The notes beneath the pieces were generated by a model. The model was given only the letters and a program-made list of their open reading frames with translations. It was not told where the DNA came from and made no database searches. 64,000 nt of DNA from Nemertoderma westbladi (Eukaryota > Animalia > Xenacoelomorpha). Both the position numbers and the translations under genes were made by a program. Location of the stretch: positions 51,577 through 115,576 of the forward strand of contig JAUCBJ010007649.1 of assembly GCA_032718475.1 (NCBI GenBank). Direction: 5' to 3'. How positions within the stretch are numbered: the stretch's first letter is position 1; each line of letters opens with the position of its first letter. Below are positions 1 to 64,000 of the stretch, piece after piece.

Positions 1-3000
1 ACCATTAGTTTATAAACGAGGAATACCATTAGTTTGTAAACGAGGCATACCTTTAGTTTGTAAACGAGGAATACCATTAGTTTGTAAACGAGGAATACCA
101 TTAGTTTGTAAACGAGGTATACCATTAGTTTGTAAGCGAGGAATACCATTAGTTTGTAAACGAGGAATACCATTAGTTTGTAAACGAGGCATACCATTAG
201 TTTGTAAACGAGGAATACCATTAGTTTGTAAACGAGGCATACCATTAGTTTACTTTGGATAGGAGTAGCGCCCACCCCTACCCTCGGGTGTAAACGAGGC
301 ATACCATTAGTTTGTAAACGAGGCATACCATTAGTTTGTAAACGAGGAATACCATTAGTTTATAAACGAGGAATACCATTAGTTTATAAACGAGGAATAC
401 CATTAGTTGGTAAACGAGGAATACCATTTAGTTTGTAAACGAGGCATACCTTTAGTTTGTAAGCGAGGAATACCATTAGTTTGTAAACGAGGAATACCAT
501 TAGTTTGTAAACGAGGCATACCATTAGTTTGTAAACGAGGCATACCATTAGTTTGTAAACGAGGAATACCATTAGTTTGTAAACGAGGCATACCATTAGT
601 TTGTAAACGAGGAATACCATTAGTTTGTAAGCGAGGAATACCATTAGTTTGTAAACGAGGAATACCATTAGTTTGTAAACGAGGAATGCCATTAGTTTGT
701 AAACGAGGAATACCTTTAGTTTGTAAACGAGGAATACCATTAGTTTATAAACGAGGAATACCATTAGTTTATAAACGAGGAATACCATTTAGTTTGTAAA
801 CGAGGCATACCTTTAGTTTGTAAACGATGAATACCATTAGTTTGTAAACGAGGAATACCATTAGTTTGTAAACGAGGTATACCATTAGTTTGTAAGCGAG
901 GAATACCATTAGTTTGTAAACGAGGAATACCATTAGTTTGTAAGCGAGGAATACCATTAGTTTGTAAACGAGGAATACCATTAGTTTGTAAACGAGGTAT
1001 ACCATTAGTTTGTAAACGAGGAATACCTTTAGTTTGTAAACGAGGAATACCATTAGTTTATAAACGAGGAATACCATTAGTTTATAAACGAGGAATACCA
1101 TTTAGTTTGTAAACGAGGCATACCTTTAGTTTGTAAACGCTGAATACCATTAGTTTGTAAACGAGGCATACCATTAGTTTGTAAACGAGGCATACCTTTA
1201 GTTTGTAAACGAGGAATACCATTAGTTTGTAAACGAGGAATACCATTAGTTTGTAAACGAGGCATACCATTAGTTTGTAAACGAGGAATACCTTTAGTTT
1301 GTAAACGAGGAATACCATTAGTTTGTAAACGAGGAATACCATTAGTTTGTAAACGAGGCATACCATTAGTTTGCTTTGGAAAGGAGTAGCGCCCACCCCA
1401 ACCCTCGGGTGTAAACGATGCATACCATTAGTTTGTAAACGAGGCATACCATTAGTTTGCTTTGGATAGGAGTAGCGCCCACCCCTACCCTCGGGTGTAA
1501 ACGATGCATACCATTAGTTTGTAAACGAGGCATACAATTAGTTTGCTTTGGATAGGAGTAGCGCCCACCCCTACCCTCGGGTGTAAACGAGGCATACCAT
1601 TAGTTTGTAAACGAGGAATACCATTAGTTTGTAAACGAGGCATACCATTAGTTTGCTTTGGATAGGAGTAGCGCCCACCCCTACCCTCGGGTGTAAACGA
1701 GGCATACCATTAGTTTGTAAACGAGGCATACCATTAGTTTGCTTTGGATAGGAGTAGCGCCCACCCCTACCCTCGGGTGTAAACGATGCATACCATTAGT
1801 TTGTAAACGAGGCATACCATTAGTTTGCTTTGGATAGGAGTAGCGCCCACCCCTACCCTCGGGTGTAAACGAGGCATACCATTAGTTTGTAAACGAGGAA
1901 TACCATTAGTTTGTAAACGAGGCATACCATTAGTTTGCTTTGGATAGGAGTAGCGCCCACCCCTACCCTCGGGTGTAAACGAGGCATACCATTAGTTTGT
2001 AAACGAGGCATACCATTAGTTTGCTTTGGATAGGAGTAGCGCCCACCCCAACCCTCGGGTGTAAACGAGGCATACCATTAGTTTGTAAACGAGGAATACC
2101 ATTAGTTTGTAAACGAGGCATCCCATTAGTTTGCTTTGGATAGGAGTAGCGCCCACCCCTACCCTCGGGTGTAAACGAGGCATACCATTAGTTTGTAAAC
2201 GAGGCATACCATTAGTTTGCTTTGGATAGGAGTAGCGCCCACCCCTGCCCTCGGGTGTAAACGAGGCATACCATTAGTTTGTAAACGAGGCATACCATTA
2301 GTTTGCTTTGGATAGGAGTAGCGCCCACCCCAACCCTCGGGTGTAAACGAGGCATACCATTAGTTTGTAAACGAGGAATACCATTAGTTTGTAAACGAGG
2401 CATACCATTAGTTTGCTTTGGACAGGAGTAGCGCCCACCCCTACCCTCGGGTGTAAACGAGGCATACCATTAGTTTGTAAACGAGGCATACCGTTAGTTT
2501 GCTTTGGATAGGAGTAGCGCCCACCCCTGCCCTCGGGTGTAAACGAGGCATACCATTAGTTTGTAAACGAGGCATACCATTAGTTTGTAAACGAGGCATA
2601 CCATTAGTTTGCTTTGGATAGGAGTAGCGCCCACCCCTACCCTGGGTTGTAAACGAGGCATACCATTAGTTTGTAAACGAGGCATACCATTAGTTTGCTT
2701 TGGATAGGAGTAGCGCCCACCCCTGCCCTCGGGTGTAAACGAGGCATACCATTAGTTTGTAAACGAGGCATACCATTAGTTTGTAAACGAGGCATACCAT
2801 TAGTTTGCTTCGGATAGGAGTAGCGCCCACCCCTACCCTCGGGTGTAAACGAGGCATACCATTAGTTTGTAAACGAGGCATACCATTAGTTTGTAAACGA
2901 GGCATACCATTAGTTTGTAAACGAGGCATACCATTAGTTTGTAAACGAGGCATACCATTAGTTTGTAAACGAGGCATACCATTAGTTTGCTTTGGATAGG

Positions 3001-4441
3001 AGTAGCGCCCACCCCTACCCTGGGTTGTAAACGAGGCATACCATTAGTTTGTAAACGAGGCATACCATTAGTTTGCTTTGGATAGGAGTAGCGCCCACCC
3101 CTACCCTCGGGTGTAAACGAGGCATACCATTAGTTTGAAAACGAGGCATACCATTAGTTTGTAAACGAGGCATACCATTAGTTTGCTTTGGATAGGAGTA
3201 GCGCACACCCCTACCCTCGGGTGTAAAAGAGGCATACCATTAGTTTGTAAACGAGGCATACCATTAGTTTGCTTTGGATAGGAGTAGCGCCCACCCCAAC
3301 CCTCGGGTGTAAACGAGGCATACCATTAGTTTGTAAACGAGGAATACCATTAGTTTGTAAACGAGGCATACCATTAGTTTGCTTTGGATAGGAGTAGCGC
3401 CCACCCCTACCCTCGGGTGTAAACGAGGCATACCATTAGTTTGTAAACGAGGCATACCATTAGTTTGCTTTGGATAGGAGTAGCGCCCACCCCTGCCCTC
3501 GGGTGTAAACGAGGCATACCATTAGTTTGTAAACGAGGCATACCATTAGTTTGTAAACGAGGCATACCATTAGTTTGTAAACGAGGCATACCATTAGTTT
3601 GCTTTGGATAGGAGTAGCGCCCACCCCTACCCTCGGGTGTAAACGAGGAATACCATTAGTTTGAAAACGAGGCATACCATTAGTTTGTAAACGAGGCATA
3701 CCATTAGTTTGCTTTGGATAGGAGTAGCGCACACCCCTACACTCGGGTGTAAACGATGCATACCATTAGTTTTCTTTGGATAGGAGTAGCGCCCACCCCT
3801 ACACTCGGGTGTAAACGATGCATACCATTAGTTTGCTTTGGATAGGAGTAGCGCCCACCCCTACCCTCGGGTGTAAACTATCATACCATTAGTTTGCTTT
3901 GGATAGGAGTAGCGCCCACCCCTACACTCGGGTGTAAACGATGCATACCATTAGTTTGCTTTGGATAGGAGTAGCGCCCACCCCTACCCTCGGGTGTAAA
4001 CGATCATACCATTAGTTTGCTTTGGATAGGAGTAGCGCCCACCCCTACACTCGGGTGTAAACGAGGCATACCATTAGTTTGCTTTGGATAGGAGTAGCGC
4101 CCACCCCTACCCTCGGGTGTAAACTATCATACCATTAGTTTACTTTGATTGGAGTAGCGCCCACCCCTACCCTCGGGTGTAAACGAGGCATACCATTAGT
4201 TTACTTTGGATAGGAGTAGCGCCCACCCCTACCATCGGGTGTAAACGAGGTATACCATTAGTTTGCTTTGGATAGGAGTAGCGCCCACCCCTACCCTCGG
4301 GTGTAAACAGGGCATTCCATTAGTTTGCTTTGGATAGGAGTAGCGCCCACCCCTACCCTCGGGTGTAAACTATCATACCATTAGTTTACTTTGGATTGGA
4401 GTAGCGCCCACCCCTACCCTCGGGTGTAAACGAGGCATACC
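1..4441. repeat. Satellite array of 24-bp units (ACCATTAGTTTGTAAACGAGG[A/C]AT) and 62-bp units (24-mer plus a 38-bp insert)
   Basis: Directly visible tandem units; the 62-mer contains CTTTGGATAGGAGTAGCGCCCACCCCTACCCTCGGGTG. 24-mers dominate to about 1370, mixed to about 3750, then pure 62-mers. Confidence 0.98.
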
Positions 4442-5662
4442 TGTAAAAGCCTTTGCTGAATTGCCCCGTTATTTTTATTATCTTTTACATTAAAATACTC
4501 TGTAGTTGATTTAATAAGTGTAAGAGACCGTATTATTACTGTATCGGTGTTTTTTAGAGGATCTAAGAGCTATTTCCTCCGTATGTGTACTGTGAAAGGC
4601 ATAGTTGATGATTCTATGGCAATTCCATGACGCAAAGGGTGATAGCTACTCTTGAACAGTAGTTACTATGACTACGGTTAACAGCTGATATTCATACGTG
4701 TTGATTTTCTTTGTTCTACGGCGTCTCTCAGTTCAGTCAGCCAATCAGAGCATTTTTATGGCTCTTGTAGAGAAATTTCCTAGAAATCACGTAATGCTTT
4801 ATGTGCAGTGTTTACATTCAGTCCTGAGCCAGGAGAGAACGGCTTGGAAATATTTTGTGCCTTTCTGTTTTTAGCTTAACACTAGTAGGCTTAATTATAA
4901 GGACATATATCCGTTATCACACACTGAATCACTGTGCAACTCAACTAAACAAACCAAATCTGCATGTACCATACACTGTGCATACTTTATATTGTTATAC
5001 TGCTATTTACTGTCGGTCCTTCATAATATGGTTGATGAATTATTATATTTGGAATAACGATAAATAACCCCGAAACTCAATATTCTTGATATACCGAAGG
5101 TAAGAGAGAAAGGTTATATATAACGATTGTGACTTATGTTAAGGTGGTTTGAAGTGAATCTAATGTTATTTGATAGACCCTACATGAGTCGGTCCGTGTT
5201 CCTTTTATATGTGACTAAAATCAGTGAAGATCGGCAGATTAGTGTGCAGTATTGTGCAGCATTGTGTATGAGTGAGACTGATAACGAAGCATTTCCTAAA
5301 GAATGCGCCATATATGTGAATTATAACTAAGCCATATCGTTGTGAGTAGTTTAAGTCATAACTCTGTTTATATAGATAGAGCGCCACGTCCTAAAGGAAC
5401 TGTTAATATTCCCCGAAGGTGAATAATATTGTCAGAGATTATATAATACTGTCAGTCGAATAATACATTAGGCTTACCTAGCAATAAGATTAAGCCGTCG
5501 AACCCAATCTCCCGGGTATATCCAGCGGGTGAATGATCGCGCACAGATTGGTTTCGACTAGTGTAGTGAATCAAATACTTGTCATAGGCTAAAAGTGATT
5601 TATTATCTAAAAGACATCCTAATTTGGCGGGTTAAACTGCCAAAGGTCTGAAAGCGCGAACA
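4442..5662 (+). repeat. E1 5' LTR (1221 bp)
   Basis: Direct repeat of 21512-22722 at offset 17060 with about 10 substitutions counted by eye; starts TGTAAAAG, ends GCGCGAACA. Confidence 0.95.
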
Positions 5663-5674
5663 ATAACGGATATA
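5663..5674 (+). promoter_or_regulatory. E1 non-tRNA primer-binding site candidate (ATAACGGATATA)
   Basis: Directly follows the 5' LTR, lacks TGG, and is the exact reverse complement of LTR 4906-4917 (TATATCCGTTAT). Confidence 0.65.
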
Positions 5675-5809
5675 GCTTCTGTATTGCAGTGTAGGCATTA
5701 AATACAGTTTAATATTGTTCTGGTAAGAACAATAACGGATATAGCTTCTTTATTGCAGTAAGCAATAAAGTTGAAAGTACCGGTCAACCGGTAAACCTGA
5801 ACGGTACAT

Positions 5810-5924
5810 CTGTAGGTCAGTAGGCCCAACTGCCAGAACCGGTACTGCTGTAGGCCCGTAGGTCCAACTGCCAGAACCGGTACTTCTGTAAGTCCGTAGG
5901 CCCAACTGTCCTAACCGGTACTTC
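5810..5924. repeat. 38-bp tandem repeat, 3 copies, in the E1 leader
   Basis: CTGTAGG...CCAACTGCCAGAACCGGTAC units start at 5810, 5848 and 5886. Confidence 0.85.
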
Positions 5925-6100
5925 CCGTATAAGTACATTAGTATTATTCGATTTGATTGTTGTATACCGGTAGGCTGTTTAAGAGATTAGGGACTGTACA
6001 CCCCTTGTTTCTTTTAGAGCTTACTTATTTCTGTCAGTTTTATTTGTTTGTAGGCTAGTATTGAACAGAAGGAGTGTAAGCCTGATCAGATTGTACAGAC

Positions 6101-6670
6101 AATTTGTAGGCTGGGCTGTTGTCTGATTGCTGTTAAGTCCGAACGGATTGCAGTGTGTGTAGATCACCTGTCCGATAAAGAACGGTTAGGAAGTAGGGGC
6201 AGCAAATGCTGTAAGGTAAACCCCCAACTAAAGAATAAGTCGTACTACTGGGTTAGAACGCATACTACCTAATCATTTCGGAGTCTGCATGTCCTGTAGT
6301 TTATTTAGGCTTGAGAGTAGTCTGCCATCGTTTGGTCTGTACTTTGTTTGTTTAAGTCTGTACGGGTAGCATATAATATTTATTTAGATAATTTGTAGGC
6401 TGGATAGTTGTCTGGCTGTTATTAGGTCTGAACGGATTGCAGTGTATGTAGATCACCTGTCCGATAAAGAACGGTTAGGAAGTAGGGGCAGCCAATGCTG
6501 TAAGGTAAACCCCCAACTAAAGAATAAGTCGTACTACTGGGTTAGAACGCATACTACCTAATCATTTCGGAGTCTGCATGTCCTGTAGTTTATTTAGGCT
6601 TGATAGTAGTCTGTCAGTGTTTGGTCTGCATTTTGTTTGAGTGGTTTGTACGCGTAGCGTAATATTTATT
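6101..6670. repeat. About 289-bp tandem duplication in the E1 leader
   Basis: AATTTGTAGGCTGG at 6101 and 6390; central ~170 bp nearly identical. Confidence 0.9.
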
Positions 6671-7992
6671 ATTCAGAGTTTATGCGATTATTCGCAACAT
6701 TCATTCCCCAAGTTTGTTCCTACAATAATTGTGTTTGTTATACATACCGCTATAGTTAAATTAACCCCGGTACTACACGGGCTGCTTGGCGTAGGTAAAG
6801 ACTGGTGATTTTGTGCACCGGTCACTCCAGCAGATGCCGTGGTTCTTTTAACTGTTCAAGTATATTTAACTACTGATTATATGTTGTACAAGTACTCGTA
6901 CCTAATTTAGGGTTTAGTGTACAGTGCTTTCCGAAAGTAATTAGCGTAGACATTATATTTGTGTTGTAAAGTGGTTGATAGGCACGTTCGATTAGCTCTA
7001 TTAACTTCTAGGTAGGAACACTCCGTGATACATAACGTAGTACCTATAGCGATAAGGCTATAGGTCGACAGGCGGTGGTATTTTCCTATCTGGACAACGC
7101 AGTGTATTTACTACTACGTATTATTTTCAAATACGGCAGTACCCTGTCCGTTGTAATAACCAGAATTCTAACCCTTTGTTAGGCTGGTTTGTAGACTTCT
7201 TGTAAAATTACCCTGAAAATTCGTATTTTGTGTTTTTTGTAAATTTTTGTGTTTATTTAGAGATTGTAATCTCACCCGAATTGTACGTAATTTGTAGTAT
7301 TTAGTAACTTAGGTAAATTAGTATTATTTGTTTTAGTGTCCTATAAGTAACACTTCACTGAAAGCGCACCGCTTTGTGTAGTGATTACTCCCCAGAAATA
7401 ATAACATTTATTTCAAACATTGACAAAACCCATTAAAACGGGTATATATATATATTATAAATCAAATCTAACGATTTATAAATAGTAGGCCTGCCATACA
7501 ACCATTAGGTCTCAATATCAGTTGGATTACTGCTCAAATAACGGTAATAAAGTAAGTAAAGTAACCAAGTAACCCTAAAATTCAGAAATTCAATTATTTA
7601 AAATAATTGATATACCGGTATTTACGATAGGCCTATTATCTTTATTTCTATAAATTTAGGCTGAAACTATACCGGTACTTTATAATTAATTCTAGTCCAG
7701 AATTATAATTATATATACTATAAAACTGTAAGCTGTATACCGGTATTCCCGATAGGCCTATTATATATTTATATATATTTGTGCTAAAATTATACCGGTA
7801 TTCTGTGATAAACCTAGTCTGTGATAATAGTTATATATACTATAAGCATACCGGTATTCTAATATATTATATATATCACGCTACACTGAGTAGCAGTACC
7901 GGTAATTAATTACTAGGCTAGCAGTTAATACTGAGTTACTAGACTTGCTCAGACTGTAATACAGCAGTAGACATTCAACTGTACACATAAAC

Positions 7993-8421
7993 ATGTCTGA
8001 TACTAAGCAGAACCTGTCAGACAGTTTATTAGATGTAACTATCTGCGACTCAGATAGAGGCGTAGAACCGTCTAGTCGTAAGTTCAGTTCACCTCCCACT
8101 GTGAGGAAGGTCATCCCTCCAGTAGTAATAAAAGAACCTAGGCTGGTCCAACATCGTAGGTCTATCATAGGCACTCGAGCTCAGGTCAAGCGGGACCAAG
8201 AAGCAGCGGAACAGCAACAACCCGCGAGCCAAGAACTTACTTCTCAACGGCCCAACAGCTCCAGTAGTGAGGATACTGTAGAACTGACACCAGAACGCGG
8301 AGCAAAGATGATGGATGCGGTTTATTCGGATCCCCTTCTCATCCTTCCTGCAGCCGTACTCACTAGGTTATTGATTGCAGTGGAAGAACACCAGATCGAT
8401 TGGGCGAGAAGTCAACGATAA
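7993..8421 (+). CDS. E1 Gag N-terminus, in frame with the 8548 ORF and separated from it by a single TAA
   Basis: 8548-7993=555 (same frame); 8422-8547 is open; MSDT...CDSDR start resembles E2 MSDT...CDPDR. Confidence 0.75.
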   Translation: MSDTKQNLSDSLLDVTICDSDRGVEPSSRKFSSPPTVRKVIPPVVIKEPRLVQHRRSIIGTRAQVKRDQEAAEQQQPASQELTSQRPNSSSSEDTVELTPERGAKMMDAVYSDPLLILPAAVLTRLLIAVEEHQIDWARSQR

Positions 8422-8547
8422 ACTAAAGATAATTATGCGGGATACACGAGTGAAGAACTGAAGTCTATTGTCGAGTCGCAATGGAACTTCCCCGGACCCG
8501 GACTCCCGTTTGATTTATCAGAAGCTGCCTGGGAAGACATACACCGG

Positions 8548-11500
8548 ATGGGAGTAGCCAAGGAAACCATCGATCCAGCTGTGTGGAAGAGGTCTGCAGC
8601 CGGATACGCACAGGGATTCTTCAGCTCTATGGAGCGAGTAAAAGAACAACTGTTCCAACAACCTCAAGGACCTCAAGAGCAGAGACAACTGCTTTATCAA
8701 GTTAGAGAAAGAATTCTGCGAATCAGGCTAATCTTATCAGCCTTTGAGGAGGCTTCTAAACGAAGACAAGACACGTCGTTGCAAGTTGCCGTAAAGACTT
8801 GGTTTCAACGGGTGAGTCGCCAGGTTCAAGGAACAGCTCAGTGGAAAGCTCAGCTGGAGGAGCGCTCAACCCATGGAGAATCAACAGACGCTACTTTTTC
8901 CCAAGTGGAAAGTGAAGCGATGGCAGAGAAACCGCATAAGAGGGATGCCATTGACATCTATCTGTCAGACTATCAACGTTTTTTAGGTGATGACGAGTTG
9001 AGGAGAAGGTTAGAGGGACTTAGCCCTAATAGTGAAGGAACCAAGCTTGTGTTGGATGCCATCGATGTGGAAATGAGGGCTGCGAACCAGGCTAAATTTG
9101 ATGAACAACTCCGCATCACACGAGTCCAGGAGGAGCAAGTAAAGAAAAAACGTATAGAAGACAGAAAGAAAGCAGCAGTGGTAGCTGCAGAAGCAGAAAG
9201 AAAAGCGGCAGCGGCAGAGGCAGCGGCAGAGGCAAAGGCGGCAGAGGCAGCGGCAGAAGCAAAAGCGGCCGAAGCTGAAAGAAAGGCGGCAGAGGCAGTG
9301 GCAGAAGCAGAACGGAGAGCGACTGAAGAAACCACCCAATTAGAATTGGAAAACATTCAGGAGAATCAAGACTGCATAAATAAACAGTTAACAGCTAGTA
9401 ATATGCAGATGATGAATCGATCTACATATATATATGGATATGGATATACATCATCTGAGGAAGGCGATACCACCGATACTGAAGGCAAGGGAAATAGATC
9501 TCGTCTAAGTAGACGTAAAAGAACATTCCACCGTCAGAAATTGCCTGATTTGCCTCCAGCTGTTAGAAGGCAACTAAATAACACCAACTTAGGTAGTACA
9601 GAGCCCACAGACCAAATAATTAAAATAGAAAGACTCCCTACTATAGTAGATGAGCCTGAAATAATTAGGCCTGTTTTTGAAATCACCCCTTCGGTGATAG
9701 ATACACCTGTGCTCCCTGAAGCTACCTCTAAATTCCCTCTGCATAGCACTAAGCTACCTGTGCCCAGTAGAACTGCCCAGGAGACAGTTCAGGTCCTGGA
9801 CCCCGAGCGAAATATTCATGATTTGTCGCCCATTGTCCCTCGTCCGCCCGCTACAACGTTGGCGACTCCCGCTTCGGCGGTCGAATGGGTGGACGAGAGA
9901 CGGCGGGGGATGGATCTCCTGCTCGGGCAGATGCAGGAGACTGTTCAGCAATTCAAGGGCACAGTAAGGGAAAGTAGGCTAGAGTTGCAAGAAGTGCAGC
10001 AAAGTATCGCGCTAGAACGCGATAAATTAGTAAATACTCAAAGGGGTATACCACCACCCTCGGTAACAATGTGTCAACCTGTTAGGTCTGAAGTATCTCA
10101 TGCGCAAGGTGTGGAGCCTACACGCATATATACCGCTAGCGAAGTAGAAACTCCTATAGTGAACCCTATTAAGGGTAATTATAGACCTGTTGATAATGAC
10201 ATTCCCTATAGACCTGATCATAATCCGAGAAATTTATATACCGATAACTCGATATTAAATAACACGATGGCCCAAGAAAGTTTTACGCGTCAAATGGCTA
10301 GAACCGAAGCCCGGCAAGCGGTAAAGGTGGGAGAGATCGTCAAGTTCAATGGAGATGAGATGAAATGGTTACCTTTTAATGAATATTACAAAGATAACAT
10401 ACAGAACTCTGTACTATCTAATGGAGAAAAACTTAGATACCTCATCGAGTGCTTGGAAGGATCTCCTAAGTTAATGGCGTTAAAGTTTATTGGACATCCA
10501 GACGGATTAAGACAAGTTTGGGATACACTAAACATCAGGTATGGTAATAGGAATAACATCGCTGGGTATTTGTATGCAAAGTTAGTAGCGCCCCGAAAGT
10601 TTATTAGCAGCGGGATTATCGAGTTTTCCGATGAGATACAGGAGATCTGCAGACAATTAGATTGGCTAGGTAAGTCTCATGAGTATCAGAACACTATGGT
10701 TATTAGAGCAGTGGCTTCTACTTTACCGAAGGGTGGAGTAGGTACACGCTGGGATAAGAAAGTGTTATATATGATGGAACAACAACGACGAGACCCTACC
10801 ATGGCTGATCTCATGTCATTCCTAGATGGAGAAGTGAAATTACAGCTCCTGAAACTGTCCAGAGAGAAGACACCGGAAAACAAGGTAAGTGAAAAACCCG
10901 TCTCTAGGAGAAAGGTAACACCAGTGTGTTATACAGACGACGGCGAAAGCCAGACTTCTCAAGGAGAAGATAGCGGGAAAGACACTGATAGATCTTATTA
11001 TGTCAATAAAATGCCTAAAGATCAGGTAAGTAAATTCAAGTCTCGAGCAAATGATCGGAGAGAACAGGTAAGAAAAACTCCTCCCACGTCTCCCAAGAGA
11101 ATTCCGGTGAGAAAGCCCGAAGAAAAGGCAAGTGTACACAATGTGACTCAGATTAAGGTGAGTAACATCAAACCAAAATGTGCGCTATGTGATGGGACCC
11201 ATCGCTTGAATATGTGTGATGAATTTCTAAAGAAATCATTAACAGAGAGACGTGAAGTCATGTGGGACAAGCGGTTGTGTTATAATTGCCTCAGACAAGG
11301 ACATCAACGGCGAACCTGTTACTCAGACATAAGGTGTGCAAAGTGTGGTGCGAAACATCATATCTTGTTGCACGCTGAATTCGATCGAAATAGTCCTAAT
11401 CAGGTAAGTGATTCCGAACTACATGTCCAATTCAGTGATGTGAACGACACTGATCAATCTGAGATGGAAGGATTCTATACGGACGAGTTCTCCGACGAAA

Positions 11501-14500
11501 ACGAATCCTGTTACATGATAAATACCGCAGTGTATCGAGCACTCACATATGAAAAAGATACAGACAGCGACTTCACTCTAACTACTTCTGAGCGACAACC
11601 ATCGTGGAAAGCACCAACTTCCAATGTAGGAATCCGAGAATTTCCTGTAGTCCAGTTACGGGTCCATGGACCTCAGAAAAGCTATATAGTGAACGCCCTC
11701 CTGGACTCCGGCAGCACAGGAACATTCATTGATAAAGAACTAGCCGAAGACATCTTCGCTGGACAACCTAAGTTCCGAACCAAGCTAAATATGTCAGGCA
11801 TTATGCAAGTTTGGAAATCTACAGTAACAGCTGATTATTATGTAGGCGCGTTGTCCACCCCACAAGACGAACTAGGAGAACATAGCATAAGGTCAGTGAA
11901 ATTGGTGGCTATAAAGAACTTCGCTACTACTCAAGCAGACCTTTATAATTGGGACGAGGATGAGAGCATCCAACATCTTAAGATACCTCGATTCCAGACT
12001 GATTATCCTGGAGTGCAAATACTCCTCGGCCAAAACGCGCATGAGGCGCTGGAGACATTGGAGAAACGGCCTGCTCAACCGCAGCCACTACAGACCTATG
12101 CGGTAAGAACTAGAGTAGGTTGGTACTTTACTGGCCCTTCCCGTAGAACACTCAGAGAAAGACTACCGCAAGAGCGCGTCTACCAGGTGAGTGAATGGGA
12201 AGATGATACTAGTGAGGGAGACGATTTAACTGAGGGAACCCCATACTCCTCAGATAACGACGACGTGCACCAGCTTTTTGATGAGGAGAATACCATCGAC
12301 CTCCTTAAGGAAAACGAGGCTTGGCAAAACCAAGTGAACTTATGTCAACTGCTTTATCCAACTGAACGAGAAGCTTATAACGACGAGTTAAATGACGTCA
12401 TTGAGCGTTGTAATGCCAAGACTCGAGATGAACATGCCGTACCATTCTTTACGCAAGAGGCGGTAGAGCCCAATTCCTACGATAAAGCCTTGTCAGTGGA
12501 AGAGGAAAGGGCCAAGCAGATCCAAGAGACAACTACATGTTTCCTCAAAGATCAAGGTAGGTATGAAGTCGGTCTACCTTTCCGCAAGAGAGAACCGAAA
12601 TTCATCAATAACAGACCCTTGGCGGAAAAAAGAATCGCGCGACTCCATCGACGCCTTACGGCTAATTCTTCAGCTAAAGCAATGTACCAAACACAGCTGG
12701 ATAAATTTATTAGTAAGGGATACGCGGAGAGAGTACCGGAAGAAACACCTGTGACTGAAAGAACGTATTACTTAACTCACCATTACGTTCCTAAACCCGG
12801 TAAGCCACATGAAGTGAGAGTAGTGTTTGATGGCTCCGCTCTTTACATGGGTCAATCCCTTAACTCTGAATTGTTACCCGGACCCAACTTGCTTCAATCT
12901 TTGTTGGGAATTCTTTTAAGATTGAGACAATATTCGATTGCTTTCGCCTCCGATATAGAAGGCATGTTCTTACAAGTCAAGGTGTTAGACAGGGATCGAG
13001 ATAGTCTACGATTTCTGTGGTGGCCCGAAGGAGACCTCAACCAGAAACCGGTGGAGTACTGGATGACCATCCAGGCCTTTGGGATAATCTCAAGCCCTTC
13101 CAACGCCTGTTCGGTAGTGCGTACCACTGCAGAGGACAACCGAGAGGCCTTCTCTAAGGAAGTGATCGACAACATCAAGAGAGACATATACATGGACGAC
13201 AATCTGAAGTCCCTTCCATCAGTTGAGGAAGCCATTGAGGTCGCTAAAGGAACGGTAGAGTGCTTAAAAAGAGGTGGGTTTCGATTAACGAAATTCACCA
13301 GCAACTCCCGTGAGTTTCTGGAGTCGATCCCTGCGGAAGATCGAGGGGCGAAAGATCTAGATTTGATCAAAGATGATCTGCCAGAAACCAAGACACTCGG
13401 CTTGAAATGGGACACAGAGCGAGATATCCTGTTTTTCCAGCTAAAACAGCGAGATAATCCAGTTCGAACCAAACGGATTTGCTTAAGTATACTGAGCACT
13501 TATTTCGATCCATTGGGATTTATTAGCCCAGTTATCTTGATTGCTCGTAGTTTGGTACAACAAATGTGGCTTGAAAACCACTCATGGGACGATCCACTTA
13601 AGGGAGAATTATTGAAGAAGTGGATGAAATGGGAAGATTCTCTGCCGGCTATCGAGGATTTTATAATTTCCCGTTCATATTTTGGTCATGTTCTCCCTAC
13701 GTATTCCTATCAACTCCATGTGTTTGGAGATGCCAGCGATATGGGAATAGGTATAGTAGCCTATCTAAGAGTGGAAACTCCGGATGGAATCAAAGTCGCC
13801 CTGGTTACTTCTAAGGCATTAATCAACAACAAGTTGAAAGTTCCTCGAGCGGAGTTAAAAGCGGCTCTATACGCTACAGCCATCGGCCGGAATGTAACCG
13901 AACAGATTGACTATCCATTAGAGAAAACTGTCTATTGGACCGACGCTTTACTCGTGTTAGAGTATATAACCAATGAAGTCTGTCAGTTCAGCGTCTTCGT
14001 TACCAACAGGGTAGCCATCATACTTAGTCGCACGACGATGGACCAATGGAGACATTGCCCCGGAACGATTAATCCAGCAGACATCGCTTCCCGAGGAGCG
14101 ACTCCAAAGGAATTGGTAAATACTCCCGAATGGTTAGGTGGACCCGACTTTCTCTACAAAGAAGAAGAAGAATGGCCTCCCCATCTCACAACAGCAGAGA
14201 TCAGACAGGCCAAGGGAGCGGAGAAAGTTAAACCCAAAACTCGAGCGAGTAAATCGAAGTTGTTTAAACCTGCGGTTGATCTATCTGTATTATTTACTTC
14301 CGGAGAGGATGCTTTGGATCCGAAACCCACCGCCACGACTAAAGAAGTCTTGGAAATCCGTGACAAGGATTGGAAATCTGGACTACCAGATATCGCGCAA
14401 GGACTCTCACCCCTCTTGCAGAGAGCGATACGTCACTACAGCTCCTGGAATCGGCTCTGTAAAGCCGTCACCTATTTAAAACGATGTTTTCATCATCGTT

Positions 14501-16074
14501 ACTCCGGGACAAAGACCCATAGTGATGATGCTCCATCAACATCTGCACGAGTCCATGTTGTTAAAGATCTTCCCCAATACAAGGTATCCGACAGGTTTCT
14601 AAAGGAGAAGATCAGTTACCAGGAGCATGATGAAACCAACAAACAGATGCTGAGACTCCTACAATGCTATGAGGATCCCGATAAGTATTTCCTGTTGTTA
14701 AGAAATCCGCAGATGCGCTTAAGGGATCGCTTCTCTAGTACCATGATAGATGGGTTAATACGTGTTGGAGGCAGGCTCACCAACGCCCCATTATCCTTTG
14801 ACACTAAGTTTCCCATACTCATTAGAAATCTTGACATACAAATCAAGATGATTGTAGACGTTCATAGCAAACTGTATCATGCTGGAAGAGAACGAGTTCT
14901 GAGCGAAATTCGAACTCGCTACTATTTTTATAAACCCCGTAGGGCTCTGAACCAAGTCCTTAGGAACTGCATACCCTGTAGGAAAGCATTCAGTAGGCCT
15001 TTGACACAGCGAGAGGCAGAATTACCTAGGGAAAGAGTAAGCTTCTACGAACCACCCTTTACTAATACCGGTGTGGATTTATTTGGCCCTATTGAAGTAT
15101 ATCGTGCCCGGACTATAGTCAAGAGATGGTGTGTCATCTTCGTTTGTATGACTTGTAGAGCTATCCATCTCAATATGGTAAATGATCTATCCACCAACAG
15201 CTTCGTGTTGAGTTTACGACGACAGATCGCTCGCTTCGGAACCAGTAACACGATGAGATCGGATAAGGGAACGAACTTCATTGGCGCCAACAACGAAATT
15301 CAAGCTTACGTAAAGGACTGGAACAAAAGACAGGTGGACGATCAGCTAAAGATAACAGCGTCTAGCTGGACCTTCAATGCCGCCGACGCCCCTTGGTGGG
15401 GAGGAAGTTGGGAGAGATTGATTAGGAGCGTGAAGACTGCGTTCCACTTTATTGTACCTTGTCGCGCTTATCTCACCGACGAACTATTGCGGACGTTAAT
15501 GGAGGAAATCGCCGCCTATCTCAACGAAAGACCGCTTATGCCAGTCTCTTCAAGTCCTGATTCCCTGGAAGCGCTAACACCCGCGCACTTTCTACTGAAG
15601 AAACCCGTAGCCATGCTCCCACGATCGGAGATCACAGACGGAGACGAATACTGCCGTCGAACCTGGCAACTTATGCAGTTGCTATCCCGTCGTTTCGCTG
15701 ACCATTTCGAGAAACATTACCTGCCCACTCTACAACTTCGAACTAAGTGGTTTGCGCAGCAAGAAAACGTCAGCGCTGGAGACATGGTGCTTATTGTGGA
15801 CCCCGATCTCCCACGTAAGCGATGGCAAACAGGACGTATCATCGAGACTTATATCTCGAGCGATGGTTTGGTGCGATCAGTAGAACTCGTCGTCATGCGG
15901 CGTAACTATAAGAAACCAGGGATAGTCTTTGAGACTCAACAGCTCAACCGCCCAGTGGGTCGTTTATGTTTACTGGAAAGAGACAGAGAGCTCTCCGGAA
16001 ACTATGGAAGGCAAGAAACGCTTCCCACGACCACTTCCCTAATCCAACCGACATCTAGGGACTCCCCAACTTAA
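8548..16074 (+). CDS. gag-pol: E1 BEL/Pao Gag-Pol polyprotein (Gag with Cys/His knuckles, aspartic protease, RT, RNase H, integrase)
   Basis: CYNCLRQGHQRRTC knuckle; LLDSGS; YMDD; FGDASD, PRAEL, WTDA, NPADIASRG; HxxxxH/CxxC; GVDLFGP, SDKGTNF, WWGGSWERL. Confidence 0.97.
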   Translation: MGVAKETIDPAVWKRSAAGYAQGFFSSMERVKEQLFQQPQGPQEQRQLLYQVRERILRIRLILSAFEEASKRRQDTSLQVAVKTWFQRVSRQVQGTAQWKAQLEERSTHGESTDATFSQVESEAMAEKPHKRDAIDIYLSDYQRFLGDDELRRRLEGLSPNSEGTKLVLDAIDVEMRAANQAKFDEQLRITRVQEEQVKKKRIEDRKKAAVVAAEAERKAAAAEAAAEAKAAEAAAEAKAAEAERKAAEAVAEAERRATEETTQLELENIQENQDCINKQLTASNMQMMNRSTYIYGYGYTSSEEGDTTDTEGKGNRSRLSRRKRTFHRQKLPDLPPAVRRQLNNTNLGSTEPTDQIIKIERLPTIVDEPEIIRPVFEITPSVIDTPVLPEATSKFPLHSTKLPVPSRTAQETVQVLDPERNIHDLSPIVPRPPATTLATPASAVEWVDERRRGMDLLLGQMQETVQQFKGTVRESRLELQEVQQSIALERDKLVNTQRGIPPPSVTMCQPVRSEVSHAQGVEPTRIYTASEVETPIVNPIKGNYRPVDNDIPYRPDHNPRNLYTDNSILNNTMAQESFTRQMARTEARQAVKVGEIVKFNGDEMKWLPFNEYYKDNIQNSVLSNGEKLRYLIECLEGSPKLMALKFIGHPDGLRQVWDTLNIRYGNRNNIAGYLYAKLVAPRKFISSGIIEFSDEIQEICRQLDWLGKSHEYQNTMVIRAVASTLPKGGVGTRWDKKVLYMMEQQRRDPTMADLMSFLDGEVKLQLLKLSREKTPENKVSEKPVSRRKVTPVCYTDDGESQTSQGEDSGKDTDRSYYVNKMPKDQVSKFKSRANDRREQVRKTPPTSPKRIPVRKPEEKASVHNVTQIKVSNIKPKCALCDGTHRLNMCDEFLKKSLTERREVMWDKRLCYNCLRQGHQRRTCYSDIRCAKCGAKHHILLHAEFDRNSPNQVSDSELHVQFSDVNDTDQSEMEGFYTDEFSDENESCYMINTAVYRALTYEKDTDSDFTLTTSERQPSWKAPTSNVGIREFPVVQLRVHGPQKSYIVNALLDSGSTGTFIDKELAEDIFAGQPKFRTKLNMSGIMQVWKSTVTADYYVGALSTPQDELGEHSIRSVKLVAIKNFATTQADLYNWDEDESIQHLKIPRFQTDYPGVQILLGQNAHEALETLEKRPAQPQPLQTYAVRTRVGWYFTGPSRRTLRERLPQERVYQVSEWEDDTSEGDDLTEGTPYSSDNDDVHQLFDEENTIDLLKENEAWQNQVNLCQLLYPTEREAYNDELNDVIERCNAKTRDEHAVPFFTQEAVEPNSYDKALSVEEERAKQIQETTTCFLKDQGRYEVGLPFRKREPKFINNRPLAEKRIARLHRRLTANSSAKAMYQTQLDKFISKGYAERVPEETPVTERTYYLTHHYVPKPGKPHEVRVVFDGSALYMGQSLNSELLPGPNLLQSLLGILLRLRQYSIAFASDIEGMFLQVKVLDRDRDSLRFLWWPEGDLNQKPVEYWMTIQAFGIISSPSNACSVVRTTAEDNREAFSKEVIDNIKRDIYMDDNLKSLPSVEEAIEVAKGTVECLKRGGFRLTKFTSNSREFLESIPAEDRGAKDLDLIKDDLPETKTLGLKWDTERDILFFQLKQRDNPVRTKRICLSILSTYFDPLGFISPVILIARSLVQQMWLENHSWDDPLKGELLKKWMKWEDSLPAIEDFIISRSYFGHVLPTYSYQLHVFGDASDMGIGIVAYLRVETPDGIKVALVTSKALINNKLKVPRAELKAALYATAIGRNVTEQIDYPLEKTVYWTDALLVLEYITNEVCQFSVFVTNRVAIILSRTTMDQWRHCPGTINPADIASRGATPKELVNTPEWLGGPDFLYKEEEEWPPHLTTAEIRQAKGAEKVKPKTRASKSKLFKPAVDLSVLFTSGEDALDPKPTATTKEVLEIRDKDWKSGLPDIAQGLSPLLQRAIRHYSSWNRLCKAVTYLKRCFHHRYSGTKTHSDDAPSTSARVHVVKDLPQYKVSDRFLKEKISYQEHDETNKQMLRLLQCYEDPDKYFLLLRNPQMRLRDRFSSTMIDGLIRVGGRLTNAPLSFDTKFPILIRNLDIQIKMIVDVHSKLYHAGRERVLSEIRTRYYFYKPRRALNQVLRNCIPCRKAFSRPLTQREAELPRERVSFYEPPFTNTGVDLFGPIEVYRARTIVKRWCVIFVCMTCRAIHLNMVNDLSTNSFVLSLRRQIARFGTSNTMRSDKGTNFIGANNEIQAYVKDWNKRQVDDQLKITASSWTFNAADAPWWGGSWERLIRSVKTAFHFIVPCRAYLTDELLRTLMEEIAAYLNERPLMPVSSSPDSLEALTPAHFLLKKPVAMLPRSEITDGDEYCRRTWQLMQLLSRRFADHFEKHYLPTLQLRTKWFAQQENVSAGDMVLIVDPDLPRKRWQTGRIIETYISSDGLVRSVELVVMRRNYKKPGIVFETQQLNRPVGRLCLLERDRELSGNYGRQETLPTTTSLIQPTSRDSPT

Positions 16075-17721
16075 TATCGTTCGGAGTGGGCGTGTGACTC
16101 TATTATTTTATATTATTTTATTATTTTTATATTTATGTATGTATTACTATGTAATTTTATTATAATCGTTTTATTTAATTTAGTAGAATATTATTTAGCG
16201 ATTATTTAGTAGAATAGTGCAATATGTTCATGTTATTGCGTACGTAATTACTTATATTATATTTAGTGCGACGGCGAGAAATAATTCTTTTTCTCTTTCC
16301 TTACTGTTCGTATTATATTATAAATACGTAACTACAGTAAGATGAAATGTCCGTACTTATTAAAGTACAATAAAGCCACTACTATATTCAAGTATTATTG
16401 GTAGGCAGAGTATTAGGAATGCAAAGTTCAGATCCTCGTGTCTCGGCTAAACCAAGCTCTGGGTAGACCTTGGAAACGACTTGCCTCTTCACACTGACAT
16501 TGCTTCGTGCGATATTGCTCTCATACCGTATATTAAATAATACATATAGTAGCGTGAGGTCCCTCTAACAGTAGCGTGAAACGCAAATAAATCTGTTAAA
16601 CCCTTTGACCATCTGTAATTCTAGTCGATTAAGATATCGCGGCACCCACCGATATACTTGAAAGACAAATTCTAGAATCAGTGGTTAACGTCCCCAGACA
16701 AGTTCTGGAATAAATCGGTGCCCATCTCAAATATTAATTATTTAATATTTGCAAATCTAATAAATCAAAATCTGTAAAATTCAAATCCTTCAACAATTCT
16801 AGTCAATTAAGATATCGTAGCATTTACCGATATTCTTAAAAAGACAATTGTCATAGAATTCAGGATCTTGTGTCCCCAGACATATTCTAGAATCAAAATA
16901 TGTCCATCTAATTAGTAAATAATAAAATTTCAGGGAATAATTTAAATTCATGCCTTTTAATGAATTTAATAAATTGCCATTTTTTGCGCAATTTATAACA
17001 TTCCCAAAATTCCATTAATTAATAGATCACGGGAGCGGAGATTTATCTTCTTATGCGTATGAGTGTGCGAAAGTCTCCCAAACATAGTCAATAGCCGATA
17101 AAATTCATAAAGTCATGTATCAAACAGGACATTGACTATTAAAGAATTACTATTAAATAACATCCCAGATCTGTATGCATTGGAATTACCCTAATTCTAC
17201 CGCTAGCTTTGCATAATGTCACCATAGCAACAACCACGCTAGAATTAGAATTGAGTTAAAGGAACAATAGAAAGCTTGTCCCATTGAATAGCATAGGGAA
17301 TAAATAGCGCACTACTAGTATCCAAGGATACATAATAATACAGTGACATTCTGGAAGGCATTGACTAACAGACAAATGGCCCGAATGTGCGTAGTTGTGA
17401 CCAGTTGTGTGGTATTTGTGAGTTTATAGGTGAATGTTACTGCTAAAGTGTGTTTACAGTAGCTAGTCGCAATCGTGAAAGTAACCTAACTCTCCAAGGA
17501 AAACCTGAAGTACATCTAAGCCTTTGGGACGGACAGTGGAGTGACTTGTGCCGGTTATCGTTGTCGTTGTACGGCTACGTCGTTGGCGAAAGTATAGCGA
17601 CAGCGGTACATCGGCGCTGAGAATCTCACACTGTCCGGGGGCAAGGGAGAAGTAGGCAGCGACGCCCGCTTGCCTAATAAATATAAACTCATTATAATAT
17701 TGGTGAACTCGTATAGCAGAT

Positions 17722-19911
17722 ATGACTGAATTAATAGAAGATGATCTTGGTATCAGGGAGAGATATACTCTACCTTTACAAGCGTTTGTCGATAGCTTGA
17801 TACGCGGCGACGCTGATCCAACTACTACGGAGGACGAAGGTCGTTATATCGAACCGCCAATGTCCCAGGAGCAACTTACGCGTGAATTGGACTATAGAAA
17901 ATTCACTACTCGCTATACGCATCGTAATGGTACGTATATGGACTTCTTGACCACTGGTCATCCTATTGATTTACACGACACCGACGATGTAGACACCGAA
18001 AGGGAAATGGTTTTATTTAACTATCATACCCAGCGGAGTCGAAACGATAAATCGAGAATAGAACACGAGAACTCTATTCGAAATAAGCTCGAAAGAGAAG
18101 ACGTTGAAGAACCTAATAAACGTAGCGGCTTCAACGAATATCTAGAATTTCTAAGAGAGACCTATCTCAATGTTGCCAGTCAACAAAACCTCGAAACTCG
18201 ATATCCCCAAGGTATACATCCAGATCCTATAATGGAACTCAAACGGCTCTATTTTACGATGATGTATCTTACCGCCGATCGACCCCTACCTGTCGTTCCA
18301 GATAGCTTCGAACAGATGGAGGAGTATTGTAAAACTGGAGAGCGATCACCCGCGTTTCCCCTTCAGGACATGCGTCTTTGGTATTACTGTGACGAATGCC
18401 CTAGACCTAACCAGCAGATCGAAAGGCATAAACATCCGCGGAGACGTTGCGCTAAACACAGTTTTACGCGATATACTTATGGGAGTTTCGAGCGAAACCT
18501 TTTCGACGTATCACCTACGGTCGCGCGCCTTAAACGATCATTGAACAAACCCATGATCAGAGTTCCGGAATACTCGGTCAGACCTCCTCATTCCCAAGTG
18601 ATACCTCAAACTCTCGATCCTAATAGTATTACGGATCCTCCCGAGCTATACTCACTGTTCAAAGATCTAGTGTTACCTGAACAGTTGATTGGTGGCGCTC
18701 CAGTAGTGGGTTCGTTAGATATTCGCCAACCTTACCTCGCTGGACTAGGACGCGGTCATCTAATATCACCGTTTAACCCCTACAATCGTCCTGGCCTCCC
18801 TCCGATCCAACCTGTTACAGAAGTCGAAGAGAGCGTGATACGAAATGCATTGGACGCTATTCGGCAGAAAATCGGAAAAGGAACTTACGATTGCTTGGAG
18901 AAACGTAAATTGCAACAACAAGTCCAAGCGGTGAAAGAACTAGCTTTGCCCCAGTTCGATAGAGAAATACAGAATCTAGAGGAGGACATCGAACGTGGAC
19001 GAACCTACTCCTTACAGGAATTCCTGGACGAGCGCTTGCAACAACAAGCTGAGGAAAATCAGCTCGAGGAGAGACATATAGAGCTGACTGAGAGGGAAGA
19101 AGCTGCTTTAGCTCAACCAGAAACTCAAATTCTCGTGACGGATCTCTATTCCAAAACGATCCTCCACCCCTCGATGGTTCCTCATTTTAAAGACAAGCTC
19201 TTTGCTACGGTACAGCCTCAACCACCGGTTAATACTGATCTCAGATCTCACGAGCTCATTGCTGACGCTCCTATGATACAACGTCCACCCATAGCGGCTG
19301 CTCGTGTCGATGGTGTACTTGTTGAGCCTCCGGACAATAGAGCGGATCTTGTCCGTCGCATGGTACACGATGTTAACATACGCGCTAGACCTTTGCCGGA
19401 CTCATTTTATGGAATTAAGGATCATCCTTATTACGTCAATTTAAAGCAATATTACATGGTAAAACCAGAAGATCCTACGCATAGTCTGAAGTTTCTACCA
19501 TTGATCAATCCTCTCGATCTCGTCGAACTCGAACAACTACAAAAACATCTAGATCAGCTAGTTAAACTAAACTCATTTCGAAAACCGTATAATATTTCCA
19601 GAATAGAGAAAGAAATATTACCTCCGTACAATCTTGATGGTTTCATTAAAACTCGATTGGTACACTGGAATCTTGACGTGTTATTCGAGGAAGAAAGAAT
19701 AAAACGATATGGAGATGTGGAAACCTATAGTACACAATGCTTAAAGTATAGAGATTTACCCAATGCTAGCGAATGCGCTACTTTGTGGCATCCAGTGGGA
19801 ATGACTCTCGAAAACGCCACTAAAGAATGGAATGAGACTCTTAATGTTATCGAGATGTATGGCGTTGTTACTTATGACAACGAAGGTAGCGTTCCGGTGG
19901 GAGAACTATGA
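17722..19911 (+). CDS. E1 accessory ORF, N-terminal part (CxxC...CxxH domain, coiled coil, ExoI-like YDNEG at the end)
   Basis: 729-aa ORF homologous to E2 48853 ORF (DPxxExxRLYxTxxYLT; CDEC/CGAC; RCAKH/RCSHH; YDNEG). Confidence 0.85.
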   Translation: MTELIEDDLGIRERYTLPLQAFVDSLIRGDADPTTTEDEGRYIEPPMSQEQLTRELDYRKFTTRYTHRNGTYMDFLTTGHPIDLHDTDDVDTEREMVLFNYHTQRSRNDKSRIEHENSIRNKLEREDVEEPNKRSGFNEYLEFLRETYLNVASQQNLETRYPQGIHPDPIMELKRLYFTMMYLTADRPLPVVPDSFEQMEEYCKTGERSPAFPLQDMRLWYYCDECPRPNQQIERHKHPRRRCAKHSFTRYTYGSFERNLFDVSPTVARLKRSLNKPMIRVPEYSVRPPHSQVIPQTLDPNSITDPPELYSLFKDLVLPEQLIGGAPVVGSLDIRQPYLAGLGRGHLISPFNPYNRPGLPPIQPVTEVEESVIRNALDAIRQKIGKGTYDCLEKRKLQQQVQAVKELALPQFDREIQNLEEDIERGRTYSLQEFLDERLQQQAEENQLEERHIELTEREEAALAQPETQILVTDLYSKTILHPSMVPHFKDKLFATVQPQPPVNTDLRSHELIADAPMIQRPPIAAARVDGVLVEPPDNRADLVRRMVHDVNIRARPLPDSFYGIKDHPYYVNLKQYYMVKPEDPTHSLKFLPLINPLDLVELEQLQKHLDQLVKLNSFRKPYNISRIEKEILPPYNLDGFIKTRLVHWNLDVLFEEERIKRYGDVETYSTQCLKYRDLPNASECATLWHPVGMTLENATKEWNETLNVIEMYGVVTYDNEGSVPVGEL

Positions 19912-19920
19912 ACTACGCGA

Positions 19921-21519
19921 ATGATACATATACGAGGACTCGCTGGTTCTACCCACGTATTCACTCGAGCGTGTTCCGACGTGATTGATTATTCTTTTGA
20001 AACCCTTACGGAGACACAAAAGAAACTTCGACATGGACAATTCGAGCTCGCGCAGCGTTACGTCACCGACACCGAGCGCAAACCGGCCATGGGTATCGAT
20101 GGATCAATGTTACCCCAACCTGTGCTCGAAATGTTGTTTAACGAAAGAATCCTAAAAATTGGCTCAGCTGTTTATGGAGATCTCCAAAACGACTTCCGGA
20201 ATATGGAAAACATTCCATACCCTTTCGTTGATACTCAGCTGATTGCTCCTTGGGCCGAAGGCCGAGGTTTCTTTCGCACTATGTATGCCAATACACCCAG
20301 CGACATTACTAAAGTACAACGGACATCCATCGGACATCTTGCCTTTCAAGAATATGGATGGAACTTCAAAGTTGGAAATCCTATCAATTACCAGCAGGTA
20401 TATGGAGATCATTACTCTCGTTTATATTTTGATGGACCATTAACTGCGCCTGGTGCCGTATATAGCTTTATGAGTGTTCCACTTCGCCCTTCCTTAGCTA
20501 TATACACGATCTTTGAAAACGCAGCACTTGCCGGTTGGCTAGCCGATGTGTGCAGTCGTACCATACGCGCTCATCCCTTAAAACTTGGAACTAAACTCGC
20601 CAAGTTAGACGAACACAATAAGTTCATACGTTTCGAATGTTTCCGGCGCTTTCTGACTCCGTTCCGTAACGTCGATAGTCAGTTCAAGGACCGCGCGCTG
20701 ACCAAACTCAGTCTGAGAGACTCAGCTGCGGAGAAATTGAGTAGCGCTGGATTTGCCGTGTTTCAAGACGTTTGTATACAGAACTTACATTCATCTGTTA
20801 TACAAAGACCCCGAATACCTACAGGTTATTCTGTCGTGGAAATACAGACAGTGGATCCACTTACTGAGACAGACGCACCCACTTCGTCTATACAGCTGGA
20901 GGATGAACCAGTGTGCTTGGAATCAGAAGCGATTCAGCCTACAACTTCCCGGAGCAGTGACAATGATTATGTCATAGAGTGGTATCAAGGTCCACAACGT
21001 CTCACAGCGTACGATTATCGACACGCCAACTACGTTTCTCGAAAACGTTGTCGATTATGCGCATCGAGAGACCACTTCACTCCTCTAGACTCGAGCGTAC
21101 CTTGTTCCTATTTCCTCGAACAACCGATGATGGAAATATATTGTGCTTATTGCAGACTTAATAACTCTCATATCTTTGCCGTCTGCCCACAATTTATGAC
21201 TCAATGTCACTACTGTCAACTTAAAGGACATGAAAGTTACAATTGTCCCTTTAATCGCGATTTAGAGAGCGTAGACGAGATAATCACCCTGCGATACATC
21301 CGAGCTTGGGAAGCGAACGCGGATTTACATTGCGAATCTCGACATCGCTATTACCCTGGACGAGCTTACGAAGGAGTTTACGCGTTCCATCCTTATCTCT
21401 TCGCGTCGATTGAACAGAAAACACGCGTACCAAGTTACGAGTTAATGAAGCGTGTTGGTGAGTGTATTTCCACCAAGTTTGTCAGAAAATACCTTAGAAA
21501 CGTTAGAAACGTTTGCTGA
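19921..21519 (+). CDS. E1 accessory ORF, C-terminal part: 3'-5' exonuclease-like domain plus three CCHC knuckles; in frame with the 17722 ORF across one TGA
   Basis: LPQPVLEMLFNERILKIGSAVYGDL...FVDT resembles WRN/EXD ExoII; YTIFE at the ExoIII position; CHYCQLKGHESYNC knuckle. Confidence 0.8.
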   Translation: MIHIRGLAGSTHVFTRACSDVIDYSFETLTETQKKLRHGQFELAQRYVTDTERKPAMGIDGSMLPQPVLEMLFNERILKIGSAVYGDLQNDFRNMENIPYPFVDTQLIAPWAEGRGFFRTMYANTPSDITKVQRTSIGHLAFQEYGWNFKVGNPINYQQVYGDHYSRLYFDGPLTAPGAVYSFMSVPLRPSLAIYTIFENAALAGWLADVCSRTIRAHPLKLGTKLAKLDEHNKFIRFECFRRFLTPFRNVDSQFKDRALTKLSLRDSAAEKLSSAGFAVFQDVCIQNLHSSVIQRPRIPTGYSVVEIQTVDPLTETDAPTSSIQLEDEPVCLESEAIQPTTSRSSDNDYVIEWYQGPQRLTAYDYRHANYVSRKRCRLCASRDHFTPLDSSVPCSYFLEQPMMEIYCAYCRLNNSHIFAVCPQFMTQCHYCQLKGHESYNCPFNRDLESVDEIITLRYIRAWEANADLHCESRHRYYPGRAYEGVYAFHPYLFASIEQKTRVPSYELMKRVGECISTKFVRKYLRNVRNVC

Positions 21520-22722
21520 ATTGCCCCGTTATTTTTATTATCTTTTACATTAAAATACTCTGTAGTTGATTTAATAGGCGTAAGAGACCGTATTATTGCT
21601 GTATTGGTGTTTTTTAGAGGATCTAAGACCTATTTCCTCCGTATGTGTACTGTGAAAGGCATAGTTGATGATTCTATGGCAATTCCATGACGCAAAGGGT
21701 GATAGCTACTCTTGAACAGTAGTTACTATGACTACGGTTAACAGCTGATATTCATACCTGTTGATATTCTTTGTTCTACGGCGTCTCTCAGTTCAGTCAG
21801 CCAATCAGAGCATTTTTATGGCTCTTGTAGATAAATTTCCTAGAAATCACGTAATGCTTTATGTGCAGTGTTTACATTCAGTCCTGAGCCAGGAGAGAAC
21901 GGCTTGGAAATATTTTGTGCCTTTCTGTTTTTAGCTTAACACTAGTAGGCTTAATTATAAGGACATATATCCGTTATCACACACTGAATCACTGTGCAAC
22001 TCAACTAAACAAACCAAATCTGCATGTACCATACACTGTGCATACTTTATATTGTTATACTGCTATTTACTGTCGGTCCTTCATAATATGGTTGATGAAT
22101 TATTATATTTGGAATAACGATAAATAACCCCGAAACCCAATATTCTTGATATACCGAAGGTAAGAGAGAAAGGTTATATATAACGATTGTGACTTATGTT
22201 AAAGTGGTTTGAAGTGAATCTAATGTTATTTGATAGACCCTACATGAGTCGGTCCGTGTTCCTTTTATATGTGACTAAAATCAGTGAAGATCGGCAGATT
22301 AGTGTGCAGTATTGTGCAGCATTGTGTATGAGTGAGACTGATAACGAAGCATTTCCTAAAGAATGCGCCATATATGTGAATTATAACTAAGCCATATCGT
22401 TGTGAGTAGTTTAAGTCATAACTCTGTTTATATAGATAGAGCGCCACGTCCTAAAGGAACTGTTAATATTCCCCGAAGGTGAATAATATTGTCAGAGATT
22501 ATATAATACTGTCAGTCGAATAATACATTAGGCTTACCTAGCAATAAGATTAAGCCGTCGAACCCAATCTCCCGGGTATATCCAGCGGGTGAATGATCGC
22601 GCACAGATTGGTTTCGACTAGTGTAGTGAATCAAATACTTGTCATAGGCTAAAAGTGATTTATTATCTAAAAGACATCCTAATTTGGCGGGTTAAACTGC
22701 CAAAGGTCTGAAAGCGCGAACA
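21512..22722 (+). repeat. E1 3' LTR lacking the first 10 bp
   Basis: Homology to the 5' LTR starts at TTTGCTGAATTG (equivalent to 4452); no PPT upstream. Confidence 0.93.
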
Positions 22723-25700
22723 ATACCATTAGTTTACTTTGGATAGGAGTAGCGCCCACCCCTACCATCGGGTGTAAACGAGGTATACCATTAGTTTGCT
22801 TTGGATAGGAGTAGCGCCCACCCCTACACTCGGGTGTAAACGAGGCATACCATTAGTTTGCTTTGGATAGGAGTAGCGCCCACCCCTACCCTCGGGTGTA
22901 AACTATCATACCATTAGTTTACTTTGGATAGGAGTAGCGCCCACCCCTACCATCGGGTGTAAACGAGGTATACCATTAGTTTGCTTTGGATAGGAGTAGC
23001 GCCCACCCCTACCATCGGGTGTAAACGAGGTATACCATTAGTTTGCTTTGGATAGGAATAGCGCCCACCCCTACCCTCGGGTGTAAACGAGGCATACCAT
23101 TAGTTTACTTTGGATAGGAGTAGCGCCCACCCCTACCATCGGGTGTAAACGAGGTATACCATTAGTTTGCTTTGGATAGGAGTAGCGCCCACCCCTACCC
23201 TCGGGTGTAAACGAGGAATACCATTAGTTTGTAAACGAGGCATACCATTAGTTTGCTTTGGATAGGAGTAGCGCCCACCCTTACCCTCGGGTGTAAATGA
23301 GGCATACCATTAGTTTGTAAACGAGGCATACCATTAGTTTGTAAACGAGGCATACCATTAGTTTGTAAACGAGGCATACCATTAGTTTGCTTTGGATAGG
23401 AGTAGCGCCCACCCCTACCCTCGGGTGTAAACGAGGCATACCATTAGTTTGTAAACGAGGCATACCATTAGTTTGTAAACGAGGAATACCATTAGTTTGT
23501 AAACGAGGAATACCTTTAGTTTGTAAACGGGGAATACCATTAGTTTAAACGAGGAATACCATTAGTTTGTAAACGAGGAATACCATTAGTTTGTAAACGA
23601 GGAATACCTTTAGTTTATAAACGAGGAATACCATTAGTTTGTAAACGAGGAATACCATTAGTTTGTAAACGAGGAATACCTTTAGTTTGTAAACGAGGAA
23701 TACCATTAGTTTATAAACGAGGAATACAATTAGTTTGTAAACGAGGAATACCATTAGTTTGTAAACGAGGAATACCATTAGTTGGTAAACGAGGAATACC
23801 ATTAGTTTGTAAACGAGGAATACCTTTAGTTTGTAAACGAGGAATACCATTAGTTTGTAAACGAGGAATACCATTAGTTTGTAAACGAGGAATACCTTTA
23901 GTTTGTAAACGAGGAATACCATTAGTTTATAAACGAGGAATACCATTAGTTTGTAAACGAGGAATACCTTTAGTTTGTAAACGAGGAATACCATTAGTTT
24001 ATAAACGAGGAATACCATTAGTTTGTAAACGAGGCATACCTTTAGTTTGTAAACGAGGAATACCATTAGTTTGTAAACGAGGAATACCGTTAGTTTGTAA
24101 ACGAGGTATACCATTAGTTTGTAAGCGAGGAATACCATTAGTTTGTAAACGAGGAATACCATTAGTTTGTAAACGAGGCATACCATTAGTTTGTAAACGA
24201 GGAATACCATTAGTTTGTAAACGAGGCATACCATTAGTTTACTTTGGATAGGAGTAGCGCCCACCCCTACCCTCGGGTGTAAACGAGGCATACCATTAGT
24301 TTGTAAACGAGGCATACCATTAGTTTGTAAACGAGGAATACCATTAGTTTATAAACGAGGAATACCATTTGTTTATAAACGAGGAATACCATTTAGTTTG
24401 TAAACGAGGCATACCTTTAGTTTGTAAACGATGAATACCATTAGTTTGTAAACGAGGAATACCATTAGTTTGTAAACGAGGTATACCTTTAGTTTGTAAG
24501 CGAGGAATACCATTAGTTTGTAAAGGAGGAATACCATTAGTTTGTAAACGAGGCATACCATTAGTTTGTGAACGAGGCATACCATTAGTTTGTAAACGAG
24601 GAATACCATTAGTTTGTAAACGAGGCATACCATTAGTTTGTAAACGAGGAATACCATTAGTTTGTAAGCGAGGAATACCATTAGTTTGTAAACGAGGAAT
24701 ACCATTAGTTTGTAAACGAGGAATGCCATTAGTTTGTAAACGAGGAATACCTTTAGTTTGTAAACGAGGAATACCATTAGTTTATAAACGAGGAATACCA
24801 TTAGTTTATAAACGAGGAATACCATTTAGTTTGTAAACGAGGCATACCTTTAGTTTGTAAACGATGAATACCATTAGTTTGTAAACGAGGAATACCATTA
24901 GTTTCTAAACGAGGTATACCATTAGTTTGTAAGCGAGGAATACCATTAGTTTGTAAACGAGGAATACCATTAGTTTGTAAGCGAGGAATACCATTAGTTT
25001 GTAAACGTGGAATACCATTAGTTTGTAAACGAGGTATACCATTAGTTTGTAAACGAGGAATACCTTTAGTTTGTAAACGAGGAATACCATTAGTTTATAA
25101 ACGAGGAATACCATTAGTTTATAAACGAGGAATACCATTTAGTTTGTAAACGAGGCATACCTTTAGTTTGTAAACGATGAATACCATTAGTTTGTAAACG
25201 AGGCATACCATTAGTTTGTAAACGAGGCATACCTTTAGTTTGTAAACGAGGAATACCATTAGTTTGTAAACGAGGAATACCATTAGTTTGTAAACGAGGC
25301 ATACCATTAGTTTGTAAACGAGGAATACCTTTAGTTTGTAAACGAGGAATACCATTAGTTTGTAAACGAGGAATACCATTAGTTTGTAAACGAGGCATAC
25401 CATTAGTTTGCTTTGGATAGGAGTAGCGCCCACCCCAACCCTCGGGTGTAAACGATGCATACCATTAGTTTGTAAACGAGGCATACCATTAGTTTGCTTT
25501 GGATAGGAGTAGCGCCCACCCCTACCCTCGGGTGTAAACGATGCATACCATTAGTTTGTAAACGAGGCATACCATTAGTTTGCTTTGGATAGGAGTAGCG
25601 CCCACCCCTACCCTCGGGTGTAAACGAGGCATACCATTAGTTTGTAAACGAGGAATACCATTAGTTTGTAAACGAGGCATACCATTAGTTTGCTTTGGAT

Positions 25701-28527
25701 AGGAGTAGCGCCCACCCCGACCCTCGGGTGTAAACGAGGCATACCATTAGTTTGTAAACAAGGCATACCATTAGTTTGCTTTGGATAGGAGTAGCGCCCA
25801 CCCCTGCCCTCGGGTGTAAACGAGGCATACCATTAGTTTGTAAACGAGGCATACCATTAGTTTGTAAACGAGGCATACCATTAGTTTGCTTTGGATAGGA
25901 GTAGCGCCCACCCCTACCCTCGGGTGTAAACGAGGCATACCATTAGTTTGAAAACGAGGCATACCATTAGTTTGTAAACGAGGCATACCATTAATTTGCT
26001 TTGGATAGGAGTAGCGCACACCCCTACACTCGGGTGTAAACGATGCATACCATTAGTTTGCTTTGGATAGGAGTAGCGCCCACCCCTACACTCGGGTGTA
26101 AACGATGCATGCCATTAGTTTGCTTTGGATAGGAGTAGCGCCCACCCTTACCCTCGGGTGTAAACTATCATACCATTAGTTTGCTTTGGATAGGAGTAGC
26201 GCCCACCCCTTCACTCGGGTGTAAACGATGCATACCATTAGTTTGCTTTGGATAGGAGTAGCGCCCACCCCTACCCTCGGGTGTAAACGATCATACCATT
26301 AGTTTGCTTTGGATAGGAGTAGCGCCCACCCCTACACTCGGGTGTAAACGAGGCATACCATTAGTTTGCTTTGGATAGGAGTAGCGCCCACCCCTACCCT
26401 CGGGTGTAAACTATCATACCATTAGTTTACTTTGGATTGGAGTAGCGCCCACCCCTACCCTCGGGTGTAAACGAGGCATACCATTAGTTTACTTTGGATA
26501 GGAGTAGCGCCCACCCCTACCATCGGGTGTAAACGAGGTATACCATTAGTTTGCTTTGGATAGGAGTAGCGCCCACCCCAACCCTCGGGTGTAAACGAGG
26601 CATACCATTAGTTTGTAAACGAGGCATACCATTAGTTTGCTTTGGATAGGAGTAGCGCCCACCCTTACCCTCGGGTGTAAATGAGGCATACCATTAGTTT
26701 GTAAACGAGGCATACCATTAGTTTGTAAACGAGGCATACCATTAGTTTGCTTTGGATAGGAGTAGCGCCCACCCCTACCCTCGGGTGTAAACGAGGCATA
26801 CCATTAGTTTGTAAACGAGGCATACCTTTAGTTTGTAAACGAGGAATACCATTAGTTTGTAAACGAGGAATACCGTTAGTTTGTAAACGAGGTATACCAT
26901 TAGTTTGTAAGCGAGGAATACCATTAGTTTGTAAACGAGGAATACCATTAGTTTGTAAACGAGGCATACCATTAGTTTGTAAACGAGGAATACCATTAGT
27001 TTGTAAACGAGGCATACCATTAGTTTACTTTGGATAGGAGTAGCGCCCACCCCTACCCTCGGGTGTAAACGAGGCATACCATTAGTTTGTAAACGAGGCA
27101 TACCATTAGTTTGTAAACGAGGAATACCATTAGTTTATAAACGAGGAATACCATTTGTTTATAAACGAGGAATACCATTTAGTTTGTAAACGAGGCATAC
27201 CTTTAGTTTGTAAACGATGAATACCATTAGTTTGTAAACGAGGAATACCATTAGTTTGTAAACGAGGTATACCTTTAGTTTGTAAGCGAGGAATACCATT
27301 AGTTTGTAAACGAGGAATACCATTAGTTTGTAAACGAGGCATACCATTAGTTTGTAAACGAGGCATACCATTAGTTTGTAAACGAGGAATACCATTAGTT
27401 TGTAAACGAGGCATACCATTAGTTTGTAAACGAGGAATACCATTAGTTTGTAAGCGAGGAATACCATTAGTTTGTAAACGAGGAATACCATTAGTTTGTA
27501 AACGAGGAATGCCATTAGTTTGTAAACGAGGAATACCTTTAGTTTGTAAACGAGGAATACCATTAGTTTATAAACGAGGAATACCATTAGTTTATAAACG
27601 AGGAATACCATTTAGTTTGTAAACGAGGCATACCTTTAGTTTGTAAACGATGAATACCATTAGTTTGTAAACGAGGAATACCATTAGTTTCTAAACGAGG
27701 TATACCATTAGTTTGTAAGCGAGGAATACCATTAGTTTGTAAACGAGGAATACCATTAGTTTGTAAGCGAGGAATACCATTAGTTTGTAAACGAGGAATA
27801 CCATTAGTTTGTAAACGAGGTATACCATTAGTTTGTAAACGAGGAATACCTTTAGTTTGTAAACGAGGAATACCATTAGTTTATAAACGAGGAATACCAT
27901 TAGTTTATAAACGAGGAATACCATTTAGTTTGTAAACGAGGCATACGTTTAGTTTGTAAACGATGAATACCATTAGTTTGTAAACGAGGCATACCATTAG
28001 TTTGTAAACGAGGCATACCTTTAGTTTGTAAACGAGGAATACCATTAGTTTGTAAACGAGGAATACCATTAGTTTGTAAACGAGGCATACCATTAGTTTG
28101 TAAACGAGGAATACCTTTAGTTTGTAAACGAGGAATACCATTAGTTTGTAAACGAGGAATACCATTAGTTTGTAAACGAGGCATACCATTAGTTTGATTT
28201 GGATAGGAGTAGCGCCCACCCCAACCCTCGGGTGTAAACGATGCATACCATTAGTTTGTAAACGAGGCATACCATTAGTTTGCTTTGGATAGGAGTAGCG
28301 CCCACCCCTACCCTCGGGTGTAAACGATGCATACCATTAGTTTGTAAACGAGGCATACCATTAGTTTGCTTTGGATAGGAGTAGCGCCCACCCCTACCCT
28401 CGGGTGTAAACGAGGCATACCATTAGTTTGTAAACGAGGAATACCATTAGTTTGTAAACGAGGCATACCATTAGTTTGCTTTGGATAGGAGTAGCGCCCA
28501 CCCCGACCCTCGGGTGTAAACGAGGCA
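22723..28527. repeat. Continuation of the 24/62-bp satellite with a higher-order repeat of about 2786 bp
   Basis: Same units; variant patterns recur at +2786 (24241/27027, 25114/27900). Confidence 0.97.
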
Positions 28528-28670
28528 TGATGAATTATTTCACTATAAGGTAGCATTTGTAGTTTAACTTTAACGTAAAAACTTTTGAAAATCCGACGTA
28601 TTTTGATTAAGTTACAGTAATGTAATATGCCTATTTATATTTGTACACATAAAACCCTTAGGTACTCTCG

Positions 28671-28740
28671 TGGCGTAGTGGTCAGATGGTTAAGGCGTTG
28701 GTTACATTACGTAGGTTACGAGTTCGAATCCCAGTCGGGA
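28671..28740 (+). other. tRNA-derived sequence with Pol III A and B boxes inside the E2 LTR (second copy 54787-54856)
   Basis: TGGTCAGATGGTTAAGGCG resembles the Ser/Leu tRNA D-arm; B-box GTTCGAATCCC; T-run at about 28749; no clean cloverleaf. Confidence 0.6.
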
Positions 28741-28787
28741 AATTTGTATTTTGGGGCCATTTATTTTCGTTTAGGTGCTAATTGGTA

Positions 28788-29056
28788 GGCCAATGAGAAG
28801 CGTACAACGTAGCGGATAATGAGCCAGGCCAATCATAGGGCATAAATTACCTTATTGCTCAAATGTGAGGCAGTGGAAAATTCTGTTAGGATTCCATGTC
28901 CCAGATTAGTGTAAGGGCCGGACTGCGTTGAACGATGAGCTGGGCCAATCATAGGGCACGAAACACTTTATTGCTCAATTGTGAAGCTGTGGAAATTTCT
29001 GTTTAGTTTCCATGTGCAATTTCTAGTATAAAAGGCCGGTTTGCCTTCGGTTATCA
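28788..29056 (+). promoter_or_regulatory. E2 LTR Pol II promoter: three GGCCAAT boxes, TATAAAA (29027-29033), predicted start at about 29056
   Basis: CCAAT boxes near 28790, 28829 and 28945; a TCA initiator-like site 29 nt after TATA. Confidence 0.7.
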
Positions 29057-30807
29057 TGTTACACACACTTCCGTTGTAATTTCTCATAACGTTACTCTAT
29101 CAGTTTATTCTTGTAAAATTAGTTAATTCGGTTTCTTGTTGAAACTTACTTTGATAAATCCTTTGTAAAACTGTAAATATACTGCAATTTCCTGACATGT
29201 TTTCTTTTGGTCCGACTTCGGGACAGCCGAACACCAGGGAGATGGCAGCCTAGACCGTTAGGCCGTAAGCAACGCAGGGAAGAGATGTCCACAACACGCT
29301 AGCGCCCACATTGGATTGACCGCGCACCCCCTTTGCCCTTCGAAATGCTCAACTTGCCATGCAGCGCCCGTTTTGTGAGAAGGTAAGACTTTGTTCGACG
29401 CCCTTGCCCGCCGTAAGACCTATAGATCAGGGTAAGCGTGACACCGCACTGGACGCCGCAAATTTAGGATCAAATAATTATATCCAGACACCCCCCCCCT
29501 TCTTGTCAGTCCTACGAACCCCTGGGTTAACCTGTACTTCCTACAGGTGCGAACTATTGCCATTCGTCAGTACGCGAGTACACATTAGGCACGGACAGCA
29601 TACGTTCCATAATTTAGTGATTCCTAGCACTGACTGTTTGGTACCGGTTCGCTTTGTAGAACGTACATTAGTACCCCCCCCCCCCTCCTGTCTGGAGTTA
29701 GCTATTTGATCAGGCAAGGAGCATTTCTGCTACCGGCACACTGCTTGGCCTAGGGAGGTTTATTAATATCCTACCGCGCCTTGCCACGTACTGATAGGTA
29801 TTGCTGCTAACTACCGCAGCAACAAAGTTCTAGAATTAAATTAGTATACCAGATCAGCTAACGTACGGTAGCGATTAACCCCTATTCTTATCTTACAACC
29901 AGAATCTGGTATTAGTGCCGATCACGGGTGTAGTTACTAACACTGTGGTTGCCCATTGGGTTGTGGATAGGAAGGAGAGAGCTTTGACGTCATTCGTGAG
30001 TATAAAGTTCTACAAACGCGACTAGTTTATTTTAGTAGCTAGCGCACGGTATCATTTTAGTCAGAAAATCACTAAAACCTAGTAAAAGGAATTACTCGAA
30101 ATTGTTTTATTTGTAACACACCCACACACACACGCCCTAAAACATATTGCCCTTAAAGTTCTACTAGCTATAGCGTACTATACATTACTTTAGGTGGAAA
30201 TTATCTGTATTTGTATAATTAGGATCTGATTTAGTTGCGGCAAAATAAGGAGTATTTCACTTTCGTTATTAAACTGTTGTTTGTCTGGACAACGGTATTG
30301 TTACATTTAGGCCTGACCTTTTAGACTGATTTCGTACAGGGGGATCAGTTATTGTTACATTTAGGTACGACCCCTTTTCGACTGATTTAGGACTGTCAGT
30401 GTTGTTACGCTAGGTCTGTTAACCCACTAGCTCGTATATAACCCATATAAATCACACCGCGGCAAGTTACTGTATTTAGGACTGTCAGTGATAGTTAGGA
30501 TTCGCTGCGCGGGGATTGTTTTCCCGTGAGTTTGGTCTGTTACGGTAACTGTACATCTGCCTCACCGGTTAGAGGACAGGTATCCTTCTGTCTAGTACGT
30601 AGGCATTCGACCCGCTCACGTACATAGAATAGATACAAGGCTCTGTTCCTCGCCAGTAGTCGTTTGTGTACTATATCTGTTTGTTTAGATATCCTGGACT
30701 GGGATTTGTTGTCAGATACTGTACAAGCCCGTATACATTACTAGAGTCTCATAGTAAGATACATCGTTACTAGGATCTGGTAAGCGGTATACTACTGGAC
30801 CCTTACA

Positions 30808-30817
30808 GTAGGAAGTA
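30808..30817 (+). promoter_or_regulatory. E2 non-tRNA primer-binding site candidate (GTAGGAAGTA)
   Basis: Directly follows the LTR; exact reverse complement of LTR 29535-29544 (TACTTCCTAC). Confidence 0.62.
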
Positions 30818-31769
30818 TTTTATATAAATTAGTATATAGTGCTTCTATCATAGTGTATAGTATTCCTACTACAGTAGGAAGTATATTTTCCTTTAGTTTC
30901 GATTGTTAGCTATTGAAAGTAGGAGATATTTAAAATTTAAGGTTAGTAAATTTAGTAATTTAGAACGTCCCCTGCTTCAGTAGGCTTTTAGGGTAGCTAG
31001 TACTTTCGTATTTAATATTTGACTAGCTAACAGTTAGTTTGTAGCACTTTGTTTTACGCCGTGTGTGTGCGGTGTTACTTTTCGGTACTTGAAAAGGTAC
31101 ATAGGGTTTAAAGACCAATTTGTATCGGTACCTAGGAAGAATTTTCGTAAGCGTAGAAGTAAAACTCTCACCTTCGACCTTTTCAGGACTCAAGGACTCA
31201 TTTCTGGACCGCTTCGAGGATTAGACCGCTTTTCGCAAAGTTTGGGAGACAATAAATTCGTCCGCGCCGCCGAAAAACGGAAAGACCCACGTCCGGTTTG
31301 TATTTGGGAATTTGTACGACTGGAAGATCAAAGGAACGTAAGTTTTACGACTCGCGTCGTTCAAACTTAAGAAAGCACAGTAGTACTCAAAATTTGTGGG
31401 TTTCACTGTCTATTAGTAGTGTTGTTGGTACATATTTTCCCTTTAGACGTTGCTGTTTGGCCTATTGTTTTACTTGTTGATCTATATTTTGTTAACGTAT
31501 ACCGTTATCTCACTTATTCGTACAAATTTAGCCGGTAGGCTAGATTACTACTTATTTTATTATATACCTTGTTAGTTTTATTTGTACCGGTTAGGGTATA
31601 TATATGATATATATATATATCAAGGTAAGTTTGACATTTGTGCATTTCGACATTTTGACATTTCGACATTCTGACTTGTTGATTTATTTGTACCGGTTAG
31701 GTAAGTTTGACACTTCAACATTCAGACACTTGACATTTTATTACCCGTACTTGACGTATATAATAAGAC

Positions 31770-34700
31770 ATGAGTGACACACCCCATTCGACGAGATACC
31801 CACCTACCGACTATGACTCGTGCGACCCGGACAGATCGACAGTAGACGAACCGAGAAGGAGAACCCGAGATTCCACCGATGTCACACCGCTTGCGTCGCC
31901 GGTACCCCGAACGGAAATACCGGAAGCCGCAACGCGTGGCGACGGCAGAATTGAAGATTTCCTTACCGTCCCGCAGACTAGATCGCGGGAACCGGACATG
32001 GTAAGTTCGACTGGAAGCCAGGAGAACGTTATTAGAAGTATAGGAGGACACATGGCCCAGATTACTCGGAACCTCGGAGAAGGTTTTCGCGTTTTACGCG
32101 AGTTAACCGCCCCGATGTCGAGATACGAGTTCTACACCTTACAGGTAAGGATAGAAAGTAGGGTACATGCCTCCGTAGATAAACTTAAAGGTTTGCACGA
32201 ACTTGCAGAGTTGCGTGGCGACAACTTTACTCAGGTAAAGATAGTGGATAAATTGGTAAGTGCGAGAGAAAGCCTTATCCAGTTTAAGTCGGTAATAAGC
32301 TTGGCTCAACAGGAGCAGTTCGACCAACTGCTAGGTGAGTCAGTTTCGGACGCGTTGTTACAACCCGAAGAGGAAGAAGAACTCTACTGCCTGGACGGAA
32401 GGTTGGAAACGCTGACCAATTTTCTTCGTAGATGCGGCGTACCGATCGACGAACCGGAAGTCGAACCGCGAGGGACGACGGAAGTTCTCACTACGGAAGG
32501 CTCGCGAGCCTACCAACATCCACCACTGGATAGATCGTTCGTTAGCGTACGGAGCGACGTTGGCAACGTTGGCGACGTTAGTAGAACAGCGTCTGGAATT
32601 ACTCGACAACAACAGGAGGTTGCACGCCGACAACAAGTCGCCGAGGAAGAAGCGCGACACCAGATGGCACAGATCGCCATCGAAGGAGAGAAACAACGTA
32701 GAGAAGACGAGGCAAGAATTGCACAACTCAAGGCGCAAGCTGAATTCGAAGCATCAGAAATGCGCAGACTGGAGGAGGACTTAGCGCGAGAAGCGGCCGC
32801 GGCGGCAGCAGCTGACGAGTTAGCACGGAAGAAAGCAGCATCCGACGCTCGTGCCAAGTTGGAGGCGCGGCAAATAAACGCTCGATTAGCTATACAGGAA
32901 GCGGAATTAGCGGCACAACAACAGGACGCAGATCGACGCGAAAGGGAGATGCAACTACAGTTCGAATTGAATCGTAGATCGCGCGAGACAGCGAACGCGC
33001 AAGCGGACCTCGAACTCGACGCGAGAGATAGATCTATGAGATCGCGGACTGGACACGACTTGTCTGCCCTGGATCGTATGGAAGCTCGATATCGCGGAAT
33101 ACAGAAGCGGATCGAGGAAGGAAGCGTGGGAGCGATAGATCGAGGAGAGGAGTTCGTCGAGGATTACTGTAAACGTTTTCCCCAAGTTATTCCTATGCTC
33201 AAACCCACGACTCCGATAAAACCGGTCTTCGTTACGAAACCTAAGGAAATAACGCCTGTGCGTTCGACGCAAGGCAACAGGTTTGTTGTGACGGAAATAC
33301 CGCAACCTAGGGCGACTTCATCGCCAATTTTAGCAGGTAACATAACTAGTCCACCTACAGTAAGTCGTAGTCTACTTGTAGGAAGAGAGGAACCTGCGTT
33401 TATGACCATTAAACAGGTGAGTAAACCATTACAAGTTAAACCTGTGACGTGCTGTGCAAATCCAGTTATTTACAGACCGACTACGAAACCCGACTATTTC
33501 ACTCGACCGTTGACACAATGTTCGACGCAACCTACGACTTCGTGGAAGGCTTGCGAGCCTACCGAACTACGAAGGAGGATGGATGTGGGTAGTACTCACG
33601 GGATCGGACAACGTATAGCGAGACCTACGACTTCGTGGAAGGCTTGCGAGCCTACCGAACAACGGAGAGCCGTAGATTCCGGACCACAACGGACGAGACC
33701 CAGGATAATACGCCGGACGCGAACCCGCCAACCACCTTATCCGGACGACAGCGATTCATCCAGTGACTCGGAGTCGACGGAACGGGAAATATTCCGTACT
33801 GGAGCGGCAGCGGCAGCGGATTACAAACAGGAGGAACGATCGACGAACCCATACATCGACAATCCACCTCGAGAAACACCCCAACAGAAACCCACGTTGC
33901 AACCAGCGGAAGCGATCAGCACCAACAGACTCGCCGAAATAATGCGACCTGTAGCGGACCGACTAGCTCAGATAGAAGAGCGACTCGAAGCGCAACCGTC
34001 GGATCGATCACGAACCAGCGTGGAGTTGGAACAACCTAGACAACATCGACCACCGAGGAGAGAACAGGAGACTAGACGGACTCCGACACATCGAGAGGAA
34101 GATCCCGTTAATAATTCCTACCGACGAACAACGCGCGGAAGGGAGCGACTGGACGACGCCACCGAACAGGGACGCGGACAGTTGGATTTAGTTAGCGAGA
34201 TTGCGAAATTCGCGGCTAGACACGGATTACCGGCACAGCAACCGCCGAAGTTCTCTGGCAACGCGAAACACTGGCGCACACTGGTAGACTACGTAGAGTC
34301 CCAGATCGCTAAGTGTGCTTTCACCTCGACGGAGAAGTTTAACTACTTGCTCCAAGTCCTGTCTGGTGAGCCGAAACGATTAGCGGAAACCTTTATTGGT
34401 GTTCCCGATGCCTTTGAGTTGGCGTACGACCGTTTGTATTCGATTTACGGCGGTAACGTCGCCATGGCTAAATCCATCATTGAAGACCTCTGCAGAGGAG
34501 GCAACATTTCGAGACCGATCGACCTTTTACGACTCGCGGACGAAATAAAGAACGCTATAGGGACTTTACGGTCCATTGGACAACTCGAGTACGCTAACGC
34601 ACCGACGGTTCTCATTCGAATAATCGGTCGACTTCACCATCGACTACGACGAGAATGGCGACGCATCGAGTACCAACGCGAAGAGGCCGGAGGGTTATTA

Positions 34701-37700
34701 AAACTCACCGATGTCTATCAACTTATTTCACGGGAGGCCGTGATCGAGACTCGATCGAACTATACCGATCACCATATCGCGGCGGAAGGGATAACTGTTT
34801 CTGCGCCGAATCGGACTAAACCTTTTCCGACGAACGCGAAGGCCGTTACTTACGCCACCCCTACTGAGACTTCTAAAGTTCTGACGCCTATCGGCACCAC
34901 GCAGCCACGACAACAGTTGCCGGCGGACTTTGTGGGATGCTCATACTGCGAGCGGAACGGCAGAAACCATAGCGGACATAAACTACGTGCATGTCGCGCT
35001 TTTAAAGAGTTAGGGATCGAGGAAAGGAGACTCCAAATCCGATCTCTAGATTCCTGTTGGAGATGTATGAAGCCAGGACACGTCCGGAAGGATTGCCCGA
35101 GCGATGATACATGTTCTCTGTGTGGACGTAACCATGACGCGTTGCTTCACACAACCAGTCATACTCCGACCAGACGCTTTCGACGAGAGCATCCCGATAA
35201 AGCGGCTAGATGCGACGCGCTTTATAAGGAGCGTGCGCCGCGCGAGATCCGTACCTTTTATACCGACTGTATGGATCAGTCAGGATCATCGGACGAGGAC
35301 GAGGAGGAAGACGACACTTTCTACGTGCATGCAGGTGAGGAACAGCCATCGATAACGCTCCTCACACAGAACCAATTGAAAGGGTTTAGCGTGATTCCTA
35401 TAAAGATTACCGGAACCCGAGGGAGCAAGCGTATATACGCCATCTTAGACTCTGCGTCATCGCATAGCTATGTCGACGAACAAGTAGCCGACGTAGTTAC
35501 GGACTTGAGTCAAGGTAAGACTGCTCAGTATACTGTAAGCAGCATGCATGGTAAGAGAGCGATTCCTGTGACAAGAGTAAAACTAACTTTAGACACTCTT
35601 CTTTCCAAAGCGGAACACAGCAAGGAGGAGCGCTCATTACTTCCGGTAAGAAATTTGACCTTTGCAGCTACGAAGGACTTTAGTAACTTGCTCGGCCCTG
35701 TGCCAGAGCAATCACCGGAAGATCGTAAGTATTTCCGACACCTTGGAATACCGGAATGTCCTGTCAATTATCGTTCCATTGCGATGTTAATTGGGACAGA
35801 CCAGTTTAACTTACATCAGGTATGGGAGACACGCCCATCTGTTATTACAGCGGGCAACCCCTACGCATGTAGAACTCCCATAGGTTGGTATACTAGAGCA
35901 CCAATACGTTCACTAGAGGTAAGTGACCAGGAGGACGACGTTTTGAGTACGTGTAGTTTATTGACTAACACGATAGATAATTCTCCTTCACACTCCCGTG
36001 GTCCAATTGTACGGACGGCACTACGACAGACTTGCGTCACTAACGCAGACGCCACCGATACTGACGTAACCGATCTGGACACGACCATACGGACCTCTGA
36101 CTTACAACTACTTGCAGTAGACCAGGTTGTATTGACTACTGAAGACCTGAGGGTTGTTGCTGTGGATGACTCGATGAACGAGGATTTTGGAAGGCTTGCG
36201 AGCCTACCGAAAAATCCGAAGGTCATTGACCCCACCCACCAGGCTTCGACACCGGTCGTTGATCTTGGAAGGCTTGCGAGCCTACCGATAGATCAAGAAG
36301 TTGTCAAACCGCCGCACGACAATTCGACGCCGACTAGTGACACCGGAAGGCTTGCGAGCCTACCAGACACATTGACACTAGCCACCGCAGCGGACGAAGA
36401 CGTGGACGAGGACCATGGCGCAGTGCAAGCAGCGCTTGACCGACTGCTGACTGAACGGACCATACAATGGTTGGAACAGGACTCAGCAGAACCCGGTAGT
36501 TACGAGACCGCTATGTCAGAACAGGAAAAACGGTCATTAAATATTATGAGAGATACCATTCGCCAGACCGCGAATGGCCACTATGAGGTTGGTATGTTGT
36601 GGCGCGATGGACAACCTAAGCTCGTTAACAATTACCCGCTTGCTTTGAGGCGACTCAAATCAATAAGGCAGCGATTGTTGCGAGACGAGACGGCCCATAT
36701 GCAATACAATGCACAACTTCAGACGTATCTCCAAAAGGGATACGCCATTAGGATGTTAAATCCTGAGGTAACTACAGACCAGACATATTACCTGCCACAT
36801 CATTTTGTTCGACACCCGGACAAACCTGGCAAGGTGCGTGTAGTCAACGACTGCGCTGCGCTTTACCAAGGGATGTCTATGAATAGCGAACTGATGGACG
36901 GGCCGAATATGAATAATTACCTCATGGGAGTCCTAATGCGTTTTAGACAACGCAAAGTGGCTTTCACCTGTGACGTAGAGGCCATGTTTCACCAGGTTAA
37001 GGCTTTGGAGCGGGACAGGGACAGTTTGAGGTTTCTTTGGTATCCGGACGGAAACTTACAACTTCCGCCAGAAACTTACCAAATGCAGGTAAGAGTATTC
37101 GGAGCCAGGGACAGCCCCAACTGCACCATGTACGCCTTGAAGCAGACAGCATTAGACAGACGAGACCAATTTGACCCAGAAGTAGTTCGGACCGTGGAAC
37201 GAGATTTCTACGTGGATGACGGCCTCAAGAGTTGTGACACCTTGGAGCGCGCTACAACCGTAGCACACCAACTCCAGGATTGTCTCGCTGAGGGCGGATT
37301 TCACCTGACGAAGTTCGCTTCCAACGAACCCGAACTGGTGAACTCATTTGACCCGACGGATCGTAGCGGAGGTGACTTGGACTTAGACCTAGAACCTCTG
37401 CCGACGACCAAAGTATTAGGACTTAGTTGGGACCCTAACACCGACAATTTTAGGGTACGTGTAAGGTCCAACGACCAGACTAGACCTCTCACTAAGAGGA
37501 CTTGCTTATCGACCATGAGTCGATTGTATGACCCATTGTGTTTCATTAGTCCAGTGATCCTGCATGCTAGGATCATACTCCGCAGCATTTGGCAAGCCGG
37601 ACTGGAATGGGACGATCCCATCCCAGAAAAGTTAGCTGAGCGATGGAGGGACTGGGAAGCCCAACTGACGTTCCTACAAGACTATACCATACCAAGGGTA

Positions 37701-40628
37701 TACTTTCCTTTGCAAACCACCTTTCCTGCTGATTTAGAGCTTCACAGCTTTAGTGACGCTAGCAAGGATGGATTGGGGGTTACCTTATACCTTAGACGAC
37801 AAGTGACATCGGACAGCTACGATGTATCTCTCGTTACTTCAAGGGCTAGAACAATGCCATTGAAGTATATGACTGTACCTCGTGGGGAGCTGCAAGCCGG
37901 GACGATATCCACCGATATTGTCAGTCTAGTTCAACGCGAGCTGGAGGCTAACTTGAAGGTCACATATTGGACGGATGCGACGTTGGTACTTTGGTACATA
38001 AACAACGAAACATTCGAGTTCAAGACTTTCGTAGCCAACAGACGGGCTGAAATACTAGACCGGTCGCTCAAACAAGATTGGCGTCACTGTCCAGGGAAGC
38101 TGAACCCAGCTGACATCGCGTCACGGGGGATGCAACCACTTGACTTTTGTAAACCGGACAATAAATCCTTTTGGTTTAGAGGACCCGATTTCCTACAGCG
38201 ACCATCAGACGAATGGCCACCGTTATTCGACGCGACAACCAACACCATACCAGAGGGTGCCGAGATAAAACTCGACAAGGTTGTCAAGTCTAAAGCGAAA
38301 GCCAACGCCAAGGTCAAGAGGAAAAAAGGACGGACGAAATCTGATGACCTGGATGCCAGACCTGACATTACGCCAGACGTCTCGCCAGACACTCGACCAG
38401 ACGCTTGTACGAATCCTTCGCCGGATGTTCCGCGGGAGATTTCACCAGACGTTTCGCCGGATTGTTCACCAGATTACTCGCCAGACTATTCACCAGAAGA
38501 GACACCAGATTGTTCTCCGGATTGTTCGCCAGATTGTTTGATGGAACTCTCGACAGAATGTCTACCGGACGTCTCACCAGACTTTTCACCAGACATCTCG
38601 ACCGACTGTCCACCAGACTTTGAACCAGACTTTCTGACAGAAGTTACGCTAGACAGACTTTGGGACCGACGACAGGACATTTCGCCGGATGTTCCGCGCT
38701 ATGTCTCACCAGACGTCTCACCAGACTGTTCACCAGACGCTTCACCAGACTGTCTACTAGACACTCCATTAGAAGACCCATTGGAGCGGATCTTTAGAGA
38801 CGTACCGAATTTGACTTCTTTGGACGACAGAGATGTGGCCACAGGGATTACACTCCGCTCGAAGAAGGTACTTGACTTACCTACAGGTAAAGTGGTGACT
38901 AAGGTTAGGAAGCTTACAGGCTCACAGGAACACACTGACACTGTAGAGTTGAAACCATTACTGCCAGTCGACACATTAGGTGCGGACGGCAAAGGTAAGA
39001 CCGTAGAGATTGACGTACTTGGGGACTCAGACAAACCTACCGGAAGGCCCGTGGGCCTACCAAGTCCAGACAAGTATCCACACTACGACTACACCTTACC
39101 CGATGACGTCACTAACACTTACGTTGACAGGATAGTGAACCTAACTAGATCGTGGACTGACGCGTGCCGCAAGTTAGCATGGCTCAAACGATTGAGACAA
39201 TATGCCAGAGGCAAACGCGACTTTCCTAGAAGACTTACCTTAAAGGAAATTGAACACTGTGAAGTTGATATCATTAGACATTATCAATTGCGATATTTCG
39301 CACGAGAGTTCACAGCGATCAAACAAGGTAAACAGATTAAGTCTTCACCGATTTTGAGTTGGAGTCCGATTATTTACCGGGGCTTACTTTGTCACAAGTC
39401 CAGACTCCAAAACATCGACTTTGCACTTGACTTTAGGTATCCTATCATCATACCGCAACACCATGAGTTACAGCGCGCTATGATACTGGACGCACATGTA
39501 CAACTCAAACACGTAGGTAGACACCACTGTCTATCACACTTACGCTCGAGGTTTGTACTGATTAGACCTAGTAAGGCACTGAGTTCAGTAACACGGAACT
39601 GTATTATTTGTAAGAAGGTGCACGCGAGGATAGGACACCAAGAAATGAGTGAACTACCATTAGCTAGATTACAGGCGTTTAGACCCCCTTTCACTGAGAC
39701 AGGGATAGACTGTTTTGGACCCATAATCGCGAAACGCGGAAGGGTACAGGTAAAACGTTGGGGATTGATCTTCACTTGCATGGCCAGCAGAGCTGTCCAT
39801 ATAGAGCGAGTGACAGACTTGTCCACCAATGCCTTTATCCTAGCCTTACGGCGATTTATCGCTAGACGTGGATTGGTCAAATCCATATACTGCGACCAAG
39901 GGACAAACTTTGTGGGTGCACGGAACGAGATAACCAGAGCTTTGAGAAAATTGGACCAAAACCAGATTTCCGAGGAACTACGTCCTCACCGTATTGTTTG
40001 GTTTTTCAATACTCCAGACAGTCCGTGGAGAGGCGGCGTTTGGGAAAGGCTGATTGGCTCAATTAAGACAGCTATGGCTAAAGTCGTACCGACGCAACAC
40101 ATCTTGACAGACGATCAACTGACGACGTTACTAATAGAAATCGAAGCAATCTTAAATACCAGACCGATCGCTTTGATCCCAGACAATAACGACGTACAGT
40201 TTGCCTTGACACCAGCGCACCTGCTTATGCAGGCGCCGACGACATTGTTGCCCATTTCGGTACCCGTTGATAGTGACGGATACGGCAACAAGGCTTGGAA
40301 AATCACTCAATTACTTGCAAATAAATTCTGGGAAATATGGCAGAAATATTATTTGCCCTCTATTTCGACCAGAACCTCTTGGTATCTAAATACCCGGTGT
40401 TTAAGACGTGGTGACCATGTCTTATTGGCTGAAGCCAATCTGAGAAGACGGTTTTGGCTGACTGGAGTCATTTTGACCACGCACCCTACATCTGGTGTAG
40501 TGAGGACAGTTACTGTACGGACTATCGACGGACGTACCGTAGATAGGCCTGTACAACGTCTCGTACTCCTTGAGGAGACTAGAAACGAGACGGGAGACTA
40601 CAAATCTCCACCCAATATTAGTAAATAG
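31770..40628 (+). CDS. gag-pol: E2 BEL/Pao Gag-Pol polyprotein, 2952 aa, uninterrupted
   Basis: CWRCMKPGHVRKDC; ILDSAS; YVDD; FSDAS, PRGEL, WTDA, NPADIASRG; GIDCFGP, CDQGTNF, GGVWERL. Confidence 0.97.
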   Translation: MSDTPHSTRYPPTDYDSCDPDRSTVDEPRRRTRDSTDVTPLASPVPRTEIPEAATRGDGRIEDFLTVPQTRSREPDMVSSTGSQENVIRSIGGHMAQITRNLGEGFRVLRELTAPMSRYEFYTLQVRIESRVHASVDKLKGLHELAELRGDNFTQVKIVDKLVSARESLIQFKSVISLAQQEQFDQLLGESVSDALLQPEEEEELYCLDGRLETLTNFLRRCGVPIDEPEVEPRGTTEVLTTEGSRAYQHPPLDRSFVSVRSDVGNVGDVSRTASGITRQQQEVARRQQVAEEEARHQMAQIAIEGEKQRREDEARIAQLKAQAEFEASEMRRLEEDLAREAAAAAAADELARKKAASDARAKLEARQINARLAIQEAELAAQQQDADRREREMQLQFELNRRSRETANAQADLELDARDRSMRSRTGHDLSALDRMEARYRGIQKRIEEGSVGAIDRGEEFVEDYCKRFPQVIPMLKPTTPIKPVFVTKPKEITPVRSTQGNRFVVTEIPQPRATSSPILAGNITSPPTVSRSLLVGREEPAFMTIKQVSKPLQVKPVTCCANPVIYRPTTKPDYFTRPLTQCSTQPTTSWKACEPTELRRRMDVGSTHGIGQRIARPTTSWKACEPTEQRRAVDSGPQRTRPRIIRRTRTRQPPYPDDSDSSSDSESTEREIFRTGAAAAADYKQEERSTNPYIDNPPRETPQQKPTLQPAEAISTNRLAEIMRPVADRLAQIEERLEAQPSDRSRTSVELEQPRQHRPPRREQETRRTPTHREEDPVNNSYRRTTRGRERLDDATEQGRGQLDLVSEIAKFAARHGLPAQQPPKFSGNAKHWRTLVDYVESQIAKCAFTSTEKFNYLLQVLSGEPKRLAETFIGVPDAFELAYDRLYSIYGGNVAMAKSIIEDLCRGGNISRPIDLLRLADEIKNAIGTLRSIGQLEYANAPTVLIRIIGRLHHRLRREWRRIEYQREEAGGLLKLTDVYQLISREAVIETRSNYTDHHIAAEGITVSAPNRTKPFPTNAKAVTYATPTETSKVLTPIGTTQPRQQLPADFVGCSYCERNGRNHSGHKLRACRAFKELGIEERRLQIRSLDSCWRCMKPGHVRKDCPSDDTCSLCGRNHDALLHTTSHTPTRRFRREHPDKAARCDALYKERAPREIRTFYTDCMDQSGSSDEDEEEDDTFYVHAGEEQPSITLLTQNQLKGFSVIPIKITGTRGSKRIYAILDSASSHSYVDEQVADVVTDLSQGKTAQYTVSSMHGKRAIPVTRVKLTLDTLLSKAEHSKEERSLLPVRNLTFAATKDFSNLLGPVPEQSPEDRKYFRHLGIPECPVNYRSIAMLIGTDQFNLHQVWETRPSVITAGNPYACRTPIGWYTRAPIRSLEVSDQEDDVLSTCSLLTNTIDNSPSHSRGPIVRTALRQTCVTNADATDTDVTDLDTTIRTSDLQLLAVDQVVLTTEDLRVVAVDDSMNEDFGRLASLPKNPKVIDPTHQASTPVVDLGRLASLPIDQEVVKPPHDNSTPTSDTGRLASLPDTLTLATAADEDVDEDHGAVQAALDRLLTERTIQWLEQDSAEPGSYETAMSEQEKRSLNIMRDTIRQTANGHYEVGMLWRDGQPKLVNNYPLALRRLKSIRQRLLRDETAHMQYNAQLQTYLQKGYAIRMLNPEVTTDQTYYLPHHFVRHPDKPGKVRVVNDCAALYQGMSMNSELMDGPNMNNYLMGVLMRFRQRKVAFTCDVEAMFHQVKALERDRDSLRFLWYPDGNLQLPPETYQMQVRVFGARDSPNCTMYALKQTALDRRDQFDPEVVRTVERDFYVDDGLKSCDTLERATTVAHQLQDCLAEGGFHLTKFASNEPELVNSFDPTDRSGGDLDLDLEPLPTTKVLGLSWDPNTDNFRVRVRSNDQTRPLTKRTCLSTMSRLYDPLCFISPVILHARIILRSIWQAGLEWDDPIPEKLAERWRDWEAQLTFLQDYTIPRVYFPLQTTFPADLELHSFSDASKDGLGVTLYLRRQVTSDSYDVSLVTSRARTMPLKYMTVPRGELQAGTISTDIVSLVQRELEANLKVTYWTDATLVLWYINNETFEFKTFVANRRAEILDRSLKQDWRHCPGKLNPADIASRGMQPLDFCKPDNKSFWFRGPDFLQRPSDEWPPLFDATTNTIPEGAEIKLDKVVKSKAKANAKVKRKKGRTKSDDLDARPDITPDVSPDTRPDACTNPSPDVPREISPDVSPDCSPDYSPDYSPEETPDCSPDCSPDCLMELSTECLPDVSPDFSPDISTDCPPDFEPDFLTEVTLDRLWDRRQDISPDVPRYVSPDVSPDCSPDASPDCLLDTPLEDPLERIFRDVPNLTSLDDRDVATGITLRSKKVLDLPTGKVVTKVRKLTGSQEHTDTVELKPLLPVDTLGADGKGKTVEIDVLGDSDKPTGRPVGLPSPDKYPHYDYTLPDDVTNTYVDRIVNLTRSWTDACRKLAWLKRLRQYARGKRDFPRRLTLKEIEHCEVDIIRHYQLRYFAREFTAIKQGKQIKSSPILSWSPIIYRGLLCHKSRLQNIDFALDFRYPIIIPQHHELQRAMILDAHVQLKHVGRHHCLSHLRSRFVLIRPSKALSSVTRNCIICKKVHARIGHQEMSELPLARLQAFRPPFTETGIDCFGPIIAKRGRVQVKRWGLIFTCMASRAVHIERVTDLSTNAFILALRRFIARRGLVKSIYCDQGTNFVGARNEITRALRKLDQNQISEELRPHRIVWFFNTPDSPWRGGVWERLIGSIKTAMAKVVPTQHILTDDQLTTLLIEIEAILNTRPIALIPDNNDVQFALTPAHLLMQAPTTLLPISVPVDSDGYGNKAWKITQLLANKFWEIWQKYYLPSISTRTSWYLNTRCLRRGDHVLLAEANLRRRFWLTGVILTTHPTSGVVRTVTVRTIDGRTVDRPVQRLVLLEETRNETGDYKSPPNISK

Positions 40629-41359
40629 ATGTGGGACCTTTGTTGGCCGCCACATAGACCTACTGTATTTTAGTTATTTGTATTTGTATTACTGTACGTG
40701 CATTTGTAATCCTCTTCACTGTAGATAGAGACAGCGGTGGAATTCCATTGTCTTTATACGTGAACATGGAGGGTAGTACCCTTATGTATCACATAGGAGC
40801 GGGATTGTGTGTACAGTAGGAATGGAATTCCACTTGGAACCCACAAGTGAGACATTTTTCAAAAATTATTAGACAAATCCATTTATTTGGATTTAAATTT
40901 AAGAAAAACGATTCTCCAGTGAAAGCAAATTCTAGAATACAGCTAGATAAAATTAAAATTGGGGAGGACAAGAGCGGATGGAAGGCTTGCGAGCCTACCG
41001 ATAAATTTTTTTGGAAAAGAAAATCGGTCTTGTTCTACGTAGTCGTGTCTACTATTATTTTGACCAATTAATTCTCGACTGCACTATTTTTCTTGGGAAA
41101 CGTAGTTTGGGAAATTAAAAGGTGAGTATTTTAGACTCGCGGCTAGTTTACCCGGAATTCGTTTTTTATCGGCACAATTTTGGATTAGGAGCCAGTGCGA
41201 AATTACGCGAACCCGAAATCATTAGGCAAAATGGGTTGGGGTTTAGAGCAGAGTTGAGCCAAAAGCCAACAAACTCTGGAGTCACCTCACATCTAACCTC
41301 TATTTTGTGCTTCATCTAGTAGAAACGTAACGATATGTAACCGCATATATTCGTATACA

Positions 41360-41492
41360 ATGGCGGAGAAGATGTATAAAGAGTTACGTCAAGGGTTTAC
41401 GCAAGAACAGGAGCACCAGGCGCCATTCAATCGTTATGGAGCTAAAAACTTTAGTGTGTTTGGAGTGGAGAGTATGGCTAGGAGTACAGCCA
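41360..41492 (+). pseudogene. E2 accessory ORF segment 1 (N-terminus, cut by the E3 insertion)
   Basis: Removing E3 plus one TSD joins ...ARSTA-K-LAKSKADPN in frame with the 48853 ORF. Confidence 0.75.
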
Positions 41493-42021
41493 TGTTAGCT
41501 TATCCAATTCCGCTAACACAAACCCATAGAGTGAGCCATAAAGCAATATTGGGAGCCTATTGTCAGCCCAGTAAACGGGGACAATAGGCCCCAAAGGAGA
41601 CACACACAATAAGGGTCAGGGGTTACTCCCCTGACAAGAGAGAGAACAGCAAGGGCGAAGGGAAGCACTTCAGAGGGGGGCAAAGGGTGCCAACAGGGGT
41701 ATCAACCAATCAGAGGGGGGAAAGGCATCGATTGAGTAGCAATAAGGCCACCGTGCAATATAACCAGTTACCAGTAATCATACCGGTCAGTTATTCAGTT
41801 TACTCAGTCAGATCAGTAGGGTGGAACGGGGACTTCTGTCACCGTCCGCTACCGCCATCTATATATTACCTATTGTGTCATACTATATTATATCAACTGT
41901 CAGACTATTATACCTTTATACATATTACCCAACATCAGAACTCTTTTACCTTTCACACACGGCGGGGACGCGTGGATAGAAAACCCAAACGGATAAACCG
42001 GGATCCGTAGATCCCGTCACA
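41493..42021 (+). repeat. E3 5' LTR
   Basis: TGTTAGC...CCCGTCACA; direct repeat of 48275-48803. Confidence 0.97.
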
Positions 42022-42030
42022 GTGACAGAA
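42022..42030 (+). promoter_or_regulatory. E3 non-tRNA primer-binding site candidate (GTGACAGAA)
   Basis: Exact reverse complement of LTR 41834-41842 (TTCTGTCAC). Confidence 0.6.
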
Positions 42031-42150
42031 CTAGATCCGCCCAGCTGCCCTGACAGAGATAGAATCCTAGCAGCTGCCCTAACAGTCTGACAGTGATAGA
42101 ACTAGATCTAACCAACTGACAGACTGTGGCTGCCAGCTACCAAAGGCGAG

Positions 42151-43524
42151 ATGAGTCGAGAGAAAGGAACGACACCGCCGCGGACCCCGGACGACGATCT
42201 AACGATCCGCGAGGCCACGGCGAGACGATACGAACCCACGACGCCGGTCGATGCTACGCCGACCACGTCGACGCAGGTTGACGCCACGTCGATAACGAGC
42301 AACACGGCGAACCAAGATGTGGGGGGTCGTCTACCAGGAGAGAGCGAGTCGAGTAGAGGAGACGAGTCGGGAGGAGAAGAGAAAGACGAGTCGACGCGGA
42401 GCGAGGGTCGACGTACCGATGTCGCCGGTCCGCCACAGGCCGAGGACGACGGACGGTCCACCGGAACGGCAACGGTGGGGCCGTCGGTACGACGTCGGAC
42501 CCGGAGAGACAGAGGAGAGGTCGGCGACGAGGACGTCGGGGTTTCTGATCGACTTCGACGGGCCTACAACGCGACCCGGGAACTACTAAAGGAGGCCAAG
42601 GAGGGGGCGAAGGTAGACGAGGTGAGACTGAGGAGACGACTAGGTGAGTCGAACAGATACCTTGATCACCTAGTGTGTTCTGGGCAGAGAGAACTAGCCG
42701 AGGAGAGGGCGTGGGGAGTTGCCTTCGGACTGTTTGAACTATGGGAATGTGGGGGTATGGAGCCTAGTGTAGTGTACATAGGGCCATACTTAGTCGATGC
42801 CCGGGGAGCAAAATTAGTGGGTTGGAAGAGACCTGAGGAGGGCGAATCCGAGGTTAAACCCGAGGATTCGGTCTCGTCGGTCGGAGGAAGTTCCGGGAAG
42901 CGGGGGAAAGTTAGTAGGACGGAGGGGCGACGGGAGTCCGTCGCAACCGATAAGTCTGCTACATCCTCCGCAAAAGAAAGAAGGGTGCGGGAGAGATATC
43001 TAAAGTGTAAATTAGGAATGGCGGCGGCAGAGCAGGAACAGTTAGAGTGGCAATTGAGGAGTGAAACCAGATTATTAGAGTTGGCAAGGGAGAATAGAGA
43101 GAGAGCCGAGGAGCAAAGAGATCGGGAGATGAGAGTAGAGAGCGAGCCGGCGAGCTGGTTTGATATGCTTGCGAGAGAGACGGCCGAGCGAAGTTTACGA
43201 GGGTACAGAGAGAGAGAGATAGAGAAAGAGCGTGACCGGGATGATTTGTGTGCCCGGATAGGGAGGCTTGCGCAATATCAAGCCAAACTTAAACGGCGCC
43301 GACTAGAACTGGCGCGGTTGGAGATATCAGAGAGTGAGCCCCCACTTACAGGCACCGGGCGAGAGAACCAGAACTGGTGTAGCCGTACGGGCGGGGGGGG
43401 TAATAGTAGTACGTTAGAAATAGTTAATATTAATAGTACCGTAGTAAATAACCCTAATCCCTTTATTACAGGAAATAATATTTTACCGGGTAGTAGTAAT
43501 TTAAATTTAAATACAAATATCTAA
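42151..43524 (+). CDS. E3 Gag-like N-terminal ORF (low complexity, coiled coil)
   Basis: 457-aa ORF starting about 130 nt after the LTR; VKPEDSVSSVG...SSAKERR followed by an E/R-rich coil, as often seen in BEL Gag N-termini. Confidence 0.65.
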   Translation: MSREKGTTPPRTPDDDLTIREATARRYEPTTPVDATPTTSTQVDATSITSNTANQDVGGRLPGESESSRGDESGGEEKDESTRSEGRRTDVAGPPQAEDDGRSTGTATVGPSVRRRTRRDRGEVGDEDVGVSDRLRRAYNATRELLKEAKEGAKVDEVRLRRRLGESNRYLDHLVCSGQRELAEERAWGVAFGLFELWECGGMEPSVVYIGPYLVDARGAKLVGWKRPEEGESEVKPEDSVSSVGGSSGKRGKVSRTEGRRESVATDKSATSSAKERRVRERYLKCKLGMAAAEQEQLEWQLRSETRLLELARENRERAEEQRDREMRVESEPASWFDMLARETAERSLRGYREREIEKERDRDDLCARIGRLAQYQAKLKRRRLELARLEISESEPPLTGTGRENQNWCSRTGGGGNSSTLEIVNINSTVVNNPNPFITGNNILPGSSNLNLNTNI

Positions 43525-44071
43525 ATAATAATTTCAATTCAAACCCGCAAAATAATTCGAATAATAATTTAAGTTTAGAGAATAGTAGTGATCTAAGTAA
43601 TTTAAATAATTTAAATAATAATCCCGTTTCAAATTCTAATAATTTAATTGATTTAACAAATAATATTGGGAATGGTGCTATTAATATGAGCGTGTCGGAC
43701 GTACATAACCCAGCAGACGGGGGCCTGGTAGGCCACGTAGTTAGTAGGCAGGAGGTGGCAGGGTTGAGCCAACCCGACGGCGGCCTGGTAGGCCACGTAG
43801 TTGGTAGGCAGGAGGTAGCGGGGTTGAGCCAACCCGAAGTGGGCCTGATGGGCCACGCAGTAGTAGAGAGAGAGGCGGGGGTGAATAGACCCAGCCGTAG
43901 TAGAGACAGTGCGTCGACTAGAGAGGGGTGTAGAGACGAAGTAAGAGATAGTGAAGTTAGATGTGGCGAGTGGGGGGGGGGCTACGGGCGCCCCACCACA
44001 TAAGATTAGTGGCGAGAGAGGGGGGGCAGAGAATGCCCCACAAGAGGGGTGTAGAAGTGTAGTAAGAGATA

Positions 44072-45646
44072 GTGAAGTTAGAAGTGGCGGGTGGGGGGGG
44101 GCTACGGAGCACCCCACCGCGAGAGATTAGTAGAGAGAGAGGGGGGGCAGAGAGTGTCCCACAGCCGTCAGCGGATAATGCGCGGGCCGAATCAGGTAAA
44201 CCGCAACACCCGGCGACGGAGAGTAATAGGGGGATTGCGAGTATCCCCAGCGGCGTGCGATCGAGCAGAGAGAGGCAGGTTGACGTCGCGAGAGGGCAGG
44301 CGAAGCGTCGAGCCCGACCAGAAGAGAGAAGAAGAACAGTGGAGTTTAACCGGGAGGTCGACGAGAGATCTCACGAGCCGGAATACTACACAGAAAAGAG
44401 AAGAAGAGAAGATAGTAGAAGAAGTGTCGCCACGAACGATAGCAGTGCGAGGACGGATAACGGACCGTCGATAGTAGAGATGGAGTCAGGGAGCCAGTGG
44501 GGTCGAACTTCGGGAGATTGCCGTCGCCCCGGAGAAACGCACCGCACGCCAAGAGAGGGGTACAGGACGTACCAATACAGAGTCGAGAACAGGAGAGGGG
44601 ATCGAAGAGAAGCTTCCCGACGGGATATAGCTGCCGATCGAGAGTGCAGTAGTCGCGGGGAGATTCGAGATTCGCGAAGAATAAACTTCGGTTCGGAAGG
44701 GCACATGCAGACTGCAGGACATACTGTAGGCCTTACTGCACATACTATTATAGGCCATGCTGGGAGAGATAGAGTAGGCGATGGGGTAGCGCGAACGACG
44801 GGATTAAACCCGGAAGTCGCGGAGTACATACCGGTAGGTAGGCGAGAGGTAGGTAGGCCTATATCGGTACAGCAGCATGACTATAATACACAGGGACATA
44901 ACATATATCCAGGGGAGGGGGGAGTTATTGGAGATAGACGTATGGGCCCCAATGTATTAACATCAACCCCAGTACCAAACATACCGGCTGGGGGGGGACA
45001 GGGTGACATTCCCCCATCACAATATCGACAATATACCCCGATAGGAGCAAGAACATCGAACTCCCTGGACGAGAGCAGGTCGTGCGGACAGTCACCACCA
45101 CACGCGGCCATACAGGGGACTGCTAGTCCACAGTTAGCTGGTAGCAGGGCCACACCGTGGCAGGGACAGAAAGAAAATAACACCAAAAATAAAAACAATC
45201 CCAATATACCCAGTAGGCCGAGTCTAGACAACCAAAACATTAAATCGGTACATATAAACCTAAGCGCGATACGTGAAGGACTATACAGGAAACGCTATAA
45301 TCCAGGATTCCAATGTCAATTACATCGGGACGGAACCCATAAGACCAGGAGTTGCAAGTACTGGCAAGCGTTGCCCAAACGAGATCGTGTAGCCTACACA
45401 GACGCAAACGGACTATGTCATCGATGTGTGGTAAAAGGACACAGATCCGGAGAGTGTTGGAAAGGGAGAGGATATGAAAGGACTAAACCAGGGGCAGAGA
45501 AGCCCATTAGCAAACATAAGGGAGTCGGGAAAGTAGAGAGGAGGCGTGTTGCATACACACGCAGGACGGACACAGTGCGAGGGGGCATTGCACGGGCAGA
45601 CACCGCGTATACCGAGGGACGAGCGGGGGTCGTCGAGGGCTCTTAA
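44072..45646 (+). CDS. E3 Gag-like C-terminal ORF with BEL-type Zn knuckles (probably a frameshifted remnant)
   Basis: CQLHRDGTHKTRSC...R...GLCHRCVVKGHRSGEC has the same layout as the E1/E2 Gag knuckles. Confidence 0.65.
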   Translation: MKLEVAGGGGLRSTPPREISRERGGAESVPQPSADNARAESGKPQHPATESNRGIASIPSGVRSSRERQVDVARGQAKRRARPEERRRTVEFNREVDERSHEPEYYTEKRRREDSRRSVATNDSSARTDNGPSIVEMESGSQWGRTSGDCRRPGETHRTPREGYRTYQYRVENRRGDRREASRRDIAADRECSSRGEIRDSRRINFGSEGHMQTAGHTVGLTAHTIIGHAGRDRVGDGVARTTGLNPEVAEYIPVGRREVGRPISVQQHDYNTQGHNIYPGEGGVIGDRRMGPNVLTSTPVPNIPAGGGQGDIPPSQYRQYTPIGARTSNSLDESRSCGQSPPHAAIQGTASPQLAGSRATPWQGQKENNTKNKNNPNIPSRPSLDNQNIKSVHINLSAIREGLYRKRYNPGFQCQLHRDGTHKTRSCKYWQALPKRDRVAYTDANGLCHRCVVKGHRSGECWKGRGYERTKPGAEKPISKHKGVGKVERRRVAYTRRTDTVRGGIARADTAYTEGRAGVVEGS

Positions 45647-45879
45647 TGCCAGCGCACATACGAAGGGGGAGGCCAGCAAAGGTGGCACCGAAGAGAGTGT
45701 GGCGAAGAGTTAGAGGACGTATAGGAGGGCAGCAGGAGAGTGCCTACTGGAAGAAGGGGCACGTGAGAGTTTTTAGTCGTCCAAAGTTTTGGACTGAGGG
45801 GGGTGGGAATGAGGGCGAGACGCCCTTCCCACGCACAAAATATAAAATAATTATTTAATTAAATAAAAATAATTAAATA

Positions 45880-47900
45880 ATAGAGTAGGTAGAAGTTAGG
45901 TAGTTAGGAGTTAGTTAGTGAGGGTACGTGTAGTACCGTTAGTAGAAGAGTTAGTAGGAGGGTACGTGTAGTACCGTTAGTAGAAGAGTTAATAGAAGGG
46001 TACGTAAGTACCGCTAGGTAGTTAGAGTTAGAGGGTACGTAAGTACCGCTAGGTAGTTAGAGTTAGAGGGTACGTAAGTACCGCTAGTTAGAGTAAGAGT
46101 TAGAGGGTACGTAAGTACCGCTAGGTAGTTAGAGTTAGAGGGTACGTAAGTACCGCTAGTTAGAGTAGGAGCTAAGGGGTACGTAAGTACCGATTAGAGA
46201 GTAAGAGTTAGAGGGTACGCAGTACCGTTAGAGAGTAGGAGCTAAGGGGTACGTAGTACCATTAGTTAGTAAGAGTCAGCTAGTTAGAGAGTTAGAGGGT
46301 ACGTAGTACCAATAGTTAGTTAGAGTTAGTAGGTACGTAGTACCTAGTTAGAGTTAGAGTTAGTAGGTACGTGGTACCTAGTTAGAGTTAGAGTTAGAGG
46401 GTACGTAGTACCGATAGTTAGAGAGTTAGAGGGTACTAGTACCTAGTTAGTTAGAGTTAGAGGGTACGTAGTACCGATAGTTAGAGAGTTAGTAGGTACG
46501 TAGTACCTAGTTAGAGTTAGAGTCAGTAGGTACGTGGTACCTAGTTAGAGTTAGAGTTAGAGGGTACGTAGTACCGTTAGTTAGTGGAGTTAGAGTAAGA
46601 GTTAGAGGGTACGCAGTACCGTTAGAGAGTAGGAGTTAAGGGGTACGTAGTACCGTTAGAGAGTTAGTAAGAGTAAGAGGGTACGTAGTACCGCTAGCTA
46701 GTAGAGAGAGCTAGAGTAGTAAGAGGGTACGTAGTACCGCTAGTTAGGGGTGTTAGTAGTAGCAGTAGAGGATTGTGGGCACCGTAAGCGCCACGTAGTT
46801 AGAGTTAGTAGGGAATGCGCTGAACTTAGTGGGGCACGGGCGTGATGATGTGTTTGATGTAAGAGCAGGGTATGTTAATTAGAGTTAGTGGGAGTTAGAG
46901 GTTAGTAAGAGGGTACGTAGTACCGGTTGTGGTTGTGGGCACCGTTAGCGCCACGTAGATAGAGGTAGAGTTAGTAAGAGGGTACGTAGTACCGGTTGTG
47001 GTTGTGGGCACCGTTAGCGCCACGTAGAGAGTTAGTAGAGTTAGTAGAGTCAGTAGTAGTTCACATAATTAACGTACCCACTCTGCCGGCACTCAGAGCG
47101 TCACGTGTAGGCGATGAGACGTAAAGGGGGTGTAGAGGAGTACAGACGGGCACATAGGGTGCCAGGTAGTAAGTTAGAGAGGTAGTAGTGTAGTAGAGAG
47201 GGTACATAGGGTACCAGTGAGTAGAAGAGTAGAGACGGGCACGTAGGGTGCCAGGTAGTAGAGTTAGAGAGTTAGAGATAGAGTAGAATAGTAGAGACGG
47301 GCACATAGGGTGCCAGGTAGTAGAGTTAGAGAGTTAGAGATAGAGTAGAGTAGTAGAGACGGGCACATAGGGTGCCAGGTAGTAGAGTAGGGTGTTAGAG
47401 GTAGTAGAGAGGGTACATAGGGTACCAGTGAGTAGAAGAGTAGAGACGGGCACGTAGGGTGCCAGGTAGTAGAGTTAGAGAGTTAGAGATAGAGTAGTGT
47501 AGTAGAGAGGGCACATAGGGTGCCAGGTAGTAGAGTAGTAGCAGAGAGGGCACATAGGGTGCCAGATAGTAGAGTGGTTGTGGGCACCGCAAGCGCCACG
47601 TAGTTAGAAGAATGGAATAGAGTTAGTAGAGCTAGTTAGTAGAGTTAGCAGAGCTAGTGGAGTAGAGTTAGTAGAGCTAGTTAGCAGAGTTGGTAGACTC
47701 AGAGGAGTCAAGTAGAGTTAGTAGAAGTAGAGAGCTAGTAGGAGTTAGTTAGACTTAGTAGAGAGTTAGAGTTAGTAGAAAGTTAGAGGCTCTCAGTTAG
47801 AGCTAGAAGTAGTAAGAGTTAGTAGTTAGCAGAGTTAGTTAGATAGTTAGAGTTAGTAAGCAGTAGGTAGATAGTATGATAGCACAGGGGTAGCATTAGA
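45880..47900. repeat. Purine-rich complex tandem repeats (TTAGAG runs, GGTACGTAGTACC, GGGCACATAGGGTGCC) inside E3
   Basis: Directly visible. Confidence 0.9.
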
Positions 47901-48274
47901 GATTAAAGCCTTAGGGAGTGACAGAGAGTGGAGAGGTAATAGTGCGGAGTGCGAAGAGAGCGTGGGCGCAATTCAAGTGTGGGGGAGGAGAAGTGAGAGG
48001 AAGAGTGTGGGACGAGGAGGTCCGGGAGTATGCGAGAGTTGGAGTAGAGTGGTGAGAGTGTTGGGGAAACAAAAATTGTGTGAGAGAAGCGCACGATCGG
48101 CCCGACACGAGACGCCAGAGGGTAGTGACATCATACCCATAGGGAGCGGCCTGGAAAGCCGACTCCGAAAAAATAGACCCACCCCACACCCGATAATAGA
48201 TCGGGATCCAGCGGAATTGTAGCGCACTTGAGTTGGATGCTATCTTCTCACCGGGAAGATAGCATGGGGGGGAG

Positions 48275-48803
48275 TGTTAGCTTATCCAATTCCGCTAACA
48301 CAAACCCATAGAGTGAGCCATAAAGCAATATTGGGAGCCTATTGTCAGCCCAGTAAACGGGGACAATAGGCCCCAAAGGAGACACACACAATAAGGGTCA
48401 GGGGTTACTCCCCTGACAAGAGAGAGAACAGCAAGGGCGAAGGGAAGCACTTCAGAGGGGGGCAAAGGGTGCCAACAGGGGTATCAACCAATCAGAGGGG
48501 GGAAAGGCATCGATTGAGTAGCAATAAGGCCACCGTGCAATATAACCAGTTACCAGTAATCATACCGGTCAGTTATTCAGTTTACTCAGTCAGATCAGTA
48601 GGGTGGAACGGGGACTTCTGTCACCGTCCGCTACCGCCATCTATATATTACCTATTGTGTCATACTATATTATATCAACTGTCAGACTATTATACCTTTA
48701 TACATATTACCCAACATCAGAACTCTTTTACCTTTCACACACGGCGGGGACGCGTGGATAGAAAACCCAAACGGATAAACCGGGATCCGTAGATCCCGTC
48801 ACA
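48275..48803 (+). repeat. E3 3' LTR
   Basis: Preceded by PPT GGGGGGGAG and followed by TSD AGCCA. Confidence 0.97.
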
Positions 48804-48808
48804 AGCCA

Positions 48809-50734
48809 AGCTCGCTAAATCCAAGGCGGACCCGAATGTTACGCGACAGCGGTTGGACGCATACAACAAAAGAACGGAGGAATTACGCGCGGAATACAAT
48901 GCGTTATATCCCTACGATGCGTTATGCGACGCTAGCGACATTTGCGAGGATCCAGACACCGAAATACGCCGATTGTATCATACGCTGCAATATTTGACGG
49001 TAAACGAACCTTTACCTGCAGCTAGAGACGAATTTGAAGGAATGCATCTTTATAGACGCGCTCGAGGAGCGGATCCAGAGACCAAGGACGCGTTTTCCGT
49101 ATACAAACTGTTTTATAAATGCGGAGCGTGTATGCGCGAGCAAGACAACGCGATTCCTATGCGGTTGAACTCGGAGAACCCCGAGCCGATATTAGCGCGA
49201 TGTTCACACCACCAAAGTCTACGTTATCAAGAAGGCGGATACCCTTTAACAAATCCATATCATTCATTTAAGATGAGTGGACCGAACGCGGGTGAAATTG
49301 TTATTTACGAACCAAAATTAGTCGAACCAGACGTCTACAGCATGGTAGTGGACGAGTCTAATAAGTCGACACAAGAGAAACGGGAAGCTTTGAGCCTCTA
49401 CAGGGCGTACAAGGCGTACGAGAAAGGCGAGATCGAGGAGTTCGGCGGAAGGCTCGCGAGCCTACCATTCTATTGGATATCCCACGATCAAACCGAACCC
49501 AAGGAGATGACACCCGAGCTCTTCGATAGTATCACCTTTGCTCAGCGTTTGTCGCAGAGACTACAGATACCTCACGTTGAGATGACGCGAGAACCTCAGC
49601 CCCATTCTACTGGAGCAATAGTACCGGTTGCGAGACCAACTAGTTTTCCTATTAGTATACCGACCCGGAAGGAGACAACTTACGAGATCCCTATAGTTGA
49701 ACACCCGGAGATCATCTCGAACCTGGATTTCCTCCCATCGGTCACCTTCGGTGATGTGTTAGAATCAACCGAGTTGCGTAAAGTAATAGTTCAAAAAATC
49801 GTACGCAACGTGCCTCCACATATCACGGACTTTAAGGAAGTGGATCGCGCGGGGACGGATATCGCACCTTGTATCTTGCGAGGATATCTGACGAAAACGA
49901 TTCGATTATGGATCGGAGTTGGGACGTTTGAGACCGACACCGATATCGCGACCAATTGGACTGGTAAACCTATTAGTTTCGATGATGAAAAGTCGATCGG
50001 GAGAATTTGGAACCCTACCGACGATTTACTCGACGATTGGGACGTGACTAGCCGATCTCTGAAAGAGAATGGATATATGTTTTACGATAATGAAGGAGGA
50101 AGCCATCAGCAAAGCCTCACTTCAAAGACGATACAGATTAGAGCACCAGATGGCGTGTTACATGTCTTCAGCCGACAGAGGAGTGATAGGAAGATGCCTA
50201 TGCCGGAAGGAACGACGCAAAGACACGCGATGATAGGGCGGATGGTTAAATCCATGGACCTAGCTTGTAGCATAGAAGCTAGGATGTTGCCAAAGGCCGT
50301 GCGAGACGTTGTGTTGGATAAGAGCATCGTCAAGATCGGATCCGGTGTACGGGATGACCTCATTAGCGACTTTGCAGGGATGCCCACGGAAGAGGACCGA
50401 TTGCCTACGCCATACGTGGATACTAGACCATTGTTGCTTTGGGCTATTGAGCAAGGATACTTTAGAGAGTATAACACGCTAAAAACTGGGACGGGTTATA
50501 TCTCATATCTGATGTTCAGTTGGGATTACAAGGAGAGTAAGAGGAACAAATACACGGACGTATACGGAGAGGGAGATACCCCCGGCGTAAACGAGTTCGA
50601 GTCACAGTTGAAGTGGCGAGGTTGCGTGTATTGGGCCATTACTTCACCTCCGCGGATAATCTTGCAATACTATTTAGCGATAGAATCTTCGGTTAACGTT
50701 TGTTTCATCGCGGACGTAGTATCCAGAACCTTAA
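48809..50734 (+). pseudogene. E2 accessory ORF segment 2 (Cys/His domain and 3'-5' exonuclease-like domain)
   Basis: FYDNEG; LPKAVRDVVLDKSIVKIGSGVRDDL; YVDT; YYLAIES; homologous to the E1 accessory ORFs. Confidence 0.85.
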
Positions 50735-52286
50735 CCCTATTAGTACCGGGCTATAAAATGTTGTACAAATACCGGGAGGGGGTCATATTGACCCCCCCCT
50801 CTAAAATCTACAAATATTTACGAAAACGTCTGATTTTTTGTTTGTACGTAGGTATCACTTGTCTGGATCCGACCGAAAAAAAAAATTTTCGAAAAAATGT
50901 ACTGGGGTGGTTATATTGCAGCACCAAAATTACAAGTAGTGCACAATTTTCACCAAATTTGAAAGTTACATTTTCGGCTAATTATTTTTCAATACAGGTT
51001 TTCTGGGGTGTAAAATACATTGGAAAATATTAAAAAATGATATGATTACTATAAATGGCTGTTTAGTCCTCTCTGCGTAGGAAAAAAATGAAAAAAACAA
51101 GTAACCAGCACTTTTCAGTTAGAACACAAAATTTTTAATTCACTTATACGATGCTATAAATTCACATTTTCAGGTTTTCGAGGGCGCTGATTCTAATGGA
51201 ATACATTTCTAATATGCTAGATCATTGCTACTTGTATTTTTCGGCGTAATTTGGCAAATTTTGGTGCTAGCACCAAATTTCGTACCCATCACCAAAAAGT
51301 ACAAGTTTGCAATGTCCAGTGCAGTTTTTATTGATTCCATCGGATTCAGGACCCTCATAAACCCGTATAACGCAAGAAACAAGGTGATACTATCTACTTA
51401 TCAATTTGCATATTTTCCAAAATTTGGTGCTGGCACAACAATTTTCACCCACCGGCGAAAAATACAAGTTTGACAACTCTTATGAAATTTTTACTGATTC
51501 CATTGAATTCAGAACCATCACAAACCTGTATAACGCAAGAAACAAGGTGACACAATCAATTGATATATTTGATGGTTTTCAAAATTTGGTGCTAGCACCA
51601 CATTTTGCACCCACATCCGAAAAATACAAGTTTGAGATGTCTAGTTCGATAATTATATTTTCCATTGAATTCAGAACAGCCATAAACCTCTAAAACGCAA
51701 GAAATAAATTCTCACAAGCAATTTTATCTATTGAATGGATTTTCAAAATTTCGTGCTAGCACCAAAATTTGCACACAGCACCGAAAAATACAAGTTTGAT
51801 ACGCTTGGTGCAACTCGTATATATTTCTTCGAATCCAGAAACCCAAAAAACCCCAATTGCGTAAAAAACAAGTTTCAAACGATCAATTTACAAAATTGAC
51901 TTATTTCAAAATTTGGTGCTGGCACCAAAATTTGGCACCCACCGAAAAAAACAAGTTTAAAATTTCTAAATCAATTTATATGAATTCCATCAAATTTCTA
52001 ACACCAAAATACCCGTGTAAATAAAAAATAGAGATGTTACAATTCATATTTAATGAAATGTAATTTTCAAAAAACGTCTCAAAAAAAGTGCCAAAAGTAG
52101 GGTTAAAAAATGGCGCTATAACTCGAAAAGTACCCAATATTTTTGAAAACGGTTTTCACTACTAGGAAGACAATAGATTTTTAGGAAAAGTCATAAAATT
52201 TCAGATTCCCAACTGCGTTTGTTTCAGAATTATAATAAAAAAACCACGGGAGGGGTCATATTGACCCCCCCCCGGGTTTAATAGGG
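50735..52286. mobile_element. Non-autonomous piggyBac-type DNA transposon (1552 bp)
   Basis: TTAA TSD (50731-50734 and 52287-52290); CCCTATTA...TAATAGGG termini; AT-rich, no transposase; excision restores the host ORF. Confidence 0.92.
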
Positions 52287-52290
52287 TTAA

Positions 52291-53987
52291 AGCGACACCC
52301 GTTATGTCTTGGCGAAGGACATACCTTTTACGATGGAGGAAGGACGCATACTGATGTATTCCGACGATTTCTCCAACCCTTTTATAACACCGATGCGCAC
52401 TGCGAAGTTTTCACGCGAGCGGGACTTAGCGTTTTCAGGGACGTCTATCTCACTCACGCGGGAAGTCTAGTCGACAGACCGTCGATGTTAACGTTAGTAC
52501 CCTATGACGGGGAACGCCACGCGGAATTCGAACGCCCGGAAGGATCCTGGAAGGCTCGCGAGCCTACCGCCCATCATGACGATGTGGATCCGACCGAGTT
52601 GGCGCTAATAGACGAACCGTTACGGCAACTCATAGAAATAGAAGAGAACCTTCCAAGGAAGACGCGAACTGAGATACGCGAGTTAGAGAAAAGCGATGCC
52701 ATGGTTTGTGTACAACCTACGGAGACGAACATACCGACTGACCCGGATGATGAGAATTATCACGTGGACGGTAGCGCTCGCCCCATCGGAGACCTCATCT
52801 ATGAGCGAGTTTGGTATCCTGCCAACACTATTTGTGGCAGATGTGGAGCAACTGGCCATCACGCAAAGAAGTGCGGAGCGAAGCACATATCTCTACCGGA
52901 TTTAGTATGCAACTGGTGCGGGGATCAACGTTCGCACACTTTCTACACTTGCTGGCGTTTCGTGGCGCAGTGTACTTATTGTAATATTAAGGGCCATAGG
53001 GCATCTGAATGTCAACTTAGAGACGTCCCCTATGAGCACATGTCAGTTAAAATCGTTCGACAATTATTCGACCATTGGGAGGATCTAGCAGACGAGCATG
53101 TATCGACGCAGCGACGCCGCTTCCCTATGAGAGCACATTTGGGATTTTGGGCCGTAAACCCTCTCATAATGTCAAAGGAAGGATATGTATCGGCTATGCC
53201 TCAGTACGATGAATTGTTGGAGGTATTGGATATATTGCCGTTGGACAGTGGATTCAAGGTTGTGCGGGATTATTTCTTACAAGTGCACCCCGACAACAAG
53301 AATACTTGGAACTTTCAAACTGTGGTGAACAAGATTACCGCCGGAGAATTCGATAAACTGCGAGTTGAACAGCGGAATCGAGGAGCCTGGCATTCGATAG
53401 CTTGGGCATACCGGAGCGCATTTTATCACAAACGCGTAACCTCGTGCATTCTGGACGAGACCGACGTTTTGCGTGAGACTGGCTTCAAGGCCACGCCGTT
53501 AGCGGAGAAGACGCGTCACCCACAGGATGATCAGCAATTTCGTATACTCAAAGCCCAGAAGGCCGGACAAGAGATCAAGAAGATAGTGAATGTCGCCGAG
53601 AGGACGACATCGAAGTCGCAAATCCGGATGACTCGGGGCACGGTTTCCCTTGCTAGAGAACCACGTGGAGGGACAGGATACGCTTTGACTGAACCCATTA
53701 GGATTCAAACGACGTCAGAGAGCGAGGTGTCAACGGACGGAACAGTCCTACCCTTTCGACTTCCTCCTAGCGTTGTAGAAACTCGATCCGATATTAAGTC
53801 GACAGTTGGAATCGGACGAGGATTTAGAGGATTGAGCGCACGACGGATGTGCGAAACTCCCGTCGTCCCCTTTCCTAGCGTTTTGGAACCACCGACAACT
53901 CGACGCCGAAGTCCGAGCCCTGTTCGACCTCGACCACCCCCCAATCGCACTAGAGGACGTGGACGAGCCCGCTCAGCGAAGGAATAG
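52291..53987 (+). pseudogene. E2 accessory ORF segment 3 (three CCHC knuckles, basic tail); includes the 52485 ORF
   Basis: Rejoined SRTLKRHPLCLG...FRRFLQPF matches E1 SRTIRAHPLKLG...FRRFLTPF; knuckles CGRCGATGHHAKKC, CNWCGDQRSHTFYTC, CTYCNIKGHRASEC. Confidence 0.85.
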
Positions 53988-54643
53988 GAAGCGAGTGGAA
54001 GGAAGGCTTGCGAGCCTACCGATTTGGATATTATATTTGGATATTATATTTGGATGTTATATTTGGATTTTATTTGGATATTTTATTTGGATATTTATAT
54101 TGGACGTTATGTTTGAATGTTGGGTTTGGAGGAGCGAGATATGGAAAGGAAGGCTTGCGAGCCTACCGTTAGCAATTGGTGCTCAGGAGAAGATATCCAG
54201 ACCAGCAGGACGAACTTTTTAGCTCGTCAGGAGGACTTTTAAGACTCATTTGAAAGTTATTAGCGCATTATGTTTATATTAAATTTGGACTGATTTAATT
54301 TGGTGAAGGTTTATTATGTATATTTACAATATATAAAGATTTATCGAAAGAGTTTGATTTATTTGTTTGATTTGTTTGAATTATTTGTTTTGATTTGTTT
54401 ATTTGCTTATCTTGATAACCGAAAGCCTTTTTTTGTATTTTAGGCACTAAAGTTAATTCGTAAATTTGTATTTGTATGTACGATCGATTGTATTTACGCC
54501 GTATCTGCAATATTAAGTATGCAATGATTAGATAGTGATTATATTTTATATTTTAGGCCCTACCAGTAAATTTAGAAATAGTTTGTAGATATTTTATATT
54601 TTGATTGGTGAAAACAGTCTTACTTACTGTTTTCATGGAGCGG

Positions 54644-56922
54644 TGATGAATTATTTCACTATAAGGTAGCATTTGTAGTTTAACTTTAACGTAAAAACTT
54701 TTGAAAATCCGACGTATTTTGATTAAGTTACAGTAATGTAATATGCCTATTCATATTTGTACACATAAAACCCTTAGGTACTCTCGTGGCGTAGTGGTCA
54801 GATGGTTAAGGCGTTGGTTACATTACGTAGGTTACGAGTTCGAATCCCAGTCGGGAAATTTGTATTTTGGGGCCATTTATTTTCGTGTGGTGCTAATTGA
54901 TAGGCCAATGAGAAGCGTACAGCGTAGCGAATAATGAGCCAGGCCAATCATAGGGCATAAATTACCTTATTGCTCAAATGTGAGGCAGTGGAAAATTCTG
55001 TTAGGATTCCATGTCCCAGATTAGTGTAAGGGCTGGACTGCGTTGAACGATGAGCTGGGCCAATCATAGGGCACGACGCACTTCATTGCTCAATTGTGAA
55101 GCTGTGGAAATTTCTGTTTAGTTTCCATGTGCAATTTCTAGTATAAAAGGCCGGTTTGCCTTCGGTTATCACTGCTATAACTTCTTATGTCACATATCTC
55201 ACTTGTTATTACCCCTTATTTGTAAAATTAGTTTATTCGGTTTCTTGTTGAAACTTCGTTTGATAAATCCTTTGTAAAACTGTAAATATACTGCAATTTC
55301 CTGACATGTTTTCTTTTGGTCCGACTTCGGGACAGCCGAACACCAGGGAGATGGCAGCCTAGACCGTTAGGCCGTAAGCAACGCAGGGAAGGGATGTCCA
55401 CAACACGCTAGCGCCCACATTGGATCGACCGCGCACCCCCTTTGCCCCTTCGAAATACTCCACTTGCTATGCAGCGCCCGCTTTGTGAGAAGGTAAGACT
55501 TTGTTCGACGCCCTTGCCCGCCGTAAGACCTATAGATCAGGGTAAGCGTGACACCGCACTGGACGCCGCAAATTTAGGATCAAATAATTATATCCAGACA
55601 ACCCCCCCCCCTCTCTTGTCAGTCCTACGAACCCCTGGGTTAACCTGTACTTCCTACAGGTGCGAACTATTGCCATTCGTCAGTACGCGAGTACATATTA
55701 GGTACGGACAGCATATGTTCCATAATTTAGTGATTCGTAGCACTGACTGTTTGGTACCGGTTCGCTTTGTAGAACGTACATTAGTACCCCCCCCCCCCCC
55801 CCCCTTGTCTGGAGTTAGCTATTTGATCAGGCAAGGAGTATTTCTGCTACCGGCACACTGCTTGGCCTAGGGAGGTTTATTAATATCCTACCGCGCCTTG
55901 CCACGTACTGATAGGTATTGCTGCTAACTACCGCAGCAACAAAGTTCTAGAATTAAATTAGTATACCAGATCAGCTAACGTACGGTAGCGATTAACCCCT
56001 ATTCTTATCTTACAACCAGAATCTGGTATTAGTGCCGATCACGGGTGTAGTTACTAACACTGTGGTTGCCCATTGGGTTGTGGATAGGAAGGAGAGAGCT
56101 TTGACGTCATTCGTGAGTATAAAGTTCTACAAACGCGACTAGTTTATTTTAGTAGCTAGCGCACGGTATCATTTAGTCAGAAAATCACTAAAACCTAGTA
56201 AAAGGAATTACACGAAATTGTTTTATTTGTAACACACCCACACACACACGCCCTAAAACATATTGCCCTTAAAGTTCTACTAGCTATAGCGTACTATACA
56301 TTACGTTAGGTGGAAATTATCTGTATTTGTAAAATTAGGATCTGATTTAGTTGCGGCAAATAAGGAGTATTTCACTTTCGTTATTAAACTGTTGTTTGTC
56401 TGGACAACGGTATTGTTACATTTAGGCCTGACCCTTTAGACTGATTTCGTACAGGGGGATCAGTTATTGTTACATTTAGGCACGACCCCTTTTCGACTGA
56501 TTTAGGACTGTCAGTGTTGTTACGCTAGGTCTGTTAACCCACTAGCTCGTATATAAACCATATAAATCACACCGCGGCAAGTTACTGTATTTAGGACTGT
56601 CAGTGATAGTTAGGATTCGCTGCGCGGGGATTGTTTTCCCGTGAGTTTGGTCTGTTACTGTAACTGTACATCTGCCTCACCGGTTAGAGGACAGGTATCC
56701 TTCTGTCTAGTACGTAGGCATTAGACCCGCTCACGTACATAGAATAGATACAAGGCTCTGTTCCTCGCCAGTAGTCGTTTGTGTACTATATCTGTTTGTT
56801 TAGATATCCTGGACTGGGATTTGTTGTCAGATACTGTACAAGCCCGTATACATTACTAGAGTCTCATAGTAAGATACATCGTTACTAGGATCTGGTAAGC
56901 GGTATACTACTGGACCCTTACA
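54644..56922 (+). repeat. E2 3' LTR (2279 bp)
   Basis: Direct repeat of 28528-30807; preceded by the short purine tract GGAGCGG. Confidence 0.96.
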
Positions 56923-58770
56923 AGCACCATTCCCAATATTATCTGTTAAATCAATTAAATCTTCTAAATCAATTAAATTATTAGAATTATTAGAATTTGA
57001 AACGGGGTTATTATTTAAATTATTTTGTGTATTTAGATTTAAGATTTAGATTTAGATTTATTTAGATTTTGTATACGTGAAGGACTATACAAGGAACGCT
57101 ATAATCCAGGATTTGAATGTCAATTACATCGGGACAGAACCCATAAGACCATGAGTTGTAAGCACTGGCAAGCGTTGCCCAAACAAGATCGTATAGCCTA
57201 CACAGACGCAAATGGACTATGTCATCGTTGTGTGGTAGAAGGACACAGATCCGGAGAGTGTAGAGAAACAGCAATAGGAGAGGATGGGACTGGAGGCCAA
57301 ACCATGGCTACAAGCACAACAGTAGCAAGAAGGAAGAGGAAAGTACTACTCGGGGTAGTACCAGTGAAGATATCAGGAAGGGGCGGTCGATCAGTTACGA
57401 CATTAATGCTGGTCGACAGTGGAGCAGCCTTCACGCTGGTGGAGAATTGGGTGGCCGAAGAGATAGGGCTAAAGACGAGGCCGAATAGGATGGCGGTAAC
57501 TACCGTCTCAGGTAAGGATGAGGTCCTGGAGATGAGGACGGGGCGGTGCAAGATAGCAGCGATAGCACCGGGATGCGATTATGGGGTGACGATCGACCCC
57601 ATCCACGTGATAGAATCGATAAATATCAACGCCAGGCGACCAACCAACATCGAAGTCGAACAATATAGATTCCTGGACAGTATCGATTTCTCAATACCAG
57701 AGCTGGACGTTAGGAAGGTATCCATTATAGTAGGAATGGACTGCCCGGCGGCCCACGAGAGAATGCCGACGGTCTTCGGGAAGACAGACAGCAGGATCCG
57801 ACGGCGATCCTCATGCCGTTCGGATGGATGCTTAGCGGCCCAGTTAAAACCAAGATTCCTTCCAGGGTGACGGAGACATCAGGGTGCATGTTACCAGGCA
57901 CCGTAAACGCAGAGGACGAAGAGAAGAAACAGGAGATGGTAGATGAGCCAGACGGGGAAGTAACAGTAGGAGAGTGGGCGGAGGAGAATGGATTTGACGC
58001 GGAAGACTTAGAGGCAATGGAATGGAACAAGGGTCCCAACAAGTATCGGTACGGGGATGGAGAGGAGTGGACGGCGAGATGTCCGGAGGACAACCCGGAG
58101 GAGCGGACGGCAAGATGTCCAGAGGACAACAGTCTGGAGGAGTGTCCGGATGAGTGTCGGAAGGAGTGTCCAGAGGAGTGTCCGGAAGAGACGCCGGTCC
58201 GGTTGGGAGGCATACCGACAAGGGGGGGGGGGTTTCAGTAAGAAGACAGGATGGAGAGGGGTAGGATTACTATTGTTCGTTCTGTTCTATCTATTATTCC
58301 GATTTCCTTTCATTCTGCCGCCTGGAGAACAGATGAAGGGTGGCATTTTGCTGCCAGGAGATAAGGAAGTTAAGAAGGCGGCTGAGAGACCCGATTTTAG
58401 GGTGGCGGAAGAGGGAGAACCAATTCCTGATGAGTTGGAATTGGCGAGGAAAGTGGGTCGAAAGATAAGAGGAGGTACAGGGGGGCAGCGGGACAGTGCC
58501 TCATGGAAGAATCGATGGAAGATCAATGGGCACCTTAGAGTTTAGTCGTCCAATATGTTGGACTGAGGGGGGTGGGAATGAGGGCGAGACGCCCTTCCCA
58601 CAAGGAGTAAAAAAAAATAAGTAAAAATAATAAAATAATCAAATAATTAAATAAGTAAGTAGAAAGTTAGAAGAGTAGTAAGTAGCAAGTTAGTAGAAGT
58701 AAGTAGTAGTCAGAAAGTTAATAAATCGCGTAAATAAGACGCGTAAATAAATCAAACCCGTCGGGATCCT
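56923..58770 (+). mobile_element. Rearranged internal fragment of an E3-family LTR element
   Basis: 56923-~57025 matches the reverse complement of about 43600-43679; 57073-57260 matches 45269-45457; 58535-58600 matches 45765-45831. The right boundary is approximate. Confidence 0.8.
57151..57870 (+). pseudogene. BEL-type Gag knuckle plus aspartic protease fragment
   Basis: LCHRCVVEGHRSGEC; GVVPVKISG...MLVDSGA; IIVGMD; frameshift into PFGWMLSGP. Confidence 0.8.
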
Positions 58771-58981
58771 CTGATCCTGCCACAGTGGAGAAGGTGGATT
58801 GGGTGGTGGCAAGCGAACATCTTCAGATGGTGAAATATCTGTTATACTTGTTCTTGGTGGGGTTATGGTAGAGTGAGCATGGTTGAAGTTCTGGTGATTT
58901 GAGTACTTATTGATGACTGGGATGATGTAGAAACTTGTTCTAGTACTACTAGTATCGGCATGCTGCATTGCAGCTGCATTT

Positions 58982-59713
58982 TTAAGAATGCTGTCCCGGC
59001 TTGTCGACAAAATTGCGCCGCCACAACTCCCTATCACCCATGACATTTGCTAGATCATCCGCATCTTCAAGGCCAGTGTCCTTTAAGATGCGTCTCAAGA
59101 AAGTCATGGGCTGTCCACCATGCTTATTCACTCCATGAGGCTGCCAAAGTACAAGATTATGCACTGGCTGGTCCTCATGGCGAAAGCAATGTCCTGCAAA
59201 GCGGAGGCGATTTTGTTCTAGTGTCAAGCTTGGGGGAACCAATGAGACACCTCCAATGTTATATAGTGTCTGGTTGGAGATGTGTGCATTATACTTGACA
59301 CAATGAACCCAGCGTAGCATTCTTGTGAATGTACCATCCAGAGATTTGGTGTCCTCAGCAGTTAGAGCCCAGCATGGACTCCCATAGATGAGTACTGGAA
59401 CTACTGCTGCTCTAAATAATCGGACCTTAAGTTTCCGATTAATTCTCGGTGACTTCCAAATCCTGGAAAGCCTATTCAAGGCTGCCCATGCCTTTTCCTT
59501 ACGTATTCGAAGGTCCTCACCTGACTTCCGGATCCATGATCCCAGGTAACAGAACTCGTCCACATGCTCAAGAATACCATCCTTTGAGCTTATGCTCATC
59601 CAATCAGAGACTTGCTGAGAACTTTCAAAGTTAACTGTCAAAATTTTGGTCTTTCTGGAGTTAATAAAAAGACCAACACTAGAAGCAGCATGTTCTAATG
59701 AGCTGAGGAGCCG
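58982..59713 (-). mobile_element. 5'-truncated RTE-like non-LTR retrotransposon (RT C-terminal part)
   Basis: GLFINSRKTKIL...VDEFCYLGSWI...IWKS...PVLIYGSPCW...RLRFAGHCFR; the frame stays open upstream of the listed 59641 start. Confidence 0.88.
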
Positions 59714-60439
59714 GAGATTCCATCGCGGAGGCTAGAGATTCCATGGGATATATCGGTTGTGGACTAGGTATTGAGTGAGTTCCCTTTGTATTGTGCGATA
59801 CATTGGGAGTTAGGGAACCACTTTTAGCAGTAGAAACTCATGGCATAGAACAATCTCCTAACCCAGACCTTGTAATGATGTTATGCTGACCCAAACACTC
59901 TATACTGCATTATCTCTTCCTGTAGTAAGGAATTGGCTTATTGCATTCTCCACAAGTTCTGACAGAATGCAGACTCTCCAATAATTGTGATGCTTGCATC
60001 ACTATTAATGGAACCATCTTTCTGGGATGTCCTATAATTTCCTTTGTAAGATTTTCCACAATATTTCCCTCCTACGCGAATTGTTGCAGAGCAGTTTCTA
60101 CATGATCCAGATTTATGTGGCAGTAAATTATCTATATAACAACTTCTGCAATACTCCTTCCCCCTTGGAGCATCATGAATGTTACAGTTCTTACTCTTTG
60201 CTATACTTCTTCTATTAAGTGGAATTTCCTGATGACTACTCGAATCTATTAATTGGTCTTGGTTCCAGTATTCTCCTACAGATGACTCGGTATCACTCCC
60301 TCCCTTCATACTCACATATTTCTTCTTATTATGTTTCTTTCCACACTTTTGACAATATAAGAAATCACCTCTCTCAATATGTCTTGGATTTCTATTTATT
60401 TTTATATTTCATGCCGATGGGGGTGACGATGGGGGCGAT

Positions 60440-62401
60440 GCCGAAGGAGTTTGTATATATGTAATATCACGAATTCTATATGAGCTAATATTTGTGAAAA
60501 AGTATTTCTCTGTCAATGATATAAATCGTAGAGAAAAATCATTTATATTTGATCATTCATCTATACCACCATTTTTTGACGAGCAAAAGTTGAGGAACCA
60601 AAAAATTAACTTCTCTGCCATTCAAATGCTAAATTTTGTTTTGATGTTCGCGGTATTTCAACTTTTCATAACGCGAGTTGAATATTTTTCGGATTTATTT
60701 ATAATGAATATTCCAATATCAGTACTGGGTGCGGGAACATGGAATTTGGGTATATTCAATGGACTGGGGGCGATTTACGGGCGAATATTAGGGCGACTTA
60801 CGGGGCACGGGACTCATATCAGATATTTAAGGGCCAAGGGTGGGAAGCAAAATCAAGCAGTACTCAGGTTTACCTGATACTATTAGGCCTAGCCAACTTC
60901 CTACTGCCTGTAGAGGTAGTTTTGGTAACTCGCTAGGCCTAGGGACAAGGACTGCCCTTAGCAGTTCTTGGCCAACAGCAGTTATTATGAGCCTGAAAGG
61001 GACTCGGAAAGTCTGCTGATTGCATCAGGGATTTGCGACGGGAACTGACAGACAGATCCTTAGCGGTCCCTGGTCACCGACTTGACCGACCCTTAGCCAA
61101 GCCGTACCGCTTTCCTGATGACCGATCCCTTCGGGGTTCGGGAAGGGTGGGACGGACACGCAACAGGGTCGACCGAAACCGATACTACGGTACCGGGACT
61201 AGGACCGAGGGAAAATGGGGAACATTAGTTAGGTTAAAATCTAAAGTGAACAGTGGGTAATTAATTAATGTACTGTAGGAATTTATATGTTCGTGTATTA
61301 TTGTGAATATTTGGTATATTGGTGTGGGGAAGCCCAATTTATTCTCAATCAGGATTCATTCAGAGTTTAGTCCCCGATGAATATTTCCAACCAATGCAAC
61401 TTTTTCTCGACTGCAATCTTGCATCTCAGATAGGACTCCTTCTCCACTCCCAATATCCGGTGACTGGCCGGAATCCTGTGGTCTGAAAATTCCGCCTCCA
61501 GCATCGGCGTTTTCCCCATGGTGTCGGGAATAACGGCAACATTTGGCATTACCATTGTTAGTTGGTGATTTTGTCTCTAAAGGATGTGATATATGGTCTG
61601 TAGCTCTCAAACTTCGTGAAATTGTTCTTTTTTGCATGGTGTCCTTCTTTTGAACAAAGTGAACTGAAACTATTCAACATTTCTATAGCAGAATTCTTGG
61701 AAGTTTACATAAGAACCTTTAAACTTGAAAGGTTACAATTAAAGTTCCACAATTTAATTCATTATCCGGAATCCATAGTTAGATGTGGTCCTTTATTGTG
61801 GAACTGGAGCTTAAGATGTGAATCAAAACATAGAAATTTAAAACGCACTGCTTCCGTTATTCGTAATTTTTTTATAAATATTGCAAAAACCTTAACTAAA
61901 TGGCACCAACTAACACAAGCCTTTCGGTGTTTAAGTGGTTATGGATTTTCATTGGCCGCCGAGCCTAATTTTAAGTCTTCTGATGTAATTATTCTTAATT
62001 CCCTATCTGATAATTATAAAACTGAGGTAGATCGGGCTTTAGGATATTATGGATTATTTCGGGAAATTCAAACAGTTAGCAATATTGAAATTTTTGGTGT
62101 TTCTTACAGTGTAGGCAATGTTGTATGTTTACCATACAGTGAGGCAGTGCTTCCTTTACATAGATTTTGTGTTATTCATTTTATTTTTATTCGTGATAAT
62201 AAAGTTACCACGTTTTTAGTAAAAAATTTACACACTGAATCATTTAATGATCATTGATCATTACCAGTGCTATGAAGTTGAATTAGACAATGATATTTGT
62301 TATATATCAATAAGTAATATTTACTCACTTTTGAGTCCATGGCCACTTAAACTTAGAAAGATTGAAGGTTTACTTTGTGTTTCTTTGAGGCACATGCTTT
62401 A
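60440..62401 (+). pseudogene. Decayed CACTA/EnSpm-superfamily transposase C-terminal region, interrupted by a solo LTR
   Basis: EGVCIYVISRILYELI...SAIQM...LPLLVGDFV...W...KFHNLIHYPESIVRCGPLLWNWSLRCESKH...NIAKTL...HQ; frameshift near 61630 and a stop at 62257. Confidence 0.75.
60645..61541. mobile_element. Probable solo LTR (897 bp)
   Basis: TGTT...AACA termini; near-TSD TTTGA/TTTGG; removal restores the transposase frame (NFVL-A-LPLLVGD). Confidence 0.7.
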
Positions 62402-63571
62402 GCTTTAGTATAGTATATATGTATAGTTGTAGAGTATATATCCGTTAATGAGTCATTGCCATTCTCTTCAAAAGTTGCCAAATTCATATAATCTAGCATT
62501 TGTCCTTAAATATTGACTTTTATCTATTGTTTTCTTGAAATAAAGGAAAATATTTTAATATATCTAAAGGAAATTCTTGGCAACTTTTGAAGCTAAGTTT
62601 TACTATGTGTATCTCTAGAGAGTTTTTTAAATATCTGTACATCTGTAAACAAAATTTGCAATGGTTTTTACAGGGACATACATATTTTATACTATTTTAT
62701 ATATTTTTTCTGAAATATGTAATGCCTTAAGTTTGGATTATTCTGGATTAGTTATATATATATACGAACCAGGAAAATACATTTATATACTTTATTCTGG
62801 AATACGTACCGGTAATGCCTAATATACGTACCAGTATATACATGACAGTTGCAATCATGGTGTTTTGCAGTGTTTGTAATGATGAATTGAGATCCTTGGC
62901 GATATACCTCTTTCCTTTTTGGGGGTTATGCATAACATTAATGTGAATAAGGATAAATTAATTAGTGGACATGATGGCTGTCAGCTTGATTTTTATAGGT
63001 TCTATTCCTTATCTCAACACATACACAAATTTTGAAGCTAATATTGTTTTACAATGTGTATCTCTTAGAGAGTTTTTTAAATATCTGTATATCTGTAAAC
63101 AAAATTCGCAATATTTGGTTTTTATATGTTTGTCAAATATTTAACAATATGTTCTTACAAATATTGTTAATATATCTTGCCAATTCTGAAAGATTGAAAT
63201 TTCCACATGTCTATTTTGACAAGATATGATATAGATCCTGACAAGATATTAATTTAAGTTTTCACCAGATATTTTTGACAAGAATATCCCGAATATTCTG
63301 ACAAGATAAAGGACAAGTGTATTTAACTAGATATATCTTGTCATTCTATATTTTTTTTTGTCAATTTGACTGAACGTTTTTTAAGAGTGTGCATTTGGAA
63401 GAATATTTGAATGATAACAAATTGTCATCAAGTTATCAAGTAATTTGCTGAAATGCACCATCGTTGTCGACATAATATGATGGCCAAGTTTGTCTCAAAA
63501 CTTTAAAAAATTATACATCTTTAAGTTTCCATATGCTGCAAAGCTATCATGATCATGGGGCAGCTGGAAAT

Positions 63572-63706
63572 GGAAGCAGGACAATTCGGTCCCGGACAAT
63601 TCGGTCCGGACAATTCGGTCCCGGACAATTCGGTCCCGGACAATTTGGTCCCATTAATTTTATGTTTTGGGACCGAATTGTCCGGGACCGAATTGTCCGG
63701 ATACTG
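63572..63706. mobile_element. Small foldback/MITE-like element made of 15-bp GGACAATTCGGTCCC units
   Basis: Five forward units (63579-63652) and two inverted units (63669-63700); TSD not resolved. Confidence 0.6.
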
Positions 63707-63717
63707 ACTAGGACTGA

Positions 63718-63923
63718 TTATTCTCAATCAGGATTGTAACAGGATTAACTACATTAAAGAATATATCCAACCAATGCAGCTTTTTCTCAACCGCAATCCT
63801 GCATCTAAGAAATTCCTCCTTCTCCACAATCAATATCCGGTGACTGGCCGGGACTCCGTGGTCTGTAAAGCCCCGCCTCCAGCATCGGCGTTTTTCCCCC
63901 CTGGTGTCGGGATAAAGGCAACA
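63718..63923. repeat. Diverged partial copy of the solo-LTR end (61339-61541)
   Basis: TTATTCTCAATCAGGATT...GGTGTCGGGA...GGCAACA shared in direct orientation. Confidence 0.8.
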
Positions 63924-64000
63924 AACATATTTATTATAAGATTTTAAACATTGTAAATAATTATTAAAAAAATATAATAAACTTACGGTTATTGCATATT

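Follow-up and report, generated by a model that had tools for sequence, protein, structure and literature searches.

The closest described systems are the self-priming elements of the Tf1/sushi group, which are Ty3/gypsy chromoviruses. As far as the accessible parts of the sources go, the primer of Tf1 is the first 11 nt of its own RNA, released by RNase H cleavage (PMC7175516), a pretzel structure of three duplexes forms around the primer-binding site (PBS) of Tf1 (bioRxiv 10.1101/2022.12.06.519325), and Tj1 is likewise self-priming (PMC4600332). Self-priming has also been predicted, according to the available portion of the source, in the TAR lineage of plant Ty1/copia elements (Houba, Osr-1) and in Tcn1 chromoviruses from an LTR complement of at least 10 nt that starts 0 to 5 nt after the LTR (PMC6317226). 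For the Belpaoviridae, the ICTV profile gives tRNA priming only, from an 18-nt PBS that fits the tRNA-Arg or tRNA-Gly of the host, in genomes of 4.2 to 10 kb with LTRs of 0.2 to 1.2 kb (PMC8742986).

Our literature search, which had most subscription papers, supplements and Repbase-type annotations outside its coverage, found neither BEL/Pao self-priming nor a splice-built primer. No BEL/Pao case occurs in the accessible parts of PMC3601003 (whose one self-priming passage lies outside that coverage), PMC5443660 and PMC6934838, and a term search found that "PBS" and "tRNA" are absent from PMC3118150, PMC554778 and PMC4131045. The first-pass annotation of this locus had likewise known of no BEL/Pao case, and the search and the tRNA-only family profile agree with it. 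One BEL-like element, Cer7 of Caenorhabditis elegans, has reportedly been proposed to supply its own tRNA-like primer, which the element is reported to encode internally as a tRNA-like RNA and which is thus not, as here, a segment of the LTR.

Three LTR elements (E1, E2 and E3), all on the + strand, occupy much of the 64-kb window, that is, the whole stretch of DNA that was analysed. They resemble Tf1, Tf2 and Tj1, as these are described in the accessible parts of the sources, in lacking a tRNA PBS, in carrying a short stretch of LTR that can pair with the site following the 5′ LTR, and in having U5 helices nearby (PMC7175516, PMC4600332, bioRxiv 10.1101/2022.12.06.519325). The arrangement would work like Tf1 but is outside the Tf1/sushi group: E1 and E2 are Belpaoviridae with no chromodomain match, the primer is predicted to be internal, after or across an intron, rather than the first 11 nt of the RNA, and E1 to E3 carry a second PBS copy at +66 to +71. 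The cutting of an internal primer is not described in the parts of the Tf1 literature that were examined. With regard to the rule used for TAR and Tcn1, as it appears in the available text, E1 and E2 fall within it and E3, with 9 nt, is one nucleotide short; those lineages belong to other superfamilies, and the same text describes no intron-built primer.

The elements and their surroundings

The main parts of the three elements are as follows.

4442-22722, + strand: E1, whole element; target-site duplication ATACC; the host DNA is a 24-bp satellite array
4442..5662, + strand: E1 5′ LTR, TG...CA
8422..16074, + strand: E1 gag-pol ORF, open, 2550 aa; BEL/Pao domains; catalytic motifs present
17707..21519, + strand: E1 extra ORF, spread over two frames and interrupted by a stop at 19909-19911; has zinc knuckles (CCHC) and possibly an exonuclease-like domain
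21512..22722, + strand: E1 3′ LTR, first ~10 nt missing; without a polypurine tract
28528-56922, + strand: E2, whole element
28528..30807, + strand: E2 5′ LTR, 2280 nt
31767..40628, + strand: E2 gag-pol ORF, open, 2953 aa; BEL/Pao domains
48793..53987, + strand: pieces of the E2 extra ORF, homologous to that of E1
54644..56922, + strand: E2 3′ LTR, 67 differences from the E2 5′ LTR
41493-48803, + strand: E3, whole element, nested inside E2; target-site duplication AGCCA
41493..42021, + strand: E3 5′ LTR, identical to the E3 3′ LTR
42112..45646, + strand: E3 gag-like ORFs; pol absent
48275..48803, + strand: E3 3′ LTR, with a polypurine tract directly before it

The description of all three as BEL/Pao elements held for E1 and E2 on their Pol domains. 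Both have the Pao peptidase A17, DUF1759 and DUF5641 and the order PR-RT-RH-IN, and the catalytic motifs of reverse transcriptase, RNase H, protease and integrase can be recognised in their sequences; PF05380 matches them with E values of 9e-36 and 1.5e-39 and is present in all of their best relatives. They are sister lineages (46% identity over RT-RNase H) that form a long-branched pair with a support of 0.998, standing apart from the best 120 database relatives, to which they are 39 to 44% identical. They share with the Belpaoviridae of the ICTV profile a single gag-pol ORF, the Pao peptidase, DUF1759, DUF5641 and (apart from the shortened start of the E1 3′ LTR) TG..CA LTRs, but E1 is 18 kb long, the LTRs of E2 measure 2.3 kb, both have an extra ORF, and none of E1 to E3 has a tRNA site. 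For E3, which lacks pol, a tentative assignment as a pol-less BEL/Pao derivative rests on sequence similarity of its Gag knuckle and on the BEL-type protease of a sister fragment: the zinc knuckle matches 23 of 122 BEL proteins in a comparison set without gypsy proteins and is 84% identical to that of the neighbouring fragment, whose protease matches 79 of the 122. This E3-like fragment (57043-58785) carries a Gag knuckle and a BEL-type protease and ends near 58785 with an E3-like U5 stem and CA.

E3 has both TG..CA LTRs and a 5-bp duplication. The duplication is also present in E1, where the 3′ LTR is shortened at its start and the two LTRs show 13 differences. Since E2 has no target-site duplication and its LTRs differ at 67 positions, it may have arisen by recombination between two insertions. 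The two E2 LTRs differ sharply over about 55 nt from the predicted start site on (29056-29110 versus 55172-55219). Satellite arrays with units of 24, 62 and 86 bp fill 1-4441 and 22723-28527, and the same point of the 24-bp unit holds both E1 and the left end of E2. Elsewhere in the window there are 12/24-bp coding tandem repeats between the E2 RNase H and integrase (38441-38762), an insertion of a 163-bp tandem repeat in the extra ORF region of E2 (51249-51900), a DUF6451 fragment on the - strand that is probably a decayed non-LTR element (58982-59731), and inverted 15-bp repeats at 63579-63700 that form a long hairpin, perhaps a DNA transposon end, in which miRNA matches stay below Rfam thresholds.

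The extra ORFs lie after pol in both elements and have no Pfam or PDB match. Among 1.84 billion representatives, one plausible distant relative was found, P0122, which has a weak PF01612 match (E 0.2) and a D-x-E (Exo I) motif that is missing from the E1 and E2 ORFs; the predicted structures, with pLDDT values of 30 and 41, are too poor for a structural comparison. A role as a trimming exonuclease is unsupported, and because the first catalytic motif of P0122 is missing we do not credit the extra ORF with the cut proposed below. The U3 of the E2 LTRs (28662-28750 and 54778-54866) holds a tRNA-like stretch in which motifs resembling an A box and a B box precede a run of T; it may be what is left of a SINE, or a Pol III promoter. 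As a primer of the element's own it was rejected, as neither ARAGORN nor Rfam makes a call and the stretch contains no PBS complement.

Complementarity between the LTR and the site that follows it

In each element, the sequence directly after the 5′ LTR has an exact complement inside the same LTR, as had been claimed.

4906..4917, + strand: E1 candidate self-primer, 12 nt
5663..5674, + strand: E1 PBS position, complementary to 4906-4917; without TGG
29534..29544, + strand: E2 candidate self-primer, 10 nt plus one G:U
30808..30818, + strand: E2 PBS position; without TGG
41819..41856, + strand: E3 5′ extension arm (41819-41825) and candidate self-primer (41834-41842), with a further arm that pairs with 41961-41970
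42022..42042, + strand: E3 PBS position (42022-42030) and extension partner (42036-42042)

The complementarity is real and present in all three elements, with exact matches of 12 nt (E1), 10 nt (E2) and 9 nt (E3), and no TGG of a tRNA PBS occurs within 8 nt of any of the three LTR ends. The paired LTRs place these ends at 5662, 30807 and 42021, each reading ACA, so that each candidate site begins at LTR+1. On the other side of the helix, the next base cannot pair with the last base of the LTR in any of the three, and pairing thus stops opposite LTR+1, the register that had been described for them.

The matches had been given chance values of 7e-5, 2e-3 and 2e-3. They are indeed rare, but the figures themselves changed: dinucleotide shuffles of the LTR reached the element's own length in 2 of 5000 cases for E1, 20 of 5000 for E2 and 3 of 5000 for E3, which gives 4e-4, 4e-3 and 6e-4. 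When 3000 start positions in each leader were used as a control, the own length was reached at 2 (E1), 5 (E2) and 4 (E3), and among these positions are LTR+1 itself, for E1 and E2 the second PBS copy, and for E3 a distinct 11-nt pairing between leader and LTR. Given that all three elements of the window show the complement, there was no selection among elements.

Both extensions of the core that had been noted are present, namely the G:U pair in E2 and seven pairs in E3 (six Watson-Crick and one U:G). Pairing past the core exceeds shuffles only in E3 (2/500, versus 256/500 in E1 and 423/500 in E2), and a longer 5′ helix extension was accordingly rejected as a common feature. Primers built by splicing were also rejected for these three elements, in which no junction beats the contiguous match (the best in E2 has 9 nt).

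Related BEL/Pao families

A check proposed together with the original observation was to look for LTR-PBS complementarity in related families. A metagenome scan gave 79 loci, 35 of them with a long-range repeat; 12 of these had a readable CA end, 11 went to a blind scan and 12 were unused. The 12 readable loci represent 11 families with both LTR ends readable, one boundary having been shifted by 1 nt by hand. Matches were accepted at offsets of 0 to 3 after the LTR, and a GT[AG]..YAG junction was allowed.

Under this strict rule, 8 families have a self-complement of 10 to 15 nt, in 7 of them across a junction and in one contiguous. The junction families have predicted introns with GTAAG donors in six cases and GTACG in one, and acceptors that are mostly pyrimidine-rich. 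A ninth family, L077, has a 10-nt self-complement only if any GT donor is accepted, a relaxation made post hoc (8/11 without it). Thus, in 9 of the 11 families the LTR is complementary to its own PBS over 10 to 15 nt and a tRNA-type site is lacking, and in 8 of these 9 the match spans a predicted GT..AG intron of the LTR, with the acceptor inside the primer. Controls reached such lengths in 0 to 5 of 200 shuffles and at 0 to 1 of 100 leader positions. The other two families, L041 and L053, have TGG, and their complements extend over only 7 and 4 nt. Across families and under the strict donor rule, own PBS-LTR pairs reach at least 10 nt in 10 of 14 cases and cross pairs in 7 of 182, two of which involve sister families. 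The blind scan of 8 further families gave 5 with 10 to 11 nt, 2 without a 10-nt match and 1 with TGG, although this is weaker because 5 to 24 positions were tested per locus. In the tree of reverse transcriptases, L041 and L053 are sisters nested near E1/E2 among the self-complementary families; the inner supports are low, and we therefore claim no order of events.

An AATAAA or ATTAAA hexamer follows the primer at 11 to 97 nt in all nine self-complementary families, which is what strand transfer needs. No tRNA genes were found in the window or in the 56 of the 79 loci that were scanned. One BEL/Pao element (L061/L062) forms a tandem array with a period of 6138 and shared LTRs, and carries a predicted splice-built self-primer.

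On sequence grounds, the complementarity is not due to chance and is common to a wide BEL/Pao branch. The claim that the lineage self-primes is strongly supported in one part, an LTR-derived primer, since nine of eleven families pair with different letters and the two TGG families do not; its other parts, the cut and the content of the RNA, are inferred.

A second copy of the PBS

E1, E2 and E3 have a second copy of ACA plus their own PBS, at +69, +66 and +71, respectively.

5713..5743, + strand: E1 anti-PBS 8-mer (5713-5720) and second PBS copy (5732-5743), +69, 20/20 including the preceding ACA
30863..30883, + strand: E2 anti-PBS 8-mer (30863-30870) and second PBS copy (30874-30883), +66, 17/20
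42093..42101, + strand: E3 second PBS copy, +71, 18/20, with ACA before it

Because the PBS sequences of the three elements differ, the second copies track the PBS of their own element. In E1 and E2, the 8-mer between the copies could, as judged from its letters, pair either at the junction of LTR and PBS or with the second PBS copy. The 11 relative families have at most 14/20 matches, none near +66 to +71. The second copy might be a decoy or a switch, which is a guess on our part, and repeated duplication during strand transfer is equally possible. Some DNA contigs of the E1 family skip 68 to 72 nt between the two PBS copies.

Predicted position of the primer in the RNA

The candidate primer had been described as internal to the transcript in E2 and E3, so that a cut would be needed. 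This fits both elements provided that the predicted start sites are correct. With the TATA box at 29027, the E2 primer would lie about 480 nt inside the predicted transcript, and a TATA-like box near 41757 together with initiator-like TCAGT at 41787-41813 would place the E3 primer 20 to 46 nt inside the predicted RNA. In E1, the primer had by implication been taken as the 5′ end of the RNA, for which we found no support: a TATA-like box at 4896, which alone would place the RNA start after the primer, and an acceptor-like site at 4874 point in opposite directions. Copies of E3 vary at the predicted start (41782-41795).

4858..4874, + strand: E1 predicted splice-acceptor-like site, the only one in the LTR with at least 11/14 pyrimidines; 31 nt before the primer
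29493..29509, + strand: E2 strongest predicted splice-acceptor-like site, 13/14 pyrimidines, best of three; 25 nt before the primer

The acceptor-like site at 4874, the sole strong one of the E1 LTR, would speak for an RNA start farther upstream in this element; no consensus donor was found between 4520 and 4874. The E2 LTR has four donor-like sites (29265-29432). Given that acceptor-like sites 31 and 25 nt before the primers echo the acceptor found inside the primer in the relatives, the sequence suggests, in a post hoc reading, that the E1 and E2 primers sit in the second exon of a spliced leader. A possible second acceptor (29546) lies 2 nt beyond the end of the E2 primer, which would be lost if that acceptor were used. 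Homology between the E1 and E2 promoters was rejected as a means of locating the E1 start, 101 of 300 shuffles scoring equally high.

AATAAA is absent from the LTRs of E1, E2 and E3, and ATTAAA is absent after the primer in E1 and E3. Strong donor-like sites at 5100, 30754 and 30780 lie between primer and PBS, and splicing from any of them into the long leader would strip the PBS from the mRNA.

Folding and variation among copies

Stem-loops at the end of U5 had been noted in E1 and E3, and both were found.

5623..5644, + strand: E1 predicted U5 stem-loop; in addition, 5645-5659 of U5 is predicted to pair with 5537-5549
41999..42016, + strand: E3 U5 stem-loop, the stem free of the substitutions listed for the E3 family

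In free folding, the primer:PBS helix has a modelled probability of at most 0.06 in 6 of 7 folds, and in two the primer is predicted to pair with the second PBS copy instead. Forcing the helix would cost 0.8 and 5.2 kcal/mol in E1, 2.7 in E3 and 18.2 in E2. Once it is forced, U5-side helices appear in the models of all three elements; a duplex of the 3′ flank of the PBS with the LTR sequence after the primer is absent from these forced folds.

Variants of the E3 LTR and PBS were collected from contigs of four runs (18 substitutions, and 12 of 40 indels). None of the 18 substitutions falls in the 66 helix positions (primer, PBS, extension arms, R-U5 helix and U5 stem), which gives P 0.05 over 441 nt and 0.019 over the 273 nt of the transcribed part, values that are optimistic, as the variants cluster and the indels are 12 of 40, so that conservation of the E3 primer and PBS is suggestive only. 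Three of the substitutions fall in 41975-41981, the partner in the helix preferred by free folding, which weakens that rival helix. In the E1 family, no change of primer or PBS was seen among 40 of the 193 substitutions, too few to count. Depth drops, and joints and loose ends begin, at 4918, directly after the E1 primer, and copies of the family are highly variable straight after the last base of the primer (4918-4993).

Possible mechanism and alternatives

It is very probable that RNA derived from the LTR is the primer by some route. We think it somewhat likelier than not that the route operates in cis, an internal LTR segment of the element's own RNA priming the minus strand after a cut at its 3′ end. 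The low probability of the helix in free folding and the modelled cost of forcing it speak against this route, as do the missing poly(A) hexamers after the E1 and E3 primers, the TATA-like box at 4896 and the possible E2 acceptor at 29546. We infer the following course, from transcription and splicing to annealing, cut and enzyme. Transcription would begin upstream of the segment, so that the primer becomes internal: in E1 and E2 it would lie 25 to 31 nt into the exon that follows an LTR intron, in E3 in a leader without an intron, and in most relatives splicing itself would put it together. The segment would anneal to the PBS next to the U5 stem. Cleavage at the 3′ end of the segment, for which the RNase H of the element is the probable enzyme, as in Tf1, would free a 3′-OH opposite LTR+1. 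Strong-stop DNA would then copy U5 and R back to the cut and transfer to the 3′ R, and for all sequence 5′ of the cut, including the intron, the 3′ LTR copy would be the template. When the plus strand is copied over the primer, the PBS would be rewritten at every round; this would account for the constant agreement of PBS and primer despite letters that vary from family to family. For its enzymes, E3 would depend on other elements in trans.

The most serious alternative, though unlikely, is that the same LTR segment acts in trans, as a short RNA that is transcribed from solo LTRs or ends at the poly(A) site of the 5′ LTR, or as a small RNA derived from such a transcript. This RNA would undergo splicing where required, and trimming or cleavage, while the genomic RNA would remain unspliced. 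Such a primer would account for the intron that 8 of the 9 self-complementary relatives keep in the LTR without requiring one copy to be spliced and the other not; the poly(A)-type hexamers 11 to 97 nt after the primer in the relatives, and the modelled cost of long-range folding in cis in E2, also favour it. However, the E3 helices beside the primer connect R with U5 in cis and contain none of the listed variants, and no trimming enzyme is at hand, the extra ORF lacking the D-x-E motif of its sole plausible relative and the relatives, at 6 to 7 kb, having little room for such an ORF.

Less probable still, and in our opinion improbable, is that the pairing is a regulatory or packaging structure, masking the PBS or serving dimerisation, with a host RNA, for instance a tRNA fragment, as the actual primer. 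The additional PBS-pairing 8-mers of E1 and E2 and the second PBS copy in all three elements do look like a switch, and the anticodon loop of a tRNA with the GTC anticodon could presumably pair with nucleotides 1 to 7 of the E3 site. Nevertheless, the PBS letters differ in nearly every family, whereas host tRNAs are few and conserved; the complements stop at LTR+1 to +4, the place required for the end of a primer; and the complement is absent in the TGG families.

Slightly more improbable is a primer supplied by the 3′ LTR copy, with the genomic RNA ending or being trimmed at the segment and its 3′ end folding back onto the PBS. This would work even if the TATA-like box at 4896 leaves the E1 segment upstream of the start, and E1 and E3 have no canonical poly(A) signal after the primer. 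Against it, poly(A)-type hexamers follow the primer in 9 of 9 relatives, and if the primer were spliced in the 3′ copy, the progeny LTRs would lose the intron, which eight families nevertheless keep. Chance complementarity has a negligible probability: the E2 and E3 matches are short and complements of 10 nt occur in 7 of 182 unrelated cross pairs, but all three window elements and 9 of 11 relatives have a complement that is rare under shuffling, and the relatives refute chance unless their LTR ends were misread.

Implications for the BEL/Pao group

Beyond priming from the element's own LTR RNA in cis, we propose, tentatively and at a little less than even confidence, that a large BEL/Pao branch dropped tRNA priming and uses an internal leader primer that is mostly built by host splicing, while in the lineage of E1 to E3 the primer is in one piece, just after an intron (E1, E2) or without one (E3), and the second PBS copy and an anti-PBS hairpin form a priming switch. 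BEL/Pao is one of the three big groups of LTR retrotransposons. Self-priming here, if borne out, would be a third independent origin of the mechanism, after the Tf1/sushi gypsy elements and the predicted TAR copia cases, with a primer that is internal rather than terminal and that in the relatives exists only after splicing. The spliceosome would thus license reverse transcription in most families, which would tie retrotransposon replication to host splicing and free the elements from silencing by tRNA fragments. It would also explain why PBS-based finders miss or mislabel such elements.

Follow-up and report, generated by a model that had tools for sequence, protein, structure and literature searches.

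The elements and their setting

The window analysed here, a 64,000-nucleotide stretch of a Nemertoderma westbladi contig, holds three LTR elements, which we term E1, E2 and E3, the last of them nested within E2; all of their features described below lie on the forward strand. Comparison with the 3' LTR copies sets the ends of the 5' LTRs at 5662 (E1), 30807 (E2) and 42021 (E3). The 5' LTR of E1 (4442..5662), which has TG...CA termini, is 98.9% identical to its partner at 21504-22722, and the element is flanked by a 5-bp target duplication; that of E2 (28528..30807) is 97% identical to its partner at 54644-56922, without a target duplication; and that of E3 (41493..42021) is identical to its partner at 48275-48803, with a 5-bp target duplication. 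The gag-pol ORFs of E1 (8422..16074; DUF1759, Peptidase_A17, Integrase_H2C2 and DUF5641) and of E2 (31767..40628) are recognizable through their Pfam domains as BEL/Pao, both containing the Pao-type domains DUF1759, Peptidase_A17 and DUF5641 with an integrase at the C-terminus, and among the matches listed all of the at least 120 relatives of the RT-RH region (39-46% identity) contain PF05380. E1 and E2 are BEL/Pao LTR retrotransposons, members of the family Belpaoviridae. Like other BEL/Pao elements they combine a single gag-pol ORF having DUF1759, Peptidase_A17, Integrase_H2C2 and DUF5641 with TG...CA LTRs and, in E1, a 5-bp target duplication; they differ in the want of a TGG-type primer site, in their very large size (E1 spans about 18 kb), in long additional 3' ORFs without a family match, and in the doubled junction described below.

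Neither of the two ORFs of E3 has a Pfam match, and the element lacks pol; since it nevertheless has a gag-like Cys/His stretch in common with a protease-bearing fragment at 57073-57261 (93% DNA identity), it is probably a non-autonomous, pol-less derivative. That fragment belongs to a segment (56923-58750), abutted by the 3' LTR of E2, which is related to the internal region of E3 (93% over 189 nt) and retains the aspartic protease domain. E2 is itself probably a chimera or recombinant of two insertions or subfamilies, and the differences between its LTRs are concentrated at 29056-29110, directly after a TATA-like box. The present copy of E1 looks defective: its 3' LTR (about 21490-21515) is without its first letters and is not preceded by a polypurine tract, and its third ORF enters the LTR and is shorter than the E2 counterpart.

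Several further features of the locus were observed. A 24/62-bp satellite (1-4441 and 22723-28527) is the insertion site of E1 and of the 5' end of E2; as both adjoin the same satellite repeat motif, a target preference is possible. The U3 of E2 contains a tRNA-like sequence (28665-28740) with motifs resembling an A-box and a B-box; it may represent the head of a SINE or a promoter for polymerase III, and was called by neither ARAGORN nor Rfam. Rfam returned nothing credible in the LTR and leader of E1 or E2, and no tRNA gene was found in the window. On the minus strand at 58800-59750 lies what is presumably a decayed fragment resembling a non-LTR reverse transcriptase, with a weak DUF6451 match. 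The long extra 3' coding region common to E1 and E2 (17707-21519, 48793-51033 and 52239-53987) is 34% identical over the part compared, carries zinc-knuckle-like motifs, and is interrupted in both elements, in E1 by a stop and in E2 by insertions, among them 163-bp tandem units with inverted arms at 51249-51996. A resemblance of this ORF to a DEDDy 3'-5' exonuclease, and with it a role in primer trimming, for which a precedent appears in the cited part of PMC5408684, is unsupported: there was no Pfam, PDB-sequence or homologue match, the only match in the search for the extra ORF being repetitive and apparently spurious, and the structure model had a pLDDT of 34.

The LTR junction is present twice

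In each of the three elements the letters that span the end of the 5' LTR and the start of the primer-binding site recur downstream in the leader. In E1 the first copy, comprising the last 5 nt of the LTR and the primer-binding site, occupies 5658..5680 and the second 5727..5749 (+69; 23/23 identical); in E2 the copies lie at 30804..30818 and 30870..30884 (+66; 15/15); and in E3 they lie at 42019..42037 and 42090..42108 (+71; 18/19). Scored over a uniform 20 letters, the junction recurs at 20/20, 18/20 and 18/20 positions in E1, E2 and E3, respectively. The preliminary description had reported this duplication with a conserved spacing; all of its coordinates are borne out, and the second copies do lie 66-71 nt downstream, but the regularity is less clean than was claimed, with weaker third copies at +111 in E2 (13/16) and near +28 to +32 in E3 (11/16 ungapped). 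Other tandem repeats are also present in these leaders. To gauge the background, we counted how often sampled positions of the same element have a copy with at least 18/20 matches within 25-250 nt: this was the case for 11/1712 positions in E1 (0.6%), 12/1669 in E2 (0.7%) and 126/858 in the repeat-rich E3 (15%), the product of the three rates being about 7e-6. Given this background, the occurrence of the duplication at the LTR end in all three elements is therefore not due to chance.

Complementarity between the primer site and the LTR of each element

A TGG at offsets 0-5 after the LTR, by which tRNA-type sites are defined in the cited section of PMC6317226, is absent from all three elements. 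In each of them the longest complement in the LTR instead begins at the first base 3' of the LTR (12, 10 and 9 nt), with unrelated letters from one element to the next, and this is the geometry of a putative primer with its 3' end at the LTR boundary. The predicted self-primer of E1 (4906..4917) is a 12-nt exact complement flush after the LTR, and the predicted duplex spans 18 nt with a 2x2 loop, a length equal to that of the 18 identical letters. In E2 an unspliced 10-nt complement of the primer-binding site (29535..29544) lies inside a small hairpin of its own, and the predicted self-primer of E3 (41834..41842) is the exact complement of the 9 nt that directly follow the LTR; in no case did any of 100 null positions reach an equal length. 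The LTR of E3 contains in addition an 11-mer (41896..41906) that is the perfect complement of 42084-42094, running into copy 2, with 0/200 other leader 27-mers having as long a match. As given in the part of PMC6317226 that deals with the matter, self-priming is called from an LTR complement of at least 10 nt starting 0-5 nt after the 5' LTR; E1 has 12 nt, E2 has 10 (11 and 15 if spliced), and E3 has 9, one short yet above all 100 null positions. We accordingly consider it quite probable, from these complementarities, that the elements are self-primed.

For E2 we predict a GC-AG intron of 326 nt within the LTR (29184..29509), the splicing of which is deduced from the sequence. Its removal would join 29175-29183 to 29510-29515, creating a 15-nt complement of copy 2, of which 11 nt match copy 1. 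The predicted donor is a weak GC site and the acceptor is strong and pyrimidine-rich; the 11-nt match to copy 1 taken alone is reached by 5/100 null positions, and the 6 nt contributed by the second exon fit the 5-7 nt pattern of the relatives discussed below. When every donor-acceptor pair was tried in the same way, no spliced primer in E1 or E3 improved on the unspliced match. E2 is thus the only element with two primer-like sites in its LTR; candidates for such a second site in the LTRs of E1 (5343) and E3 (41881) were no better than shuffles. Promoter-like motifs would place the transcription start upstream of the primer end, by about 130 nt in spliced E2 and by about 50 nt in E3. The primer site of E1 is preceded, at a distance of only 4 nt, by a TATA-like hexamer at 4896; if this is the real TATA box, the 5' copy of the primer would be untranscribed.

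Conservation, pairing and folding of the second copy

We compared the two copies across a core fixed beforehand as the ACA plus the letters perfectly paired with the primer. Identity between the copies is 40/41 in this core, against 47/80 aligned columns in the downstream flanks (Fisher p 1e-6) and 40/85 upstream; unrelated 25-mers average 42%. The combination of a kept core and drifting flanks argues for selection on copy 2. According to the cited portion of PMC3187697, direct repeats are readily deleted by retroviral reverse transcriptases, more so with stem-loops between them, the rates quoted there being for longer repeats; the persistence of copy 2 in the face of such deletion suggests that it confers a benefit, and together with the pattern of conservation this argues against its being a neutral leftover. 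The earlier proposal of a backup or decoy primer site fits these observations, in that it is the primer-paired core that is kept while the flanks drift, but it overlooked the identity of the likely primer, the element's own LTR rather than a tRNA.

The predicted primer duplex of E1 is about as stable on copy 2 (-17.7 kcal/mol) as on copy 1 (-17.4 kcal/mol). In E2 the predicted spliced primer forms 15 perfect pairs with copy 2 (-19.0 kcal/mol) versus 11 with copy 1 (-17.7 kcal/mol), and in E3 the duplex with copy 2 is much weaker (-12.2 versus -21.2 kcal/mol), although the single difference in that copy still pairs with the primer as G-U. Modelled folding gives a mixed picture of primer docking. 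For spliced E2, and for two of the three starts assumed in E1, the predicted docking site is copy 1 as long as copy 2 has yet to be transcribed (P 0.81-0.96); thereafter it is mostly copy 2 (0.86-0.98), with one truncated E1 fold divided 0.50/0.43. From start 4860 the probability for E1 is about 0 for both copies, and in E3 neither copy exceeds 0.02 at any of the 12 boundaries.

A local hairpin is predicted over copy 2 in all three elements. The arms complementary to the junction that had been described for E1 (5713..5721) and E2 (30863-30869, masking copy 2) are present, but that of E2 forms 7 bp with a 4-nt loop and not 8 bp with 2 nt; the hairpin of E3, which encloses copy 2 within 42082-42127 through pairing of 42082-42089 with 42120-42127, had been overlooked. 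Compared with shuffles, only the E2 segment is more stable (z -3.0, as against -1.0 for E1 and -0.3 for E3). The pairing of these arms with copy 1, on which the suggested conformational switch depended, appeared nowhere among the MFE, centroid and up to 6 suboptimal structures per element.

Distribution among related elements

We compared E1 with contigs of four public runs (X1, X3, X4 and X5) to survey its family. The sequence of both junction units is covered in all four. Single-copy forms also occur: X3 has three such joints, X1 has one joint together with 6 contigs, and in X4 the main junction contig is of this kind, single-copy forms being the main form there by contig depth (16.6 of 20.1), which is not copy number. 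Go-back joints in the same family suggest longer arrays. Copy 1 is variable at 5668 (16% and 12% of depth in X1 and X3) and at 5670, and one low-depth X4 contig whose junction is of the copy-2 type has changes at both of these positions, which would be expected were copy 2 to follow copy 1, though this contig is not linked to the primer sequence. Among the X5 contigs listed, at least 7 leave E1 at 5662-5666 and none at 5731; an LTR ending at copy 2 was seen neither there nor in any of the three elements, and no junction remnants of the kind expected had the LTR ends crept were found inside U5.

For more distant comparisons we assembled 80 BEL loci from metagenome contigs and inspected the 18 with LTR pairs. 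With L006, L037 and L070 set aside for their unmappable ends, 15 relatives were retained, which include three without a clean CA end (L048, L055 and L075) and two pairs of near-copies (L041/L045 and L072/L073). A second junction copy is absent from all 15 (best 10-14/20). Across all 80 loci, many of them without a 5' leader, ACA-anchored repeats occur only inside ORFs or at 3' ends, and a viral contig collection yielded no relatives. In a quick version of the tree, built from 42 of the 80 rows with midpoint rooting, E1 and E2 are sisters (SH-aLRT 99) on long branches (1.28 and 1.2 changes per column), a pairing that long-branch attraction could produce; the doubled junction would either be old in the E1/E2 lineage or have arisen more than once. 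Absence of the duplication from related elements had been named at the outset as evidence that would count against the interpretation, and to a degree this is what we find, in the 15 distant relatives and the single-copy forms of the E1 family, while the doubled junction is kept in E1, E2 and E3. Because of these absences, we regard the second copy as a dispensable trait of a lineage and not as a general requirement.

The self-complementarity of the primer site is much more widespread. Self-complements of 10-15 nt at offsets 0-3 are present in 11 of the 15 relatives, with at most 1/100 null positions as long; three of these are unspliced, and eight (L002, L005, L008, L015, L041, L045, L072 and L073; 10-15 nt) are built across predicted GT-AG introns within the LTR, 67-164 nt in length, the second exon contributing 5-7 nt. 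The remaining four relatives have no self-complement, one of them having a TGG-type site; in L054, on a deep branch, such a site lies 5 nt after the LTR (about 61-80). Judging from these sites, self-primed and tRNA-primed BEL elements apparently coexist in the same sample, and the proportion suggests that self-priming is common in marine BEL/Pao elements.

Comparison with known systems

Self-priming is described in the cited sections of PMC7175516, PMC4600332 and PMC6317226 for Tf1, Tf2 and Tj1 of the Tf1/sushi group of Ty3/gypsy, in which LTR RNA of the element itself, and no tRNA, pairs with the primer site over about 11 nt, and is predicted there for the plant Tcn1 and TAR lineages; in Tf1 the primer is freed by RNase H cleavage at the duplex edge (as outlined in PMC7175516). 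The present elements resemble that group in having next to the 5' LTR a primer site complementary to their own LTR RNA. They differ in that the domains and relatives of E1 and E2 are those of BEL/Pao and not of the Ty3/gypsy chromoviruses, in that the putative primer appears, from the predicted start sites, to be internal to the transcript and not its first 11 nt, and in that it is predicted to be splice-built in E2 and has a binding site that is present twice. Second primer-related sites have precedents, at least in the portions of PMC1635307 and PMC3592414 cited here: Drosophila gypsy has two tRNA-Lys sites of which only the LTR-adjacent one is indispensable (PMC1635307), and the bipartite PBS of Ty3 and the CYC5/CYC3 elements of Ty1 are comparable. 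The second sites of those elements are described as lying at the 3' end of the RNA and as binding another part of the tRNA or pairing RNA to RNA, whereas in E1-E3 a second copy of the entire junction follows 70 nt downstream and would bind the same letters.

Our search of the literature, within which most subscription journals did not fall, found neither an account of self-priming in BEL/Pao nor one of a junction duplicated in tandem by nature. In 2004 Voronin and Pathak reportedly observed frequent dual initiation in retroviral vectors engineered to carry two primer-binding sites; those vectors are artificial and tRNA-primed, whereas E1-E3 are natural and probably self-primed.

Possible roles of the second copy

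We propose, tentatively and with somewhat less than even confidence, that copy 2 is a selected second dock that competes for a self-primer made from the element's own LTR, its exact role, as we infer it, being as follows. The 5' part of the RNA, in E2 after splicing, would fold back onto the primer site and be cleaved where the duplex ends, the probable agent being the RNase H of the element, as it is for Tf1; the freed primer would then start minus-strand DNA at copy 1. Copy 2 imitates the whole junction, including the terminal ACA, and so could hold the same primer. Copy 1 would account for most of the starts that reach the genome. Were synthesis occasionally to begin at copy 2, the DNA end would still be CA and the LTR would be lengthened by about 70 nt, a gain that would revert in the next cycle; such starts would also recopy copy 2 from the primer and thus keep the match. 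They must be rare, because no LTR ending at copy 2 was seen. We prefer a second dock because it needs the fewest extra parts, and it explains the matched core, the retained ACA and the free flanks together.

A related and rather unlikely reading is that copy 2 parks the self-primer non-productively, so that the RNA stays uncut and translatable until a Gag chaperone in the particle moves the primer to copy 1. The equilibrium folds of E1 and spliced E2, which move the primer from copy 1 to copy 2 although the mapped LTR ends all lie at copy 1, are what such parking predicts, and a gate of this kind might be useful in that losing the capped 5' end would stop translation. Yet the shift is not seen in E3 and depends on the start site in E1, the retention of the unpaired ACA is left unexplained, and relatives do without copy 2. 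No more probable is a fuller two-site switch, in which the self-made primer (made by splicing in E2) would be caught at the LTR end during transcription, parked on the mimic junction 70 nt downstream and handed back for DNA synthesis; were it true, two copies of a single primer site would decide whether the RNA is translated or copied. Copy 2 might alternatively have no job of its own, being repeatedly generated when reverse transcriptase, at the 5' end of a leftover template made up of the primer site and a few U5 letters, switches to another RNA at a point about 70 nt further downstream. The homology begins 3-5 nt before the primer site and extends only downstream, as the footprint of such a jump should, and the one-copy forms and go-back joints of the E1 family, the weak third copies of E2 and E3 and the other tandem repeats in the leaders are all in its favor. 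We nevertheless judge this by-product improbable: a neutral duplicate should decay evenly, contrary to the contrast between core and flank (40/41 versus 47/80; Fisher p 1e-6), the E2 copy fits the predicted spliced primer better than copy 1 does, and the duplication is absent from 15/15 relatives that should have had the same opportunity.

Other roles appear still less probable. Aid to plus-strand transfer, already raised in the preliminary description, would have the plus strong-stop DNA (LTR end plus primer copy) gain 3-5 bp more at copy 2 than at copy 1. It directly explains the retained ACA, TACA and GAACA, the homology offered by self-primers is just 9-15 nt, and single-copy deletions, its expected side product, are observed; but regular use would delete the unit, whereas the skipping joints in X3 sum to about 1,160 against a depth of 22,700-75,000 at 5676-5681, a contig depth that is not copy number, and we think a landing pad of this kind quite improbable. 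Even fewer grounds exist for a role in circularisation, in which copy 2 would dock the 3'-LTR primer copy of the genomic RNA and bring the strand-transfer acceptor next to reverse transcriptase, like CYC5/CYC3 of Ty1 (precedents in the cited parts of PMC3592414 and PMC1635307). With copy 1 blocked, the 3'-LTR segment of E1 does dock on copy 2 (-11.5 kcal/mol; 0/40 shuffles as strong) and E3 has its extra 11-bp complement running into copy 2 (0/200 null), but no such docking is found in E2 (36/40 shuffles as strong) or E3 (6/40), leaving one element of three and making this very unlikely. Least credible of all is that the sites bind a host tRNA, tRNA half or other small RNA with the LTR match being incidental: some copia elements are primed by tRNA halves, according to the relevant part of PMC6317226, but TGG is absent at offsets 0-5 in 3/3 elements, and three different sequences match their own LTRs flush with the end, as do those of 11/15 relatives, eight of them across splice junctions.

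Implications

The doubled site is a real and testable trait of this lineage. To prime itself, an element has to cleave the capped RNA from which it is copied, and its primer homology is just 9-15 nt; a natural second primer site that three families retain but some copies lack offers a built-in comparison for the timing of the cut and the choice of the start. Annotation pipelines that demand a tRNA-type site will misjudge such elements.

Follow-up and report, generated by a model that had tools for sequence, protein, structure and literature searches.

Two divergent BEL/Pao retrotransposons (E1 and E2), located in a 64,000-nucleotide window of the Nemertoderma westbladi genome (the whole stretch of DNA analysed here), each carry a gene in the env position whose product very likely contains, as predicted from profiles and a structure model, a divergent 3'-5' exonuclease core of the RNase D/WRN (DEDDy) type. 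In both elements the primer position is complementary to the element's own LTR. The best explanation, which we put forward tentatively, is that the RNase D-type exonuclease encoded by the third gene, together with its zinc knuckles, trims the 3' end of element RNA and thereby probably finishes a self-primer.

Results

Identity of the two elements

Because the gag-pol ORFs of E1 and E2 match Peptidase_A17 (E = 1e-35 and 1e-39), DUF1759 and DUF5641, both elements were assigned to BEL/Pao (Belpaoviridae); judged by these domain matches, a Pao-type gag-pol lies between the LTRs of each (Table 1). Their pol sequences are 38–41% identical, and no match exists at the DNA level. The two LTRs of E1 differ by 15 mismatches, five of which fall within the first 10 bases, and those of E2 by 43 mismatches and 14 gap runs. 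According to the ICTV profile of the Belpaoviridae (PMC8742986), members possess gag, pol and an optional env, have genomes of 4–10 kb and LTRs of 0.2–1.2 kb, and are primed by tRNA-Arg/Gly. E1 and E2 share with this profile the gag-pol domains, the TG...CA LTRs and the 5-bp target duplication. They depart from it in the size of E1 (18 kb), in the LTR length of E2 (2.3 kb), in having a third gene other than env, and in showing no tRNA site.

Table 1. Features of E1, E2 and the insertions in E2 (positions within the window)
Feature	Position	Strand	Remarks
E1 target duplication	4437-4441 and 22723-22727		5 bp
E1 5' LTR	4442..5662	+	1221 bp, TG...CA
E1 LTR segment, candidate self-primer	4906..4917	+	second copy 21966-21977; complements 12 bases after 5' LTR
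E1 primer-binding position	5663..5674	+	TGG-type tRNA site absent
E1 gag-pol (BEL/Pao)	7993..16074	+	one in-frame TAA, 8419-8421
E1 accessory ORF	17722..21519	+	1265 codons; in-frame TGA 19909-19911; 3' end probably truncated
E1 N-terminal conserved block	18223..18459	+	ends C223, C226, C243, H246; possible zinc site
E1 DEDDy-like exonuclease domain	19810..20565	+	predicted D719 (19876), E721 (19882), D820 (20179), Y928 (20503), E932 (20515)
E1 three CCHC knuckles	21049..21246	+	C1110-C1175
E1 conserved block 3' of knuckles	21307..21366	+	common to E2
E1 3' LTR	21502..22722	+	first 10 bases altered, upstream purine tract absent
E2 5' LTR	28528..30807	+	2280 bp
E2 LTR segment	29535..29544	+	second copy 55648-55657; complements 10 bases after 5' LTR
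E2 primer-binding position	30808..30817	+	no TGG within 300 nt
E2 gag-pol (BEL/Pao)	31770..40628	+	open
E2 accessory ORF, piece 1	41360..41492	+	start codon to nested element
Nested LTR element in E2 ORF	41493..48803	+	identical 529-bp LTRs, 5-bp target duplication
Nested element, primer position	42022-42030		pairs with 41834-41842 in own LTR
E2 accessory ORF, piece 2	48809..50734	+	N-terminal Cys/His block and uninterrupted exonuclease domain (50020-50733)
E2 exonuclease residues (predicted)	D 50086, E 50092, D 50356, Y 50671, E 50683	+	
Insertion 2 in E2 ORF	50735..52286	.	1552 bp, terminal inverted repeats, TTAA duplication, piggyBac-like, non-coding
E2 accessory ORF, piece 3	52291..53987	+	three CCHC knuckles (52833-53012), conserved block, basic low-complexity tail
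E2 purine-rich tract ahead of 3' LTR	54634..54643	+	purines 7/10
E2 3' LTR	54644..56922	+	

A selected gene in the env position

The first-pass annotation, made from the sequence alone, had described a same-strand ORF of about 1250 codons in the env position of both elements, interrupted by one in-frame TGA in E1 and by two insertions in E2. Such a gene is indeed present 3' of pol in each element, and the TGA is the only stop within the E1 ORF; the chance of encountering at most one stop in 1265 codons of E1 composition is about 1e-28. The E2 pieces, all in frame, sum to 3756 nt, i.e. 1251 codons plus the stop, which bears out the length claimed for E2. It cannot be carried over to E1 as a native length: the E1 ORF runs into an altered 3' LTR that no purine tract precedes. 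The E2 ORF extends about 230 aa further, and at the position of the E1 3' LTR a contig of run X5 has both the purine tract and an unaltered beginning of the LTR; the E1 ORF was probably cut short at its 3' end. With the stop replaced by X, the E1 product aligns with the E2 pieces at identities of 27% (369 aa, E = 3e-26), 24% (360 aa, E = 4e-18) and 31% (177 aa, E = 1e-9), and all shared sequence blocks listed previously were recovered in both proteins. A gene on the opposite strand of 17722–21519 was discarded as a candidate: the one reverse frame translated contains many stops, and no reverse-strand ORF of at least 150 aa overlaps this interval.

The breaks are a property of these particular copies, and the public reads contain copies of E1 and E2 without them. 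Since the base creating the E1 stop differs in all covering contigs from four of four public runs, readthrough or recoding of the TGA was rejected. Contigs from three of the four runs skip insertion 2 of E2, and in two runs loose contig ends continue into sequence upstream of the nested element, which has gag-like ORFs and in which no pol was seen. Introns were ruled out as the cause of the E2 breaks, both being insertions with target duplications that are absent from DNA copies. Among the variants listed, 27 of 38 are silent, as compared with an expected 22–30%. Judged by the contig comparison and this bias towards silent variation, the accessory gene is real and selected. Some copies in run X4 have the exonuclease region deleted or frameshifted.

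Sequence evidence for a DEDDy exonuclease core

A profile of the two cores without the knuckles, searched against 1.84 billion proteins, gave two matches. One of them, P0002, proved to be a repeat artefact and was left aside; the second, P0001 (E = 4e-6), combines the same core with three knuckles and is the sole outside relative, known as a protein alone; pairwise identities among E1, E2 and P0001 are 21–33%. No further relatives were found in longer proteins, viral and metagenome contigs or phage records by searches that were word-limited or prokaryote-weighted. Among 177,635 PDB sequences the three-core profile matched only EXD2 (E = 0.41) and RNase D (E = 2.2), and the E1 core matched the RNase D model of NCBIfam (E = 0.004). 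With a pooled bacterial DEDDy profile each of the three proteins scored above 300 of 300 shuffles, and hhalign returned probabilities of 87–91 and scores of 43–46 against a null maximum of 23 (n = 40). One of five bacterial profiles gave no match, and with the RNase D set E2 did not reach significance (21 of 300 shuffles). The first four invariant columns of the family (D, E, K, D) are matched in all three proteins as opposed to 1 of 60 shuffles each. As a lead, P0001 matches DNA_pol_A_exo1 clusters in the Atlas, the best of which scores 0.86 and has CCHC; the second match is an EXD1-like cluster.

The active site is predicted, on the strength of alignments and model, to consist of D, E, D, Y and E. 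At the end of strand 1, the ExoI D-x-E was present in three of three MAFFT modes and was missed when the three element-type proteins were aligned alone; the ExoII Asp aligns with that of EXD2 and RNase D. Three catalytic acids are canonical, and the fourth is likely to be Glu rather than Asp: the best reading of ExoIII is Y-x-x-x-E in all three proteins versus Asp in 67 of 67 bacterial sequences. Direct alignment of the family with E1 and E2 places ExoIII inconsistently, with two other registers scoring similarly, and the placement relies on P0001 and the structure model. There, the last helix (helix score 40–59) docks at the ExoIII position, where the seed rows are uninformative, and its Glu is in register, as read from alignment ends, with D501 of Klenow and D230 of the trypanosome RNase D, TbRND. 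The D501E variant of Klenow reportedly retains much activity. On balance, we regard the accessory exonuclease as fairly probably active.

The deviating fourth acid is also what would be expected if the protein were a catalytically weak or dead adaptor whose fold and knuckles bind element RNA so that it can be exported, transported or packaged. The fold matches include Egalitarian and Exd1, EXD1 and Maelstrom being inactive RNA-binding DEDD derivatives, and three quarters of the accessory protein lie outside the nuclease domain, which makes up about one quarter. A likeness in role may be seen to CERV of Cer1, an env-position gene needed for export of genomic RNA (PMC10309623). That D, E, D, Y and the fourth acid are kept in all three proteins at 21–33% identity would be unusual for a dead enzyme, and we consider the adaptor unlikely.

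Structure model and subgroup

AlphaFold yielded no usable fold when given only the two sequences of the window (pLDDT 31). The model on which the fold comparison is based (pLDDT 64) took 59 bacterial DEDDy rows as its seed and had no shuffled control; its seed alignment, A8, was picked by eye and A5–A7 were discarded for blocks out of register, which raises circularity. In this partly circular, bacterial-seeded comparison, the modelled 238-aa domain matches DEDD folds with Z up to 12.0, the best 14 matches having rmsd values of 3.2–3.9 across about 155–170 residues. Taken with the profiles and P0001, the model supports the exonuclease-like core proposed in the first-pass annotation, and we hold the DEDDy fold to be highly probable. 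The more specific derivation from WRN/EXD2/Mut-7 is not supported because the RNase D, WRN, Nibbler, Exd1, NrnC and Pol I exonucleases all fall within Z 10–12, a range in which the fold matches do not separate the subgroups from one another. The subgroup signal is split, with EXD2 at the top of the three-core PDB profile and of one structure comparison of the seeded model, and RNase D leading in the bacterial-profile and NCBIfam comparisons.

The fit of the WRN and Pol I proofreading domains to the model (Z 11–12) is as good as that of RNases, and DEDDy enzymes also act on single-stranded DNA, as would suit an exonuclease that trims cDNA ends before integration or removes mismatches left by reverse transcriptase. 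Such a DNA-directed role is nevertheless quite improbable, given that the sequence matches favour RNase D with the Pol I set weakest, that the Air2-like knuckles suggest RNA, and that the exonuclease gene is separate from pol.

Knuckles, N-terminal block and env features

Three knuckles are present in E1 and E2, as had been noted, and the spacing assigned to them does not fit the first knuckle of E1, which reads CX2CX4HX9C with a longer last spacer. A knuckle profile found seven PDB matches with Air2 as the best (E = 0.034), so that the resemblance to Air1/2 pointed out earlier is real but weak. The parallel to Air1/Air2 of TRAMP with Rrp6 comprises an Air2-like knuckle spacing and a core in the Rrp6/RNase D superfamily; it is tempered by the weakness of the match, which is seen for retroviral nucleocapsids and Lin28 as well. 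With the P0001 knuckles, retroviral nucleocapsids ranked ahead of Air2. The N-terminal block belongs to no known family (one PDB match, E = 0.39), and no HRDC domain was seen in the accessory protein.

A signal-like N-terminus is absent from both accessory proteins, and a window scan for hydrophobic segments, rather than a dedicated predictor, gave maximal 19-residue hydropathies of 1.21 (E1) and 1.48 (E2), in agreement with the reported lack of a signal peptide and transmembrane segment. Env features (signal peptide, transmembrane anchor, likeness to fusogens) were therefore not found, the fold being judged on the modelled 238-aa domain, which matches DEDD folds and gives no sign of the fusogen fold that had been named as the contrary outcome. 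One might still argue that the protein is a divergent env, or that its fold is unrelated and its motifs resemble those of exonucleases by chance, since Pfam detected no exonuclease in E1 or E2, single-sequence PDB searches of the accessory protein gave no significant match, Atlas gave no usable match for the E2 core, and the unseeded model failed. The missing hydrophobic segment, the shuffle-controlled profile matches, the independent library matches to EXD2 and RNase D, and the outside relative P0001 make this very improbable.

Complementarity between LTR and primer position

From base +1 after the 5' LTR, the primer position pairs perfectly with the element's own LTR over 12 nt in E1, 10 nt in E2 and 9 nt in the nested element, in each case with a different sequence. 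None of 5000 resampled LTRs reached the pairing of E1, and 1 of 5999 other internal starts did so; the corresponding counts are 32/5000 and 7/5999 for E2, and 3/5000 and 6/5999 for the nested element. With regard to a tRNA-Arg/Gly primer site, no TGG occurs before offset 59 in E1 or within 300 nt in E2, the scan covering sites of the TGG type; the nested element likewise shows no tRNA primer site. A primer built across a splice junction was rejected because in none of the three elements does AG precede the LTR complement, which is an unbroken stretch.

Tf1 and Tf2 are self-primed Ty3/gypsy elements, and the Tf1 self-primer is made by RNase H alone (PMC7175516). As in these elements, where about 11 nt are involved, a tRNA site is missing and LTR RNA of the element itself can base-pair at the primer position; complementarity starting at the LTR edge, the Tf1-type feature, is found in three of three elements. 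In elements of the Tf1 type the complement forms the very start of the transcript and RNase H sets it free. E1 and E2 differ from Tf1/Tf2 in being BEL/Pao and in carrying a predicted exonuclease gene. We consider it probable that self-priming of these elements is real.

Discussion

Given the lack of a tRNA site and the presence of an LTR-pairing site in E1 and E2, the primer may be element RNA that the enzyme has trimmed. Much as in trypanosome RNase D, the knuckles would bind RNA in single-stranded form and guide its 3' end into the active site. RNA initiated in the LTR would pair with the primer position, leaving 179–1263 nt of LTR RNA beyond the duplex, and the exonuclease would remove this overhang, or polish it after a cut, and halt at the duplex. 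The outcome would be a 3'-OH at the point where reverse transcriptase must start. Alternatively, the trimmed end might be that of the genome itself. Self-priming of Tf1 with RNase H alone implies that an exonuclease is dispensable in principle (PMC7175516), and the nested element has the LTR pairing and no exonuclease gene. Primer maturation as such is less likely than not, and unlikely in its full form, in which a BEL/Pao lineage would have given up priming by tRNA and would itself encode the exoribonuclease that matures its primer by chewing the overhang back to the primer-site duplex.

Of the two roles suggested at the outset, primer maturation has acquired a candidate substrate in the self-priming signature, and action against silencing has gained no evidence. 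In the latter case an active exoribonuclease would shield the element by destroying or wrongly trimming the piRNA and siRNA of the host, or the precursors of these. Nibbler/Mut-7 (Z 10.6, 170 aligned, rmsd 3.9) and Exd1 (Z 10.2) are among the near folds, albeit not separable from RNase D, WRN and Pol I domains, and the second Atlas match of P0001 is EXD1-like. The E1 and E2 families apparently comprise many diverged copies (thousands of contigs), with the reservation that contig depth is not copy number. A mut-7-like role was raised by Rodriguez et al. (PMC5408684). An anti-silencing function would leave the missing tRNA site, possibly an independent trait, unexplained; we regard it as rather unlikely.

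In the literature we found no nuclease gene in the env position of BEL/Pao; such genes are published for rotifer retrotransposons. There, the Juno and Vesta LTR retrotransposons of bdelloid rotifers and Athena/Terminon carry a DEDDy ORF3 with no demonstrated role (Rodriguez et al. 2017, PMC5408684). Compared by description with this text, E1 and E2 likewise have an RNase D-like gene downstream of pol that replaces env, lacks a transmembrane segment, has an altered catalytic motif and is of unproven role. They differ in that the carrier is BEL/Pao, that the motif is probably D-E-D-E versus DEED (third acid D), and that the protein, of 1250 aa or more, has a Cys/His block near its N-terminus and three knuckles towards its C-terminus; the term 'CCHC' has no occurrence in the text available, which places knuckles in gag and pol only. 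TbRND offers the same order of RNase D domain and tandem fingers: its RNase D domain is joined to CCHC fingers at the C-terminus, which contribute to RNA binding and to cleavage (PMC7797062). Its structure (PDB 7c42) aligns with the model over 167 residues (Z 10.1, rmsd 3.8, 14% identity), the Glu being aligned with Asp230. TbRND is a cellular mitochondrial guide-RNA enzyme with four fingers close to the domain, unlike the element-encoded E1 protein with three fingers about 160 aa downstream.

New in our study are the predicted exonuclease gene in the env position of BEL/Pao and the self-pairing of the LTR at the primer position. Retroelement DEDDy genes, known from rotifers since 2017, are thereby extended to BEL/Pao, with a different architecture and signs of long retention. 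The 3' end of the self-primer, the candidate substrate, is predictable to the base (4917/21977 in E1, 29544/55657 in E2), and the function of retroelement DEDDy nucleases thus becomes directly testable. An anti-silencing role, if true, would provide an animal LTR element with an enzymatic counter-defence. Primer maturation, if true, would represent a third priming route of LTR elements, beside tRNA and RNase H-cut self-priming, and the first defined role for a retroelement DEDDy gene.

Results

The satellite array in the window houses two BEL/Pao elements, E1 and E2, both with Pao-specific Pfam domains in their gag-pol ORFs. Identity between them is 41% in RT/RNase H, 38% in integrase and 24–29% in gag, and blastn of E1 against E2 gave no match; judged by sequence, they are distantly related. 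In each, a long accessory ORF lies 3' of pol on the strand of gag-pol, after a spacer of 1647 nt (E1) or 731 nt (E2). The first-pass annotation had placed that of E1 at 17722–21519 with one in-frame TGA, which we reproduced, and had given that of E2 as 1251 amino acids after removal of two insertions; its three in-frame pieces, interrupted first by a nested LTR element and then by an insertion flanked by TTAA, indeed sum to 1251 codons plus stop. The E1 ORF is probably truncated at its 3' end. A short tandem duplication at its junction with the 3' LTR (21493–21511) is as expected of a repaired deletion. Hydropathy of both proteins revealed no segment hydrophobic enough for a membrane anchor, again as first annotated. 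The proteins match in three regions at 24–31% identity, which is similar to that of gag and would fit inheritance from a common ancestor of E1 and E2.

Positions of the elements, the insertions in E2 and the predicted catalytic residues
Feature	Position	Remarks
E1	4442–22722	LTRs 1221 bp; 5-bp target duplication
E2	28528–56922	LTRs 2.3 kb; no matching target duplication
Nested LTR element	41493–48803	gag-like ORFs 42112–43524 and 44066–45646
Second insertion in E2 ORF	50735–52286	piggyBac-like, non-coding; internal 163-bp repeats
ExoI, E1	D719/E721	
ExoII, E1	D820	
ExoIII, P0001	Y229/E233	clear placement by family profile

Other features of the region were recorded. Besides the 1.6-kb spacer between pol and the accessory ORF, E1 has a non-coding leader of 2.3 kb (5663–7992); the 420 nt leading up to the start of the accessory ORF contained no strong splice acceptor. 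A 12-bp tandem repeat in E2 pol (38369–38773) yields a low-complexity insert in the RNase H/integrase interval. E1 (4437–4441) and the 5' end of E2 (28523–28527) lie at nearly one and the same position of the 24/62/86-bp satellite unit, to within about five bases, possibly a target preference. The 3' flank of E2 (56918–58700) derives, in rearranged form, from the family of the nested element, with an inverted match to 43591–43684 and direct matches to 45269–45919. The nested element itself, whose LTRs have no mismatches, is very young; no pol was seen in it, and internal tandem repeats lie near 46200–46700. Contig depth in public runs is far higher on the second insertion than on the flanking ORF.

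The breaks in the E1 and E2 ORFs are private to the window copies. At the E1 stop site every covering contig differed from the window in four of four public runs, contigs without the second E2 insertion occurred in three of the four, and loose contig ends at 48804 ran on into sequence upstream of the nested element in two. The accessory gene is under constraint. From 775 differences in E1, 40 were listed for best support and hence do not give dN/dS; two were set aside (one upstream of the ORF, the other the stop site), and the remaining 38 comprised 29 third-position and 27 silent changes and none creating a stop. For these best-supported differences, 27/38 silent compares with an expected 22–30% (P ≤ 2e-7). 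Among the 12 of 23 indels listed, eight were just upstream of the ORF, one was in the LTR, one was in-frame and two were frameshifts, the latter confined to run X4, in which copies with internal deletions occur for both families.

Pfam and single-sequence PDB searches with the accessory proteins gave no exonuclease match. A profile of the two cores (the predicted DEDDy exonuclease domains, without the CCHC knuckles) retrieved two of 1.84 billion proteins: P0001, a singleton of 648 aa whose contig is 9.4 kb long, aligned to the core with probability 97, and a repeat artefact, which was rejected. P0001 also has three knuckles; it shares core and knuckles but lacks the long N-terminal part. With P0001 added, the profile matched only EXD2 and RNase D in the PDB at E ≤ 10. 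In NCBIfam the E1 core matched two RNase D models (E=0.004 and 0.029); the sole match of the E2 core was an unrelated family, away from the core motifs. PF01612 domains from bacteria, 65 in all, served to build further profiles: the pooled one scored E1, E2 and P0001 each above 300/300 shuffles, the RNase D set did so for E1 and P0001 and not for E2, and one 26-member set gave no match. Alignment to the family by hhalign reached probability 87–91 with three proteins and 36 with E1 and E2 alone; both scores exceeded all 40 column shuffles, covering the ExoII block only. Aligned with the family, E1, E2 and P0001 each carry the D, E, K and D that are invariant in it, a pattern seen in 1/60 shuffles. 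The exonuclease-like core is supported by shuffle-controlled profiles, the EXD2/RNase D matches and P0001; a protein that is not an exonuclease, as the empty Pfam search might suggest, is very improbable. In the Atlas, E2 had no usable match; P0001 grouped with clusters of DNA_pol_A_exo1 at a best score of 0.86, which is no more than a lead. A DNA exonuclease is improbable, to be weighed against the RNase D matches.

The ExoIII segment of P0001 maps best to Y928/E932 of E1 (score 23, next 3) and to their E2 equivalent (15, next 4). Direct family alignment to E1 or E2 gives other registers too, and on sequence grounds ExoIII is placed less surely than ExoI and ExoII. The first pass had proposed AlphaFold and Foldseek as a check: folding of the two window sequences alone gave no usable model, whereas a model of the unbroken E2 domain, built with E1, P0001 and 59 bacterial sequences trimmed ahead of ExoIII, matched DEDD folds, in part circularly. 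Its pLDDT was 64 overall, 80–94 in the core and 40–59 in the last helix. The best Foldseek match was EXD2 (E=1.7e-4, partly circular through the bacterial seed rows), and VIA-align gave Z ≥ 8 for 44 of the 48,161 chains compared (best 12.0, likewise partly circular). Going by their titles, all 50 matches listed are DEDD domains. Less circular is the placement of the last helix, which comes to lie at the site of ExoIII in DEDD folds, as the bacterial rows ended before that motif. Provided that this helix aligns without gaps, the ends of the aligned ranges bring its Glu into register with D501 of Klenow and D230 of TbRND, and to a distance of one residue from D155 of E. coli RNase D; the fourth acid is D in 67/67 bacterial rows. 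Docking and Glu register together lead us to read the predicted active site as probably D-E-D-Y-E (EXD2 residues for comparison: PMC6648332, in part). A catalytically dead adaptor, which would bind RNA with the fold and the knuckles, is unlikely.

The N-terminal Cys/His block is a conserved part of the accessory protein with no family assigned. The likeness of the knuckles to Air2 held in so far as Air2 was the best PDB match of their profile; the match is weak (E=0.034), with retroviral nucleocapsids and Lin28 next. Trypanosome RNase D has the design predicted for the E1/E2 protein: in it, CCHC fingers located C-terminal to the RNase D domain bind RNA and promote cleavage (PMC7797062, in part).

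According to the ICTV, BEL/Pao elements are primed by tRNA-Arg or tRNA-Gly (PMC8742986), whereas the primer position of E1, E2 and the nested element is complementary to the LTR. No TGG-type site was found after the 5' LTR of any of the three. Bases from exactly +1 perfectly complement a segment of the element's own LTR over 12 (E1), 10 (E2) and 9 nt (nested), in three different sequences. Such pairing was attained by 0, 32 and 3 of 5000 resampled LTRs, respectively, and from 1, 7 and 6 of 5999 other internal start points; with the start shifted one base into the LTR, the match fell to 8, 5 and 4. TCAGT motifs, an insect-type initiator, lie 15–40 nt upstream of the LTR complement at 29505–29510 (E2) and 41795–41818 (nested), so that in these elements the transcript may begin some way ahead of the primer. 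The geometry is that of self-priming in Tf1, where RNase H frees an 11-nt self-primer (PMC7175516, in part).

Discussion

A self-primer would require a 3'-OH at the duplex end, and the LTR RNA extends past the duplex by 745 (E1), 1263 (E2) and 179 nt (nested). RNase D-family enzymes tend to stall at duplexes. They also trim structured RNAs at 3' ends that are single-stranded (PMC5408684, in part), and an element-encoded exonuclease with both properties, guided by its knuckles, could finish the primer. Its source might be a second LTR transcript, LTR RNA trimmed after a rough cut, or the 3' end of the element genome, which is usable because the 3' LTR carries the same segment. Primer maturation, one of two roles first proposed, is possible and rather doubtful: Tf1 self-primes without such an exonuclease (PMC7175516, in part), and the nested element, having neither pol nor exonuclease gene, would need one in trans. 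The other, a nuclease acting against silencing, is unlikely. General trimming of the element's own RNA comes closer to an even chance, and we hold it tentatively.

DEDDy genes downstream of pol are already known from the rotifer elements Juno and Vesta and from Terminons, with no demonstrated role (PMC5408684; reviewed in PMC6431247 and PMC5718144; all in part); these have a DEED motif, whereas D-E-D-Y-E is predicted for E1 and E2. CERV supplied a comparison gene (PMC10309623, in part). The words 'exonuclease' and 'accessory' do not occur in the main text of a BEL/Pao survey (PMC3118150), whose sequence supplements may hold relatives, and the open-access literature searched yielded no BEL/Pao case. 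The accessory gene is real and conserved; it is probably undescribed in BEL/Pao. Its proposed link to self-priming raises the significance of this BEL/Pao gene.

Follow-up and report, generated by a model that had tools for sequence, protein, structure and literature searches.

A near-palindromic 20-nucleotide motif repeated along one BEL/Pao retrotransposon and its possible role as an RNA hairpin tag

The window, by which we mean the whole 64,000-nt stretch of Nemertoderma westbladi DNA analyzed here, contains two related LTR elements, E1 and E2, and the motif under study is confined to the internal region of the second. On sequence comparison, E2 is classified as a BEL/Pao LTR retrotransposon: its Gag-Pol frame matches DUF1759, Peptidase_A17, and DUF5641 (E 1.5e-39, 4.6e-9, and 1.8e-17), the integrase lies behind the reverse transcriptase (RT), and the best homologues are BEL/Pao polyproteins. 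The elements and their parts are as follows.

4452..22725, plus strand: E1, the related BEL/Pao element, which shares the accessory gene and lacks the motif; internal control
28528..30807, plus strand: E2 5' LTR, TG...CA, 2280 nt, 97% identical to the 3' LTR; without the motif
31767..40628, plus strand: E2 Gag-Pol, a single open frame of 2953 codons with DUF1759, zf-CCHC, Peptidase_A17, Integrase_H2C2, and DUF5641
34938..35096, plus strand: two Gag Cys/His knuckles from a pattern search (aa 1058-1076 and 1097-1110); candidate readers of the motif
41493..48803, plus strand: nested LTR element with identical 529-nt LTRs, a 5-bp duplication AGCCA, and gag-like frames only; without the motif
48804..53987, plus strand: main part of the E2 accessory gene, homologous to the E1 accessory gene
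50038..50730, plus strand: accessory exonuclease-like region (DEDDy/RNase D-like), at weak statistical support
50735..52286, unstranded: non-autonomous insert, presumably of a piggyBac-like family, with TTAA on both sides and CCC...GGG inverted ends; without the motif
52833..53012, plus strand: three accessory CCHC knuckles; second candidate reader
54644..56922, plus strand: E2 3' LTR, TG...CA, with element flanks AGGCA / AGCAC

As the flanks differ, E2 has no target-site duplication, and this copy may be recombinant or rearranged. Two insertions break up its accessory gene, the nested LTR element upstream and the DNA-transposon insert internally.

A motif scan of the window returned 23 matches, 12 on the plus strand and 11 on the minus strand at the same coordinates, the minus set being the near-palindrome matching itself; 100 dinucleotide shuffles gave no match. 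In a Hamming scan of the plus strand to distance 6, 11 copies lay at distance 0 from GGAAGGCTYGCGAGCCTACC and the variant at 39042 at distance 3; these 11 differ from each other at one letter at most, in the loop. The only other match on either strand was at distance 6 (position 16006, minus strand), and no partly decayed copy at distance 4-5 was found in the window. All 11 copies of the original prediction were recovered where it had placed them, and its total rises to 12 with a copy at 32495, outside the interval it had considered. The 12 copies are the following.

32495..32514, plus strand: copy 1, loop CGCG, gag N-terminal linker, phase 2 (EGSRAY)
33544..33563, plus strand: copy 2, TGCG, gag linker, phase 1 (WKACEPT), sharing a 93-nt duplication with copy 3
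33637..33656, plus strand: copy 3, TGCG, phase 1, other half of the 93-nt duplication
36189..36208, plus strand: copy 4, TGCG, protease-RT linker, phase 0 (GRLASLP), first of a trio at 78-nt spacing
36267..36286, plus strand: copy 5, TGCG, phase 0, second of the trio
36345..36364, plus strand: copy 6, TGCG, phase 0, third of the trio
39042..39061, plus strand: copy 7 (variant), CGTG, C-G in place of T-A as closing pair (both sides altered), phase 0 (GRPVGLP), linker between RNase H and integrase
40980..40999, plus strand: copy 8, TGCG, in the non-coding stretch that separates pol from the accessory gene
49447..49466, plus strand: copy 9, CGCG, accessory gene, phase 0
52549..52568, plus strand: copy 10, CGCG, accessory gene linker between exonuclease-like part and knuckles, phase 1 (WKAREPT)
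54001..54020, plus strand: copy 11, TGCG, 13 nt past the accessory stop codon
54148..54167, plus strand: copy 12, TGCG, 3' non-coding

All 12 share the plus orientation, bearing out the claim that the motif is restricted to the sense strand, and by our count they extend over about 13 kb. They group into about eight clusters that are spaced more evenly than random (CV 0.41, p 0.03) and all point the same way (two-sided p 0.008). Copying preserves orientation, and a shared orientation is thus no proof of strand-specific function. The first copy lies 725 nt into gag, and the 5' leader (30808-31769) contains none. The noted absence from the LTRs and E1 agreed with the Hamming scan to distance 6, and the scan found no copy in the nested LTR element or the DNA-transposon insert.

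Nine of the copies are coding and three non-coding, and the coding ones use all three codon phases. Among neighboring copies 78-147 nt apart, the core was identical at 20/20 positions in all five pairwise comparisons while the flanks were 29-55% identical (27/58, 17/58, 23/58, 40/73, and 26/60; Fisher p 5e-5 to 8e-9). Given the three phases and this difference between core and flanks, the data support the 20-mer being held at the nucleotide level, as had been proposed from the phases and the non-coding copies; the same phases and non-coding copies led us to reject protein-level selection on the motif. A silent change was possible at 19 of the 20 positions in at least one of the nine coding copies. 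The coding copies are placed in linkers not common to homologues, with all seven Gag-Pol copies sitting where 0-1 of 17 long homologues align; counted by clusters, this placement is weak (p 0.085). Decay of methylated CpG is an unlikely origin of the loop variants, the observed/expected CpG ratio being 0.94-1.18 across the elements.

The motif is specific to the E2 family. E1 encodes Gag knuckles and the same accessory gene yet lacks the array, and no equivalent was found there among dyads, k-mers, or hairpins; the system is therefore not required by the clade. In 66 distant homologues (best 56% identity), the motif peptides had no exact match and 10 single one-mismatch sites. Viral contigs contained no motif match and no related loci. 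In metagenome contigs the motif matched once at each of 37 loci, with no similarity to E1 or E2 by tblastn or blastn, and prokaryote genomes gave two single matches; we read both sets as chance, and an origin from bacterial REP-like sequences is not indicated. Within the family, the copy number at 33544/33637 varies: a 10%-diverged contig in run X5 has 48 letters in this area against 135 in the window, and run X1 shows a joint 33494-33609. None of the 40 variable places listed, out of 944 across family contigs, fell within a copy, where only about 0.6 would be expected.

The motif is predicted to fold, as originally described, into a hairpin with a YGYG tetraloop, a 5-bp stem, an A.A mismatch, and a 2-bp base. 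All 12 copies formed the hairpin in the minimum-energy fold of their 100-nt context, with inner-stem pair probabilities of 0.54-1.0. The A.A mismatch and the loop residues G2 and G4 are invariant in 12/12, the loop is UGCG in eight, and variation is limited to the loop and to the one closing pair at 39042, where the compensatory change from U-A to C-G reported earlier is indeed present. Alone, the hairpin is equally stable on both strands (-7.6 kcal/mol), and folding by itself therefore gives no strand. Because of the compensatory pair, the invariant A.A, the loop G2 and G4, and the single orientation, we favor an RNA hairpin as the probable functional form. Covariation in the stem amounts to one event in one copy, and invariant stems fit equally well a DNA site read by sequence or pairing between copies. 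A covariance-model search against Rfam gave two matches at E up to 5, both far under the gathering score and neither on the motif. Features of the histone stem-loop and of p53-like sites served for comparison; the first resemblance was dropped for want of an Rfam match, the second as the half-site has no YYY end. Between the motif and the LTR or leader, pairing extended over 8 nt at most.

As the leading, still tentative interpretation, the 12 copies would be repeated RNA hairpin tags for E2's own CCHC knuckles, most likely those of Gag, through whose binding the unusually long RNA would be gathered and compacted. E2 encodes two knuckles in Gag and three in the accessory protein, and either set is a plausible reader because the motif loop resembles the UGCG loop of Rous sarcoma virus (RSV). 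One knuckle might take a loop G, G2 and G4 being the invariant residues, and a second contact might read the unpaired A's. The tags could have been inserted at any point where the protein can absorb seven further residues, and have spread by local duplication and by copying during reverse transcription, to a spacing of about every 1-3 kb. The original prediction of dispersed packaging, export, or protein-binding signals is supported in part, selection on nucleotides being its supported element; the lack of any copy in the 5' leader speaks against a classical packaging signal. Four or five copies (49447-54148, perhaps 40980) are in the downstream part and would also ride on a putative subgenomic accessory mRNA, a further point against a classical packaging signal. 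A more far-reaching version, possible though on the doubtful side, is a private RNA barcode in which a hairpin every 1-3 kb would be read folded by the element's own knuckle protein and would also zip two genomes together, giving family-specific self-recognition; retroviruses, by comparison, have a single 5' packaging signal in place of many sites along a BEL/Pao genome.

Known systems resemble the array in part. According to the sections cited, RSV NC binds UGCG through loop G residues and its second knuckle contacts adenosine (PMC5035970, PMC7599994), while, as a point against the tag reading, the loop matters for NC binding and not for Gag selectivity in one assay, a 2-nt loop change leaving packaging unaffected (PMC5035970). 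The likeness to the minimal RSV packaging signal SL-C is one of sequence and covers the UGCG tetraloop (8/12 E2 copies), the G-C-rich stem, the nearby unpaired adenosines, and CCHC knuckles from the same genome; SL-C, as described there, is one copy in a three-way junction of the 5' leader, whereas E2 has 12 stand-alone copies in coding and 3' regions. The dispersed signals of MS2, picornaviruses, and hepatitis B virus are, in the part of the source used, numerous short stem-loops that repeat a single recognition motif across the genome (PMC6281560), and E2 likewise has 12 predicted stem-loops in eight clusters, in one orientation along the genomic strand. The MHV nsp15 signal is described as having recurrent AA/GA bulges and as lying where the encoded protein loop is dispensable (PMC12911879), and like the dispersed signals and E2 it occupies coding sequence at points that the protein tolerates. 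These systems, as the same portions present them, use a short motif with variable stems or one 95-nt structure; in E2, an LTR retrotransposon, the whole 20 nt are nearly invariant. Our literature search turned up no report of a comparable cis-acting RNA signal in BEL/Pao elements.

The copies could instead be RNA-RNA contacts, hairpins that open and pair into a 20-bp duplex, stitching two genomes or looping one, like a multiplied dimer-initiation palindrome. Although we regard this as rather unlikely, the 20-mer is palindromic except at one mismatch position, and all three loops (UGCG, CGCG, and CGUG) are self-complementary on the sense strand with G.U allowed, as are 36 of 256 possible loops. 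Predicted homoduplexes are more stable for sense than antisense RNA with UGCG (-30.7 vs. -22.9 kcal/mol) and in the variant (-32.4 vs. -28.9) and equal for CGCG, so that full pairing among the UGCG copies, the majority, is limited to sense RNA. Pairing between copies would also account for the stems hardly covarying, though in-register dimers would leave each site free to covary. A homoduplex is, however, possible for any hairpin, the loop argument amounts to two C/T changes, and such variation may be background bias: the E2 LTRs differ by 25 C/T and 9 A/G changes (in the internal region, contigs from run X1 have 212 A/G vs. 161 C/T). RNA-RNA pairing alone leaves the invariant A.A mismatch unexplained. 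Ty1 SL1 (PAL1/PAL2) is reported to switch from hairpin to intermolecular duplex (PMC6844567), and retroviral dimer-initiation palindromes share this ability; in the passages cited these palindromes are short, number one to three, and lie near the 5' end, unlike twelve 20-mers over kilobases.

Unlikely, too, is that the hairpins are RNA-fate tags through which the exonuclease-like, triple-knuckle accessory protein or a host factor would license all E2 transcripts for export, transport, or protection. The copies span the gag-pol and accessory parts, two directly behind the accessory stop, and in the one clear accessory homologue (P0067) the knuckles match HIV NC (E 1e-4). Its other region weakly resembles 3'-5' exonucleases: PF01612 matched P0067 only, at E 0.04-0.2 and below the curated threshold, and a three-sequence accessory profile had only two PDB matches, EXD2 (E 0.39) and RNase D (E 2.2). 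Two AlphaFold models of the accessory protein, at pLDDT 30 and 34, were unusable, and at E up to 0.001 the E2 accessory piece had no homologues and the E1 piece three. Against this reading stand these subthreshold matches, the same gene in E1 with no array, and the lack of any Rfam family match. Rotifer LTR elements carry DEDDy ORFs, and inactive DEDD proteins retain RNA binding; the extra ORF3 behind pol in bdelloid Juno and Vesta is similar in its DEDDy-like region, but these are not BEL/Pao elements, and the portion of the source used mentions no CCHC knuckles or zinc and describes no hairpin array (PMC5408684).

Double-stranded DNA sites for dimeric proteins usually take the form of a dyad whose arms are invariant and whose spacer varies. 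The 20-mer could be such a site, two 8-bp half-sites with a 4-bp spacer, for a VANC-like protein keeping the element open, which we judge improbable. VANC targets in Arabidopsis VANDAL elements are described as family-specific, multiplied within their own transposon partly by tandem duplication, different between close families, and accompanied by an encoded accessory protein (PMC5735166), and E2 shares these traits in its 78- and 93-nt duplications and the motif-free E1. As the cited part describes them, however, VANC motifs are 8-9 nt, non-palindromic, and non-coding, belong to a DNA transposon, and act against DNA methylation. E2 copies are mostly coding with none in 2.28 kb of LTR, the CpG ratio of 1.18 in gag-pol leaves no trace of methylation to escape, and the accessory knuckles resemble RNA-binding NC. 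Moreover, the half-sites always differ alike (A left and T right in half-site terms) and are never mixed, and the sole arm change is double, with pairing restored.

Finally, functionless copies of a stable palindrome, spread by reverse-transcriptase jumps and too young to decay, are very improbable and largely refuted: local duplication clearly made some copies, whose number varies among family members, but the flanks within duplicated units have diverged around intact cores, decayed intermediates are missing, and the copies have no flanking target duplication.

RNA selection and dimerization by LTR retrotransposons have been worked out for few elements, and a nearly invariant, repeated 20-nt motif with two adjacent candidate readers makes the question directly testable here. 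If the motif is a tag, it shows that a retrotransposon can acquire cis signals at the price of extra peptide linkers, whatever the frame, and that these signals turn over between related families.

The motif was searched for as GGAAGGCTYGCGAGCCTACC with up to three mismatches allowed, and 12 sites were found in the window, all 12 on the plus strand; the 11 rows for the minus strand were the same sites as plus-strand copies, since the motif is nearly palindromic. No match appeared in 100 shuffled sequences. The 11 copies listed in the original prediction were all recovered, but the total is 12, the copy at 32495 having been overlooked. The loop is TGCG in eight copies, CGCG in three and CGTG in one (39042), and in this last copy the closing pair is altered on both sides with pairing kept, as the claim of a compensatory change had it. 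Of the copies in coding sequence, nine in all, five are in phase 0, three in phase 1 and one in phase 2; the other three copies are non-coding, which bears out the proposed independence of frame. Decayed copies were absent: a mismatch-distance scan of both strands of the window gave no further match at distance 5 or less, and the single match at distance 6 was located in E1, a related upstream element. The carrier, the BEL/Pao LTR retrotransposon E2, and its surroundings are as follows.

Elements carrying and surrounding the motif
4452-22725: E1, relative of E2 (41% identity across RT/RNase H), also carrying a homologous accessory gene
28528-30807: E2 5' LTR, 2.28 kb, 97% identical to the 3' LTR
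54644-56922: E2 3' LTR, 2.28 kb, 97% identical to the 5' LTR
Single frame of 2953 codons: E2 Gag-Pol, BEL/Pao Pfam set present
Downstream of Gag-Pol: E2 accessory gene, split by the nested LTR element and a piggyBac-like insert
41493-48803: nested LTR element, 7.3 kb, with an AGCCA duplication
About 50735-52286: piggyBac-like insert in the E2 accessory gene, TTAA on both sides

No target duplication of E2 was found; its left end adjoins a 24-nt satellite and its right end a sequence (56923-58800) that is related to the nested element but rearranged, and that has a protease frame at 57043-57870. Of the 87 differences that separate the E2 LTRs, nearly half are concentrated in one 62-nt stretch (29056-29118 and its 3' LTR counterpart), directly behind TATAAA at 29027. 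The LTR stretch at 28665-28742, which we take to be tRNA-like with A-box- and B-box-like words, received no call from ARAGORN or Rfam. In both elements a TGG-type tRNA primer site is missing behind the 5' LTR; instead, as in self-priming elements, the bases at that place are complementary to a stretch within the LTR of that same element (E2, 10 nt, 30808-30817 to 29535-29544; E1, 12 nt, 5663-5674 to 4906-4917). A 12-nt tandem repeat encoding a (D/C/Y/V)SPD run lies between RNase H and integrase (38369-38773), and one in-frame TGA (19909-19911) separates two long frames of the E1 accessory gene that run on uninterrupted in E2. Within the nested LTR element, which is gag-only, a purine-rich tandem region (44559-47563) has 34 small hairpins, GGTAC-loop-GTACC in 27 and GGCAC-loop-GTGCC in seven, a two-sided stem change; 55 hairpins were observed against 8.5 in shuffles.

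The original prediction placed selection on nucleotides, and the comparison of cores with flanks agrees. Cores of neighboring copies are identical at 20/20 positions, whereas flank identity is 27/58, 17/58 and 23/58 in the 78-nt duplicated units, 40/73 in the 93-nt unit and 26/60 for the two 3' copies, which perhaps did not arise by duplication. A silent change is possible at 19 of the 20 positions in at least one coding copy, and yet only positions 8, 9, 11 and 13 vary. At all seven Gag-Pol copies, none or one of 17 long homologues aligns, while for 46% of residues an alignment exists in 9 or more of the 17; counted as four clusters, this placement reaches only p = 0.085. With two later inserts discounted, the copies form eight clusters 1.0-2.9 kb apart over 15 kb, a spacing more regular than chance would give (CV 0.41, p = 0.03; p = 0.06 for the largest gap). 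The motif is therefore maintained as nucleotides and sits where the protein tolerates it: it is real and selected on nucleotides, on the evidence of a single copy of one family. The flanking bases -1 and +1 covary, being T...G in six copies and C...A in four, with no case of C...G or T...A (Fisher test, p = 0.005 by copies, 0.03 by clusters; two A...G copies left out), which may reflect two source lineages or selection against stem extension.

Does the motif act as an RNA hairpin or a DNA site? The hairpin GG-A-AGGCU-loop-AGCCU-A-CC is predicted in the minimum-energy fold of the 100-nt context of 12/12 copies, with a modest energy (-7.6 kcal/mol, z -2.0 to -2.3) that the antisense strand matches. 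The arms show a single change, which affects both sides and preserves pairing, the A.A mismatch is never reversed or replaced by a perfect palindrome, and the two changes seen in the loop exchange C and T opposite a G, so that the loop stays self-complementary via G.U on the sense strand only (UGCG homoduplex, -30.7 sense vs. -22.9 antisense). Together these lean to RNA, although the loop argument is weak because it has two events only and C/T changes exceed A/G between the E2 LTRs (25 vs. 9). Uniform orientation (p = 0.008 for eight clusters) is ambiguous, as copying alone would preserve it. On these sequence patterns the motif is probably an RNA signal. Copies within coding sequence and none in the 2.28-kb LTR also speak against an enhancer-like site.

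E1 has no equivalent array, and, as originally noted, neither it nor the LTRs contain the motif. The exact motif peptide, in any phase, occurs in none of 66 homologous proteins, whose identity is 56% at best. Viral contigs had neither the motif nor related loci, and bacterial sequence gave only single matches, read as chance. Named homologues come from animals without exception, which suggests an animal host. The E2 family comprises many diverged copies: 15,422 contigs of sequencing run X1 and 6,906 of X2, either of which may be the source of the window itself, aligned to 10.7 kb, in identity classes from 99% down to under 90%. Among the 40 listed of 944 variable places in these contigs, none is inside a copy, a result without weight since only about 0.6 would be expected there, and some members have one unit fewer at 33544/33637. 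By these comparisons the motif is thus family-specific and its copy number fluid. E1 has CTCGAGC seven times on the sense strand (8174, 11042, 13844, 14240, 15855, 19964 and 21090) and once on the antisense, with 0.9 expected, not significant once all 7-mers are tested and with no common hairpin; CGAGC is common to it and the E2 motif. In a distant BEL/Pao homologue (P0004), residues 130-800 form a long N-terminal region with dispersed repeated peptides (RPASEV, FQSEAE, QRSTE), which might reflect a repeated DNA motif.

Candidate binding proteins are encoded by the element: Gag has two CCHC zinc knuckles and the accessory protein three. The best homologue of the latter, P0067 (E = 1e-7), has the same layout and knuckles matching HIV NC (E = 1e-4); its N-terminal part matches 3'-5' exonucleases, weakly, so an exonuclease label for the accessory protein is likely but not established. 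In Rous sarcoma virus, a UGCG tetraloop is contacted at its G residues by the N-terminal knuckle, and adenosines are bound by the second one (PMC5035970, PMC7599994); Gag selectivity is reported not to be decided by that loop (PMC5035970). Taking this virus as the lead, we tentatively favor RNA hairpin tags, present in many copies and recognized by the knuckles that the element itself encodes, which would work much as dispersed packaging signals do (PMC6281560, PMC12911879). The motif differs in position from retroviral Psi and from DIS. No repeated hairpin along a BEL/Pao element was found described in the full-text literature searched, which covers few subscription journals.

RNA-RNA pairing at many points, to which the sense-only self-complementarity of the loop is relevant, is the best placed of the rivals but unlikely. 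RNA-fate tags for an accessory or host protein, for which the three accessory knuckles would offer a partner, come next and are likewise improbable. A VANC-like DNA site we consider rather doubtful; VANC motifs lie in non-coding regions, unlike most copies here. These three are not mutually exclusive. Neutral copying, which would give the uniform orientation but must face identical cores in diverged flanks, is very improbable. From the coordinates, the E2 genome would be about 17-18 kb long, and binding of the hairpin tags by the element's knuckles, most likely those of Gag, would gather a genome of that size.
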